The notes beneath the pieces were generated by a model. It worked only from the letters and a program-made list of their open reading frames with translations, was not told where the DNA came from and did no database searches. Source: Tricharina praecox (taxonomy: Eukaryota). From it: a DNA stretch of 64,000 nucleotides. Location of the stretch: positions 310,001 to 374,000 of the forward strand of contig NW_026250426.1 in assembly GCF_024521635.1 (NCBI RefSeq), given 5' to 3'. Below are positions 1 to 64,000 of the stretch, in pieces. How positions within the stretch are numbered: the first letter of the stretch is position 1; each line of letters starts with the position of its first letter. A program made the position numbers and the translations under genes.

Positions 1-422
1 TGAGCAACCCATCATCTAGAGTCAACCGCCCCACAAAAGAAACCCCGCCAAAGAGGCATAAAACAAAAAACAACAAAAGCAAAAAGAAGAAACCCCATTG
101 GAACGCCATTTTTTCCATTTTAAATGTACACGAGTAAGGGGTGGTCAAGGTCAAGGTCAACGTAGAAAAAAACAAAAAGTTGGGTAGGACCACTACCCGC
201 GGCAGCAGCAGCAAAAGCGGCAGCAGTCGGTGGAGGAGGCAATCATTTTTGGTGGTGGAGGGTATTGTATTGTATTGAGGTTTGAAACACACTGGGAGAA
301 AGACTAGGCCTCCGCTACTACCACCGACAACGTATCCAATTAGTGCTCGAGCTTTAGTAGGTGACAATGATATCAGTGTGGTGGTGGTGGTGGTGGTGGT
401 AGTGGTGGTGAGGTATGCGGGT

Positions 423-1050
423 TTATAAAACGCTAGATGGAAGCCCCGCGTCAGTGTGTTCAAGGCTCTGCGATAGAACCAATATACGCACCCGAGGTAG
501 TCCTGTAGCATCTGTTAGTACGATTGTTGCGATAGAGTGATGGGCGAGAGAGACTACTGACCTCCTTAATGGATGCCGTAGCATACATCTTCCCAACATC
601 ACTCCTGATTCCCACCAGCTTCATGCGCACATGAGCGCCCTTGTTGATGACCTGCTCACCGCCATCACTGTACGCGGGCGGATTGGCGCTCTCATCAAAC
701 GGAATCTCTGACGGAATTGCCTGCTTGGAGACGAAGCACTGAAGCGATCCCACTTCGGCGAAGAAACCCATCTTGTTGACGTTCGTGACGACCGCATCGA
801 CGGTTTCGCCACGGAATGGCCGGTACACAATCGCCTTGTAGTGGATCGTGAACTCGGCGTCTCCGCGCCCCGGTATTATCTTGCCCAAGGTGATCTTTTC
901 GTGGTCGATCACACAGATGATGAAGAATTGCCCGGTACAGGATCCCTCCACGTCGTCGTGCAGCTTGTGGATTAGGTAGTCGCGCATGTGCGGGCCGAAG
1001 TACGACGGGTGCAAGGTGATGGTCTTTTCAAGCTCACGGATGAAGAACAT
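423..1050 (-). CDS. RPB7: RNA polymerase II subunit Rpb7 (3 exons: 1050-562, 502-492, 432-423)
   Basis: MFFIRELEKTITLHPSYFGP...RPFRGETVDAVVTNVNKMGFFAEVGSLQCFVS is Rpb7-like. Two GT-AG introns (561-503, 491-433) with branch sites restore the conserved C-terminus SIKEDYLGVL*. Confidence 0.95.
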
Positions 1051-2299
1051 TTCGGCTGCGGTGTGGGGTGAGATATGCCGTCGTTGGCGAGGCGCGCGGA
1101 GGTGTCGAGAGGGTTCGACTGCGTGTTCGGAGCTCTAGGAGGCGGCGCGCTGGTCGTTCAAGTAGCGACCTACTGCTGTTGCTGCTGCGCTGTTACGCTG
1201 TTGTGCTTCTGTGCTGCTAGTGGTAAGATTGATCGAGGGTCGATGGAGATCGGCGGAGTTGGTCGTAAGGTCGTGATAGGTGGCGGAAGGCAGGTAGGCG
1301 GTGATGGTAGAAACGCGTTGAGCCTTCGAGAAGGGGAGCCGACGACGATGAGGAGACCGCGAAGGAAGGAGGCGATAGTCGTCTCGTTTGGCTATTCCCT
1401 TTGGAGGTGATGGTGACCACGGCGAAGGAGGTGATGGTGACCACGGCGAAGGAGGCGATGTCGGGCGACGCGGTGGTGGTGGTGGTGGTTTGTAGTGGTG
1501 GTGGGTGCCCGTGTTGTTGGATGAGAGGGAGGGAGACGTGACAAGAGTCAGTGGTTGTTGCAGCCGCGATGGGTTTGGGTGTCACTGGCGGCGCTTCTTT
1601 TTTGCGTCCGGATAAAGCCGCAACGAACGACGAAAAGCCGTGAGGGGGACAGAGGTCGTGCTTGGGAAAGAGAAGTCGAACAGAGTGAGATAGACGTTGA
1701 TCTGAACCATCCCCATTCGAGAGCGACTCATGACGTCTGTCTGGTCTTCTTCGTATGCGAAAATCTATCACTCTCTTCCCCGACCATCGCCCGCCACGAG
1801 CACTCGGCAAATGAGGCTCTGCTGGCCACGGCAAAGTCGTCTTGCGGAGTAGCAGCGAAGCAAATAAGCAACAGCATTAAATCACCGAAATAGGCACGAA
1901 TTAACAATCAAAAGTAAAGGTCGAAGTATTGGAGAAGGAGAAAGATGAGCGGAATCAATTTCCATCGGCAAGACCGTGTTGAACAGATTGTTCCTCTCTG
2001 TCCTGATATTGGACTTCATATCGACGAGGCACAATCCTCACGCCCAAGACACAATCGCATTGTCCGGGCCAAGTCGGGTCAACTCGCTACCTGATTGGCC
2101 TGTTTCGTTTGTGTGGTCGGCTCGGTCTGGCGGGTTGCCCTGCAAAATTCCCCCCCATCAAATCAAATCGACCACACCTCCTCTCCCCCATCCCACTACT
2201 ACTACCACCACCACCCCCAACCCATCCCCAACTCAGAGGGCCTGCGGCATATCTCCTCTCTCCCCTCTCCTTCACGAAACTACACTTCCTATATACAAA

Positions 2300-4516
2300 A
2301 TGTTCAGAACGGCTCTCCGCCAAACCACCCGCACCGTCGGGGCCCTCTCGGCTGGGAGGATCGTTGCGGTACGTTCTGTCTGAGAAACCCTCCCTGCTTT
2401 GTCCGAGGTCCAGAATTTTCAGCATTCCGTCATCCAAATCCCGCAACCCCAACAAACCAATCCCATCGGCAACACCCGACAAACATCGTCGACCTGCTGG
2501 GCTTGTTGGATTCGAGGAGATGTTGGATGGATTCAATTAGGAATTGGTGGCGCATTGACGGATTGTGGGTGGGGTATGCGGTGGCTGACGTCGGTGAATC
2601 TCGGTCTTATAGGCACGAAATGCCGCCCCCGCCATTGTCTCGCACGTCCGCAACTACGCCGGCGAGGCCAAGGCTTCCCCCACAGAGGTCTCCTCGATCC
2701 TTGAGGCCCGCATTCGGGGTGTCCAGGAGGAGGCTGCCATGGCCGAGACCGGACGTGTCCTGTCGGTTGGGTAAGAATCACAGCCATATTCCTCGGATAA
2801 ACGAGGTTCCGAAAAAAAAAGTTACGGTTATTCATGCGGGTGCACAGTGACGGTATCGCCCGTATCCACGGTCTTACCAATGTCCAGGCCGAGGAGCTGG
2901 TCGAGTTCGCTTCCGGCGTCAAGGGTATGTGCTTGAACTTGGAGGCCGGCCAGGTCGGAGTTGTGCTTTTCGGTTCGGACCGTCTCGTCAAGGAGGGTGA
3001 GACCGTCAAGCGTACCGGAGAGATTGTACGTATTATCCATTGCCCATCCATCCATCCATCCATCTACATGGTTGATGCCGTTGTGCAACCCCACCCCCAC
3101 CCCCACCATCGACGCACGGACAGTCCAAACTAACCCGACTTCTCAAGGTCAACGTTCCCGTCGGACCGGAGCTTCTCGGACGTGTCGTCGACGCCCTGGG
3201 TAACCCCATCGATGGAAAGGGTCCCATCAACGCCAGCGAGCGCCGCCGCACCGAAGTCAAGGCCCCCGGTATCTTGCCCCGTACCTCCGTCAGGGAGCCT
3301 GTCCAGACCGGTCTTAAGTCCGTCGACGCCATGGTCCCCATTGGACGTGGTCAGCGTGAGTTGATCATTGGTGATCGTCAGACTGGTAAGACTGCCGTCG
3401 CTCTTGACACCATCCTGAACCAGAAGCGATGGAACAACGGCACCGATGAGTCCAAGAAGCTCTACTGTGTCTACGTCGCCATTGGACAGAAGCGTTCGAC
3501 CGTCGCCCAGTTCGTGCAGACCCTTGAGGAGAACGATGCCATGAAGTACTCCATCGTTGTTGCTGCCACTGCCTCCGAGGCCGCTCCTCTCCAGTTCTTG
3601 GCCCCCTTCACTGGATGTGCCATCGGAGAGTGGTTCCGTGACAACGGCAAGCACGCCGTCATCATCTACGACGATCTGTCCAAGCAGGCTGTTGCCTACC
3701 GTCAGATGTCGCTGTTGCTTCGTCGTCCTCCCGGACGTGAGGCTTACCCTGGAGAGTAAGTTTACACAAGATATACCAGAACAAATCGCATCGTATGCTA
3801 ACAATTTGCAACAGCGTCTTCTACCTGCACTCTCGTCTTCTCGAGCGTGCCGCCAAGATGGGTAAGGCACACGGCAGCGGATCGCTGACCGCCCTTCCCA
3901 TCATTGAGACCCAGGGTGGTGACGTATCTGCCTACATTCCCACCAACGTCATTTCCATCACCGATGGACAGATCTTCTTGGAGTCCGAGCTGTTCTACAA
4001 GGGTATCCGACCTGCCATCAACGTCGGTCTTTCCGTCTCCCGTGTCGGTTCGGCCGCCCAGGTCAAGGCCATGAAGCAGGTTGCCGGTTCCCTGAAGCTT
4101 TTCTTGGCTCAGTACCGTGAGGTCGCCGCCTTCGCCCAGTTCGGTTCCGACTTGGACGCCTCGACCAAGTCCACCCTTGCCCGTGGTGAGCGTCTGACTG
4201 AGCTGTTGAAGTAAGTCCACCGTCTATCCCTCGTGACGATTATGAAGGATGAGGTTTTAACAACCATCGCAGGCAGAAGCAGTACCAGCCCATGGGTGTT
4301 GAGGAGCAGGTTCCCCTCATCTACGCCGGTGTCAACGGTCATCTTGACAGCATCCCCGTCGCCAGGATCGGACAGTTCGAGACCGACTTCTTGGCCCACT
4401 TGAAGTCCAACGAGTCGGACCTGTTGGCCACCATCAGCAAGGAGGGTGCTCTGTCGAAGGAGCTGGAGGCTAAGCTGAAGGAAGTCACCGTCTCCTTCGT
4501 AAATTCATTCTTGTAA
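2300..4516 (+). CDS. ATP1: Mitochondrial F1 ATP synthase subunit alpha (exons 2300-2368, 2613-2770, 2848-3025, 3148-3755, 3815-4210, 4273-4516)
   Basis: Arg-rich presequence [37 protein letters not shown] (P-loop), [23 protein letters not shown] and [13 protein letters not shown]. Five GT-AG introns join the ORF pieces in frame. Confidence 0.98.
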
Positions 4517-4970
4517 ATGCTGTTTGCGGGGTGAGGGGGATTCCTTTTGCGGGTTGTGTGTAGTGTAGGATCTGTCATAGACGCAGTGCTTTTTCCAAAA
4601 CTGTATTTAAAAGCGTCTTAATTTCAGAAACGTGTGGGATGCGTTTTGCTCTTGGTCTACAGAGAAAGCGGATCCTCCTCCACAACGTATATCTGCTCAA
4701 CCGATGACAAAAAAACGATCCATCAATGATAAGATATTTTTCTCAACGTGCTGCCGGTCCGCTGTTCCCGTAGGGAAGCAGCCATTCGCTCGATGCAAGG
4801 GGGCAGGGGGTGGGTTGGCACAGATCACCGTCGGCAACCGGGGGGCGCAGGGTGTGAGGGTACGTGCACACGCCTGAGCTCTCGACAGCTATCCCTCCGC
4901 TTCCATTCCAATCACAACAACACTTCTCACGGCACCCCATAGCTCACAAACCCACAATAGTCGGGTAGCG

Positions 4971-7840
4971 ATGTCAGGCCCCGAACCCTACCGCGACCGT
5001 GACGACGAAGTATCCGCCAGCTTTTCACCTCCCGACACCACACGGGACTCCATCGACAGCACCTCCACCACCTCGCTGATCCTCGAGCGCATCAATACTC
5101 AGCACAAGACGCCGCGCTACGATGATCCCGAAAAGCCCGAGGGCGTGTTTTCCGACGATGAAGACGACGATGACGACGACGACCTCGAGTGCGGCAGCGG
5201 GCGGCTGGGAGGCGTGGGCGGCACGAAGCATACCATTGAGAAGAAGATGACGCGGGCGGTGTACATCGTTGGCGGGTTGCTTGTTGCCAGTTGGTTGCTC
5301 GCGCTCGTCGTGTATCTGTCTCGCGAGGCGTACCGCTACCAGTCCTCGCCGCATGATCCCGACGCGACGGTGATGAAACCGGGAAAATCGATCACGATGG
5401 AACAGGTGCAGAGTGGCATGTGGCGGGCGAGGAAAAAGGGCATCAGGTGGATCAACGGCGAGAAGGATGGGCTCATGTTGGTGCCGAATGGGGCCGGCGA
5501 CCAGTTCCTAGAGGTTCAGGATGTCAGGGACGAGGCTAATCGTAGGGTCCTCATGAAGAAGAGGAGTGTGGAGTGGGAAGGCCAGACGATCACTGTCAGC
5601 CAGTATTGGCCGAGTCCGGATTTGAAGCATGTTCTGTTGGCCAGTGAAACGCAGTCGGTAGGTTTTATGCGCTGTGTTCTCGTACGAGGAGATGCTAATT
5701 TATATGGCGGAGGTAGCATTGGAGACATTCGTTTTCGGCGAAGTATTGGCTCTTGAATGTGGATACACAGAAGGCGGAGCCGTTGATCCCCGGGAAGAAG
5801 GATCAGCGACTCTCACTGGCCGTGTGGGCGCCGACCAGCGATGCCGTAGCTTTCGTGCAGGACAACAATCTCAAGATTCGGCAGCTCTCGGACAGTGGGG
5901 ATACCATCGCGGTTACCACGGACGGCGGTACGGATACCTTCTACGGCATCCCTGACTGGGTATACGAAGAAGAGGTATTCGCGGGTGCCAAAGCGCTATG
6001 GTGGAGTGAGGACGGAAAACACGTGGCATTCTTGCGTACGAATGAAACCAAGGTTCCCGAGTATCCTCTCCAGTACTTCGTCTCCAGGCCATCAGGGGAG
6101 TACCCGCCCGAGGAACTCGAGAACTATCCAGAGCTAGACTTTATCAAGTATCCCAAGGCTGGCGCGCCGAACCCCGTGGTCGACCTGCAGTTCTTCGATC
6201 TCGAAAAGAAACAGGTCTTCTCGGTCGATATCAAGAATGATTTCCCGGATGATGATAGACTAATCACGGAGGTGGTGTGGGCCGGGGCCGAACAGGTTCT
6301 CATCCGTGAGACCAATAGGGAGAGTGATCTCCTTAGGATGATCTTGATTGACGTTTCCACTCGCTCTGGAAAGGTGGTCAGGGAGGTTAATGTTGCTGAG
6401 CTTGATGGAGGCTGGTTCGAAGTGGTGAGTTTTCCTTCCTTCTTTCCGCTGGAGGATGATAGCTGATTAATGCAGTCACAATCTACCGCATACATTCCCG
6501 CGGCACCTGAGAAGGGCAGAAACGAGGCTGGCTACATCGATACTGTAATCCACGAGGGCTACGACCATTTGGCATACTTCACCCCATTGGACTCTGAGGA
6601 GCCCATTCTCCTGACTCAAGGCAAATGGGAGGTCGTCGATGCCCCCTCCGGTGTCGATCTTGAGAATAATCTGGTTTACTTCGTCGGTACCGAACGCTCC
6701 CCAATTGAGCGTCACGTCTACAGTGTCAGGCTTGACGGCACCGACATGAAGGCGCTCACCAACACTTCCGCCGACGGCCGTTACGATGTATCCTTTTCTG
6801 AACGCGGCGGGTATGCCCTACTCAGCTATAACGGCCCGGGCATCCCGTGGCAAAAAGTCATTGGCACCCCAACCGTCGACCCAAAGTTCACCCAGACCCT
6901 CGAAGACAATGCAGCCCTGGCGAAACTCGCGAGCGAATACGAGCTCCCAACCTTCCACTACTCGACGGTCAACGTCGACGGCTTCGATCTGCAAGTCCTC
7001 GAGCGCCGACCTCCCCACTTCAACCCAAAGAAGAAGTACCCCGTCTTGTTCCACGTCTACGGTGGTCCCGGCTCCCAGCTCGTCACCAAAGCCTTCAACA
7101 TCGACTTCCAAGCGTATGTAGCCGCAGGCCTCGAATACATTGTCGTGACTGTCGACGGCCGAGGCACCGGCTACATCGGCCGCAAAGCCCGCTGTGCCGT
7201 TCGCGGCAACCTCGGCTACTGGGAATCCCACGACCAAATCAGCACTGCCAAGATCTGGGCCAAGAAACCCTACGTGGACGCCAGTCGCATTGCCATTTGG
7301 GGCTGGAGCTATGGCGGGTTCATGACGCTCAAGACGCTCGAGCAGGACGCAGGACAAACGTTCTCCTACGGAATGGCTGTCGCCCCTGTCACCGACTGGA
7401 GGTACTACGACAGCATCTACACTGAGAGATATATGCACACCCCGCAGCATAATACGGAGGGCTACGACAATGCCACAGTCTCGAATATGACGGCGTTGCG
7501 CAGCAATGTCCGTTTCCTCCTGATGCACGGTGTGGCAGACGACAACGTCCACTTCCAGAACAGTCTTACGCTCCTTGACCGCCTTGACGTTGCAGGGGTA
7601 GAGAACTACGACGTCCATGTCTTCCCGGATTCGGATCATAGTATTTATTTCCGTAAGTTCCCCCATCCCCTTGAGTTTCTTACTTACGACTAACAACCTG
7701 TAGATAATGCAAACCGAATGGTCTACGATCGCCTACGACAGTGGATCATCCGCGCGTTTAATGGCGAGTATGTGGGGCTGGATGACTTGAAGCCGGTTCA
7801 AAATCTAGTCATTGCTGCGGATTCGAGAGAGAAGGTGTAA
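4971..7840 (+). CDS. dapB: Dipeptidyl aminopeptidase B (peptidase S9B, type II membrane protein); exons 4971-5657, 5717-6424, 6476-7652, 7704-7840
   Basis: N-terminal TM ([21 protein letters not shown]), [20 protein letters not shown], and catalytic motifs GWSYGG, DDNVHFQ, DSDHSI. Three canonical introns. Confidence 0.95.
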
Positions 7841-8163
7841 TTGAGTGGGTGAGGGTGTATGACTATTAGTATGAGCATGGTGGATCTTGGGAGTCTTTGG
7901 TTTGATGAGCTTTATTTGGACGTGTCGGATGATTGGATGTGTGGGATGCGAATGGATTTTGTCGACGTCATGATTTTTATGTGGCGATACAGAATTCCAA
8001 TTTATTTCATTAGACCAGAAATCCATAACTGCGAGTGACGGAGAATGAGCTTTGTTGTAGGTTTTTTTTTTAGGGGCCCTAGATACCTCCACCCCTGCAA
8101 GCGCTCGTCATTCAAACATCGACTTGCCCGCCACACCAAACAGCCGCTCAGCTCACGAACCCA

Positions 8164-8525
8164 ATGGCCAAATCCAAGCCTGCGCCCACAGCATCTGTGG
8201 CCCCGCACATATTCAAACGTCGGGGCGTCATTGTCTCGATCTCGGCCATCGTCATCATCGCGGTGGGCGCATTTACAGGCGCGATGATGAAAACCGACGT
8301 CCAAAAGACCGCCATGGTGCGACAGGTGCAGACCGAGAACCTCGAGGAGAGACTTGACCGGTGAGTCTCACATGCCGCCGCTGGGGGGGAATTGGGGGAG
8401 GGGTGCTGATTGGGGGGTATGTACATAGGTTGAAGGGCTACCGGGCGATATTGGAGCGCCAGAAGTCGGGGCTCGAGGGGAAGATTTCCGTGCTGCAGGA
8501 GAAGCGGGCGGAGGAGAATACGTAG
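8164..8525 (+). CDS. Small (97 aa) single-TM, coiled-coil protein of unknown function; intron 8361-8428
   Basis: ATG in CCAATGG context; hydrophobic GVIVSISAIVIIAVGAFTGAMM; a GTGAGT...GCTGAT...CATAG intron joins in frame to LKGYRAILERQKSGLEGKISVLQEKRAEENT*. Confidence 0.7.
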
Positions 8526-8600
8526 TGGTAGTGGTAGTGGTAGCTGGGGGAATCATTTCATTCATCATACTGTACAATACTATGCTGTTATGCTATGCTG

Positions 8601-9157
8601 TTATGCGTCCTCGACCCGCGCCTTCCGGATCATCAACTCGTCCACCGGTCTGTCGTCCCTGTCCGTCTTGACCATTCCCATCCGCTGCACAATCCGCATC
8701 CCGCTCGTCACCCGCCCGAAAATCGTGTGCTTGCCGTCTAGCCACGGCGTGGGCGCAAGTGTGATAAAACTACCGGTACCCCCCGTCAGCCCTCAGCCCT
8801 CAGCCCTCAGCCCTCGTCGCCTATCGCCCCCGACAAGGAGCATACGTACAATTGACTCCCATTCGTGTCCGGCCCGCTGTTCGCCATACTCAAGATCCCG
8901 GCACCGGTATGTTTCAGCGAGGGATGGATCTCGTCCGCGAACTTCCCGCCGTAGATGGAGCTTCCGCCGCGCCCGGTGCCGGTGGGGTCGCCGCCTTGGA
9001 TCATGAAGTCGGTGATCACACGGTGGAAGGGACAGCCATTGTAGTAGCCACGGGTAACAAGGCCTTTGAAGTTCTCGCAGGTGCGTGGTGCGTGGGACTC
9101 GTACAGCTCAAAGGTTATCGAGCCCATTGAGGTGTCGAGGGTTATTAGGGTGGTCAT
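8601..9157 (-). CDS. cyp1: Cyclophilin-type peptidyl-prolyl isomerase, PPIL1-like (exons 9157-8850, 8769-8601)
   Basis: [62 protein letters not shown]; one GT-AG intron at 8849-8770. Confidence 0.93.
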
Positions 9158-9362
9158 TGTATGGTCGTATTTGGGGTGTGGTGGTGGGTGAGGGCGAGTG
9201 GGTGTGTGGGTGTGCGGGTGGGCGACGCGTGAAGTGGTGGGGACGCGCCGGGATGGAGGCTCAAACTGGTCGACATGGCTCATAGAAGCGACATCATAGC
9301 TCTTTTTATATTACAGCTACCCCACCATCCATTGCATCGCCTCACCCACAACCTCATTCACC

Positions 9363-11053
9363 ATGGCTACACCAAACACACATCTTCAAGCATGGGCTCT
9401 CCCACGTCTAAAAGCTCTGATAGACTACCTTACAGACGAAGATTTGCTACAGGCCATTACCTACAGCGCCTCGCTCCCGGACGCTGTCCAAGCCGCAGAC
9501 AACTTCAAGGTAACATTCCTTGTTCGAGAGTGAGAGGGAAGAGGTACCTTACTGAGCTAAATTATTAGAGCATGCTTGGAGAAACCGATGAAACCCTCAC
9601 ATTCATCTCGGACTTCAACAGCCGCGCCTTCCCCCCATCGCAGCCAGCAGCTCCCACTCCAACTCCAGCCCAGGGAGGTCGTGGCGGTGGCCGTGGTAGA
9701 AAACGAGGAGGGAAAGCGATCAACCACTACAAGCAAGAGCCACGGCGCGCGAATGACGGACAGGAAGCACTCTTCGCGAATCCGCAGGGTGTCTACAACA
9801 AGAAAGACAACGATCTAGAAGACGAGTACTACACCGGATCACGCAAGGCGACGCCGACGGGTTCGCTAAAACCCACCCCCACGAGCTCCGCGAGACCCTC
9901 GCCGTCGTCAAGTTCTACCAACCTCGTCTCGACGTCATCTTACGCCGCGGTCTCGAAGCCCCCGACGCAGGGAAAACTAACTTCCGACCTCGTCGACAAG
10001 AAGCCGAAGCCTGCTCCCGCCGCAGCAAAATCAAAGCAGGAGAAATATGTCTACACAACCTCGGGCGGCACGGCGATGCGTGGCGCCACGGCCGAGCTTA
10101 CCGATCTCGAGTCGGCGCTGCGGGCTCTCGAGATGTCGACGAATCCTACGCTCAACAATCGCACCCGCAAGTTGTGTCCCTGTCAGGGCCTTACGCACGA
10201 GGTGCTGCAGGCTGCACCGAATTGTTTAGCGTGCGGAAAGATCATCTGTTTGAAGGAGGGACTGGGACCGTGTACTTTCTGTGGTGCACCGCTGTTGTCC
10301 CCGGATGAAGTGCAAGACATGGTACGCTCGTTACGTGAGGAGGCCGGCAAGGAGAAAATGGCCATCAATGCGTCGCAGAATAAGCGCGCGGAGGTGTCCA
10401 AGACCCCCCGGCCGTTCTCTGCGGCACCAGAGGTGGGGAGGGCGGATGATGAGAGCTTGAGGAAGGCGCAGGAGCACCGTGATCGCCTGCTTGGTTTCCA
10501 GGCGACGAGTGCCCAGAGGACGAGGATCATCGATCAAGCTGCGGACTTTGAGACCCCGCTGACGGCTGGCGGCTTGAATCAATGGGCCACTCCTGCCGAG
10601 CGCGCGCTACAGTTGAAACGACAGCAGAAGCAGATGCGGTTGGTTCAGTGGAGTGCGAAGGAGAAGTATGAGAAGCAGAGGGTTGTCGTGGCAATTGACC
10701 TCAGTGGGAAGAAGGTGGTCAGACAGATGCAGGATATTGAGCCACCCTCGGATTCGGAAGAGGAGGTGGGGCAAGAGACGGAGTACGATCACTCGATCTC
10801 GCGCGGCGGGAAGGGGAAGGAGAAGGCTGGCAGTGGTGGTATGTACGCGAGGAACCCGCTGCTCAAAGGGTTGATCAAGCCTGTGTATGAGGCGAAGAAG
10901 GGGTCGAAGAAGGAGATGCACGATGCTCTTGCGGCCAGGGGCACGGGCTGGAGGAGGGTGCAGGATGATCTGGCGGATAATGAGAGAGTCATCCTCGATG
11001 GCGGAGTGCGGGGCATCCAAGGCGATAAGGGAGATGAGATTCCCTGTGGATAA
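9363..11053 (+). CDS. RQT4: ASC-1/TRIP4-like C2HC5 zinc-finger protein (RQT4 family); exons 9363-9509, 9569-11053
   Basis: CPCQGLTHEVLQAAPNCLACGKIICLKEGLGPCTFCG zinc finger; HRDRLLGFQATSAQRTRIIDQAADF; upstream exon MATPNTHLQAWALPRLKAL joined by intron 9510-9568. Confidence 0.85.
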
Positions 11054-11248
11054 GCGCGAAGGATGTTGTACCCGTCTTGTTTGGCCTGGCCAATTGTGCA
11101 ATGCATCTGTCTATCAACAAAGTAATTGGTTCGGCTGAAAAAAATGTACCCAAGAATGAAACCCCATCCCACTTGAGCCGCTGACTTTTGTTACAAATAC
11201 ACACGTCTATGATGATATCACCGTATCTCTTCCCTCGCATCGGTCGGC

Positions 11249-11871
11249 TTAGTACCCCCTTCCCACCGTCCTCACCACAAACGCCTTCTCCATACGGCGT
11301 GTGTGTTCCTTGAAGTCTGCAACCTCCTTCCAACAATCAAGCGGCCTCGTGTTACTGCCCCCATTAGCACTTCCGTACCTCCACCGCATCCCTCCCAACT
11401 CGGCGAGTAGGTACTCACTTGTTCCTGAGACACCCGAGCACACTCTGCCTCGCAAGTTCCACGCCCTCCTCCAGCTCCATCAACTTCGGAATCCTGTCGA
11501 GCCGCTCCCTCAGCGCCTCGATATCGTGCTGCACTTTGACCCGATCACCCTCGCCTTCCTTCACCTCGGCTTGCTGCAGGCGCTCATCGATGCCGGCGAG
11601 GACCTGGCCCTCGCGCGCCTCGAGCCGCGCAAGCTCCTCGGCCACCCGCGCTTGGATGTGCAATTCCAGCTGCTTCTCGCGCGTGCTGTCCGTCTCACTC
11701 GACTGCGTGAGCGTCGTCACCAGGCTGTTGGAGAAGCGGATTGGGGTTTGTCTGTGGTGCGGACGGTGTCAGCCGGGGAAGGGGACAAGAGGATGCGGAG
11801 GAGAATGGGGGGAGAACATGCCCGTGGATGACGATCGGCTCGCCCGACGGCTTGGAGGTACTGCTTCCCAT
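11249..11871 (-). CDS. MIC19: MICOS complex subunit Mic19 (DUF1690-like); 3 exons, first intron GC-AG (11821-11752), second intron donor at 11418
   Basis: Myristoylation-like MGSSTSK start; TPIRFSNSLV...ETDSTREKQLELHIQARVAEEL; C-terminal CLRNNNTRPLDCWKEVADFK motif. Confidence 0.88.
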
Positions 11872-13048
11872 GGTGGTGGTGGAGGTAGTTGTGCGGTGGC
11901 CGACGGTGAGTGCGGGTACGGGTGGGCGTGGGCGTGGACGTGGGCGTTTGCTGGTGCGATTGCCGGTTTGCGTTGACGTCGTCTGCTCGGTTCGGGTGCG
12001 AGAGGCTTGGCGATAGCAACCCCACGTGAGGTCCATCGGGTGTCACTCGGAGTGGTTCAGTTTGAGGAAGCGGTCCATATGTGGAGTATAAGGTATTGAG
12101 TATGTACTCCTCAAGCAGTGATGATCATCTCTGAGTACTCAGTTTCTAGTAACGCGCCTTACCAGCTCTTAGCAACTAGAGCCAGCCAGCTGTGTCACCG
12201 CATCGACCAGTCACCAACCTCACATGTTTCCTACAGTAGGTAGAGTGAGTACCCAGACTCCAGCACACAAAAACAACCAAAAATGGCGTGGAACGGGAAG
12301 TTCGAAGAGATTCCCGAGCCATTAATGAGTTTCCAAGCTCGGTGAGTTTAATTGTAACACGCCGCCACGCCGCTAAAGTGCGAGTCATGAGCTGTGCATT
12401 GTGACGTCGGAGTATCACTCGTTTTCCATCCGCACTCACTAAAAAAAGCAATTCTGGAGGGGAGAGGGGGTTGATGATCTCTATGGTATTCCTCGGTTTC
12501 CCGTTAGTTCGGGCGGGATACTCCGAGTAACTACTGACGGCAGTGAGCTTCGGGCGCCTCCCGCAGAACTGCCGTGGGATCCACCGCAACCACCACTACC
12601 ATCCCCACCATGCACTTGCCAGCTCCGCCAGGGATGAAAGCCGACCGAGGTACACCCGGCAGTGCTTGCTTGCTTAGAAAAACTCGGAGGCCGGTGAGAC
12701 TGGAGTGCAGAAGATGCAATCATGCAGATCCATGCCTAAGACTCGGCGAAGAAGGCTATCGTACCTACCGGTGGGGTAGACTAACTAACGAAGCACCAAA
12801 AATTGGGACAGATGTGCCTTACACCTTCTGCCGACAACAGCCCTTCCAGATCAGTCAGGGTGTTCCCCGAGCTCGAGCTCGATCTGTTGGTTCACTGTTC
12901 AGCTAAAAGATATACATAGGCAAGACAGACGTAATTATGCACCTACTTGGGCATAGCTAATCCGAGTGTAGTCAAGTCTAGCGCGGTGATGTATAGTTGA
13001 CGTGAAAACAGAAAGAAAAGAAGTAGCAAAAAGAAACCACAAGATAAG

Positions 13049-13119
13049 TGCATCCATCGGGAGTCGAACCCGAGCCAATTGCTTGGAAGGCAATTATCCT
13101 ACCGTTGGACCATGGAAGC
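13049..13119 (-). tRNA. tRNA-Gly(TCC), intronless, 71 nt
   Basis: Reverse complement folds as a cloverleaf: GCTTCCA/TGGATGC acceptor (U3-U70 mismatch), GTCC/GGAT D-stem, ATTGC-CTTCCAA-GCAAT anticodon arm, TCGGG-TTCGACT-CCCGA T-arm; T-run terminator downstream. Confidence 0.93.
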
Positions 13120-16100
13120 TGTTTCTATGAATGAAATGGATTTGACGAATATAACCTAATTTCAAGAGTTAGAATTCCTACATTGAAAACCATTCCTCCG
13201 GTACTCCCATCATCTATGGATACCGTATTTACACATTTGGGTGATGCTATGTACATAGAATCAGGATCGGCCCTATTCTCCCTCGGGTACTCGCCGCAAA
13301 CCTGTGTTCATCAAGCTACTATACCTACCTACTTCGTGCAGCCGGGTCAAATGCGCAGTTACAACTTACCTATGCAGAGTAGTTACCAGCATACATGTAC
13401 ATGGAAAATCACTCGTCAGAGTCCGGGAACCTTGAGATTTGAGATTTGAGATGTAGTACACGGCGTCCAGGGAACTTCTTGAAGCACGACCCCTGCGTAG
13501 AGTACCGATAGACAAAGGTGATAACGATGGATGAGGGGGTGTAAGGGAGTATGTACATACAGCAGCAAAAAGTGGGGTGCGATTGATACCGAAGGTTTCT
13601 AGTAGTACTGTTTCAATCCAGCAGTCTTAGATAATACAGATTTACTCTGGTATTTTTCCCCCTCTATACTCTCAATTCTACAGTAAAGAAAAACATTATA
13701 CGCAGTGTTGTAAAGATACGCTCACTAAAAAGCCGGAAGGACTACTGCAATTCTTCCGAATGCAAAAATTTACGTGCTGTCCAGATTACCAGGAAACTAC
13801 CAGAGAACTACCTAGCTCGCACAACAGCATAATGCAGAGAAAATGTTGTGATGCTAATCAAATAGTTCCGAGACTGTAGTAAACCTACGACGGCAAGAGT
13901 CTTGCAGAATATATGCCGTGGTGAGCAAAATGCACCAGTCATTGAATTCGGTATGCATACGGTAGAAACCCTCAAGATTCAACAATACGTACTGTGAGTA
14001 AAATGTGCTGTGTGCAAGCAAACATTTACGACATTCTTGTAGTGTATGAAGTGCCGTAAGCCTACGGAATAAATAGTGTAGAGGAAACTATACGGATTGA
14101 GCTGAATATAGTGGAGCTGCCGAGCCCCTACAGAATTGAGAAGTATCAGGCAGTGTCTACACTACGTATATTTTACGTATGCAGGTACATAGTTAACTCA
14201 TACTGACTTTAGTCAGAGTCTTCTCCAAAGTGTATTTTTCCACGCAGAGGAATGGAATGATTATGAACGGAAACTTCCATGGATAAGGCTGCGAGCTTTG
14301 CTAGGGAACTCGAGGAGAGAACTACTTGGTTCGGTGTTCCGACGGTGCACGTTCGTAAACGCACACGAGATGGCAAAGCAAGGCATTGCTGGAGGCAGGA
14401 TATAAAGCTTCGGTTCAGTGTTGGCTTCAACCTTCAGGAAATCGCAGTGGAGAGAGCAATGAACGGTACTAGTAGGTATGACAAGGGCGAGGAATGAGTG
14501 GTGAGCCAGAGGAACAAATAGAACGAGGAGAATGTATCCGGCGTGTTATACGGGGTCGGAGAGGAATGTGCGGTGAGTGTTCGCCGTTCGGTCTTGAAGC
14601 ATTTCACCGCACTCGTGCACTGCGCCCATCAGCTGTGTACCTACATACGTACATACATACTAGTATCTAGCTGATGCGACTTGACGTCTAAGTGTCTAGA
14701 ACGATGATTGAATTCTGCGGACAGATCTGTGGCTGGTGAGTATGGCGATATCCGTAGGATTGTTGGATGAGCTAGATACATAATAGTGCACCCACCAACG
14801 CACACGGTGACGGGATACCAACCACGGAATAGTTAGCGCGCCACTTCTGCAGAGGAGATCTAGGTACTCTTACTGTGATCGCTGCTGTCGGTGTTGTTGC
14901 CGATGCCGCTGCTGCTGTTGTGTAGCCTTCCGGAGCCCGCTCGGCCGCTTTAGCGGCGCCAGCCAGGCCGAGCCCATCGGGGTTCATGGTAGTTTAGCAC
15001 AACGACGCCGTACGTAAGGTTGCAGGGCATCTACATCCCGCCGGCGGCCGTAGATCTCCCCGACGGCGGCAGCCATCCCCCTTACCATGATTCACAGGCG
15101 CTCACTCCGCATCCGCCGGTGATCCCGTCATCCCGCCGTCTCGGCCGGAAACCCCCCGAAACCCCCCGAAGGGGGGAGCTTGGGCCTTCTAGCGTGGCGT
15201 CTTTAGCCCATGTGGGGTAGTTAGTGAGGCAGCTATACGCGTTGTGGGGTGTGAGTCCGACCAGAGAACCCGTATCTCAGTAGTCTCCGAAATCCGTCTC
15301 CGAGCCTAGCTACCTAGAGTGCTGTAGCTGTGTAGGGAAGGATTAGGCGCGGTTGGCGAAATGGCCATGCACAGCCGAATCATGAGCGCTACATACATAC
15401 GACTGGGTTTTGGGCGATCTAAAAGGTTCCTGATCGATCGACGGACTAGAGTAGAGTAGAGTTCTCTACCAATTGCGAAGCGGAAAGGTTAGGTGGAAAG
15501 TGACGGGTGGTTTTTGGGCCCTTGCGCTTAGTCACATACTGGGCTTCTAGGGGGAAAAGGAAGATTCCGCGATGCAAGTAGTTAGCACCTTGATGGGCCG
15601 GGTTGTGAGTGTCGACACCAGGTGATGGATTCTGAAACGTTGGCGACGAGTTGCGCATTGCCTCTCGTGAGTCGGGACGAATGGAGGCCGCAGCGACGGG
15701 TTTCACCGGAGGCGAAGCGTATGCAGCGCGGACGGACGGACAAGTCATCGAGACCGAAACCAGAAAGATCCAGGTCCGCGAGGTTGCCGAGGCGGAAAAA
15801 TCCATGCGTGCATAGAAGTTGGGGGACCGCGGGACACCTATGTACAATATATCTAGATGCTGCTAGACGTGACGGTTCGTGATTGGAGGTGGTTGCGGTG
15901 ATGCGCTTCTGGCCATGGCTGCGGTCGTAAAGATCAGAAACGCTGACGACAGGTCCAAGACAGTTCACAGTGCAGTAGGTAGGTACGCCAGTGTATTGCA
16001 ACGAGATTTGTAGTTCAGAGCCGGCCTACGCACGTATGTAAGTATATATCGGTATCGTCAGACGGAGTGGGGTAGTTAGACATCCCATCGAAGTGGCCAT

Positions 16101-19100
16101 TCCCATAGTTGCATATCGTACGAACGAGCGATGTACCTACATATGCACTGCTGGATCACACACGACCGTTCGTCAGGGCGATGCCGCGAAGTTCGTATGC
16201 ATGTAGTTATGTACGCAGGACGGGTGCTGACGAGTGATTGCACCCCGTGGCCAGCCCGAGATCGACCTCTCCCGGGGGGGTCTTCGGCGTTCCCGACCGG
16301 ATCTCTCCGCCCGCTAATCTCCCGAGTGGTTTCCCGGATCCACAGCACGGGCCGCCCGGCCGGCCGGATGTTTCATCTTTTCGGCGGCGCGATGATCCCC
16401 CCTCCCACCCCCACCCATCCCCTCCATCCCCCCGATCTGGCCATGACCGCCGAAAGAGCCCCAATTCCCCGAGAAAAGAAACTCGGGAAATCACCGTGTT
16501 TCATCAAAGATTCCTTCGGTACGAGAAGGAGGAAGGGAGGTCCGAGTGAGTTGGGTTGAGTCGACGACGGCGGCCGCGGTGCGGTGCGCTGTGTTTCGGA
16601 TACCAGACTCCCGATGCGGAAGAAGAGAGAAGAGGAAAGCCGGACTCTTGGCGGGAAGTTCAAGGCCCCTCGGGTTTCCGAAAATGCAAAAGATGCACAA
16701 CCTTTTTTTTTCTTTACTTTTTTTTTTAGTGGGGTTGGTTTGGTTTGGGTTGGTGGGTTGGATGTCTCGCTCTCCCCGAACAAGCACGAGCGATGATTCG
16801 GAAATCTAGTCTAGCTGCCGAAAGGGATCTACCACACATACATGGGAGGGGGATTTCACGTGCTATGCTCTATTCTATGCAGTTAGAGTACAGGAGCCCG
16901 GTGAGCTGCCCGAGCTTTTTCTACTGCTGCAGCTAAGCTTGACGGTGATGCATCAAAACGCAACGACGCATGACGATGATCACCATGTCGGTATGCATCT
17001 AACGAACGAGTCGGTCCTTCTAGTCAGTACGCCGGCATATGTATGGTATGTATGGTACATGCATACATGTCCTATCCAGAGTATGCATAGAGTAGCTACT
17101 CTCCTTAGAGTCTTGACAAGTGCCGCATAAGCATTAGCAAAGGCACATATCAAACCTCTTACTTGGGTACATAGCAGGCATATGTAGTAATCCACTCTAA
17201 GCATAAGCATAATTAAGCTGCTCCTCTTCCCTCCCTCTTCCCTCCCTCCCCCCAGCAGGACCCCTCCCCTCCAATAATCCGACGGTTCGGACCCCCCAAA
17301 GTGCACTGTGCGACCCTTCGTCTACGGCACTTGCCCATTGGTCGACCCCGGACAATCGGGCGTCTCGGGATGTGCAGGAATAACTCCATCGGCTATTAAC
17401 TATCGCTGATCCGGGGGTGGAGGGGTGGGGTGGGTGGAGCTGAATGACGACGACCGGCCGCGGTATCGATCCGCGCCAGATTTTGATGCGGTGATGTGGT
17501 GATGATGGGATGTGTGGTGTGTGTGAGCGCGATGGGACGTAATGGGACTTCCTACCTACCCACATACCCACATATGCCTACCCGCCGCCGCCCAGCAGCC
17601 AAGATGATATGCGACGCACATGCACTCTACTATAGATAAACATGCAACCTAACCCTCTCCTCTTCCTCCTCCTCATAGAGGTGGTTATCGAGGGGCAGCT
17701 TTCGTCAAAAACCTGATGTCCGGCTTGCGGCACGTGCGCACGGATTTTGGGGTGCCTCGGTGCGGTGCGGTGGTGAGACGGAAACGAAGTGGAGGAGAGA
17801 GGGGGCCTGGGCGGATGATAACTATGTCTAGCTAGATAACTCTACGGGTTATGCATGCAACGGATCCTCCCTCCCTTCCTCCCTCAGCTCTCTTCCGACC
17901 CCACACTGGGCACAACGCCAAGGTTACCCAGACTAAGACCACTGAGACACGCGCCTGTTCGAGGAAAGGCGCCCCTCCTCCCCCCATCATCCGCTTGGCA
18001 TCACTACCATGATCCGGTCTGGTTTCGTGGAAAACCTTCAAGGCAGGCCACAGACCGTATGCGTGTGTGCGGGAGTGCGTATGGGAGTATGTGCGTGTGT
18101 GTAGATGGCTTCATCAGGGAAGTTAGTTGGCCAGGAAACCCCCATCCCCCAAAAGAAAAAGTGATATCCTGGGTATGTATGTATGATGTACTGTACGATA
18201 TTGACCGGAGCAAACCCTACCCAACTGGCACAGACAATCTCCATCGCATGAATGGGTGCCTCCGGTGGTCGGGGAGGGGGAGGGGGATCATCGAACCACC
18301 AATGGACGAGTGCAAAAGACCTCTTCCAGGGCGGGAGACTCGCAAGCCGCCGACGTCGTTCGTTTCAAGAACTCAGCCTGCCTGCATCTTGCATCTTTCT
18401 CTGGGGGTGTTGGGGTTCGGCGGTTTCGGCCGCGGATCATCACGGTTGGACCGACCGACCGACCGACCGACATCCTGGGGGCAGATCAGCAAAAGCGAAA
18501 AACATGCCTTTTTGACGCATGGCTGCTGGTGGGGTGGGGTGGGGCGTGGAGAAAAAAAACCTGCCGAATCTTGACGCTCGGTGGTGGTGGAGGTGGTGGT
18601 GGACATCGCTGGAGACGTAGATCTGGGGTATGTAGAGCACCTACCTATGATGACGCCGAGTTGTTTGCAGGTCTTCTCTTTTGCTGCAGCCTCGGTGTCA
18701 CACTCCGTTGGCTGATAGCTAACGTATAATTCCTATGCTATGGCTGCTGACGGGCGAAAAAATGATTGGCCGGTACCTACTTGGTACCTATTTCGAGCCC
18801 AGCAGTGACCACTAACTAACCAGTGATCCGCGGATCCGCGGGATGGGATGGGGAAACGCTCGCTCGCTCGCACGCATGCACATCAGCCTCCCCTCCCCCT
18901 CTCACTCCCCACTGCAGGCTGAATTCAGCCAGTAAGTCGGCAAGTAGAGCGTATCACGTCAGGCCCAAACCAAACTCCCATGGAGGATGGAGGGCGGGAA
19001 GGGGGCGTCGTTCTCAAACGCGGACACGGTTACCTCTTGTGGCCCAATCGCGGATTTTTCCATCCATCCATCCATCCATAATACCCGTACCGGGACGTCT

Positions 19101-22100
19101 CGGACACTTCCTGCGGCCCGCGCTTTCACATGCGATCCCACTCCCACTCCCACACCGAGACGAGACGAGTGACATCAAGTGCCTCACATGGTACCCCATC
19201 GCATCGCATCGCATTTCATCGCATTTCATCGCATCCTGTTCCCCGGGGATGGGGAGGGGGGTTTAAACAACCTATAGTACAGTAGCTGGTAGGTATAGGT
19301 ATAGGTACCGTATTGCTACCATAAATAATTCGAGGATGTATAGTAGGTAGAGTACTCTACATACACAGCCTACATAATATACACTCACCCTATGGTAGCA
19401 TACCAAGTTACCAACCAACCATGGGGAGATTAATTCCACATAGCCGCCGTCAGCGAGGAGATCTGGCGTAGTTACCCACCGTACCTATTTTCCAATATAT
19501 ACATCTAGCGTCAACACTACCTAGGTCCTAGTAATTAGCACCCAGCACCCAGCACCACCAGCACCACGTGTTCATCTTTGCGGCCTTTTTTTTCCTCCCC
19601 CACCAAACGAAACGCAACGCAACGCAGCGGAACGAAACGAAATTTGTAGCTTCCCTTCCTTGGGAATTCTACCGGTGAGCTGGTGAGCTGGTGAGCTGGT
19701 GGTGAGACAGCCGGGATAGCCGGAATCGAAGAATCGAGGGAATCTCGAACGGAGGGGAGAATAAAAAACGATTATAGTACTATGCTATGGAGTGGAGTCG
19801 ATGGCTATAGGTGGTTAGGTAACTGGTAGAGTGAATAGAGTACGGTACCTACCTACGTACGCGTCGGTCAGTCGGGCGGTCAGTCGGTCATTCACGACGA
19901 CGGATTGACCGGCACACATGTGGAGGACTCAGGAGGACGGGGGGCGGGAGGGAGACATGTCACATCAGACGATAACCTTCAGCCGGGTGATCCCGCATGA
20001 AGGCCTCCAGGCTCCTCCTCCCTTCCGATATGTAGAGTAGGTACAAAGAACCTCGTGGCCGTATCGAATCGGACCTATGCTCCCACGCTCCCGACCTTAG
20101 AGCCTTGGAGTCTTAGAGTCTTGGACCTTGTGTTCCCAACTCCCAACTTCGGGGGAGGGTGAAACACAACAAGCGAAGGGAACTCTCCCTATCGATTTCG
20201 AGTCGAGTTGTGGACTAGTTAGCGTTGGGTTTTTGACAGGCAGGCTGGAAGGGTACGTAACTTAGGAAGCGCGGCGGTGCATTTCCTCCCCACGTGACAA
20301 CTTCACTAATTACTACTAAAAAGTTCACTTCCAAATGCAAGTAAGTGGATCAATCTCAAATGTCGCTCCTCCCGGGCTCCCAGGCTCCCAGGCTCCCAGG
20401 CTCCCAGGCTCCCAGGCGTCCAGCTGAACGGGGGTGCTGGGGTGGGGGGGGGGGGGGGGGGGGGGGGGGAGAATAGGAACAAGTTGGAGCTCGGGACTCG
20501 ATGCAGCCAGTGCACAAAAGGAAAAAACGTTTGATTTTTTTCTTGTCGTTTTTACCGCATGGGGTAGGTAAGGGTACTCTACTCAGGCAACTATAGATAT
20601 AGCACCCTACCTATGAGGCTATGACTTGGCGGTTCTCTCCGGAGCAAACCGATAATTATCTGGGTACTAACTATATGTATCGATATATGTAGTTAGATAG
20701 ACGGTGATATCCACCCGTGCCACTCGACGACGGCGGTAGGTAGGACGCGGACGCAGGTCACGCTGATCTGATCCCGGCGATCTGCCTGTCTGTCTGTCAG
20801 TGCGATACATGTGGTGGATATTTCCGCATGCAGTGCATGGTAGGTAGCCTCATCGAGTCCCGCCCCTTTCACGGACAAGGCGGCGGCGAGTGGTGGGAGA
20901 GAAAGAGGAATCTGGGAGAGAGCCTTCTTTGCAATTTCGACTTTCGAGTCGAGCGGGGACTCGGGTTTGTTGGTTTGCTCTAAGTTCTTCGGTGGGATGG
21001 GTAGGTAAGGTAAGGTAGAGTACGGCAGGTACTTGCCTACCGTTTAGGTATTATGTAGTATTCTGTGTATGTACCTGTAGTACCTATTGCCCTCCTCCTC
21101 CCGCTTCCATTGTACTCCCTGCTGCTCCCACTGCTCCCACTGTTCCCAGCCTCCGACAGTCCCACTCCGGCTCACTGATCACTTGTCACTGCACTGATCA
21201 CTGATCACTGTGAAACGGAGCAGAGCGGTTTACATTCCCAGCGGAGATGAGGCGAACCCAACTTCCAACCTCCAACACTGAACAGCCCAACATTGAACAG
21301 CCCGTCCAGTCCGCGCGCTCGGGATCTGAGTGCATAATAATTCAGGAGTGCATATTTAGTATGTACACAGTTCCAACTTCCATGTAGATATCATATGTAG
21401 TGTACATACATACCAGGTACACAGAGATTGCTGATAAGTATTCGATCCTCGATACCCACACTGCACCTACACTGTGCCTGAACAGGAACTTGGAAGAACC
21501 TGCCCTGCGCTATTTATGTACATACTTGGTATGTGTGTACGAGAAGAGCCCACGAAAACGAGTACTTGGCCAGCACGTACTTGCTCGTTTTCTACTGTGT
21601 GGATCGAGCATATATGCGCAGTAGTACCCACCCAGTACATCTACCGTCCGTCCTTCCGTCCTTCCGTCCGCAGTGACGATTGATCGCATTTGGAGTCTGG
21701 CGACGCCGCATCACGCCAGCGGCCGCGCCACGCCACGCAAATCACCCACGCAAATCACCCACGGCCCACGGTCTACGGGTAATCTGCGCGTAGGCGAGCG
21801 GTCGCAATGAGGCGATGTCGAGTCGTACATAACATACATACACACCTGGTACATGCCTGGTGCATACATGGTACTCCAATGCAATGTAATGTAATGTAAT
21901 GCAGCAAGCCATCTCAGACGGACGGTCCTTTCATCGAGTATCAATCATGTATCATATGTACTGTGCAGTACATATCCGTCAGTCGAGGTCGTGCCTCCCT
22001 CCATCCAGGATCCCACGTGGCTTGTGACAGTGACAGTGACAGTGACATCCCGGCCCTGGCTTTGCTTTGCTTTGGGGTGCCACCCAGTCTGTGGCTAACT

Positions 22101-22695
22101 GTCTGCCTGTATATATGTCTGTTGGGCGGTCGGGCGGTCGGGTTGTTGCTACCTAGTAGTCAATGCTGTGAGATGCTGATGGATCATGGATAGCATATGT
22201 ATGGACATGGCGGATGAATGGTGGATGGTGGATAGGTGCAGTGCAGAATAGCAATATCACCAGCCGATACCCACCTATATCCCCATGTAGTGGGCAAACA
22301 AACAATCTCCGGTTTCTACACATGTATGCAAGTTGAACGAACAGCGATATCCCCCGCAACCAGCACCCAGCATCCAGCGCGGTCGATAACCAGGTTAGCT
22401 ACCTACCAGCCTACCAGCCTACCAGCCTACCACTGGTCCACTGCACTGCACAGAATTCTGCCAAGTCGTATGTATATATGTCTGTATGTATGTGATCCGC
22501 AGCGGGGGTTGCAGACTCAGTGCACATGTGGCGCGACTCGCGACTCGCGACCGGTGATGATAGTTGTGATTGTGCTGGTGGTGCTGCTGCTGGTGGAGGA
22601 GGTGGTAAGGTAGCCGCTCGCATGTAGAGTACTCTACGGCAAGTACCATGCCTTATGACCACGTGCGGGAAGTTTCCTCAGCGCCCGCCGCCCAG

Positions 22696-22770
22696 TGCCC
22701 AGAGTGCCCAGTGTCCAGCGCCCAGAGTGCCCAGTGTCCAGCGCCCAGAGTGCCCAGTGTCCAGCGCCCA
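22696..22770. repeat. 23-bp minisatellite (GCCCAGAGTGCCCAGTGTCCAGC) x~3
   Basis: Directly visible tandem repeat. Confidence 0.85.
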
Positions 22771-25700
22771 CATGGAGATCGTACCTGATCCGACCGTGGC
22801 TGGCATGAGCATGAGCAAGGGCATGGGGGGGCATGAGCATGGACATGGGGGGGCATGGGGCATGGACGATAACGCAACACCCAAGTACTCTAGGTACATA
22901 TGATACCATTAGTAGATAGGTGCGTGGCTGCGGATCATCTACATATATACATGTTCCCATGGCAGAGGAAACTTGTGGCGGGGCTGTGGCGCGGTAACCA
23001 CTATGAGTATGTGCATACCTTTGGTAAGAGGTAAGGACTTGGACATGACTTGACTGCAAGACTGCAAGACTGCAGGATTTCGACATGGACTTCAGTTCTG
23101 TTCTGTCGAAGCTACTGGTATGTCTAAAGTACATACAGAGCTCCCGAGTAGGTACATAGAGTACCTACGGGATGGATGTCGTACATCGAAGGTACATCGT
23201 ATATACTCGCCACCAGCAAAAGTGCATACCCACGCCCGCAGGCACGCACGGCTGGCTCACAGGTTACACTTCCTGGGCCCCTCCTCCTCCACATCCTCTT
23301 ATCGTTCGGATCCGCCCGGGGGGAGGGGCAAGTTCTTTTCTCCAGATCCGTCGTCATCGTCTCGTCGAGCTGAGGCACGATTCCGGTGGTGGTGCAGGGC
23401 CAGGGTAACTAACTGCTAGTAGGTATTTGTCGACCCCACGCAACCTACTCTACTCTACGCAAACCCTATTCGTTGCTGAATGGGCGAGGGAGGAGAGGGG
23501 AGGAGGGGAGGAGGGGAGGAGATGTAGGTAAGACATGCATGGGAGGAGATGTAGGTAAGACATGCATGGGAGGGAGGGAGGGAGGGAGGGAGGGAGGGAG
23601 GGAGGGAGGGGAAGGATGAGGAGCGATTGATCACCCTCACCCGACCCCCTCCCCTCCCGTCCTGGAGCGTGGGGAGAGGGGGAGTCAGAGGGAAGAGGGG
23701 GAGAGTGAGTGTGTGTGCTCCCTGTGTGTGTGCTCCCTGTGTGTCTGTGTGTGTGTGCGCTCTGTGTGTGTGTGTGTGTGTGTGTGTGTTCGGTGAAGAG
23801 AAAACCGAGGTTGCACTGTGTGTAAGTAGCGCGAAGCAAGGGATGATTCGACTGCGGAAGACGAGGAGGACGAGGAGGAGGAGAAGCAGGAGGATGGCAG
23901 TGAGGATCCGGGAGCTTACTAGAGCAGCTAGTAGCTACCCATGCGCACTGGCGTGCGGGGCCGGCGCATCCCCCTCCCTCCGTCGCTCCCTGCCTCTCTG
24001 CGTGCCTCCCTCCACCGGGCACGCATCCCCTTGCTCCCACCCACAGTCCGAACACGATGTGTCTGAGTGTGTGAGATGGCTGCAAGTACGATGATGATGA
24101 CGATGATGATTATGTGTGGTCTCTTTCCGCCACCACCACCACCACCGCCGCCGCCGACCACGCCGGCCGGCCGGTACACCGTACCCACACACGCAGTACG
24201 AACAATTCCAGAATAGGGAGGAGGAGGAGGAGGAGGAGGAGCTGGCTACTGGAGGAAGTTTGAGATCCGTCGGATTGAACCCACCGAAAACGAAGGAGAC
24301 ATTGGGTAGCGGGAACATGGCCAATAACTAGAGTATCCAGGCCTCCACGATCTAGAGTAGAGTAGATGTACCAGCAGACACGGTCACCGGTTTTGCGCGC
24401 CCTCCGTTCCTTCCTTCCCCCGTTCCATCGTTAACTTCCTTCCTTCCTTGCACACATACGGCGGCGGCGGCGGCGACGGCGTGGATTCTCCGGCGTCCAG
24501 CGTCCAGCGTCCGTCGCCTTTCGTATTTGTTGGCCATGGCCGCTCGCACACTAACTACTCTTGTTAGTGACTCGGCTCAGGCCCGGTCGAGAATCGAGAA
24601 AAGATGCTTCGAAGAATTTTCGAAGAATTTTCCACACGCCGTTGTTCCAGCTGTTCCAGGTCCTTGCGGAAATCACCTAACCTAGTCCCTCCCCCCTTCC
24701 CATGGCGCGCGAAAAGGGGGAGAGGGGGAGAAAGCAAGCAGCAAACAAGCAAGCACGTCGTCATCTCCGTCCATCCGTGGGTGGGTAACTACGGTATCTA
24801 GATAGCCAGATCTACCACCCGCCCTTCCTTCAGGCTTCGAGGCTTCGAGGCTTCGAGGATTCGAGGATTCGAGGATTCGACAAGAGCGGCTAACTAGCCA
24901 GCCAACCTTTTCGTTAGTACGGGCGTACTACCCATAGGTCTTTACATACCCATCGTATGTATCGTATGAATTGTATCGTGTCTATCGTATGTATCGCACC
25001 TATCTGTCGTAAGTATCGCATCTATCGTATGTAACGCCCGTGGTAGCCCATGGGCCGCGGTGGCCCGTGGTGAGCCGTGGCAGCTCAGCACATAAAAGAA
25101 AAAAAAGAAAAAAAAACGTGGTTAAGCCACTCCGGACGATCGCCCCGCTTCGTCGGGTCGACGCATTCCCCCCCCCCCCCTCCCTCCCACCTCCCCAGCC
25201 GCAGCCGTATGTAGCCCCTCACATCATTTTGCCAAACCAACCATCCAACCAACCATCCATCCACCCTCTGATACACCACGTGCTCTGATGCAGCCACAGT
25301 ACATGGAGTAGGTAATCGCCTCTCCGCTCCGCAGTCCGCGGTCCGCACAAACTGTTTTCCCTCCCTCGCTTATTGGGTTACACACACACACACACACACA
25401 CACACGCGAGCTGTCGGCACGAGGGGGGTCTGTACACACATATGATATATCTACAGAAAAAAAGCCGAAATGTATCTACATTATGCACATATCCTCTCCA
25501 ATGTCTCCAATGTCTCCATCATAAAACGAACCGAAAGTCCAGTCTGCTCTGCAATTTACTCTCCAGGTCCGGGGCTGGGGGATGGCGGGAGGGAGGGGGG
25601 GGGTTACCTACCTCACATATATCATACATATCATACATACTCCTACATACTCCTACATATGCTACAAACGCTCGCTTCCGCCGTGCCGGGCCCAGCACCA

Positions 25701-28274
25701 GCACCAGTACGCACCCACGTACGTATGTAACGTAACCACCACCACTACCACCACCACACGCAACGCAACGCAGGGCACTCAGGGCACGCAGGCGGCAGGC
25801 AGGTAGGCACGCAGGGCACGCAAGGTACACTACACTACACTGCCTATCGTACATCCCACCTCTCCCACCTCCCCCCCGGCGGCTATCCCATCGCATCCAT
25901 GGACCATACCTATGGCCATGGATAGAGGGATGGAGGGATGGAGGGACCGGAGTGATCGGCGACTCCGCGACTCGCGACTCGCGAGGTCGAAGGCATGGTG
26001 CATCAGGGCAAACTTAACTTCACACCTCTGGGTTGGCGGGCGGGTAGGTGTGTGTGCGGGTGTGCGGGTGTGCAGGTAGGTGTGGGTGCGGGTAGGTATC
26101 GCCGCTCTCGACTGATTGACTGATTTGTTCACCCCGTCCCCCCTCCAAACAAACAGTGCAAACAGTGGGTGGGATGGGATCGGTGGGATGATTGTCGTGA
26201 TTCGTGCTCCGGACGACGACAATGATGATGATTATATGCTTCTACTACTACCACTACTACTGCTGATGAAGATGTATCCAACCTTCAGAAAAAACACAGA
26301 TATAGCGCATTATACTTTTCATGATACATAATTGGGTACCGAGTACTCCACTCTACTCCAGGTACTCCAGATTCCAGGTAGGCACTGGGCGCAGCCGCAG
26401 CCGCAGCCGCATGCGGAAATACGACCAAGACCGACCAAGACCGTCCTGTCCCGTCCTGCAACTGCAGGGCGCGGGCAAGGCAGGGCAGGGCAGGGCATGT
26501 ACGTAGGAAAGTGGAAGGAGTGGAAGTAAATGGAAGTAAACGACAGCAACAGCAACAGCGCTCCTCCTCATCCTCCCGCTCCTCCCCCTCCGCCGCATCC
26601 CCGAACCCCGAACCCCGAACCCCGAACCCCGAACTGCGAAACCGATTGGCTCCCAGGACCCCCAGGAACCTCCAGGAACCGGAAGTCTTGTCTTGTTTCG
26701 CCGGGCCATAGCTATATTCAGCTGCATTTCGTGGGGAGTTCGGTACCGGGCCAAGTGCAAAGCCAAGTGCCAGGCCCAGGTCAAGGCCAGGAACATCCAT
26801 CCAACCATCCAATCCATCCATCCACCCATCCATCATCATAGGTACCATACCACGCCATGGCATGGCATGACCCCTCCAGTGAGTCGTGACTGCCCGCCCA
26901 TACCCAAGCCATGTCCATGCCCAAGCCCAATCCCAATCCCACGCCCATGCCCAATCCCAATCCCAATCCCACGCCCATGCCCATGCAGTCTGGTACCGAC
27001 CATACCATAACTTACCGTACCGTACCGCGCCGTACCATACCTGGCCGTTTCGTTTCGTTTCGCATGATCTCCCCGTCCCTCCGTCCCCCCGTTTCCCATG
27101 ATCTCCCGTCCTTCCGTTTCGCTCCCTCCTTGCTGCCGCCGTGATAATCAGATCAGCACATGTAGGTCCCAACATACCTATGATGCAGGTCGACCACAGC
27201 CCAAGGGTGGTGCCAAAGCAAAAGTGTTTTGTACTGTGGCACTTCCGTACTTCAACACTTGCGCACAGCACGACGGGTTAAAAAAGTGGTAAAAGAGGCA
27301 CTTCAGCACTGCACGACACGACGAGTTGGTTGGAAAAAAAAGTGGCAAGAGACCGTCTATTCGATTTGCAACATGGACAGACATAATGATATCCCTCCTC
27401 CCGCGCCCCGCCCCTCCACCCGCACTCGTGCCAGTTGCCCTCCTCCTCCTCCTCCTCCTCCTCCTCCTTCCCGATCATGTACTGTACACACCGTCTCTAT
27501 AGTACAACCAAAAAGTTCCTTGGTCCCCTGCCCCCTTCCCTTCCCCTCCCTGTGAGTCTCGTCGTTTTGTCCAGTCCAGTCCAGTCCAGTCCAGTCCAAT
27601 CCAGCATCCCCTCCCAAAAAAAAACAAGTAGAAGAAAAAAGAAAAAGAAGTTAACTTGCAATGAATACCCGTCGTCGTAAGTATACAAAAGCCCCTTGGT
27701 AAAAAAAAATATAAAAAAAGATATAAAAAAAACCCCGTTCAAAGCGCCTTTAAAAATCTGCAATGCAAAGTAAGTATAGGAAATGGTGTGCATAAAAACA
27801 AATGAAAAACCCCCAAACAAATGAAATGGTTTGTGACGGAAAAGGAAAAAGGAGAAAGAAAAAAAAATGGGAAACAAAAAGGAATAGAATAGGAAAAAAA
27901 AGCTGATGACCCATAGGAAAAGAATAAAAAGTTACAGCGCAAGGAAGCAGGAGAGCAACCAAAAGAGAAAAGAAAAGAAAAAGGGAGAAAAAAAGAAAGA
28001 AAAAACAAACCCGTGCGCCCTAAAGACAGTAGTCAGGTGCATACAAAAGAAACCGGGTATGACCAATAGTTAAAAAATAAGTAAGAAAAATCGGGTAAAA
28101 TAATTCACAAGAAAAAGGGAAAGCATTCACTGGCCGCCGTGCATAGCTTAGGCTAGATGTCATCGACGGCCTCCATTATTCTGTAGTTTTTTAGCAGCTG
28201 GTGGATCGAACCAGCTGTCCATGATGGCCCCCTGGGCCCGTCTTGTCGATTGATCGATGCCCCTCCCCGCCCCG

Positions 28275-29132
28275 CTATTGATGGCAGCCCCTCTCGTGCC
28301 TCTTCATATTGCTTCGCACACTGAACGCCTTGCCGCAGCCGTGATGGGGACATTTGAACGGCTTCTCCCCGGTATGACTGTGGCTGTGAATCCGTAAACT
28401 GCTCGGTCTCGAGAACGCCTTGTTGCAGGTGGGGCAGATGTATCGGTCCTGCGATTGCGGGAACGAAGCGTGGGAAGCCGGCGACTGATGATGGTGGTGG
28501 TGCCACGGGTTCGAGCTCGAAGGTGGTGCCACAACCAGAGGCACCATCAGCTGCTGCTGCTTGCTGTACAGGTCGGCGTGTTGCGAGGGGTAGAAGTGGT
28601 GCTGCGCAGCATATGTTGTTTCTGTCGGTGATGGGTACATGGGCTTCTGGGCTGGAGGGTATGAGTTTCGGTGGCTGGCGTGGTGGTGGGCGGGTGCAGG
28701 GTAGTAATAGCTCGATGGCGATGCCGATGACATTGTGGGCGATGAGGTGGTACCGCCCTCAAAGACGGAATCGGGGCGCATCGGGGGTGTCGGTGGCAGG
28801 TTCCCCCGCGGAGGCTGGCTCTGCTGTCTATCGGTCGCTGCTGCTGCTGCACGGCTTGTGAGTCTATGCATCTCCCAGGACTGCGTTGGGGTCAGAGACG
28901 CACCATTCGGGTGGGGCTGGGCGATGTCCGCATACACCAGCAGCGTAGAGATCGAAGGCAGCGAGCATTTGGCGTTGTCCTCGACCGGTGGTGAGGGCGG
29001 TGGCGCTGGCGGACGCGAAGGGTAGGCATGTGGCTGTTGTGCGACATACTGGTGCACCGAACGTCCTCCATAGTGTTCCGATAGCGGCCGACCGCCGGCG
29101 GGGGAGTGGTGGACGATGCTCGGGAGGTTCAT
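28275..29132 (-). CDS. mtfA: C2H2 zinc-finger transcription factor, MtfA orthologue; probable 57-nt intron 28903-28847
   Basis: Two C-terminal fingers YICPTCNKAFSRPSSLRIHSHSHTGEKPFKCPHHGCGKAFSVRSNMKRHERGCH plus the upstream motifs SPPVED..CSLPSISTLL and LPPTPPMRP, which I recognise from Aspergillus MtfA. First ATG is at 29132; the ORF-track start at 29147 is a GTG. Confidence 0.88.
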   Translation of the reverse strand: MNLPSIVHHSPAGGRPLSEHYGGRSVHQYVAQQPHAYPSRPPAPPPSPPVEDNAKCSLPSISTLLVYADIAQPHPNGASLTPTQSWEMHRLTSRAAAAATDRQQSQPPRGNLPPTPPMRPDSVFEGGTTSSPTMSSASPSSYYYPAPAHHHASHRNSYPPAQKPMYPSPTETTYAAQHHFYPSQHADLYSKQQQLMVPLVVAPPSSSNPWHHHHHQSPASHASFPQSQDRYICPTCNKAFSRPSSLRIHSHSHTGEKPFKCPHHGCGKAFSVRSNMKRHERGCHQ

Positions 29133-29361
29133 GTTGCACTGCTGCACTGCTGTAGTTGTCGGAGATGGGGTTATTGTTGTTGTGTGGTTGTGGATTGTGG
29201 GTAGTGGGTGTGGTAGTGGCAGTGGCAGTGGCAGTGGTAGTAGTAGTAGTGGTTGTGGTTGTGGTTGTGGTTGTTGGTTGTGGTGGCGGAGGAAGATGAG
29301 ATGAAAGTTTCTCGGCCTCGCGGGATGACAGCGTCCTTAAGGTTGAAATTAAAGCGGGCAG

Positions 29362-29371
29362 TCTATATAAG
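29362..29371 (-). promoter_or_regulatory. Candidate TATA box of mtfA
   Basis: CTTATATAGA on the minus strand ~230 nt upstream of the ATG, followed by a pyrimidine/CA-rich leader. Confidence 0.45.
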
Positions 29372-30397
29372 GGTCCCCGTTCAAGAATGTCGACGGTCTA
29401 CCAAGTGACCAAGTGACTGGAATGGAGGATAATATTTATGCAAGCGGAGAGAACAAGCAAAGGAGGCGGTCGTGGGGGTATTTATTGGAGGACTTCTAAA
29501 TTATTGCAGGGGGGGTGTTTTGGTAGTGGTGGTGGTGGTGGTGGTGGTGGTGGTGGTGGTGGTGGGTGATGGTGGTGGTGGTGGAGGGTGGTGGTGGGCA
29601 AGGAAGAAATCCGGGCAACGGGCGAGGAAGTATGTATCTGTTCGGGATGATGCGAGTACGCAGTAGTAGTACCTGGTGACGGGGGGTCAACCGTTCTAGC
29701 TAACGCGGACATTTGGTCAGAGGAAGTGTGGAAGCGACACCCCTGGCAGTTCGGGGCGTACGCTTAGGGAAAAGAATGGCCCAAGGAGGGAAATCGACTA
29801 CGGAGGGGGGGGTGCGAGAGGGAGAGGGGGGCTGTCGACTGACGTCCGGATTGATGTGCTACTACTCTGATGATTTGCAGGGTGAGGTGGGGGAGGGGGG
29901 GCGGGCTGTTGGTTAGGTAGGTCGTGCTCCACCAGGCCGTACAAACGTATATAACCAACCCCTAATGAATGAACGAACGAAGCCCGACTGGGATGGGTGA
30001 TGGGAGGGGTGGTTTGGAGCAGGAACACAAGGCGATGCGAAGATGTACCGTACATACCTGGATACCTGGGTAGGGGAGAGACCGATGTGGTGACGTGACA
30101 AGAATGGAGCTCGGGTGGGCGTCTATCTGCTCTAAGCGGCTCGGGCAATATAGGGCAGCGCAGGGTGTGAAGGCCAATGGAACAAGATCGTACGGGAATT
30201 ACGCGGACGGGCTGGAAGGGAGGGAAGGAAGGAAGGAAGGCAGCGGGCCGCCAAGAGGGAAGTGATCGCCGGAGGGGATGATGCTGATGATGATTATGAT
30301 GATGGTGGTGGTGGTAGTGGTGGTAGCGGTGGTGGATGGAATCACAGGTAGCTCCAGGTATGGAAAGAAGGAGGACGAGCTCGAGAAGGAGGGAGAC

Positions 30398-30480
30398 GAG
30401 CACGAGGAGGAGCACGAGCACGAGGAGGAGCACGAGCACGAGGAGGAGCACGAGCACGAGGAGGAGCACGAGCACGAGCA
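30398..30480. repeat. 18-bp tandem repeat (GAGCACGAGGAGGAGCAC) x~4.5
   Basis: Directly visible. Confidence 0.85.
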
Positions 30481-33438
30481 AAAGCACGTTCACGAGCACG
30501 GGCAAAGCTGCGGTGGCGGAAGAGGAGCTGGAGCACTATGTACCACTCGACTCAGCTTCAGGGTCATGATTTCCCAAGCTTCGCATGCTTCCCAAGCATC
30601 TGCGGCCTCCTACTGGGTGGCGGCTCGAAATATCGGGATATCGAGTCACAGTAATCATTTCGAGCCCGTCTCAGATGGAACGAAACAACCCAAGGCTTTT
30701 TTTTCTTAACCGACCACTGTGTACGACCACCTTCCCCTCCTCCATAATTCCGGTATGTACGAATAACGTCTTTACACGCAGCTCGCAAAAGAGGAAAGGA
30801 AATGAAGACGGTGAGCGTGACGATGAGCATGAAACCCCCGGACGTCGGCTTCGACATCTGAATGCGGACAGACAGATCTCTCTGCTCCTCTGCTCCTCTG
30901 CCAACGTGCCGATACCCACCGCCCCGCCACGGTGGATAAAGTACTTACAGCATGTAAATGCATTGTACATACGGTAGTTGCAAATATTCCCCCGCCATGT
31001 CACCGTCACGGACCAAAGTAAGGTTAAAACGCTCTATCATAGCACGTAGCGCAGCAAACCGCCTCACCTTTGCACGCGGTACATATTCCAACTCCGGGTC
31101 TACTCTCAATGGTGATGATGATTTGTACATATCGATCTGAAATCTGCAAGTTGAGCCGTAACTAACCAAGTACCTATGCACGGCGGCAGCTAGTTGTTCT
31201 GCGGCGCCCAGGATACCTATGATCTATCTTTGTTTCCGGTTCGGATTCGGGGATCTCACTGCAGTTGGTGTATGTGATGTATGCACTCGTACATGAGAGT
31301 GATAGGTGAGGAGGAGGAGGAGGAGGATCCAGAGTGTATTCAGCGTTTGTGCGGCACCTATGTAGGTGATCTAGCCTTCGATGCGGTAACCATGGCAAGC
31401 CACTGACATCTATCCGCACCCAAGCGGCATAACATATCCTGTCCAGTCCAGTCTGCCGGCAACAACAACAACCACAGGTGACGATTGGATTGGATTGGAT
31501 TGGATTGGATGCGCGCTTTCGTCACTGCCCTTCGATCCGTCGGTACGGTATCCTCCCGCACAGTACAGGCGAAGCCCATGTGGGAAAGAGAAGATATATA
31601 TAAGGAGTTACGGTACATACAGCACCTATTCCATGAACCTTCCTTCCATCCTTCCCGTCGACTGCTGCTGCTGCTGGCGGGACAAGTCATGTACGATGCT
31701 CCCCCGTGCATTCAGTTGGCACAACGTCAACACGGCGCTGCAGGCAGGCAAGAGTACATAGAGTACACGATCCGAAGCTGGAGAGACAGCCCACCCAACA
31801 CAGGCCTAGATCGGGACGCGATGGAACTAACGCCCGGCCAGAGGGGCACACCGCAGAAAGAGGCCAGAGCAGCAGCAGCAGCGGGAAAAGGAAAGGGAAA
31901 AGGAAAACGGAAGAATGCCGAGAGATTGTATGCACATTTGTTCTGGTGCGGGAAATTGGTGGAAAACTTCACGGAGGGACATTCCGAGCATGCCTTTTTT
32001 CTTACGGTTGGGGGCGGGCAGAGCTGGTGGACGGATTGATGAATTGATGGTTGATGGATTGATGGATGGGCGGTGGACGGCGGGCAGTGGACGGATGAGT
32101 GAGTGCTGGATCGCTACATCACATTCTTTGACTGGCCACGACCACCACCACGACCACCACCACGGTCGTTGGGCTCACGTAGCGGCGGCAGCAGGAGTGG
32201 GATCTCCCGCCCTCCTTCCCTCCCTCTCGGGAATTCGTTTTCTCTGGCACCTGGCGATGGCATCCACCAAACGAAAATGCGGCCTCGGTTCGCAGGCAGT
32301 GTTGCACGCTCTCTCTCTGGGGGGGGGGAGGCGGGCAGCAGGTGAAGGCAAGCTCTGGGGGAGCCACGCAGGTCTGGCTGGTAAGTATTCCCATGTCACA
32401 TCGCAACAGACGAACCACGGCGATGGTGATGAGCAGGGGCCCAAGAAAGGCCCCAAGAAAGGCCTAAGTTGAGGGAGGGGGTGGAGGGCCCAGCAGCAGC
32501 AGGAGAAGAAGAAGAAGAAGCAAAAAAGCTTTTGAAGCCGCGCAGACTTTCTGAAACGCTAGACGATCTCAATCGGGTATAGTGACCGTGATTTGCCCGT
32601 AGTCGCGCCTGATATGATTGACGGACAGGGGGCCTGTCCGGTGGCTGCACTGGGAGATTTGGGGGGCTAAAACGTCCGCCGCCGCGTAGATCATATTCCG
32701 AAGGAGAACGCCGTCCGGGACGAACTCCAGAGGAAGAGAGCGACATCACTTCTCGGTAGCATTCCGGATTTCTGGCGGTTTTTTTTGTTTTTTTTGTTTC
32801 TTTTTTTTTTTTTTTTCTCTTTCGGTTTTTGGCCTGAGCACCCACCAGCCAGTGACCGGCTCGTTGGAATCTGGAAAATCGCGCCGGACAGGGTGATCGT
32901 GTGCTCGGCAGCTACGTACATACGTGCTGGCCGGGCCCGGTGGAGACCATCCATCCATCGCTGTGGGGTGGAGCGTGGAAGCTTGGAGCGTGGAAGCGTG
33001 GAGCGTGGAAGCGTGGAAGCGTCTCGAGTGTCACCGAGGTCTGGATTGCTCTCCATGCTCTTCCAGCACGGCCATGCGTGGGAACGTGGTAAGTACTCTC
33101 GCTGCTGAGTGGCCATGTTTTCCCCCGCGTCAGTCAGTCAGTTTTTTCTTTTCTTTTCTTTTGTTCTCTTTCTTTTCCAGAACTCGGATCAAGTGACCTT
33201 GTGAGCAGCTACAGGGCTAGTGGCTGACCGACCGAACCTGCTATGTACGCAAATCTCTTAACGCACCCACCCCAACACACGGTCTCACTTGCAGATCTCT
33301 GCCTATCTCCCCTCCCCACCACTCCTGCAATCAATTTTATTTATCGGATCTCTGATTGCTATCGCGTATGGGGCCGCGGGCAGTAGGAGAAGCAGGAGAC
33401 GCAGCAGCGGCCGCAGCAGCAGCAAGAGCAACAGCGGC

Positions 33439-33555
33439 AGCAGCAACAACAGCAACAACAGCAACAACAGCAACAACAGCAACAACAGCAACAACAGCAA
33501 CAACAGCAACAACAGCAGCAACAGCAACAACAGCAGCAACAGCAGCAACAGCAGC
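33439..33555. repeat. Compound CAG/CAA microsatellite, core (AGCAACAAC)n
   Basis: Directly visible; produces the poly-Leu and Ser/Asn ORFs of the ORF track. Confidence 0.9.
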
Positions 33556-36500
33556 ATCGTCGGTTTGCAGTTGGGAAATCCGCACCCGTTTACCTTTCGC
33601 TGCATCGTCGCTGTCATCGTTGTCGTCGTTGTCGTCGTTGTCGTCGTTGTCGTCATTTTCGTCGTCGCATATGATGACCCTCGCTGAGCGCGGCATTGTC
33701 ATTGTCATTGTCTTGTCATCATCGTCGTCGTCGTGGACGTCTTCCCTTCCGTATGATGTTGTTTCCCACCCCGTTCGCGTGGCGGCGGGCGACATGGGCT
33801 GACCTTCTGCATTGGCAGATCTACGGGCACATCCAGAGTGGTTAGAGCAGCAGCACTCCCTGGCGGGGATGACCTACGTCCGGCCCACCCGAGCTGTGAT
33901 CCCACCTCGCCTAAGCGTGCAGCACCATGAGAGTTGCACACCTCCCGATTGTGGACATGCAAACCGGTACATGTAGGTACGCACATGGTGGCTACGGCAG
34001 TTTCCACCACCGGTAGCCGACGATCATCTGGAAGCAGAGCAGGGCGGGATAATGGGGTGCGCCCCTCAAAAACCCTCGCCCAAACTCTACGCGACCGCTC
34101 TTCCTCGCTGCCTACATGCTCTACATACTCTACATACTCTACACGGCCAGTACGGTGCCCGTACATGCTCTGCTGCGTACGTATGTACCATACACGCTTA
34201 CACACTCACCACACCCCCAAATGCACTCATCGCCCGCAAACAGTGATGACAACCATCCCTCCCCCCGCCACCGGCCCGGCGCCCCACAGCTTGGGGCTTG
34301 AATGGCGCCGAAGTGCCACCGCGATGGGAGAACATGGAACCACCCTGTTCTTCACGAAGGAAGAAAAAAAAAAGACAACAACAACGAACGGTTTGGCCTC
34401 GGCAGCAGATGCCAACTGCGGAAATCAGTAAACTACTCTTCGGCCAGAATGTGTGTTCAAGCGAGAGTGACAGACGGTGCCTACGAATTCCTTCCTCTCG
34501 TCGTGTCCCGGCTTCACAGCACTTACATGCTAGCTAGGTGCAAGTACTTGCCTAGCTATGTACACGAATCTCTGCTTCCCCGTGCAGAACACGTATTAGC
34601 CACACCACGAGGCTCGGTGCAGCATAGTTAGTACGGCTGCTGCTGCTGCCGGTGATGTTCCTGCTGCTGCTGCTCCTGCGGTGGATCATTTATCCACCAG
34701 CCCGGCGCGCTTCGATTTGCCTCACTCTGCTTCATGCCCGAAGGTGAGCGGTGCCAGACTACGGTTGTGGCGTGACCCCGTGAGCAGTGCAAGCGGGGAG
34801 AAGGCTGGGGTGGATCCGAAGAGACTTGCCGTGGCTAGAGTAGACGCAGCGACGAGTCGCAGGCCCGACATCGGTAAAACCTTCTCAGCCGCCACCTTCC
34901 CTCTTGAAATCATTGAGCTCAACTACTGGTTAGCAGCATCGACTCTACTCCGACTACTTCACTTAGCTTCCGGTATTCTAGGATAGTGCGTTTCCGACGG
35001 CATCGTGTTTTCTCCGAGAGACACGGACCATGTCAAGGGACGATTGTCAACGTCAACCTAGCGACCCTTGCATAACCTCATGGCATTGCCAGTACAACCA
35101 AGCACTCACATAACCTCATGGGCATTTCCAGTACATACAACCAGGTGGTACTCACATACAGGCTTCATATGAAAGTGCATACTCACTCACTTATTTGCTT
35201 GTGTATGGGGGGTGTGATCCACATGGCTCGGATCCGACCACACGCTCTGTTCTTGCAACATGGCGGTTTCACCGAGCTAACTGGGAACCCCACACATCCT
35301 CAGGGCTCCACTGATGCTCCCAGCATGATGGCATGACTGCAATACCCCCATTCCGTGATTTAACCGGCCGGCTGGCTCGCTTTCGCTCTTACATTGCACG
35401 ACCGGCCCCAGGGTCCTGGCCAGTCGAGGTGATCTATTCCCGACGATCCGTTTCTTTGACCTGAGGACATTGCTCTAGAGTGTAGCGGAACCGAGCAACC
35501 ACATACGTACATACATGAGCATCAAACTAACCACCTACGGTGAGCTTCCACTGGATATTCCAGAACACTTGCTAGAAGCCCCCACGATGTGGGAGAGAAG
35601 GAAGGGAGGGAGGGGGGGCCCTGCAGGCGGACGGGCAGTCATAGCAGTCCTAGCAGCCAGCGCGCATGGAAGCTGTCGCACGGCCACCGTTCGATCGATT
35701 CGTATTGCTCGGTCGGATAAGTGGAGGGGCGGCGGCGTCCGAAGATGGCAATTGCCTGCTCCGACAGGAGGACATGCCCGTCGCAGCCGATTAGGAAGGC
35801 ATTGCAGCTGCCGTGCTCTCGTTCGCAGTCCACCTTGTACGCAGCAGCAGGTGTCGGTTGGGGGGAGAATCGGTCACAGGCCTGTCCCTGTCGCACGGTG
35901 TTCGGAGTTGGTACCTGTTGATGACGAGCTCGCAACTCCGGCCTGCCGACCACCTCAGTCCCGTTTACGCGTACATGTACCTGAGTCGGGACAGCAGGTG
36001 GGGGTTGGTGGGCGCTATGCACATGGCAGGCCCCATAATCCCGCCAGATTCAGCCAAATCTGCCTCCCCTCCCCCCTCCCCCGGTGGGCGGAATTTACCA
36101 CATCGAGGCGAATCGACCTCGTTCTGGATGCTTGGGATCGATAATTGGCACTTTATTCTCCGTCCTATTGGTTGCCTATAGCCTCCGAGAATTACCCTCC
36201 ATTCCCCCTTGGGACACCGGTAACGTCGCGATGGGATGCATACATAGCTCAGCAGTCAACTCCCCAACGCCTGAGGAATCTCCATGGCATGGAAACCAAA
36301 TTTAACGGCATTCTCCACCCCAAGGCAGATGATGCTCGCTTACAGGAAACCCCCATAGATTTGCTGCTTCGTATAGCGGTCCATGGCAGCGATGGGAGAT
36401 GCGGAACAAGCCAAATAGTATATTGGTAGGTACATACTACCTACCACTTATCTGGGTACTACATATAGCCCGGCGGGCCAAACTGTTGGTCGATACGTAT

Positions 36501-39500
36501 ATCCTTGAGAAGTTACATGTACATCATACATACGGGTTCATCTCGCCGCCATCCAGCAAGTTGAAGCCAGTGTCAGTGTTGTTACAGCCTGACGCCGGGA
36601 TCGGCGTCGAATGTGCTGTACTCTACGTACATGACATGGGTTGCAACAATTGCGGGCCGTGAGCAGACTGCCGCGCGACCTTGCATGAGTCGTGACAGTG
36701 CGATCCGCCGGTAGGCTGTAGCTCTCTCCCTGCAGCGGTTGGGTTGTGGGGGGTAGGTGTGCGTCTCCCTCGGCTCGATTAGAAGTACCTATTTGGTTGC
36801 ACGCAGTGCGCACTGTATGTATACTCTACATACATGTATGTACATGTAAGTACTGCTTGTACTTACTTACTCATGTATGTACATACACCACGTACTCATG
36901 TACTCATGTACACCACCATCACCACCACCACCACCACCACCACTACCACCACCACCACCACCACATGCTGCCAACAGCATCCATGCCTCCCTGCCATAAG
37001 GCTCATGATCGATGCGGAGCCGGAGCCGGAGCCGAAGCCACAAAACCAGAAAGGAGCCGACTCCCGCGCGGCCGAAACTGGCTAACTACATAAAGACGGC
37101 TGGGCCGGTGCGGCTTAAAAGCTTGTTTTGCATTCTGCATCTGCCTTGCCTACATACATAGGCCGGGGGGGAATCAGATGTACATTGTCATATGATGGAT
37201 GGATGGGGGGAGGGAAGCCGCAAATACCATTACCATCACCTCTTTCAAGTTTCGGTTTCGATTCATATTTCTCTCCTCCCGGATCGATCTTTTTTTTTTT
37301 CGCCCTCCGACGGTGTACTTTTGTTCAGTGTTGAGTCGGAACACAGCGCATCCGCTGCGTTTCCTTGACGGTTCAGGATACGGTAGTCATTCAATAGCGA
37401 CCAAGTCGATACCTACTATCATACTCTGACTACACCCAACCGCCCATGTGGCATGTATCTATCTTGATTCTTGATAACCAACCGCCATCCATCGAACCAC
37501 ATGGCACGGATCCGTCAAACCTCAGCCCTCAGGAGTTCGATTTTCCGCCGCGTGTGTGGCATGCATTCCTACTACCTAGATTAGGCTGATTTGTTTTGGT
37601 TTCTGAAGTAAAGTAGCATACCTAGCGGGCAACGTGTGCATTTACCTGTGTAAATAATCGATCGATGTGAAAAAAAGGAGAAGCTCGGACTTGAAGATAG
37701 GGCGGAGGGGGGTGGGAGGGAGTGGGAGTGATCCACTGCAGTTCAGTGATCGACAGGCACGGCACTCTACGTACGTACGCATGTCTGTAGGTAGGTACAC
37801 AGTCGTACACAGTCGACGAACACCGCCCGCCGCCGCCGGAAGCTGGCCCGTCCGTGTTTCGTTTCGTGGATTCTTCCGGTGGATGTATACGGAATACCCT
37901 GGGACGTGGGGGAGGGGGGCGTTTGCGGCTATTGTAGTGGAGTCCTACTACCTCCTCCTTAGCCCTACTCCTACAGGCAACCTACAGACAACCATCTACA
38001 AAAGATCTTACGACTCCCTCCAAGAAACTCAGCTCAGCTTCCGCGGCGGCCGGGACGGGCTAGCTGGTTAGCTGAGGAAATGGCAATACCGGTACCTACC
38101 ATATTAGCATGTGAAGCACCGAAGGCTGAAGCAGCCCTTTCTCGGAGCGGAGCTATTTATGGCTGGATGGATGATGGATCGCCTCAGCTGCCAGGTATGC
38201 AGAGTAGGTATGCAGAGTAGGTGCCAGGTGGGTGCCAGGTATGAAGGTAGGTAGGTGCCGGGTTGTGGTTCTCGTTGTGGAGATCATCATCGTCTTTGAC
38301 TCCCGGGGGGTGAGGAATCTACCTTCCCGGCTGTTCTCCTGCTTTCGCATTTTCGGCACGTAAAATCCGGCCGCTGCGGCGCTGGCCGTCGGTATGTACT
38401 CTACTCTACGTACTCTACATACTCTACGTACGTTCATCGCATCGACGATCAACACGCCCCAGCCCCAGCAGAAACGAAGCAAGCACGGAAGTATCCAAGT
38501 GCGAAGTACGAAGGGAAGGGAAGGGGAGGGAAAGGGACTCGACCGGGGCCGGGGGATTCGACCGGGGGACTGGCGACGGAGAAAGTGGATGTGGAGCCGG
38601 GGCTTGAAACATGAAGCAACACCACCACCACCACCACTACCCAACCCAGACACAGGCCCCAAAATCACCCATCGCCTCCAGCCGGAGGGGATGAGGGGAT
38701 GGGGGGATGGGGGGATGGGGGGATGGGGGGATGGGGGCGGAACTCGCTACGGACCTACGGTTCATGGGCCCATGAAGCAGCAGCGGCAGCAGCAGCACCA
38801 GCGGCGCCGGCGGAAAGGACCACGTTCGTATATACCGGACGGGTAAACCGTAGTACGAGCAGTAAGTATACATATATTGAACGGTCTGTGAGATACATAA
38901 TTCCGCTTACCAGTGGTAGGCCGCAGTTCGTTCGTGCGCGTGACTCCAGAATCCACTGTCCATACCGGTATTCCCGTGAAACGAGCAGATCGAATCCTCC
39001 ACCCATCCACCCACCCATCCACCCCCCGGCCGTTGATTGGCCGATTGGTTGATTGCTTGGTTGATTGGCTGGTTGATCGGTTTGGGATCTGCGTAAGCTG
39101 TCCAGTGCCCCAGCAGACGGCGCAGTGCAGTGGTGTGGGGGGATCGCACATCGAATATCGAATATCGAATATCGAATATATCCGGGTATTATGCGTTTCA
39201 CTAAACTGGCTCATGGCAAACATGGACCCCCAGAGATGGTAAGAGCTGGGAAGAGATGGTAGAGTTGGTAGGAGCTGGTATGCTAAGAGCTGGTAAGAGC
39301 TGCTGGTACTATACGTGCTCTACATAAGCTCATCTTCGGTGACGCCTCATTCCTTTTTCCGAATCCCGAATCGCGATGATACAAATACTCCGAGAGTCCG
39401 AGTAGCAGCAGCAGTAGTTGATCTATGTATTTCACTACCAACAAGTTACAATTTACAAGTTACAGGTGAATCCCGCCATCCCCCCATCCCGTCATCTTGC

Positions 39501-42500
39501 GATATTACACATGTGCAGCCCATCCGGGTTCGATAAACATCCCGCTCCAGTGGACCAGTGGTCCCTGCAGCAAATGGAAGCCAGCCCCTCCCTTCCCTTC
39601 CCTTCCCTTCCCTTCCCGTATTCACTATAGGTACTTACTCTACATACTCGCGGTGGTGGTGCTGGTGATGCGGGCTTGAAATGGCCGGTGTGTGTGTAAA
39701 CTGACGAACATCGTTCTTCCCGGCAAACACGTACGGTAGGTACTATATGCTACCCAGCTACATACATGTCTCGAATCGAATCGAGTATATATACCTAGAG
39801 GCTAGCTCCTGGTCGGAGATCAACCGCTGCAGTGATGTGGGCAGCGGTATGTAATGTATGTATGTAGGTATGTGGGTCAGTATGTGTGTATGGATGTGTG
39901 GAGATGTATGGATGTATGGATGTACCTCGTCGTCACGGCGGAAGTACATTGGGTAGTACGTACGTACGTACCTGTGTACGCCTTGTATACTATCTATGTG
40001 CCGACCACAACGATTCATTCATTAATCCTCCCACCCTACCCATCCTGGCAGAAAGAACTTAGAAGGAGATTGACGAAATCGGGAACGGGCATCGTGGTGA
40101 TAATTCGTAGTATGTAGTTTCTTGCTCGGTGCGTAGGTATGATACGTCCTTCTTCCGGCTTTCAGCTTCCCTCGAACGTCGTTACGAGATGACGCGGCGG
40201 CAGCGGCAGCGGCAGTGCGAGCTGCGTTAATGGGTCGGCAAGTCGGTATCGTAGTCGGTACCTGGTATGTACATACCTGCTGTATCCCGCAGCATCGGAC
40301 CGGCTTCCAGTCCGACGGGACTGACCTGTTGCATGATCCGGATACGTAGTAGGTATGGTACCCAACGTACCTAACGTACGCGGGCCCCTCGGGAGAATTT
40401 GAGAAGGCGCGAGGCGCCGACACATGTGCAACTATAATAGCGTGCGCCTGTCCCGTCACTCGGCTGATCGTCGCATCACATGCGCCGGCCAACTCTGGGA
40501 AACGTATGTAACAATATAGCTGCGTTGTCGGTTGTGAGCATTTTTTTTATTTTCAATTCGGAAAAACCGGTGGCCTGTCCGCCCATGACAAGTACCGGAT
40601 GTACTCTACCAATTATCCCCCTAGTCGGGAACTTGGAAGCAGCTTTCCACGCTTCCATAGTGGTCACGGCGTGGGGTCGGCGGCGTGGGGGCTCTCGCAG
40701 AATTATCCCGCCCTCTCAGTTCTCTGGAGAAGCCTTCCTCTCTTTCTCTCTCCCTCCCTCTCTTCGGCGGTTACAGGCTTGAACTCTCCGTGGTCGTGAC
40801 GCAGCTCGGGTTTCATACCGAAGGGGAGGGAGGGGGGAGGGTATACGTCTCGTCCGCTATGGCTCCCCTCTCTTCTCGGTGTAATACGCCCCTCGAAACT
40901 GATCCTGCCGGCCGCGCCTGCGGATCATCCAGGGTTTTTTTCCGGTCCGCTGCTCAGTGCTCATCCTCGCCCTCCCACCCCACCTCGGTGATGACACCCC
41001 GCACTTGCTTTTATACGGTACCGTATGCGGCCACCGTAATCTACCGGTACTATAACGTCTTCAGATCCGTCATTTATCTTCACAGCCGACAGCGACTGGT
41101 TGTGTACTGCTGATGGTCGCTGGGGAGGGGATCGCCAGTAGGTAGATTGGAATACATAGTAGAGCGGAGGGGGTGGTGATGAGTATGGAGTATGTAGTAG
41201 GTGTGTGTGTGGGAGTTTAAGAGGATATTTCCATCCTCCCCTGCTGCTGCTGCCTCGCAGAGGTGATCATATCACTCATATTACATCTAAGTACATACCT
41301 ACTTCATACACACCAGCCCACAGCCTGGCTGCTGATCCGCGGGAATAGATTTTCCTTTATCCAAAGGTGTGTGCAACGAACGAATGAGCGAACGAGGGAG
41401 GCGAACGAACGAACGACAAACCAACCCACCACCACACCACCACCTCCATCATCATCATCATGCAAAAGCAGGGAGCGCGGCACATCACCCCAGATTGACG
41501 ATGCGGTGCGGTGCGGAAGATCATTCGGTCTGCACTGCACTGCACACTTGTCTGTCCGTCCATCAGTCAGTCAGTCAGTCAGTTAGCAACACGTAACCAC
41601 GTAACCCGAGCGCATGCGCTTCCTAGTTCCCGCAAGGAGGAAAGCAAGAAGGGGAAAAAGAAATACCACCTACTATGTACACTCGGGATTGCGTGAAGAG
41701 ATCCGGAGACGTCCAACGACCAGCGCTCACTGGTCCGCCGCCGCCGGCACTGTCGGGTATGACTGCAGCGGAGGTGGAAGTGGAAGTGGAGGTGGAGGTG
41801 GAGGTGGAGGTGGAGGCGGAGGCGGAGGCAGAGACGGAGGCAGACGCAGACGCAGACGCAGACTCAGCGTCAGGTCAGGTCAGGTCGTGCGACTCACTCA
41901 TCTATGCGCGACGCAGACCACGCGACTACATACCTACCTGGGTAGAGTGGGTACATGCCGGCTGGGTCCCTCGGCTCTCTCCCTCCCTCCCTCTCTCCCT
42001 CGAAGCTCCCTATTGCATCCCCGCTCCCGGAGGCGGAGGGCTCTGGACGAGACGACGGCTGGTGGTGGACCCTTAAGCGCACATACCGCGCCGCCGCCGC
42101 CTCCCCACCGGTTGGATGCATGTATGCATGCATGGATGGGTGGAAGTTGACTACGCCGCTGGCCGGGAGGCGAGAGGCAAGAGGCGAGATGTCCCGGACG
42201 GCCCGGTGCTGCGTCTTGGCCCGTGACCATCTAAGACTGTGCAGTAGCTGCGGATGCCTGTGTCTGACGGAGAGGCCGGAAGCATGTGGAACTCGCCTCT
42301 CCCCCTGGCTTGCCCGAGACCCGGTCAACTGCTTCGAGGTACATAGGATGGAGAGCGGACCCTCCATCTCCAGCCTCCATCTCCGAGTGACGGAAGATGA
42401 CATGTTCCGGCGAGAATCCGTTGTGCAACAGGATCGACGCGTGTATGATACATACGGTCGGTTGGAATGAAGACGTGCGGTTTCTGCCCCTGTCGATCAC

Positions 42501-45500
42501 ATCGCCCCGTATCTGGGGAGTGTGGTGGGAGAGCGCCGGCTGGGTTGGGTCGGGTTGGCCGTGGTCTGCGGGAAATTTCAAATCGCCACAGCATGGACAG
42601 CGCCCTTTCTTGCTTTTGCTAGAATACCTATCCAAAGGAGAGAACAGCAATATCGATCTTAAACTTTGCCTACAGCATGAAAGTAACGACCATATATGTG
42701 GTGTACATAATTCCTACAACCTCAAGCTTCCGTCCGTCCATCCAAGACAACTGTCACCGTATGCGAGCATCCCGCGCCCGCGCCCGCACCCGCGTGTCTC
42801 ACTCACTAACTACCGTCCAGCCAGTTACATACCATCGACCAATCCGTACGGGTATGGTATGGTGTATGGTGTAACTATGGTGTGGGGAACCCGAAGCAGC
42901 AATGAGCACGTGGGGGGGGAGTTCGGCGTTTGAGTCACTAAGGGTAAGGCTTAGGGGCAGATCATGTCAAAGTTCGTTTGACAGTTCCAGGTTCCCGTCA
43001 AACGAGCGTTTCGAATGATTCACATTACGGGCTGCTGGGCCCAATCCGGTAACATCAGCCCGGCGCGCGCGATGGCTGCGAGTCTGCGACTTCGGGGAGG
43101 TAACGGCTCGGAGGTGGGAGTTTCTGCAGTTCCTAAACGACCTGGTATGTACCTACATAACAGGTACCTCCTATGCAGGTGGGTTGGGCGGCTAGGTAGG
43201 GACCCATAAGTCGCCAAAGGCCACGGCAGCGTCAGGCGGCTTATGTGCAGGCTATCTAATAACTACGGCACTTACTTACCTGGGTACTCTACCTAGGTCT
43301 GCAGTAGTAGCTATGCCTGTCAAAATTTCCCCCTCGCTCGCTTTCGTTCGTTCTCGGAGCTCTCGAGCTCCTTCTCGATACGAACATACGTAATCTTCAA
43401 CACCAACGGCCGCTCTTCCGGAAAAACACGATATACCTGAAACGTCCCGCGAGAGCCAAAAGAAGCTCGACCCGCCGAAGTGCCTGTGCCTGTGTGTGTG
43501 TGGGGGGTGTGGGGTGTGGGTTCCACCGCAACGGTATTCGGCGATCATCATTCTTTTTCTCTTCCTTTCTTTCTTTCTCTCCCTCTTCTCTCCGTCGGAT
43601 CCGGAATGATATGGAGTTTTTTTTTCCGGGTTGCCGAGGAATACCGACGACGACGGACTGGCCCGGGAGGATGGGGCATGGGAAAGTGTCGAGCTCGCCC
43701 TTCGCTGACATATCCAGCATTCCCCATCGCATCCGGCCGCGGCCTGATCTGATGGGCCAGATATTTGCATGGCATGCGATCGGAAGGATGTGCCACTTCT
43801 ACCCGTCTGAATGCTGCTACTAGGAGGATCTGAATGTATAGCCAACCCTTGGTCCTCCTGTCCGGCCGGGTGTGCTTCTAGGGTAGAGTAGAGGATATTT
43901 CCCTTCATCCGTTTTGGGCGCCCATACGCTCCCCTCTCCTTCATCCGTAACTATTCCTCTCTTTCGGGGCCCTTACGCCCCCAACACCTCCCCATGCCTC
44001 CTCCTTCATCCCGTATTCCTCCCCTTTCGTGTTTGCTTTTCCTCGACTCAGCTGATCCATTTACTCACGACTCACAACCGGCTATGATAGGTACCTACAT
44101 ACACACAAGACATACCTGTGCATACATATCATTCATACGAATGTTTACCGAGCAATTCCAACCTATCGGGATGGGATCGAACCAAAACCCCTCCCAGCAT
44201 CCAAGCGACCGACTTTCCGAGTGCGGTGCTATCCTCCGCGTGGGCCGGTTTGGTATAGATTAAACCTCGTAAACTCCCACTCCACCCGAGACCCACTCCC
44301 TGCCCCCCCCCCCCCCCCCCCCCCCACCGCACTAACTCCACCTTCCAGAAGCATCGGCCGCATGGTTATCAGGACGACTAGGTATGTATGTAGACCTACG
44401 TACTTACATAGGTACACACGCTATACATATGAATCGTAGATATCCCGGATCCGGATGCGGAACCATGATGGTGATGAACGTTCATGCTGGCTGGCTGGCA
44501 ACCTTGAAAAATGTCCGTGCGTTGATCGGTATGCTCGCTCACTCGCTGGAGAGAGAGAGAGAGAGGGGGGAAGAGGGTACAACCGTACATGGAGTTCATG
44601 CAGTATGTAGGTACATACATAGCTCGCCGGATTCTTCGTAGCATTCCTCAGGCTCCCGGGATTTCGACTGCGCTTATGTATGGCACATACATAACTGCGC
44701 CGCAGGCAACTCTTCTTAACCCGGGGAGCGAACAAGAAGAAAAGAAACACACATACATACACATACATACACACACATCCGGCGTCGGTCAGTAAGTAAC
44801 CAACATCCGTCGACCCAACCCACCGTGGGAAAAGGAGCACGGGGATGGGGATGGGAGAGGGTAAATGCAATCCCACACGCACACACAACACACAGCAAGG
44901 AACAACAAGGAGCATCCATGCTCCATCGAACCATACCCGTTGGTTGACGTTGACCAGGCTGTGTTTTGTTTGGAGCCCTCCCCCTTCCCTTCCCTTCCCT
45001 TCCCTTCCCTTCCCTTCCCTTCCCTTCCCTTCCCTTCCCCCCTCCCCGCATGGATATGGATGGATGGATAGATCATGGTTGCGTGGCAAACAATCCCCGA
45101 AATTCACTGTCATGCACTGCAGTGCAGTGCGGTGCGAGCTGGGTTGGGTTGGGTTCGGACACGTGAATGCCGTGTGGCTAGTAATTTCTGGAGATATACT
45201 ATTATCTAGAATACTATATATGCAAGTATCGCTGTGGGGTTGCATATATGTAGAAGATATATATCGATAGTTATCCGTGGAGTTGTATTCGAGTTGTATT
45301 CGTACGTACAAACATACAACCGGAAGGATATGAGTTCCGGATTCTTATGCTAGATACCTAGCTGGCGGTGGAGCTCTGTCCTTTCCCGCCCGCACGCATG
45401 CGGAGTGGCACTGCTGGAAGCTAGAATCAACGCGCTCTCTGCTCCCGATCCACCCAGTGTCCGGCGAGCTTTCAGCATATGTTTTCCACGTGGGCTGGAC

Positions 45501-48500
45501 TGGACGATGATCCTCCTGATGCGTGCTACCTACCTACCTAATGTATGTACTATCTACGGTTGGGAGGAGCGGAGGATTTTTCCGCGTCATTGGTACATAC
45601 TCGCACTCGCACATGGGCCGAAAGTGATCTGATGTGATGTGAGGTGATGTGCGAGTATGATCTGATGCATTGCATGCACTGATGCACTGATGTGCAGCGT
45701 AAGTACTTACCTGGTATCTCATGGCGCATGGCGTGTCGCTTCCATGTGAGCTCACTCTCCCTCCCTAATCCGGCCGCTTGGTCTGGATTCTGGAAGAAAC
45801 CATGGACATGTCTCTCTCTAGATGACGAGTTTCTCTTCCCTTCACTAGCAGGACTAGGCCGGGCTAAGGCTATTCGCTTGCTTGCTTGCTCGAGAGTCGA
45901 AATGATACCGGCCGATCCAAAAAGCTCGAAACTTGAAACTTGAAAACGTTGTCAACCGTGCTATGCGCTGCGATGCGCTGGGGGTTTCTACATAAGCATC
46001 ACGGCCGATCCGACGATGTCCGGACTCCGGAGATGAATGAACGGTCTGTTCGAGATTGTAACTGCCTATCTATACTTGGTACATGTGCCGACTAGTCACT
46101 GGACGTGCGGTACATATTCAGCCCGACCGTAGGTATGTAGGTACACACCAGGTATCACAGCAGCAGCAGCAGGGCTTCGCTTCAGTCCACTGTCCCCACA
46201 TACAACCCGCTGTCTGTTCCTTCCCGAACATCCCAACAGGTGTACGTAGTGACTGCTCATACGTACAACCTTCTAGTGCCGGACGGATTGGAGATTGGTG
46301 GCACCGTAACGACTCTAACGAGCGAGGGCTGTGGTTATCCACGAACCGTCACTCGATACATCTACCAGTTGCTGCTCTTTCCTCGTGTCTAAATTACTAT
46401 CACCGAGAGTACCACGGTCATATTGCAATGCAATGTATTGCTGTTCTCGAAGCGTGAATCTTGTTTCGAAGCTGCGGTAATCTCGCCCGGCAGACTGGTG
46501 GCGACATAGGTAGGTAGCCCACGCAGTTGGTACGAGTCACTCGCCGCACTTCAAACTTGCGGTTGAGCATCTGGAGGTTTGAGCGTCTGTGGGTTGATCG
46601 TCCGAGAGTTGAGTACCTACATACATGGAACTGGGAAAAGCTACTATTGCGTTGCCGAAAACGTCCCGACACCACACACCCAGGCCCGAGTGTCGACGCG
46701 AAATTTGAAGCCGGACCGATCGGGATGTGCACAAGGGGGGATGTGCACGAGGGAGGAGGGAGTTCGTGCTTGCCTTCTTTTCTCGTCGGGTCTGCGGTCT
46801 GCGGATTCGGACTCGCCGCCTGGTCGTAACTACTATACACGTTCGTGGAGTGCTGGATAGATATTAGAGGATCGTGGGTTCTGGAAAAACTGTGGAACAT
46901 AATTACTCGTAACTATTCGACGTCCCCCGCAGACGATCATTGGCCCGCATGCTGATACATACTCTACTAGTAGTTACTGGTCCGACCGTGCATCGCATGG
47001 TAAGAGACTCCAGTGGATGATCCGGATTGGGCTGTGGTGATGTTAGTTACCACAAGGTATCACTCGCTCGCTCGTCTCGTGCAGCGTGAGTTTACTATGT
47101 AGTAGAGTGTGGACACCGCACTGAACGATCCGGGCGGCGGTATGGACAGTGGAATGGAGATGTATACCCACCGCCCTACCAAGCCCGGACGGCGGGGCAT
47201 GGCGGCGGGGCATGGCGTAGCATTGCTATCGAGAAATATCACTCGGCATCTTCGTATTCCTCTGCACTGGCTCATCTACATACAATTTCCGTCAATGATG
47301 GGAGTAAAGTGAATAGGGTGAGACGGTCTTCGGAGTCGATCATTCTACCAGCTCTTTTCCGGTGTACGCACCGAAATTCTCGATTCTCGACATTCAGTGT
47401 CCGAGTGATCCCCATGAGCGGTCTCATACGGTACTCAACAGTGCGGACTAAGTACTAACTGTTATACCGCAAGGAGATCGTGGACACTACGATGAGCACA
47501 ATGGATGTTGGAAAGAGTAGAGGTATTCACGGAAGCGATGGAGACGGAGAATCATGAATTATGATGCTATGTTCGGGTGAAGAAGCTACAGTTCAAAGCG
47601 TTTCTCCATTTCTTCCTTTCACTGTGCAATAAGTGTAGGTACTAAGTGTTCCTGTGAGCAGGATATCATCGATGTAGATAGATAGATGGGATAACCCGAG
47701 TACGCTGCTCTTCATTGGTGAATCATTATGAAGAATCCGCCGCCGAGCCTGCCAAATTCAAATGCCACTGCAATGACTGTATGTACTGGCAAAGGGTGCA
47801 ATGGATACCACTCATAGAGCGATTATTTGCGCCGTAGAAGGAGAAAAGAAGCTTCCAAACCGGTGTGCTATGTCTCGCCGAGGGTAGTTTCAAAAGCTGC
47901 GTATCTATATCCCGAAGGTGGACGCATGTATGATACATAGATCTGCGCATGCAATAAGCTGCCGAGTGACGCTGTGCAGTGGGCATAGGTATGTACGTCT
48001 ATCTGCTCGATTTCCCAACCCAACCGTGCTTTACGGCCATTGCAAGAGCAAATACATTATACCGGTAAAGTCATACCATTAGTAGTGTCTAGATACCTAG
48101 GTAGTCAATACTCTGCCTCGATCACAGTTGTTGATCGCCAACTCTTCGAGTAGCTTCTGCAATCCGTTTGAAGGCACCGGCTAGACCAAGCACTCTGCCG
48201 GAGCCCACTGAGGCTGAAACTAAGGCCGATGTCTCAGCATACCGGTACCTATATCCACACATCCATCCTACACAGGTACTTCCGGTGTGGCCGGTAACTA
48301 ACCCGGTGGAAAGATTTGTCACGAATAGCACTCGCATACCTAAGTAGGTAGTACATGCCGCAATTTCCCAATAATGGGCGTTGATTCCGACTTGATTTCA
48401 AACGCGTGTTCACTATTCAGCAAGCTGGCAGTGGGGGTATTTCAAGCGATCGCCGCTGTAGAATGGGGTGGCTTTGGAATGCTTCAGAATGCTTAAAATT

Positions 48501-48994
48501 TGGTAGCGGGACGGGTTAAGGATGTCCACAAAATGGAGGACATTCCGGTGGCGCTCCGTGAAGCTGGACTGCTGGACTGCTGGGCTGCACCCGAGCCGTA
48601 AACTCGTTTGAGAGCTCGAGTACTGCTGTAGAGTACTGTGTTTTACCCGTGGCACAATCCGTATCGAATGCGATCCAGTACTACCTACCGCTGAATAAAT
48701 GTACAGTCTATGGCTCACCAGACTTGGCTACTTGCACTGCTTGGTAGAGCTTCTTGTGGTCCGTCTACTAAATGGCTCGCACCAGAGAGCAGACCTCACT
48801 CACTCAGCAAGAGTAGCTGCAACGTCCCATTTACCCACCGCCACACACCCCACGATTTAGTCATGATGGGCGGAACTCTAGCCACAGAACGAAAAGGTAT
48901 TTCCATGAATTTCCGTCTTGGACCAGAGTGTATTAGCCCATGCTAGCTGCTTTCTATACTAATGGCACTAAATATTCTTAGTATAATATACGCA

Positions 48995-49065
48995 GCTTCC
49001 ATGGTCCAACGGTAGGATAATTGCCTTCCAAGCAATTGGCTCGGGTTCGACTCCCGATGGATGCA
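48995..49065 (+). tRNA. tRNA-Gly(TCC), intronless, 71 nt, identical to the copy at 13049-13119
   Basis: GCTTCCATGGTCCAACGGTAGGATAATTGCCTTCCAAGCAATTGGCTCGGGTTCGACTCCCGATGGATGCA; cloverleaf with A/B boxes; TTTTT terminator at ~49082. Confidence 0.93.
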
Positions 49066-49409
49066 CTTATCTTTCAATTTCTTTTTGCTACTTTTTCTAT
49101 TTCACGTTATATACTCCATCTCCATCATCACCACACCGGCCTGGGTGACTTAATTCAAAGGAGAAATGTTATCCATCTCCGACGCAACATCAACCGCCCT
49201 CTACTCTTCCATCCAATTGCCATATTGTATGAATAAACACTTCGGAACGAATGACAACATTCAATTACGCCATTCCCAACCCCCCCCCCCCCCACTCTAT
49301 CAGTTAAACATCCAGTTAAACATCCCCATCACCCAAAATCCACAAACAGGTATCTAAATCACCGCCCATTAAGCCCGCCCTATATATGTATCTATAGTTA
49401 CATCTTTCC

Positions 49410-50757
49410 CTAATCCTTAAACTCATCCAACATGATCCCCTCCTCAGCGACCCTATCCCTATCGAGTATATCCAGCCCCAACCCTCCATAGGGCAGATCC
49501 TTAGCGGCAACAAACTCCTTCTCGACTCTAAAGAACAGCCAGACCCATCTCCGAAAGACCTCGAGGAGCTCGAGCATGAAGATGCCGCCCTCCATTTCGT
49601 TGAGGAAGTCGAGGTGCGGCGAGAGCTTTACGCTCCAGGCGAAGCGCAGCAGGAAGTCGAGGCCGACCGCGACGTAGTAGAACTCGACGGCGACAAAGTG
49701 CCGGTTCTTGCGCAGGCCGAAGGGGTATTCGGCGCTGGAGCGCCGCGAGGTCAGAAGGCTAAGCTCCCAGTCCCGTGTCACGTCCCAGTAGAAGGCGAAG
49801 AGCGTGTTGATTAGCACGGCGGCGTACCAGCCGCGCGTCAGGCCTGCGCGCGAGATCAGCGGCATCTCGGAGTCCGTGGGGTAGTTCCGCTGCAGAGCAC
49901 CCATGATGATCACTGGGAAGGCCGAGGCGTATTTGGCGGCGTTGAAGAGATGCGGGCGCCGCTCGGCTACGGGCAGGCCTTTGTCGGCAGCGCGGAGGTA
50001 CTCCGTTATGCATTGGCGCAGGCGGCAGAGATACGGGATCGCGATCACGCAGGGCACTAGGAAGGCGCCGCCGCAGGACCGGTTCGGGATCGGGTGCGTC
50101 GACGAGTAGCCCGAGATGAACATGCAGCCGACCATCGCGGCGTCGCCGATTACTTTGGCGTAGGAGGTGAGCACATCCGCAAGGAGCACGTCGGCGAAGC
50201 GAAGGTCCGAGTCAATGCCGCCGGTGAGGATGCGGCGGAACGATCTGTTTGGAAATATGAGCACGATTCACGGGCATCGTGGTGGGGGTAGAGAGCTGAA
50301 AGATGTGGAGTGCATACCGAAGGAATCTCCATCGTCCGCGCTTGTGCCAGCTACCCATCGGCCACAGGAACACTCCGAGCATGAGTAGGAACAGCATCAT
50401 TGGTATGATCTCCCATCGTCGTACATCCTCGGGACGCCCGCCCGTCACGGACCAGAAAAAGAAAAGATTCGCGCAGAAGATCCCGCTGAGCACGAGGGCG
50501 ATTTGGTAGACCGAGTGGTGGAGGTATGCCTCGGAGGAGCTACGCGTGTATCGAAGGAAGGGAGAAACATCTATGTTGACGATTTGGAAATAGTGAAGGT
50601 TGAAAGCAAAAAGCCACACTCCTACAAAGGCCGCGTCAGTGTTCTGGGGCTCGAGCAGAGGAAGGGTTTAGTTACCGATCAGAGGGAGGAGAAGGACGCG
50701 GTAAGGAAGTGGAAGCCAGAGACTGATTGTCTCGAAAGGAACATCATCCGCCCCCAT
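49410..50757 (-). CDS. ERD1: EXS-domain protein, ERD1-like (exons 50757-50676, 50621-50318, 50244-49410)
   Basis: RFADVLLADVLTSYAKV, RLRQCITEY, HLFNAAKYASAFP, FYWDVTRDWEL and LEVFRRWVWLFFRVE motifs of the EXS family, with no SPX domain; two canonical introns. Confidence 0.9.
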
Positions 50758-51761
50758 GGCGACGCATTGGGTATGGGTACGGAAGCTCGCTGAAGAATGA
50801 GTGACGATAGTTTGGAAAGCGTTGAAAACGCGGAAAAAGCTCAGGAGTTGCAAGAAGGGTAGGTCGCACACACGGCCGTTGGTCAACTCGGAAAGGAGAG
50901 GCGGTTGTGTAACGGACGATTATGCTGCGCCTTGGCGCAGCAGATCTCACCGCGTCGTCACCGCGCGGGACTAACTAAAATTAGAGCGGAAGCCAAGTCT
51001 TAGAGTAGTATATAGAGTTATCTGCTTGGTTTCAGCGATGCTTGTTTGATATCCGAATGGCGGAGATCTGTCTCAGGCATTGCGTGCCGTGGAACCACCA
51101 GTACCTGCGTGGCGAGTGCCGTCACTCCACTTCTCGGCTTATGTCAAGACAGTGGTCGGTTCTCGAAGGGCTCGAGTGCGGACTTTTGGCGTTGGCGATC
51201 CGGGGAGCGAGTCTGGAATGCTCATTGCTGTGGGGGGTCGCTATCGGTATGTGGGATTCTACAGCGGATCGCTTCGGACCAGCAACTGATTCGCGTTTGC
51301 TCTTCTGCTTTCCAGGCCCAACACGCCTTAGAAGCCTCGCCGAAGGTGCGGTTTACTCTGCGTGGCCCCAGAGTGCTTTACGCGCCCTGCGGACCCGGTG
51401 ATTCGTCCCATAAACTGGATAAAGTACTGGCGCTCGGCATGCTCGATTCCATCCAACTAGCTTCCATGCTTCCCGCTCCTGGGCCTGGAGACACTCGGTG
51501 CAAATGCACGCAGCCAAGCAGCCACGCTGTACGGCGAGTCGGCCCCTGCTCAAGGCGGTGCTGTAGCTAATATATTGCACAGACATCCAACGGACACATG
51601 CTAAGTTACATGCTACATACATGGACACGATGTTACACCTGCCCAACGAAGAAGGCCCTTCCCAGTGCTCCTCCACCTCTGTTTTGTACATAAGACGCCG
51701 CTTGTTCCCGTCCACGTTGTTTTCTTAGTAAGGAAAAAATACTCGGATTCGATTCTGACAG

Positions 51762-53045
51762 ATGACTCGGATCTTCTTTACTGCTACTGCTGCTGCTGCG
51801 GCAGTGTGGATATCGGGCGCCGCCGCCGCCCTCTCGGACAGCGATTGCGATTGCTACCGCACATCCGCAAACGACGTCTTCACGGACTACACGCTCTCCG
51901 ATTTCCGCCGCGTAGGCAGTCCTAAAGCCGTTCCGGAGTTGCAATCAACCCTCCCGGACTCGGCGTTCCGCAGCACGCCGGACGCAGACACTGGCGTGCT
52001 GCAGGACGGGTTCATATCGGGACCGAAGTGGAATCAAAGTTGGACGATCCAGGAGTGGGGCAGGCCAAAGGCGAATGATACACTGTACCCGATGAGCAAT
52101 AGCTTCAGCAATGTCTTTATCGATCGGAATAAGGATGGTGATAAAAAGGCGAAGACGAAGCTCGTGTTGAGGACTAGACGGTTTGAGGGGTTTCAGAGTG
52201 CTGCCGAGGTCGAGCATCAGTATGTCCCGCCCCCTTGGATGGATTCTCTGCTCCGCACGGGCTGACAGAAGTCACAGGCAAAAGAATCTACTCTACGCAT
52301 CGGCCCGGTTCCGAGCCAGGGTCATTGGTGATGCGGGTGCAGTGGCAGGACTGTTTTACTACCAGAACGGAAACAACGAGAGTGACATTGAAATCCTGAC
52401 TCGAGATGATCCCACGATAATTCGTTACAGCAATCAGCCCACCGTTGACGATGGTTAGCCCCTCTTCTTTCTCTGCCCAGCTATGCGATACTGACTCCTC
52501 GGATAGATGGCAACCAGATACCAGACTCATCAACCATATTCAACTTGGCCACAAAGCAGAGGAGAGACGACATCGAAGACAAGAAGAAGCGCTCTTTTCT
52601 CTCCCCACGGGCTGACGGCGACCTTGCATGGACGGAGTGGCACACTCACCGTATCGATTGGATTGCGGGGAAATCCTCGTGGTATGTCGACGGAGAATTT
52701 GAGCTCGAGAAGACATACGGTGTACCGACCGTACCTTCATATATCGTCCTGAACATGTGGGGAGATGGTGGAGTATGGAGCGGCGAGATGGAAGTTAACG
52801 CCGAGGCGAGACTTGAGATCGAGTGGATCGAGATGGCATTCAATACTTCGGGCCCCGTCGAGGGTGTTCCCGACGAAGAGGATAATGCACGGAGGAAATC
52901 CAAGAGGGCCGACGCGTGTACGAAGATGTGTACTCTCGGCGACGGCGCGCCCCATCAGTCCGGTGCAGTGGGTCTTCGGAGGACAGATAGCCGCTTGGCC
53001 ATTGCCGTTGCTATCGGAGCAATGGTGCTCTTTGTTGCTTTCTGA
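51762..53045 (+). CDS. Secreted, probably GPI-anchored glycoside hydrolase family 16 protein (exons 51762-52219, 52278-52453, 52507-53045)
   Basis: Signal peptide; GAVAGLFYY...NESDIEILT (ExDxE catalytic motif); WHTHRIDW...SWYVDG, LNMWGDGGVWSG; hydrophobic C-terminal tail. Confidence 0.85.
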
Positions 53046-53710
53046 GTTATCCGTATACTGCCTGTGGTTTAGCCGTATTGTTTTGCATCGAGTTCGGGGT
53101 TTACTGAGCAGTCGACGTCTCCGGGCAAGAATACCCGCTGGTGATCCCGCCGGTGTAATATCATCTTCCCCGTGCCCACCATGTCACACGAGATCGATCA
53201 GCACGGCCACGCGGTTTCTTTGTTTCGGGATAGAATGTACACTTCGACTTTCATATTCAAATGCACAACCATCAACCACCCGCCCTCGCATGCCCGTGAA
53301 TTGCATACCTACTATGTAGCAAGAGAATGTGCATGAAAACAATCCAGGAACCAGCCAGATAGTCCTCCTGCAGCCCCAAAAATCCTCCGTCATTGTCCAT
53401 TCTATATATGGCCTCCTATCGCCGTGGATGGTTCACTTACACTTCCCCGCTTCCATGCCTGACCCTTCTATCCAACTGACTGACTGTTGACTGACTGGCT
53501 GCTTGACAGCTTTTTAATAGTCCCCTTCAGGATGAGCCAGCTGTTATAAAGAACGACCGCAAATGAAACTTGACGCATATTTGCCCTGCCTTCCCTATCT
53601 TCCACCTCCCCTTCTTGCTTTGTGGATACAATACGAGGAAATAGACAAGCATCATCAGCATCACCCATAACAGTTCTCACGGAGTCAACCGAAACGTTTG
53701 CGATAACATA

Positions 53711-55246
53711 ATGCATCACCACATACCCTACAAATTCCGTCCAAAACGGGACAGACCACGACCGGCATCACGCGGCCAGCCGTTGGGCCGAGGACCTGTT
53801 ACGTTCGAACGGGCTTCGATACCAACACCCTGCTTCATCTCCAGCTCCAGCTCTCGGCTGTTGAGCCCACGAGACAGCCCTGTACTCGGCGAGCCCAAAT
53901 CCACCGTCACCGTCATCGCTCCACCCGTAACCGTCACCACAACAAGCACCAGCACCTGGATCAGCGGTCGTCTCGGTGACGGCCTGCCAACCCAAACGGT
54001 AACAGTCACCCGCAAACGCACGTCTACCACCGCAGTCCCCACCACCATCGAAGTCCCCACCACCGCCGACGTTCCTATTCCCACCGACTTCCCCACTCCC
54101 ACCGGCGTCCCAAATCCCACCACCGAAATCGCACTAATAACATCCTACACCACCCTCCCCCCCGCAACTCTGACGCGAACAATCACTCGCCCCACGCTCT
54201 ATCCGCCCACACAGACCGAGTTTCCCAGCAGCATACCACCCAGCACCCTACCCCCCAGCAGCATACCATCCCCCCTCCCCCCCTCCTCACCAGAAGATGC
54301 ACCGCCGCAAGACCCCACGCTCACCATAGGCTTTGCCGTAGGGGTCCCGCTGTTCCTCCTCTCCATGCTAGCGGCGTTCTGGTATCTATTTTACATCCGC
54401 CGGGGTCGGGAGACCCCGGCCACCCGCTACTTCAAGAAACAGGAGCTCCGTAAGAAGGAGCGCAAGGAGGGTATGAAGACGTACAAGGAGCGACAGCGGG
54501 ATGGGCGGGGTGGCGCCGGCGGCCTGGGGCTGGGGATGCGTGGCGGCATGGGCACGGGCTTGGGGATGAACATCACCGGCCCTGTAGGGCTGAGCCATCT
54601 CTCGGTGGAGCCCACACCGCGCTCCCTCCCGGGGTTCAAGACTGCTATGCAGCTGCCTTCGACGACGCGCGAGCCGCCGCATGCCGCCGCTCGGAACGGC
54701 GCAGCCGGTCCCAAATGGTCGCCGCCGCCCGCAACACAGAATGGCACAGCGGTGGCGGGGCCGAGTCGCGGGCGCGCGCCGCCGGCGGCGGGAGCTAGGA
54801 ACTCCGAAGTAGCTGGAAAGATCCGGATCGCGCTGCCGGAGTTTCCTCGCCAGAGCCAGAGCCAGACACGGACGTATCTTCCACTCGCAGTCCCCCCTCT
54901 ACCGCCGCCTCCTCCGCCGCGACGTACTCACGACGGCCCGACGATTCCGCCGCTAGCGCACTCGGTATTGCCCCCCCCCATCCCCGGCCCCGGCCCCGGC
55001 ACCAGTACGACGAGCTGGGACTCGGTCACGACCGTGACGAGTGCGGATCACCAGGAGGAGGTCGAGCTTGCGAGGATGCAGACGCCGCCGCCCATGCTGC
55101 CGCCGCTGGCGTTCCAGGGGCCGTGGAAGTGGGAGGTTAGGCAGGCGGATGCGGAGGCGGACGCGGAGGCGGAGGATACGCTGCCGCTGCCGCTGAGGAA
55201 GGGGAATGGAAAGGGAAAGGGGAGGGAATGGTATGATAAGCTTTAA
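53711..55246 (+). CDS. Thr/Pro-rich single-pass membrane protein (mucin-like); true start uncertain
   Basis: 511-codon ORF with a Thr-rich region, one TM (IGFAVGVPLFLLSMLAAFWYLFYI) followed by RRGR, and a Pro-rich tail. No signal peptide at the first ATG. Confidence 0.6.
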   Translation: MHHHIPYKFRPKRDRPRPASRGQPLGRGPVTFERASIPTPCFISSSSSRLLSPRDSPVLGEPKSTVTVIAPPVTVTTTSTSTWISGRLGDGLPTQTVTVTRKRTSTTAVPTTIEVPTTADVPIPTDFPTPTGVPNPTTEIALITSYTTLPPATLTRTITRPTLYPPTQTEFPSSIPPSTLPPSSIPSPLPPSSPEDAPPQDPTLTIGFAVGVPLFLLSMLAAFWYLFYIRRGRETPATRYFKKQELRKKERKEGMKTYKERQRDGRGGAGGLGLGMRGGMGTGLGMNITGPVGLSHLSVEPTPRSLPGFKTAMQLPSTTREPPHAAARNGAAGPKWSPPPATQNGTAVAGPSRGRAPPAAGARNSEVAGKIRIALPEFPRQSQSQTRTYLPLAVPPLPPPPPPRRTHDGPTIPPLAHSVLPPPIPGPGPGTSTTSWDSVTTVTSADHQEEVELARMQTPPPMLPPLAFQGPWKWEVRQADAEADAEAEDTLPLPLRKGNGKGKGREWYDKL

Positions 55247-55601
55247 CTACATAGGAGGGGACAGGGGGTTTTGTTGGAAATACTTTTTTTGGTAGCGGGT
55301 GGGGGGCGGGGGAGGGCGTTAATGCAGCTACCGCATGTCTACCATATTGTGGAGCGGCTTCATTCTGTGTGGTGTGGCATATTTCCACTGTCCTGCTGGG
55401 TACATATGTCAGGTCTTCCGCAATACCTATTCGTCAGTGCTTGCCTGCCTGAGAGCTATTGATGGCAATGGCAATGAACCGGCTCAAGCTGGGTAGCTGG
55501 GGTCATGGATTCCAGTCGCTTGAAGGAGGACAGAGCAGCAAGATAAGCGGTATCACTCGGACTACCTTCACTATTATGTGTTGTACATGCCTCTGTTCGT
55601 A

Positions 55602-55766
55602 CTGTATAGTGAAAAGGGGGGTAAAAAAATACGCTTTTTGGCGTCTCGGGACGGTCAAATAGCGTATAAATACGGTCAAAATACGTATTTTCACCGTATC
55701 GATACGCTTTTTTCCGTATCGGTACGGTCACAATGCGTATTTTTTACCCTCCCCTTCACTATACAG
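55602..55766. mobile_element. 165-bp MITE with ~32-bp imperfect TIRs and TA target-site duplication (Tc1/mariner-like)
   Basis: Left TA|CTGTATAGTGAAAAGGGGGGTAAAAAAATACGC; right GCGTATTTTTTACCCTCCCCTTCACTATACAG|TA; internal ACGGTCA and CCGTATC repeats. Confidence 0.8.
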
Positions 55767-55874
55767 TATGTGGTCGGTCAGCGCCATCACTCGGACCGGA
55801 AAGCCTGTGACTGTAACTTGTAAGTATCTCAAGCAATAAGCTGAAAAACAGCAAGAAGAGTGAGAGTGAAAGAG

Positions 55875-56372
55875 CACTATCAGCAGAAACCTTCACCATT
55901 ACCGCTGGCAAACGGGATATTGTCATCAACCAAGCCCACCACATGCTCAACACCACTGCTGTTGACCACGGCTCACGAACATAGCCTCTGCCGACACCGC
56001 GGCGGAAGCCTGGACAACCCTGAAAACCCTATACGACCGCGAAACTGCGAATACGACGATCACCCACGTGAGAACCGTTTTCGAACGCAAGCTTCTCGAC
56101 GGCGGATCGCCGCAAGACCACCCGAAAGGATTCAACTCCTCAACCGCGACTAGACTCGACTCCTCAACCGATCATCACCTACCCATGCTCACGATGAGCT
56201 TTCCCAATGTCCGCAAGCCCTCACCCGCTCAAACCATGCCAAAGCCGCCTTCTTTGCTTGCTTGCTCGCATCGCTCCCGAGTCAATGGAGAATATCATCG
56301 ATAATCTCCAGACCAGGGCAAGCCTCACCTTCGAGGATGTCAATTCCAAACTCCTCGACTTGAATGCGGGCC
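55875..56372 (+). mobile_element. Degenerate Ty1/copia gag fragment
   Basis: Frameshifted translation AEAWTTLKTLYDRETANTTITHVRTVFERKLLDGGSPQDH and PESMENIIDNLQTRASLTFEDVNSKLLDL resembles copia gag (UBN2-type). Confidence 0.7.
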
Positions 56373-56549
56373 ACTCACTCCCCTTGGGATTGGAAACAAG
56401 GACTGAGCACTGAGACTAAACCCTGGTCTCCGCCACCCACCCACAGCTTTCCAACACACTGAACAGAACAGATTCTGAGTGGGGCGTTTAAACCCATTCT
56501 GACAGAACACCGCCTGTGTTGAGATTCTTGTGAGAAGCAGGTAGGGGGG

Positions 56550-57873
56550 TAGGTAGATAGCTCCAGTATCGAAGATCCAACAATTTTTAGTGGTGGAGAG
56601 AAGTGGGGATTGCACTAAGTAGTTAACCGCGATGTATGAGGAGTCATCATAGCCTGGTCCCCACTTGCGCGGCCATGGCTATGAGCTTTCTCGTCGCTTC
56701 TAGTGCGCCTTTCACTCTCATTCTTCATGAGATCCAACCATTCGTGATGGTGGAGACTCGAAAGAGTGGGGTTTGCACTAGGTATGTAACCACCGTGGAG
56801 GCGGTCGCGATGTATGAGGAGTCATCATAGCCTGGTCCCCGCTTGCGCGGCCGGCCATGGCTATGAGCTTTCTCGTCGCTTTTGGCTAGTGCGCTTTCCA
56901 CTGCTCGTTCTTCTTGATGTTTTTCCGCTTTTCTCGAACTCTGTACGCCTTCTCCTTCTCCTTCTCCTTCTTGTTTCTAAGGGAGGGAGGGGGGGAGGGA
57001 GGGAGTGGCTTGCATTCAAGCCGAGAGTCCGGAATTGACAGCCTCGAAGGTGGGGTTTGCTCTGGTTTGGAGATTATCGATGATATTCTCCATTGACTCG
57101 GGAGCGATGCGAGCAAGCAAGCAAAGAAGGCGGCTTTGGCATGGTTTGAGCGGGTGAGGGCTTGCAGGCATTGAGCCAGCTCAAGCTCATCATGATCATG
57201 GGCAGGTGATGATCGGTGAAGCGGTCGGTTCCCGACTTCCAGGCGCCGTTGATTCCGTTCAGGTGGTCTTGCGTCAATCCGCCGTCAAAAAGCTTGCGAT
57301 CGAGTACGGTCTTGAGGACTCAGGAGGCTGATCGTGGTGTTCGAGGTTTCGAGGTCGTAGAGGTTTTTGAGGGTTGTCTAGGCTTCCGTGGCGGTATCAG
57401 CAGAGGCGATGGTGGCGAGGATTCTGTGGGCAACAGCGGTGGTGCTGAGCATGTGGTGTGCTTAGTTGTTGACGATGTCCCATTCGCCGGCGGTGATGGT
57501 GGAGGTTTCTGCTGGTGGTGCGGGGGTGGGGTATCAGGAGAACTGGGTGCCTTTGGTTCTTTCTCGGTCGTTCGGGTTGGTCGTATGATGTTTCGTGACG
57601 AGAACTTGAGGAGAGAGAGGGAGCTTTTTGGGAGAGGACGACCGGAGTCTGGTTGTTCCACTGACTGACTGACTGACTGACTGACTGACTGACTGACTGA
57701 CTGACTGACTGACTGACTGACTGAATGAAAACACGAGGGAGATGCAGGTCTTTGTATACAGAATGGAGTTGTTCCAAGAAAACCCCGCTTCCCACATACC
57801 AGTACTGTCGCCGTCGCCCCGAAGCTCGTCGCCCATATTATCCACATTATCCACATCACCCATGTTACCCACA
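56550..57873 (-). mobile_element. Degenerate Ty1/copia relic: possible LTR remnant, gag and protease motif, with an internal ~180-bp tandem duplication
   Basis: 57010-57520 is a diverged reverse-complement copy of the gag fragment at 55875-56372. WIFDTGA (copia protease active-site-like) lies at ~56560-56580. The block GCGATGTATGAGGAGTCATCATAGCCTGGTCCC is duplicated. The TG start at 57873 is only tentative. Confidence 0.65.
57660..57724. repeat. (CTGA)n tetranucleotide microsatellite, ~16 units
   Basis: Directly visible. Confidence 0.95.
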
Positions 57874-59613
57874 GTTCACGACCTAACCGTGTTTTCCGAA
57901 CAGCCTCTCATTATGTGTTCATTTAGATGTTTGGTTGGTTGATTCGTTTTGAATTCTTATGTTTCGTTGCATTTGTTTAGGGATCTTTGTTTATTACGCC
58001 TTGAAGGTGAAGAATCGCGACAGGCGACGGGAAAGATAAACATCGATACCAAGCTGAAAATGAGGGCTCTCCGTTAAGCTACCTAGCTCCCCGAGTGATG
58101 CTTCAAACACCGTTTTTTGGTCATCATTACCTGCATGCGACGCGTCTCTGTGCTCCCCCTCTGGGTATCTGTCTGCGGCCCCGATAACGGGCTCGGTGCA
58201 GAACTCCCATTCTACTTCGATTCCGTCTTGGTCAATATATTGCTCTATGCCCGAGCTACCTAGGTCGATATTGACGCACAAGGTAGGGGAAGACTGGAGT
58301 TTCAAGCGCCCGGGTGGACGATTGGTAAATCCGGGGGGGGGGCAGTATCGAGTGATATTTGTAACTACAGACAGATGAATGGAAAACATACACAGGGAGG
58401 AAATGGATGCTTTTAAGTGATTTGCTAGGTTTTCTGGAATTACTTGCGCTTCTTACTGTAAGGGCTTGGAATGTGCCATACCTATCACTTCATTTTTATC
58501 CACGTTTCGGGACGACAGATTACTATCGCCCAACCTACTTCCCAGTCAACCTCATTGTCGGTCACGTGTAGAGACAAAAAAAAGCGTACTCCTTGCTTGT
58601 AAAAGTACTTTGTCCGATTGGGTTATTAGGTGCTCCTTTGTTGGAGTCATTGTGCTGATTTGTATCTTCCTGGCGCTCTGCCACTGCCAATGCACGGCCG
58701 CGATGTCTCTGTCGGTCATCAAAACCCCTTCCGTCTAACCCGACCATTCGTGGGCTCAAACAATGGAGCGCCATTATATGGTCGGAAATCAAAACGTTTT
58801 GTCGCCCATGTGAAGGGCCCATTGTAGAATCATTTATCAACGCACAGGACCACCGTACTCCGGCTTCGAGTTGCCCCAGTACCTACTAGAGTGGATTCGG
58901 CTCTGCCCCGCCCCAGAGATGCGGCTATGTGGTCTCAGAAGCGCGCTTGTGTTTGGTAACGCAGAACAAGGTCGTGGCGGGGACGAATGGCCATGGGAAG
59001 CTGTCGTATCTCACCAGCGTCACATCTTCGAACCGAGCCCGAAATCGCTTGTCCATGCGGTGCCTCCGGCAAGTGGAGCCAGCCAGCCAGCTTGTCCTTA
59101 GGCATGTCGGGATCGACACGAGTCCTTTCCCGCTTCCCCCCGTCGGCCTCCACGGCTTCTCTTTCGCCTTCTATGCCAGTGTCGTTGTTGGCTTCGACAT
59201 ACTCCATGAGTACAAAACTCGTGCAGCCGTTTAATTTCCCTCAATGCGGAGTTTAAACTGTCTGCAGATTGCGCCCCGGAGATGGGTGTATATAGAGTAC
59301 TTTATGTACTCACATCCATGGCTCCGTCTCACGTGTATCAAGGTATCTATGCGGTGTCGTTGTCGCACACCGAGAAACTCTCCGACACAGGCTAACAACA
59401 GACCAACCCCTCCATGCCAGGAACCGCAGCATCCCGCCAACACTACTCCCTCCCATCAGCCCGTAACATGCGAACCCGACCACCATCACCACCACCACCA
59501 CCATCATCCCACACAGTCACACGCCAGCAATCCACCTCCTCCACCTCGTCCTCTTTTCCGTCCACTACCGTTCCCCGAAACAACGATTGATTCCTGCTAT
59601 CCACACTCCCGCA

Positions 59614-60873
59614 ATGGACTATACATCGACGCTAGACCCTGGTACCCCACCACCGCCGGGCTTCACTCTTTCGGACTCCACCGACTGGGAGTACTTCACC
59701 GAGGGCGCAGCGAACATCCTCTTCCGCTATGTCGGCGAGCATCCGTACTTCAAGCGGTTCCTTCTGCGGCTGCGGAAGCTTCTTCCGGGAGCCCCGACGA
59801 CCCGCCAGCTCTTCGACCACATCAACCGGCGCTTCGCGCCTCTACTCGGAAACTACATTATGCGCTGCGATCTGATCGAGCTCGACGCCGGCTTGGTGCC
59901 GGCACTGAACCGCGTGCTGGAGGAGGAGACGGGCGACTACGATTGGGCCGGACGGCCGGTGGTCAAGGGTGCACGGCGTCTACTGGATGAGAAGGAGCAG
60001 TGGGGGATGCTGGTGGAGGACATGAGCTGTGGGAATTACCTATACCCGCCTGAGGAGGACGAGGAGAGGGAGAAGCCCGAGGATCCCGGCGAGGAGTGGC
60101 GCGACATGGCTACCGTCGAGTTCAAGCCAAAGTGGCTCACGCAGTCCCCAAATGCTCCGGCGAACTGGACGCTGTGTCGGACGTGTGCGGTGCGGTGCAT
60201 GAACGGGAAGCGGCAGGAGGGGAACGTGCCGGAGTACTGTCCGCTTGACCTGGCCTCGGGCAACAAGGAGCGGATCGAACAGGCTATCTATGCCATCGTC
60301 AACTCGCAGAACTCAGTCATGATCGCGGATCCGGCGGGCGATGAGAGCGACAATGAGGATCAGGAGATGACGGGGACCGAGGAGACACCCGAACAGGTCT
60401 CACATGAGCTGGCGAAGACGCTCGAGGCGAGTCTTATCACGTTACTCACACAATTCTTTCGCAACACTACCATTATCCCGCTACTCGCCGAGCTGCAGCA
60501 TAAATTTGGCACGAGAGGAGTGTTTACCAGTGCTACGCTCGCCCTAATGAGTGATACCGACCAGCTTCCGAGCGAGGAGGAGATGATAAATGCCGCCTTG
60601 CAGGCAGGCGGCCAGGACCCTGCCGAGAATGATATATGGACCGCTATGACGCTGAGGGACTGCAGTCTGTTCCTGAAGCTGTGGGTCAGGAAGCAGCGTG
60701 GGAGGGGTATGGAGGCTAGGATTGAGTGCAAGGTTGGGGATCTCGACTTGAAGACCGGAGATGGCGGTAGGGCCGTCTACTGGAGAGATGTCGAGAGACG
60801 GTTGAGGAAGGGCGGGTGGTATGTCAAGAGGGATGTGGGGAGGAATTGTAGGACTGGCCAAGGGATGGCATAG
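59614..60873 (+). CDS. IPK1: Inositol-pentakisphosphate 2-kinase
   Basis: EGAANILFRY, LRLRK, VEFKPKWLTQSP, CRTCA, YCPLDL, MTLRDCS and DLDLK motifs; intronless; first ATG at 59614. Confidence 0.9.
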   Translation: MDYTSTLDPGTPPPPGFTLSDSTDWEYFTEGAANILFRYVGEHPYFKRFLLRLRKLLPGAPTTRQLFDHINRRFAPLLGNYIMRCDLIELDAGLVPALNRVLEEETGDYDWAGRPVVKGARRLLDEKEQWGMLVEDMSCGNYLYPPEEDEEREKPEDPGEEWRDMATVEFKPKWLTQSPNAPANWTLCRTCAVRCMNGKRQEGNVPEYCPLDLASGNKERIEQAIYAIVNSQNSVMIADPAGDESDNEDQEMTGTEETPEQVSHELAKTLEASLITLLTQFFRNTTIIPLLAELQHKFGTRGVFTSATLALMSDTDQLPSEEEMINAALQAGGQDPAENDIWTAMTLRDCSLFLKLWVRKQRGRGMEARIECKVGDLDLKTGDGGRAVYWRDVERRLRKGGWYVKRDVGRNCRTGQGMA

Positions 60874-61329
60874 ACTTGTCGGTAGCAGAATCCGGCGATG
60901 GTTACGATGTTACTACATTGGAGTGTGGTGGGTGCCGCGCTGTGAGTTGCTTGCTTGCTTGCCTTTGCCTGCTTAAAGTATCTTTGCGATCCTTGTTCTT
61001 TTTTTTTGGACCCGTATTATCAAGCATAAAAGTGGTGTATGAGTACTGGTATCATTGCATGCTGAGAGGGCGAATGGGAGTGTTTTGGTTTGATACTGAT
61101 AGAAACGCCGATGGACCGGTGGGTCTGCGATCCAATTGGTTATACACAACTTGATCACAGTTGCCCAAGTCAACGTCGCCCTCGTCTTTCTATCCTGTAA
61201 GTCCTTCTATCCAGTCCTTCTATCCTTTAAGTCCTTCTATCGAGTCCATCTATGCTGGAAGTCCTTCTGTCCCGTAAGTCCTACCCAACCACCAGTCCAG
61301 TGACTTTGCCTCGTCGACCTTAACCGTGT

Positions 61330-62238
61330 CTACACATACCCCGCCGCCACCTGACCAGCCAAAAACGCACCCACCCACGCCAACCCACTGGTCCCATTCC
61401 TCAGCGCCGCCACGACCGCAGGGCCAGGACAAACGCCCACCAGTCCCCAGCCAACACCAAACAGCACACTGCCGACGACCAACCTCCACTCGACCTCTCC
61501 AGCCGGCAACGTCCACTCATCCACCAGCCGCGGGCTGCTCTTCCTCCTCAACCACGCAATCGCATTCCCGCCCACGCCCACCAGCGCCACCGCCATCAGG
61601 CTGGGATCAAAATTGTTCCAGTTGGTCACACTCATGAACCCGAGCGTCTTCGCGGGCGACGCCATCCCGCTCACCAGCAGTCCCAGCCCGAACACGAAGC
61701 CCGCATACACCCGTGTGGCGACCCTCGCCGCCTCCGTCTTCGGCAGTCGGCGGATGACCAATGCTCCCACTGCGGCGCCGGCCACTAGGAGCACCGCCGG
61801 ACCCGCCGCCGGGTACGTCGGTGTATAGCATGCTCCGTTGATACACGCCGGGGGACTGCTAACTACGGCCGCCGTGGCCACCGCTGAGGCGAAGAAGGTC
61901 GCTGTGGCGACTAGGCTCCGCACAGAGCCCCGGGCCACCCCCAAAAGCATGTGCCCGCTGGTGCATCCCTTTGCGAGCTTTGTGCCCACGCCCACTAGGG
62001 CCCCGGCGGCGAGCAGGAGCGGGAGTGAGGTGTCTGTGGGGTAGGAGGGCGGGTATAGCGGCAGTGCGGCGGCGGCGAGGAGACCGAGGAGGGTGGGGGT
62101 TGTTGAGAGGGAGGGATGCAGGATGCCGTTGGTGAGGAGGGAGCTGCAGCCCAGGATTTGGGAGTTGCTGTGGAGCAGGGTGGTGGTGCTGAGGTGCAGT
62201 AGCACCGCGCCGAGCGTGGTGGTTACCGGTGTAAACAT
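61330..62238 (-). CDS. YeeE/YedE family (thiosulfate/sulfur transport) membrane protein
   Basis: GTKLAKGCTSGHMLLG, FGLGLLVSGMASPAKTLGF, FDPSL and LFGVGWGLVGVCPGPA motifs; intronless. Confidence 0.88.
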   Translation of the reverse strand: MFTPVTTTLGAVLLHLSTTTLLHSNSQILGCSSLLTNGILHPSLSTTPTLLGLLAAAALPLYPPSYPTDTSLPLLLAAGALVGVGTKLAKGCTSGHMLLGVARGSVRSLVATATFFASAVATAAVVSSPPACINGACYTPTYPAAGPAVLLVAGAAVGALVIRRLPKTEAARVATRVYAGFVFGLGLLVSGMASPAKTLGFMSVTNWNNFDPSLMAVALVGVGGNAIAWLRRKSSPRLVDEWTLPAGEVEWRLVVGSVLFGVGWGLVGVCPGPAVVAALRNGTSGLAWVGAFLAGQVAAGYV

Positions 62239-63096
62239 CTTTGCGGTATGTGGATGTTGAAACAGACGGATATTTCGACGGATGGGGAGGTGGGACTGGA
62301 TAGTACAGGACGGAAGAGGTTATGAATACATATAGCAGGTAGTGGAATCCGTAGTCCGTCGGATGGGGGAGCGGGGTGACGGCGGAATACCTAGGTAGAA
62401 AGCCAGGCTTTCTTCGTCTCTTTTCCTATCTAAGCCCGTCACCACGGCCAGCCAGCCTTCGGGCATTCGTTTATACAGCATCTAGCCCACACAAATCCAC
62501 ACATTTCAGTTGCATCTTCTCGGCCAATTTTCATCCAGGCGAGTTTATGGTTGGCTGCAGGGCCCCGATGCTGAAGTGGGCTGGAGGCTTGGAGTCAAAA
62601 AGACACCGAAAATCCTCCGTTCCGTCGGATGCTGCAAGCACCGACCGGGTGGGGGGTTGTTACCGAGAGGACTAGAAATTCTTTTTGCCGGCTTCGACGG
62701 ATCGTATGTACATAGTGAGACAGCAGCTTCGCGGACAAATAAAATTAGAGACGGATCTGGGAGAGATCTGGAAAGGAGACATCCGGATCGTACCTTTCTG
62801 GTCGACATATGTATTCGGCGAGGCCCTGAAGATCTCATCCGATTCTGGGAGGAAATTCTACTTGAATGTGCCCGACAACCTGAGTGGAGATGGACCCTCA
62901 ATTATCCATTGAGGTTCGACTCAATCCGTGCTCATTTTTGTGCCACCGAACTCTAAGTCCGAGTGACGCATAATCGAGCGGAAGTTACCGCAGGCATCGA
63001 AGCCTGAACGCCAGATTCACAAATCACGACACACCCCCCACGCCCCTCCGCAAATCTCGCCATCTCATCCCCACCACGACAGCAGCAGCAACACCA

Positions 63097-64000
63097 ATGG
63101 CCGACCCACCCAACGCACCCAACCCGCGCAAGCGTCCATCGCCACCAGGCAGCACACCGACCAGCACGCAGCCGGACCGCAAGCGAGCCCGCATCATCTC
63201 GTCGCGCACCATCATCACGCAGACCAACCTGCCCGAACTAAAGACCGGCCAGCTCAATGTCGCCGCCTTCGTCAAGTCGCGGAAGTTCGAGATCGCGGCG
63301 CTGCAGCGGTCCATGGCCACGGCAAAGACTGCGCTGAAGCAGCGCGCGTTCCAGAGCGTGCCCCGCGATATGCGCCGCAGAACCGCAAGCCACAATTCGA
63401 AGCGCGTGCCGAAGAAATTGAGGGACCGCGCCGAGAAGGAGATGAAGGAGGATAATACTCCTACGCATACGTTCCGGAAGAGGAAAAAGAGCGGACATGA
63501 TCGGTTGAGGGCGGAGACGGCGGAGAAGCTCAAGACGATGGCGAAGAAGAGAGAGGTTGTGGAGGGGTTGATTCACGCGGTGGAGGGGAAGGGAGGGGAG
63601 TTGGTGAAGCCCCCGAGGGCGCACTCTAAGTGGAGGAAACGGCAGAAGGGGAAAGTGTGGTTGCCAACGCATGTGTGGCATGCGAAGAGGGCGCATATGG
63701 AGATCAGATGGAGGTTTTCGGTGCCCGAGAGCCCGAACGATAAATGCTTCAGGAGTACGCAGCGCGCAGTGGAGAAGAGGGGGGGTGTTGCGTGGGATAC
63801 GAGTTACTGGAGTCACATACTCGTGAGGGGTGAGGGGGTGCTGGTGCGGATGGTGCTGGAGGCGGTGTTTCCTGGTGCTGGGGGGGATGCGAAGGTGCGC
63901 ATGGGGAAGAGGAGTAAGGAGTGCTGGGCCTATGAGCGAGGTGGATACCCCGATAAGCCTATCGGGCCTGTAACGGTAATCTGGAGCCCTGCTGAGGAGG
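63097..64000 (+). CDS. POP1: RNase P/MRP subunit Pop1, 5' part (runs off the window)
   Basis: FVKSRKFEIAAL...RAFQSVPRDMRRRTASHNSKRVP and WLPTHVWHAKRAHM are Pop1 N-terminal signatures. Confidence 0.92.
   Translation, partial: MADPPNAPNPRKRPSPPGSTPTSTQPDRKRARIISSRTIITQTNLPELKTGQLNVAAFVKSRKFEIAALQRSMATAKTALKQRAFQSVPRDMRRRTASHNSKRVPKKLRDRAEKEMKEDNTPTHTFRKRKKSGHDRLRAETAEKLKTMAKKREVVEGLIHAVEGKGGELVKPPRAHSKWRKRQKGKVWLPTHVWHAKRAHMEIRWRFSVPESPNDKCFRSTQRAVEKRGGVAWDTSYWSHILVRGEGVLVRMVLEAVFPGAGGDAKVRMGKRSKECWAYERGGYPDKPIGPVTVIWSPAEE

Follow-up and report, generated by a model that had tools for sequence, protein, structure and literature searches.

We find that a 36-kb interval of the Tricharina praecox genome, in which the regulator gene mtfA stands between two identical tRNA-Gly genes, is probably an extended mtfA cis-regulatory region, with the tRNA pair being a by-product of local tDNA spread and not a selected pair (a reading to which we assign a rough probability of 0.68). 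The interval lies within a 64,000-nucleotide stretch of contig NW_026250426.1 (hereafter, the window), for which a sequence-only reading had proposed a tDNA-insulated, metazoan-style regulatory landscape or chromatin loop around one developmental regulator. The extended cis-region in that proposal is borne out by conserved blocks and by the gene-free flanks of orthologues, but its claim to be new or metazoan-like is not: the layout is already described for mtfA and for fungal regulators generally, in a published class that names mtfA (AN8741) itself.

mtfA is the only recognisable gene between the edge tRNAs

The features on which the analysis draws are listed below in window coordinates.

11249..11871, minus strand: MIC19/AIM13 (DUF1690), left neighbour (ends approximate)
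13019..13048, minus strand: 3′ trailer of the left tRNA, common to the right tRNA only (a sister-copy signature)
13049..13119, minus strand: tRNA-Gly(TCC), left edge (ARAGORN and Rfam)
13120..28274, no strand: 15.2 kb of gene-free DNA downstream of mtfA, rich in microsatellites, GC 53%, no RIP signature
27992..28139, minus strand: conserved block, probable mtfA 3′ UTR (91% identity to the relative L172)
28275..29132, minus strand: intronless orthologue of mtfA encoding 285 aa, with two zinc fingers at the C-terminus (ORF and homologues)
29133..48994, no strand: upstream gene-free region, 19.9 kb (conservation examined for the first ~10 kb)
29286..29904, minus strand: blocks of conserved promoter and 5′ UTR sequence; pyrimidine tracts on the sense strand and, near 29365, a TATA-like box
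32383..36713, no strand: 19 distal conserved non-coding blocks, 3.3–7.6 kb upstream of mtfA
48995..49065, plus strand: tRNA-Gly(TCC), right edge (ARAGORN and Rfam)
49066..49095, plus strand: 3′ trailer of the right tRNA, common to the left tRNA (flank comparison)
49410..50757, minus strand: ERD1 (EXS family), right neighbour (start approximate)

The mtfA coding sequence, of the C2H2 type, runs from an ATG at 29132 (the presumed start Met) to a stop at 28275. It is single-copy in the genome, proteins called mtfA are among its homologues, and its best named matches are from Pyronemataceae (Wilcoxina 72%, Geopyxis 62%, Pyronema 58%). Its isolation, put by the sequence-only reading at ~20 kb upstream and ~15 kb downstream, was confirmed at 19.9 and 15.2 kb by both a Pfam scan and a codon model. 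Among 138 stop-to-stop ORFs of at least 95 aa in the interval, mtfA alone passed the curated Pfam cut-off, and four others gave sub-cut-off matches to low-complexity or repeat profiles; of the ORFs of 70–94 aa, 123/132 gave no match (five lie within mtfA and four others fell outside the scan). This amounts to 0 above-cut-off matches in 261 interval ORFs besides mtfA. The codon model, self-trained outside the interval with repeats masked, scored mtfA at 19.3, the rest of the interval at no more than 11.4 and most flanking exons at 17–160; it is weak on low-complexity regulators, and thus leaves room for small or spliced genes and for lncRNAs.

Two further candidates, a poly-Q ORF (33.4 kb) and a Glu/His ORF (30.4 kb), were rejected as microsatellite artefacts that vanish on repeat masking and stay below the Pfam cut-off. 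An origin of the desert in transposons or RIP was likewise ruled out, with no transposon match in Pfam and no RIP indices; the part of the desert that was tested is single-copy apart from microsatellite. Little RIP is also described for Pyronema in the available text of PMC3778014.

Conserved blocks extend 7.6 kb upstream of mtfA

Comparison with the relative L172, whose MtfA is 87% identical over aligned codons and whose fourfold sites are 42% different, yielded 26 collinear non-coding blocks (1465 bp, at least 27/30 identity) reaching 7.6 kb upstream of mtfA. Neutral simulations (n = 3, with a neutral rate taken from one gene and 130 sites) gave 0, 0 and 1 block vs the 26 observed. As judged by this conservation, the DNA upstream of mtfA is under constraint. 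The 19 distal blocks contain many frame-breaking indels, are single-copy apart from a CAG/CAA microsatellite, and are most likely factor-binding modules for mtfA, a role that their observed conservation would be consistent with. Parts of the promoter blocks are kept also in loci L105–L107. Downstream of mtfA, two blocks are conserved with respect to L172, and the 3′ block probably belongs to the mtfA UTR.

Gene-free upstream DNA is kept in distant mtfA loci

To place the interval among its relatives, we drew on 80 orthologue loci from a metagenome search. Pfam was used on these loci, as the codon model scored the orthologues' own mtfA at only 3–6 in low-GC genomes; the scan covered ORFs of at least 105 aa (at least 135 aa for L158 and L167), excluded ORFs overlapping recognised genes, and left L172, L132, L138, L166, L120 and L173 outside its scope. 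Three loci judged by their nearest named protein to come from other Pezizomycetes (L105, L112 and L114) hold no Pfam gene for ~10 kb either side of mtfA, save for DDE transposase fragments. Seven more distant loci are Pfam-empty upstream for 10 kb (L136, L150, L145, L158, L167 and L123) or ~8 kb (L142), with downstream neighbours, where seen, at 2–6 kb; in sum, ten orthologue loci are Pfam-empty for 8–10 kb or more upstream. L111 carries Hsk3 and areA 5–7 kb downstream. Because distant loci are gene-free upstream and have downstream genes at 2–6 kb, the upstream region appears old and the 15-kb downstream region lineage-specific.

The comparison of relatives that the sequence-only reading had called for, to see whether desert and tDNA pair are kept together, came out divided: the gene-free upstream region is kept, but no tRNA was found at any of the six desert edges with a Pfam-confirmed neighbour (5 distant loci; the edges of close relatives lie beyond the 10 kb examined). 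ARAGORN called tRNAs in 3/32 orthologue loci of at least 6 kb, two of these three being one locus; L158 has its single call at 5.9 kb downstream, and L123 has one at 6.3 kb upstream.

Gene order, read from accession numbers, is variably kept. Wilcoxina has ERD1-mtfA-MIC19 on one scaffold (accessions ending 462, 474 and 480), where 11 gene models separate mtfA from ERD1 and 5 separate it from MIC19, accession order showing the number of these models but not their kind. Pyronema has mtfA near ERD1 with 2–6 models between, and the link of ERD1 to mtfA is broken in Geopyxis, Ascodesmis, Tuberaceae and Kalaharituber.

mtfA belongs to a described class of genes with large upstream regions

Conserved large upstream regions (UIRs) are described in the available text of PMC3730340 (Noble and Andrianopoulos 2013) as characteristic of fungal regulators, and of C2H2 genes in particular. 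The legend of Fig. 8 there names brlA, stuA, creA, imeB, AN6578 and AN8741 as six showcase large-UIR genes, and AN8741 is identified as mtfA in the text available from PMC3774644. Variable expression across conditions and long UTRs are also given among the class features in the portion of PMC3730340 available. The gene studied here is thus the same C2H2, intronless gene, and five features of the class were compared: regulator type, an upstream region kept across species, CT (pyrimidine) tracts and freedom from transposons are shared, and the TACRGAGTA motif is not. Sense-strand CT windows outnumber AG windows by 19 to 1 in the first 2 kb upstream of mtfA, a bias that is also strong in L172, L112 and L114 and weak in the other 6 loci. 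The exact TACRGAGTA motif, seen in part of the class, has 0 matches here and is rare in all large gaps of the surveyed genome; a variant, GTAGAGTA, is instead 3-fold enriched over small gaps. A further difference is one of scale, as the mtfA upstream region is ~2x that of stuA (mean 10.9 kb) and is accompanied by 15 kb downstream. The interval thus extends the published large-UIR pattern to an early-diverging filamentous ascomycete and to a larger scale (36 kb, both sides).

Other regulators with long upstream DNA offer a functional comparison. The Candida albicans white-opaque circuit, as described in the part of PMC7793994 available, likewise has genes whose upstream regions are unusually long and contain several binding regions, and complementation of Ustilago ros1 required a 7.6-kb upstream region according to the available text of PMC4917244. 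Factor binding in these systems was established by ChIP, whereas the mtfA region is known only through conservation; the portions available of these two descriptions give no tDNA borders, and tRNA has 0 occurrences in the main text of PMC3730340. The available text of PMC3774644 also reports that an A. nidulans mtfA deletion was complemented by a fragment with the coding region and UTRs, so that distal DNA would be dispensable for the basic phenotype there. The 19 distal blocks are concrete candidate enhancers or silencers of mtfA, and bear on a point left open in the accessible text of PMC3730340, namely whether upstream DNA far from the gene is of consequence in fungi.

Large gaps recur in the genome

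The sequence-only reading had contrasted the desert with dense surroundings, a contrast that holds locally but not along the contig, where 13 gaps of at least 7 kb occur in 629 kb. Our survey (~1.0 Mb) took in all of this contig (C22) and 370 kb of two others, C94 and C28, picked for tRNA richness, and found 25 such gaps in total. The mtfA upstream gap, at 20.3 kb, is the largest, followed by gaps of 19.4 and 19.2 kb, and the composition and hexamer bias of the mtfA desert are like those of other large gaps (r = 0.58). Five further genes have gaps of at least 7 kb on both sides:

C22:535-571 kb: C2H2 gene in a 36.6-kb domain
C28: Myb gene in a 29-kb domain
Upstream of areA: gene with a partial zinc-cluster motif (read by eye, no Pfam match)
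C94: two further single-gene domains

Genes for areA and a cyclin likewise sit in deserts of the surveyed genome.

The edge tRNAs are sister copies within a regionally clustered family

ARAGORN and Rfam confirmed the two outward-facing tRNA-Gly(TCC) genes reported earlier at the edges of the interval: they are identical over 71/71 nt, score 65.2 bits and are the only RNA family that Rfam returned in the window. A 118-nt inverted repeat (92% identity) encloses them. The left gene has a T-run terminator and lies upstream of the MIC19 start, 1.2 kb away, and 345 bp separate the right gene from the stop codon of ERD1. Read against the consensus, A-box and B-box are intact in both and in all 9 Gly-TCC copies of the genome (5 identical, 4 near-identical; 5/9 on C22). 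The match between the edges is thus real, but with nine near-alike copies, five of them on this contig, it loses its special character. Only 1/36 Gly-TCC pairs has a common 3′ trailer, namely the edge pair (trailer score 20, the highest, with a next best total of 7), whose members are the closest relatives among the nine copies and most likely sisters, from local duplication or inversion. Such close kinship would also fit conversion between loci kept in contact.

Since same-anticodon tRNAs cluster regionally in this genome, identity of the edge pair is expected. Lys-CTT has 14/17 copies on C94, Arg-ACG 10/11 within 81 kb of C28 and Glu-TTC 3/5 within 20 kb of C22, and adjacent tRNAs have the same anticodon in 5/13 pairs on C22 and 22/35 in the overall survey, in all orientations. 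Neighbouring Lys, Arg and Glu copies have short common flanks too, in both orientations and with no evident inversions, and the sisterhood of the edge pair at 36 kb therefore fits the local pattern.

Edge statistics were computed after removal of one dubious tRNA call with a 774-nt intron. A tRNA lies within 2.5 kb at 9/50 large-gap edges, the mtfA pair included, and near-gene tRNAs are not significantly enriched at such edges (11/34 vs 24% expected, P = 0.19). Desert interiors are avoided, with 5/39 tRNAs more than 2.5 kb from a gene vs 10.9 expected (P = 0.02). Among the five other single-gene domains, tRNAs mark both outer edges in 0/5 and one edge in 2/5. The chance expectation of a tRNA pair so configured is ~0.1–1.2 per genome, a range that depends on whether the mtfA pair and tRNA-rich blocks are counted (0.003–0.005 per domain, or 0.0006, by hand, on C22 alone minus the mtfA pair; ~230 domains, extrapolated).

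Several observations run against a by-product origin of the pair: this low chance rate, the edge sisters being the closest of nine, a third Gly-TCC copy that points outward at another desert edge (C22:117787), and the outward bias of edge tRNAs (8/11, P = 0.11, by hand).

How the layout may have arisen

Under the preferred reading, an extended cis-regulatory region with incidental tRNAs, selection would have kept transcription-factor sites over at least 7.6 kb upstream of mtfA, while spacer DNA between them may have lengthened through microsatellite slippage. Given the observed clustering and trailers, tDNAs may spread by short-patch duplication to nearby positions on the chromosome of origin and in either direction, each duplicate carrying 10–30 nt of flank and probably persisting near genes rather than in regulatory DNA. 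Survivors would then stand near genes, that is, at edges, because copies inside regulatory regions are rare. One duplication, possibly together with inversion of the whole domain, could have put the sister tRNAs at both edges. Each edge tDNA is still expected to bind TFIIIC and may locally affect nucleosomes or block enhancers. Such a local effect is likely at any intact tDNA and would be most plausible for the left one, by the MIC19 promoter.

Inversion could also be the main event, an unlikely scenario that merits consideration. Here a tDNA duplicated by tandem copying or at a staggered break would have been split by a single inversion of the whole mtfA domain, with breakpoints inside the domain selected against and so falling at its edges, where they would leave inverted sister tDNAs. 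This one event would cover identity, common trailer, inverted orientation and edge position, and it gains plausibility because genes beside mtfA in other fungi (Hsk3, areA, Wbp11 and the L142 neighbour) lie elsewhere on the same contig here, pointing to a chromosome shuffled internally. The order kept in Wilcoxina speaks against it weakly, strand not being visible: models are more numerous there towards ERD1, and this is the longer, upstream side here. Short flanks are also common to nearby tRNA copies in either orientation where no inversion is evident, which speaks against it too. An inversion would leave the desert's regulatory reading as it is.

We consider it improbable that the tRNAs form a selected boundary pair, in which TFIIIC would recruit cohesin or condensin to build a loop or barrier confining mtfA enhancers or facultative heterochromatin; that contact between such anchors would keep the tDNAs alike seems no less doubtful. 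The intact A and B boxes, the position of the tDNAs at the very edges, the sister trailers and the avoidance of desert interiors by tRNAs would all suit this reading. Precedents also exist, as tDNA insulators are known in S. cerevisiae (available text of PMC11413187) and SMC binding and contacts of tDNAs in C. elegans depend on TFIIIC (available text of PMC13142402). The insulator or loop suggested by the sequence-only reading nevertheless gained no positive support in the genome comparison: no other domain is marked at both edges, edge enrichment is not significant, same-anticodon neighbours are common, the confirmed edges of distant loci are bare, and a sequence search either side of the edge tRNAs, to which H3K27me3 is invisible, found no RIP signature of constitutive heterochromatin and no AT-rich block that would need a guard. 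Moreover, the available part of 10.1101/412247 describes folding of a tDNA-less yeast chromosome III as largely intact, with two of its genes changed. The selected boundary pair is the least supported reading, with weak comparative support. Its broadest version, which we likewise regard as having little probability, holds that the boundary elements so far missing for regulator domains of 30–50 kb are, in Pezizomycetes, tDNAs bound by TFIIIC, with the mtfA pair as loop anchors; anchor contact would then drive copying or conversion, so that the mtfA pair alone has a common trailer, and would by the same route confine isoacceptor families to one chromosomal region genome-wide. Were the pair truly a boundary, it would be the first insulator to be named in filamentous fungi, whose boundary elements are still undefined according to the available text of a 2023 review (PMC10246852).

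Highly improbable, finally, is an interval with lncRNA or small spliced genes whose exons or promoters account for some blocks. In its favour, the blocks surround what looks like a canonical intron on the plus strand (near 33090-33180, acceptor conserved), related genomes annotate models in the corresponding gaps (2–11 towards ERD1, 5 towards MIC19), and low-complexity proteins are poorly scored by the codon model. Against it, L172 does not keep the intron's donor site, the blocks are full of frame-breaking indels and none of the 261 other ORFs has an above-cut-off Pfam match.

Relation to known tDNA systems

Known tDNA/TFIIIC barriers, such as those at S. cerevisiae HMR and S. pombe cen1, adjoin silent chromatin. 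The mtfA edges resemble them in that intact tDNAs stand where a domain of another character begins, and differ from them in that no silent block is evident from the mtfA sequence and the flanks are housekeeping genes. Our search of the mostly open-access literature returned no report of tDNA-bounded regulator domains or regional isoacceptor clustering in filamentous fungi. Isoacceptor clusters of Drosophila and vertebrates, as described in the available text of PMC2997554, are alike in same-anticodon clustering through duplication, whereas copies here lie tens to hundreds of kb apart among protein genes, in both orientations and with 10–30 nt of flank. As a general trait of this genome, the restriction of tRNA isoacceptor families to certain regions may be the greater surprise.

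Gene-poor domains and their edges

Besides the gene-poor domain around mtfA, with its two outward-facing tRNA-Gly(TCC) genes, the T. praecox genome has other gene-poor regions, among them three on the 629-kb contig that carries the window (C22) and on a further contig (C28):

C22:117045-148226 (loci L001-L004), a zinc-cluster-like gene and areA with 14-kb gaps around them, and with a third outward-facing tRNA-Gly(TCC) at its edge
C22:534797-571406 (L037-L040), a single C2H2 gene in 36.6 kb, without edge tRNAs
C28:699466-729073 (L095-L098), a single Myb gene in 29 kb, without edge tRNAs

Just inside both edges of the mtfA domain (window 13120-15000 and 47000-48994), GC content falls to 46-49% over ~2 kb, on the upstream side of each edge tRNA; these dips are wider than the mean dip around tRNAs (0.5 kb). 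A T-T mismatch at acceptor pair 3:70 is common to the nine tRNA-Gly(TCC) copies; two variants differ at the inner end of the acceptor stem, where a compensatory A-T/G-C pair sets them apart.

Across the surveyed 1 Mb (all of C22 plus 370 kb of contigs C94 and C28), large intergenic gaps (at least 7 kb) contain the motifs GTAGAGTA, TACCTAC and TACATAC at 2-4 times the density of small gaps, and coding DNA almost lacks them. The published TACRGAGTA motif may take the form GTAGAGTA in this lineage.

Regional confinement of tRNA families

Families of tRNA isoacceptors keep to particular chromosomal regions (C94:486-1157 kb, C28:684-765 kb, C22 and C39:410-494 kb), as illustrated by Lys-CTT (14 of 17 copies on C94) and Arg-ACG (10 of 11 within 81 kb); a literature search did not find such confinement described. 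The clustered copies lie in either orientation, interspersed with protein genes, and the flank they share is only 10-30 nt long; one Arg-ACG cluster mixes copies with and without an intron.

Sequence and gene order around mtfA

At L111:347-10003, a metagenome locus from another Pezizomycete, mtfA and areA are convergent and separated by 7 kb; they are likewise convergent on one contig in T. praecox, 190 kb apart (areA region, C22:146448-148226). Hsk3, Wbp11 and one further gene neighbouring mtfA in distant fungi also lie on C22, and this mapping of all these neighbours to a single contig is mesosynteny.

Amid the conserved non-coding blocks upstream of mtfA, window 33090-33180 looks like a canonical plus-strand intron; its acceptor is conserved, a CAG/CAA microsatellite follows it, and it may belong to a divergent lncRNA. 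Two metagenome mtfA loci of one species differ by a DDE transposon ~3-5 kb upstream of the gene (present in L105, absent from L107), so this region tolerates insertions. At window 55874-57521, two inverted fragments of ~520 nt, 81% identical and ~0.6 kb apart, represent a copia-type gag sequence that has degenerated (its match to Retrotran_gag_2, at 26.2 bits, falls slightly below the cut-off); no further copy occurs in the surveyed 1 Mb, and the fragments could yield a hairpin RNA.
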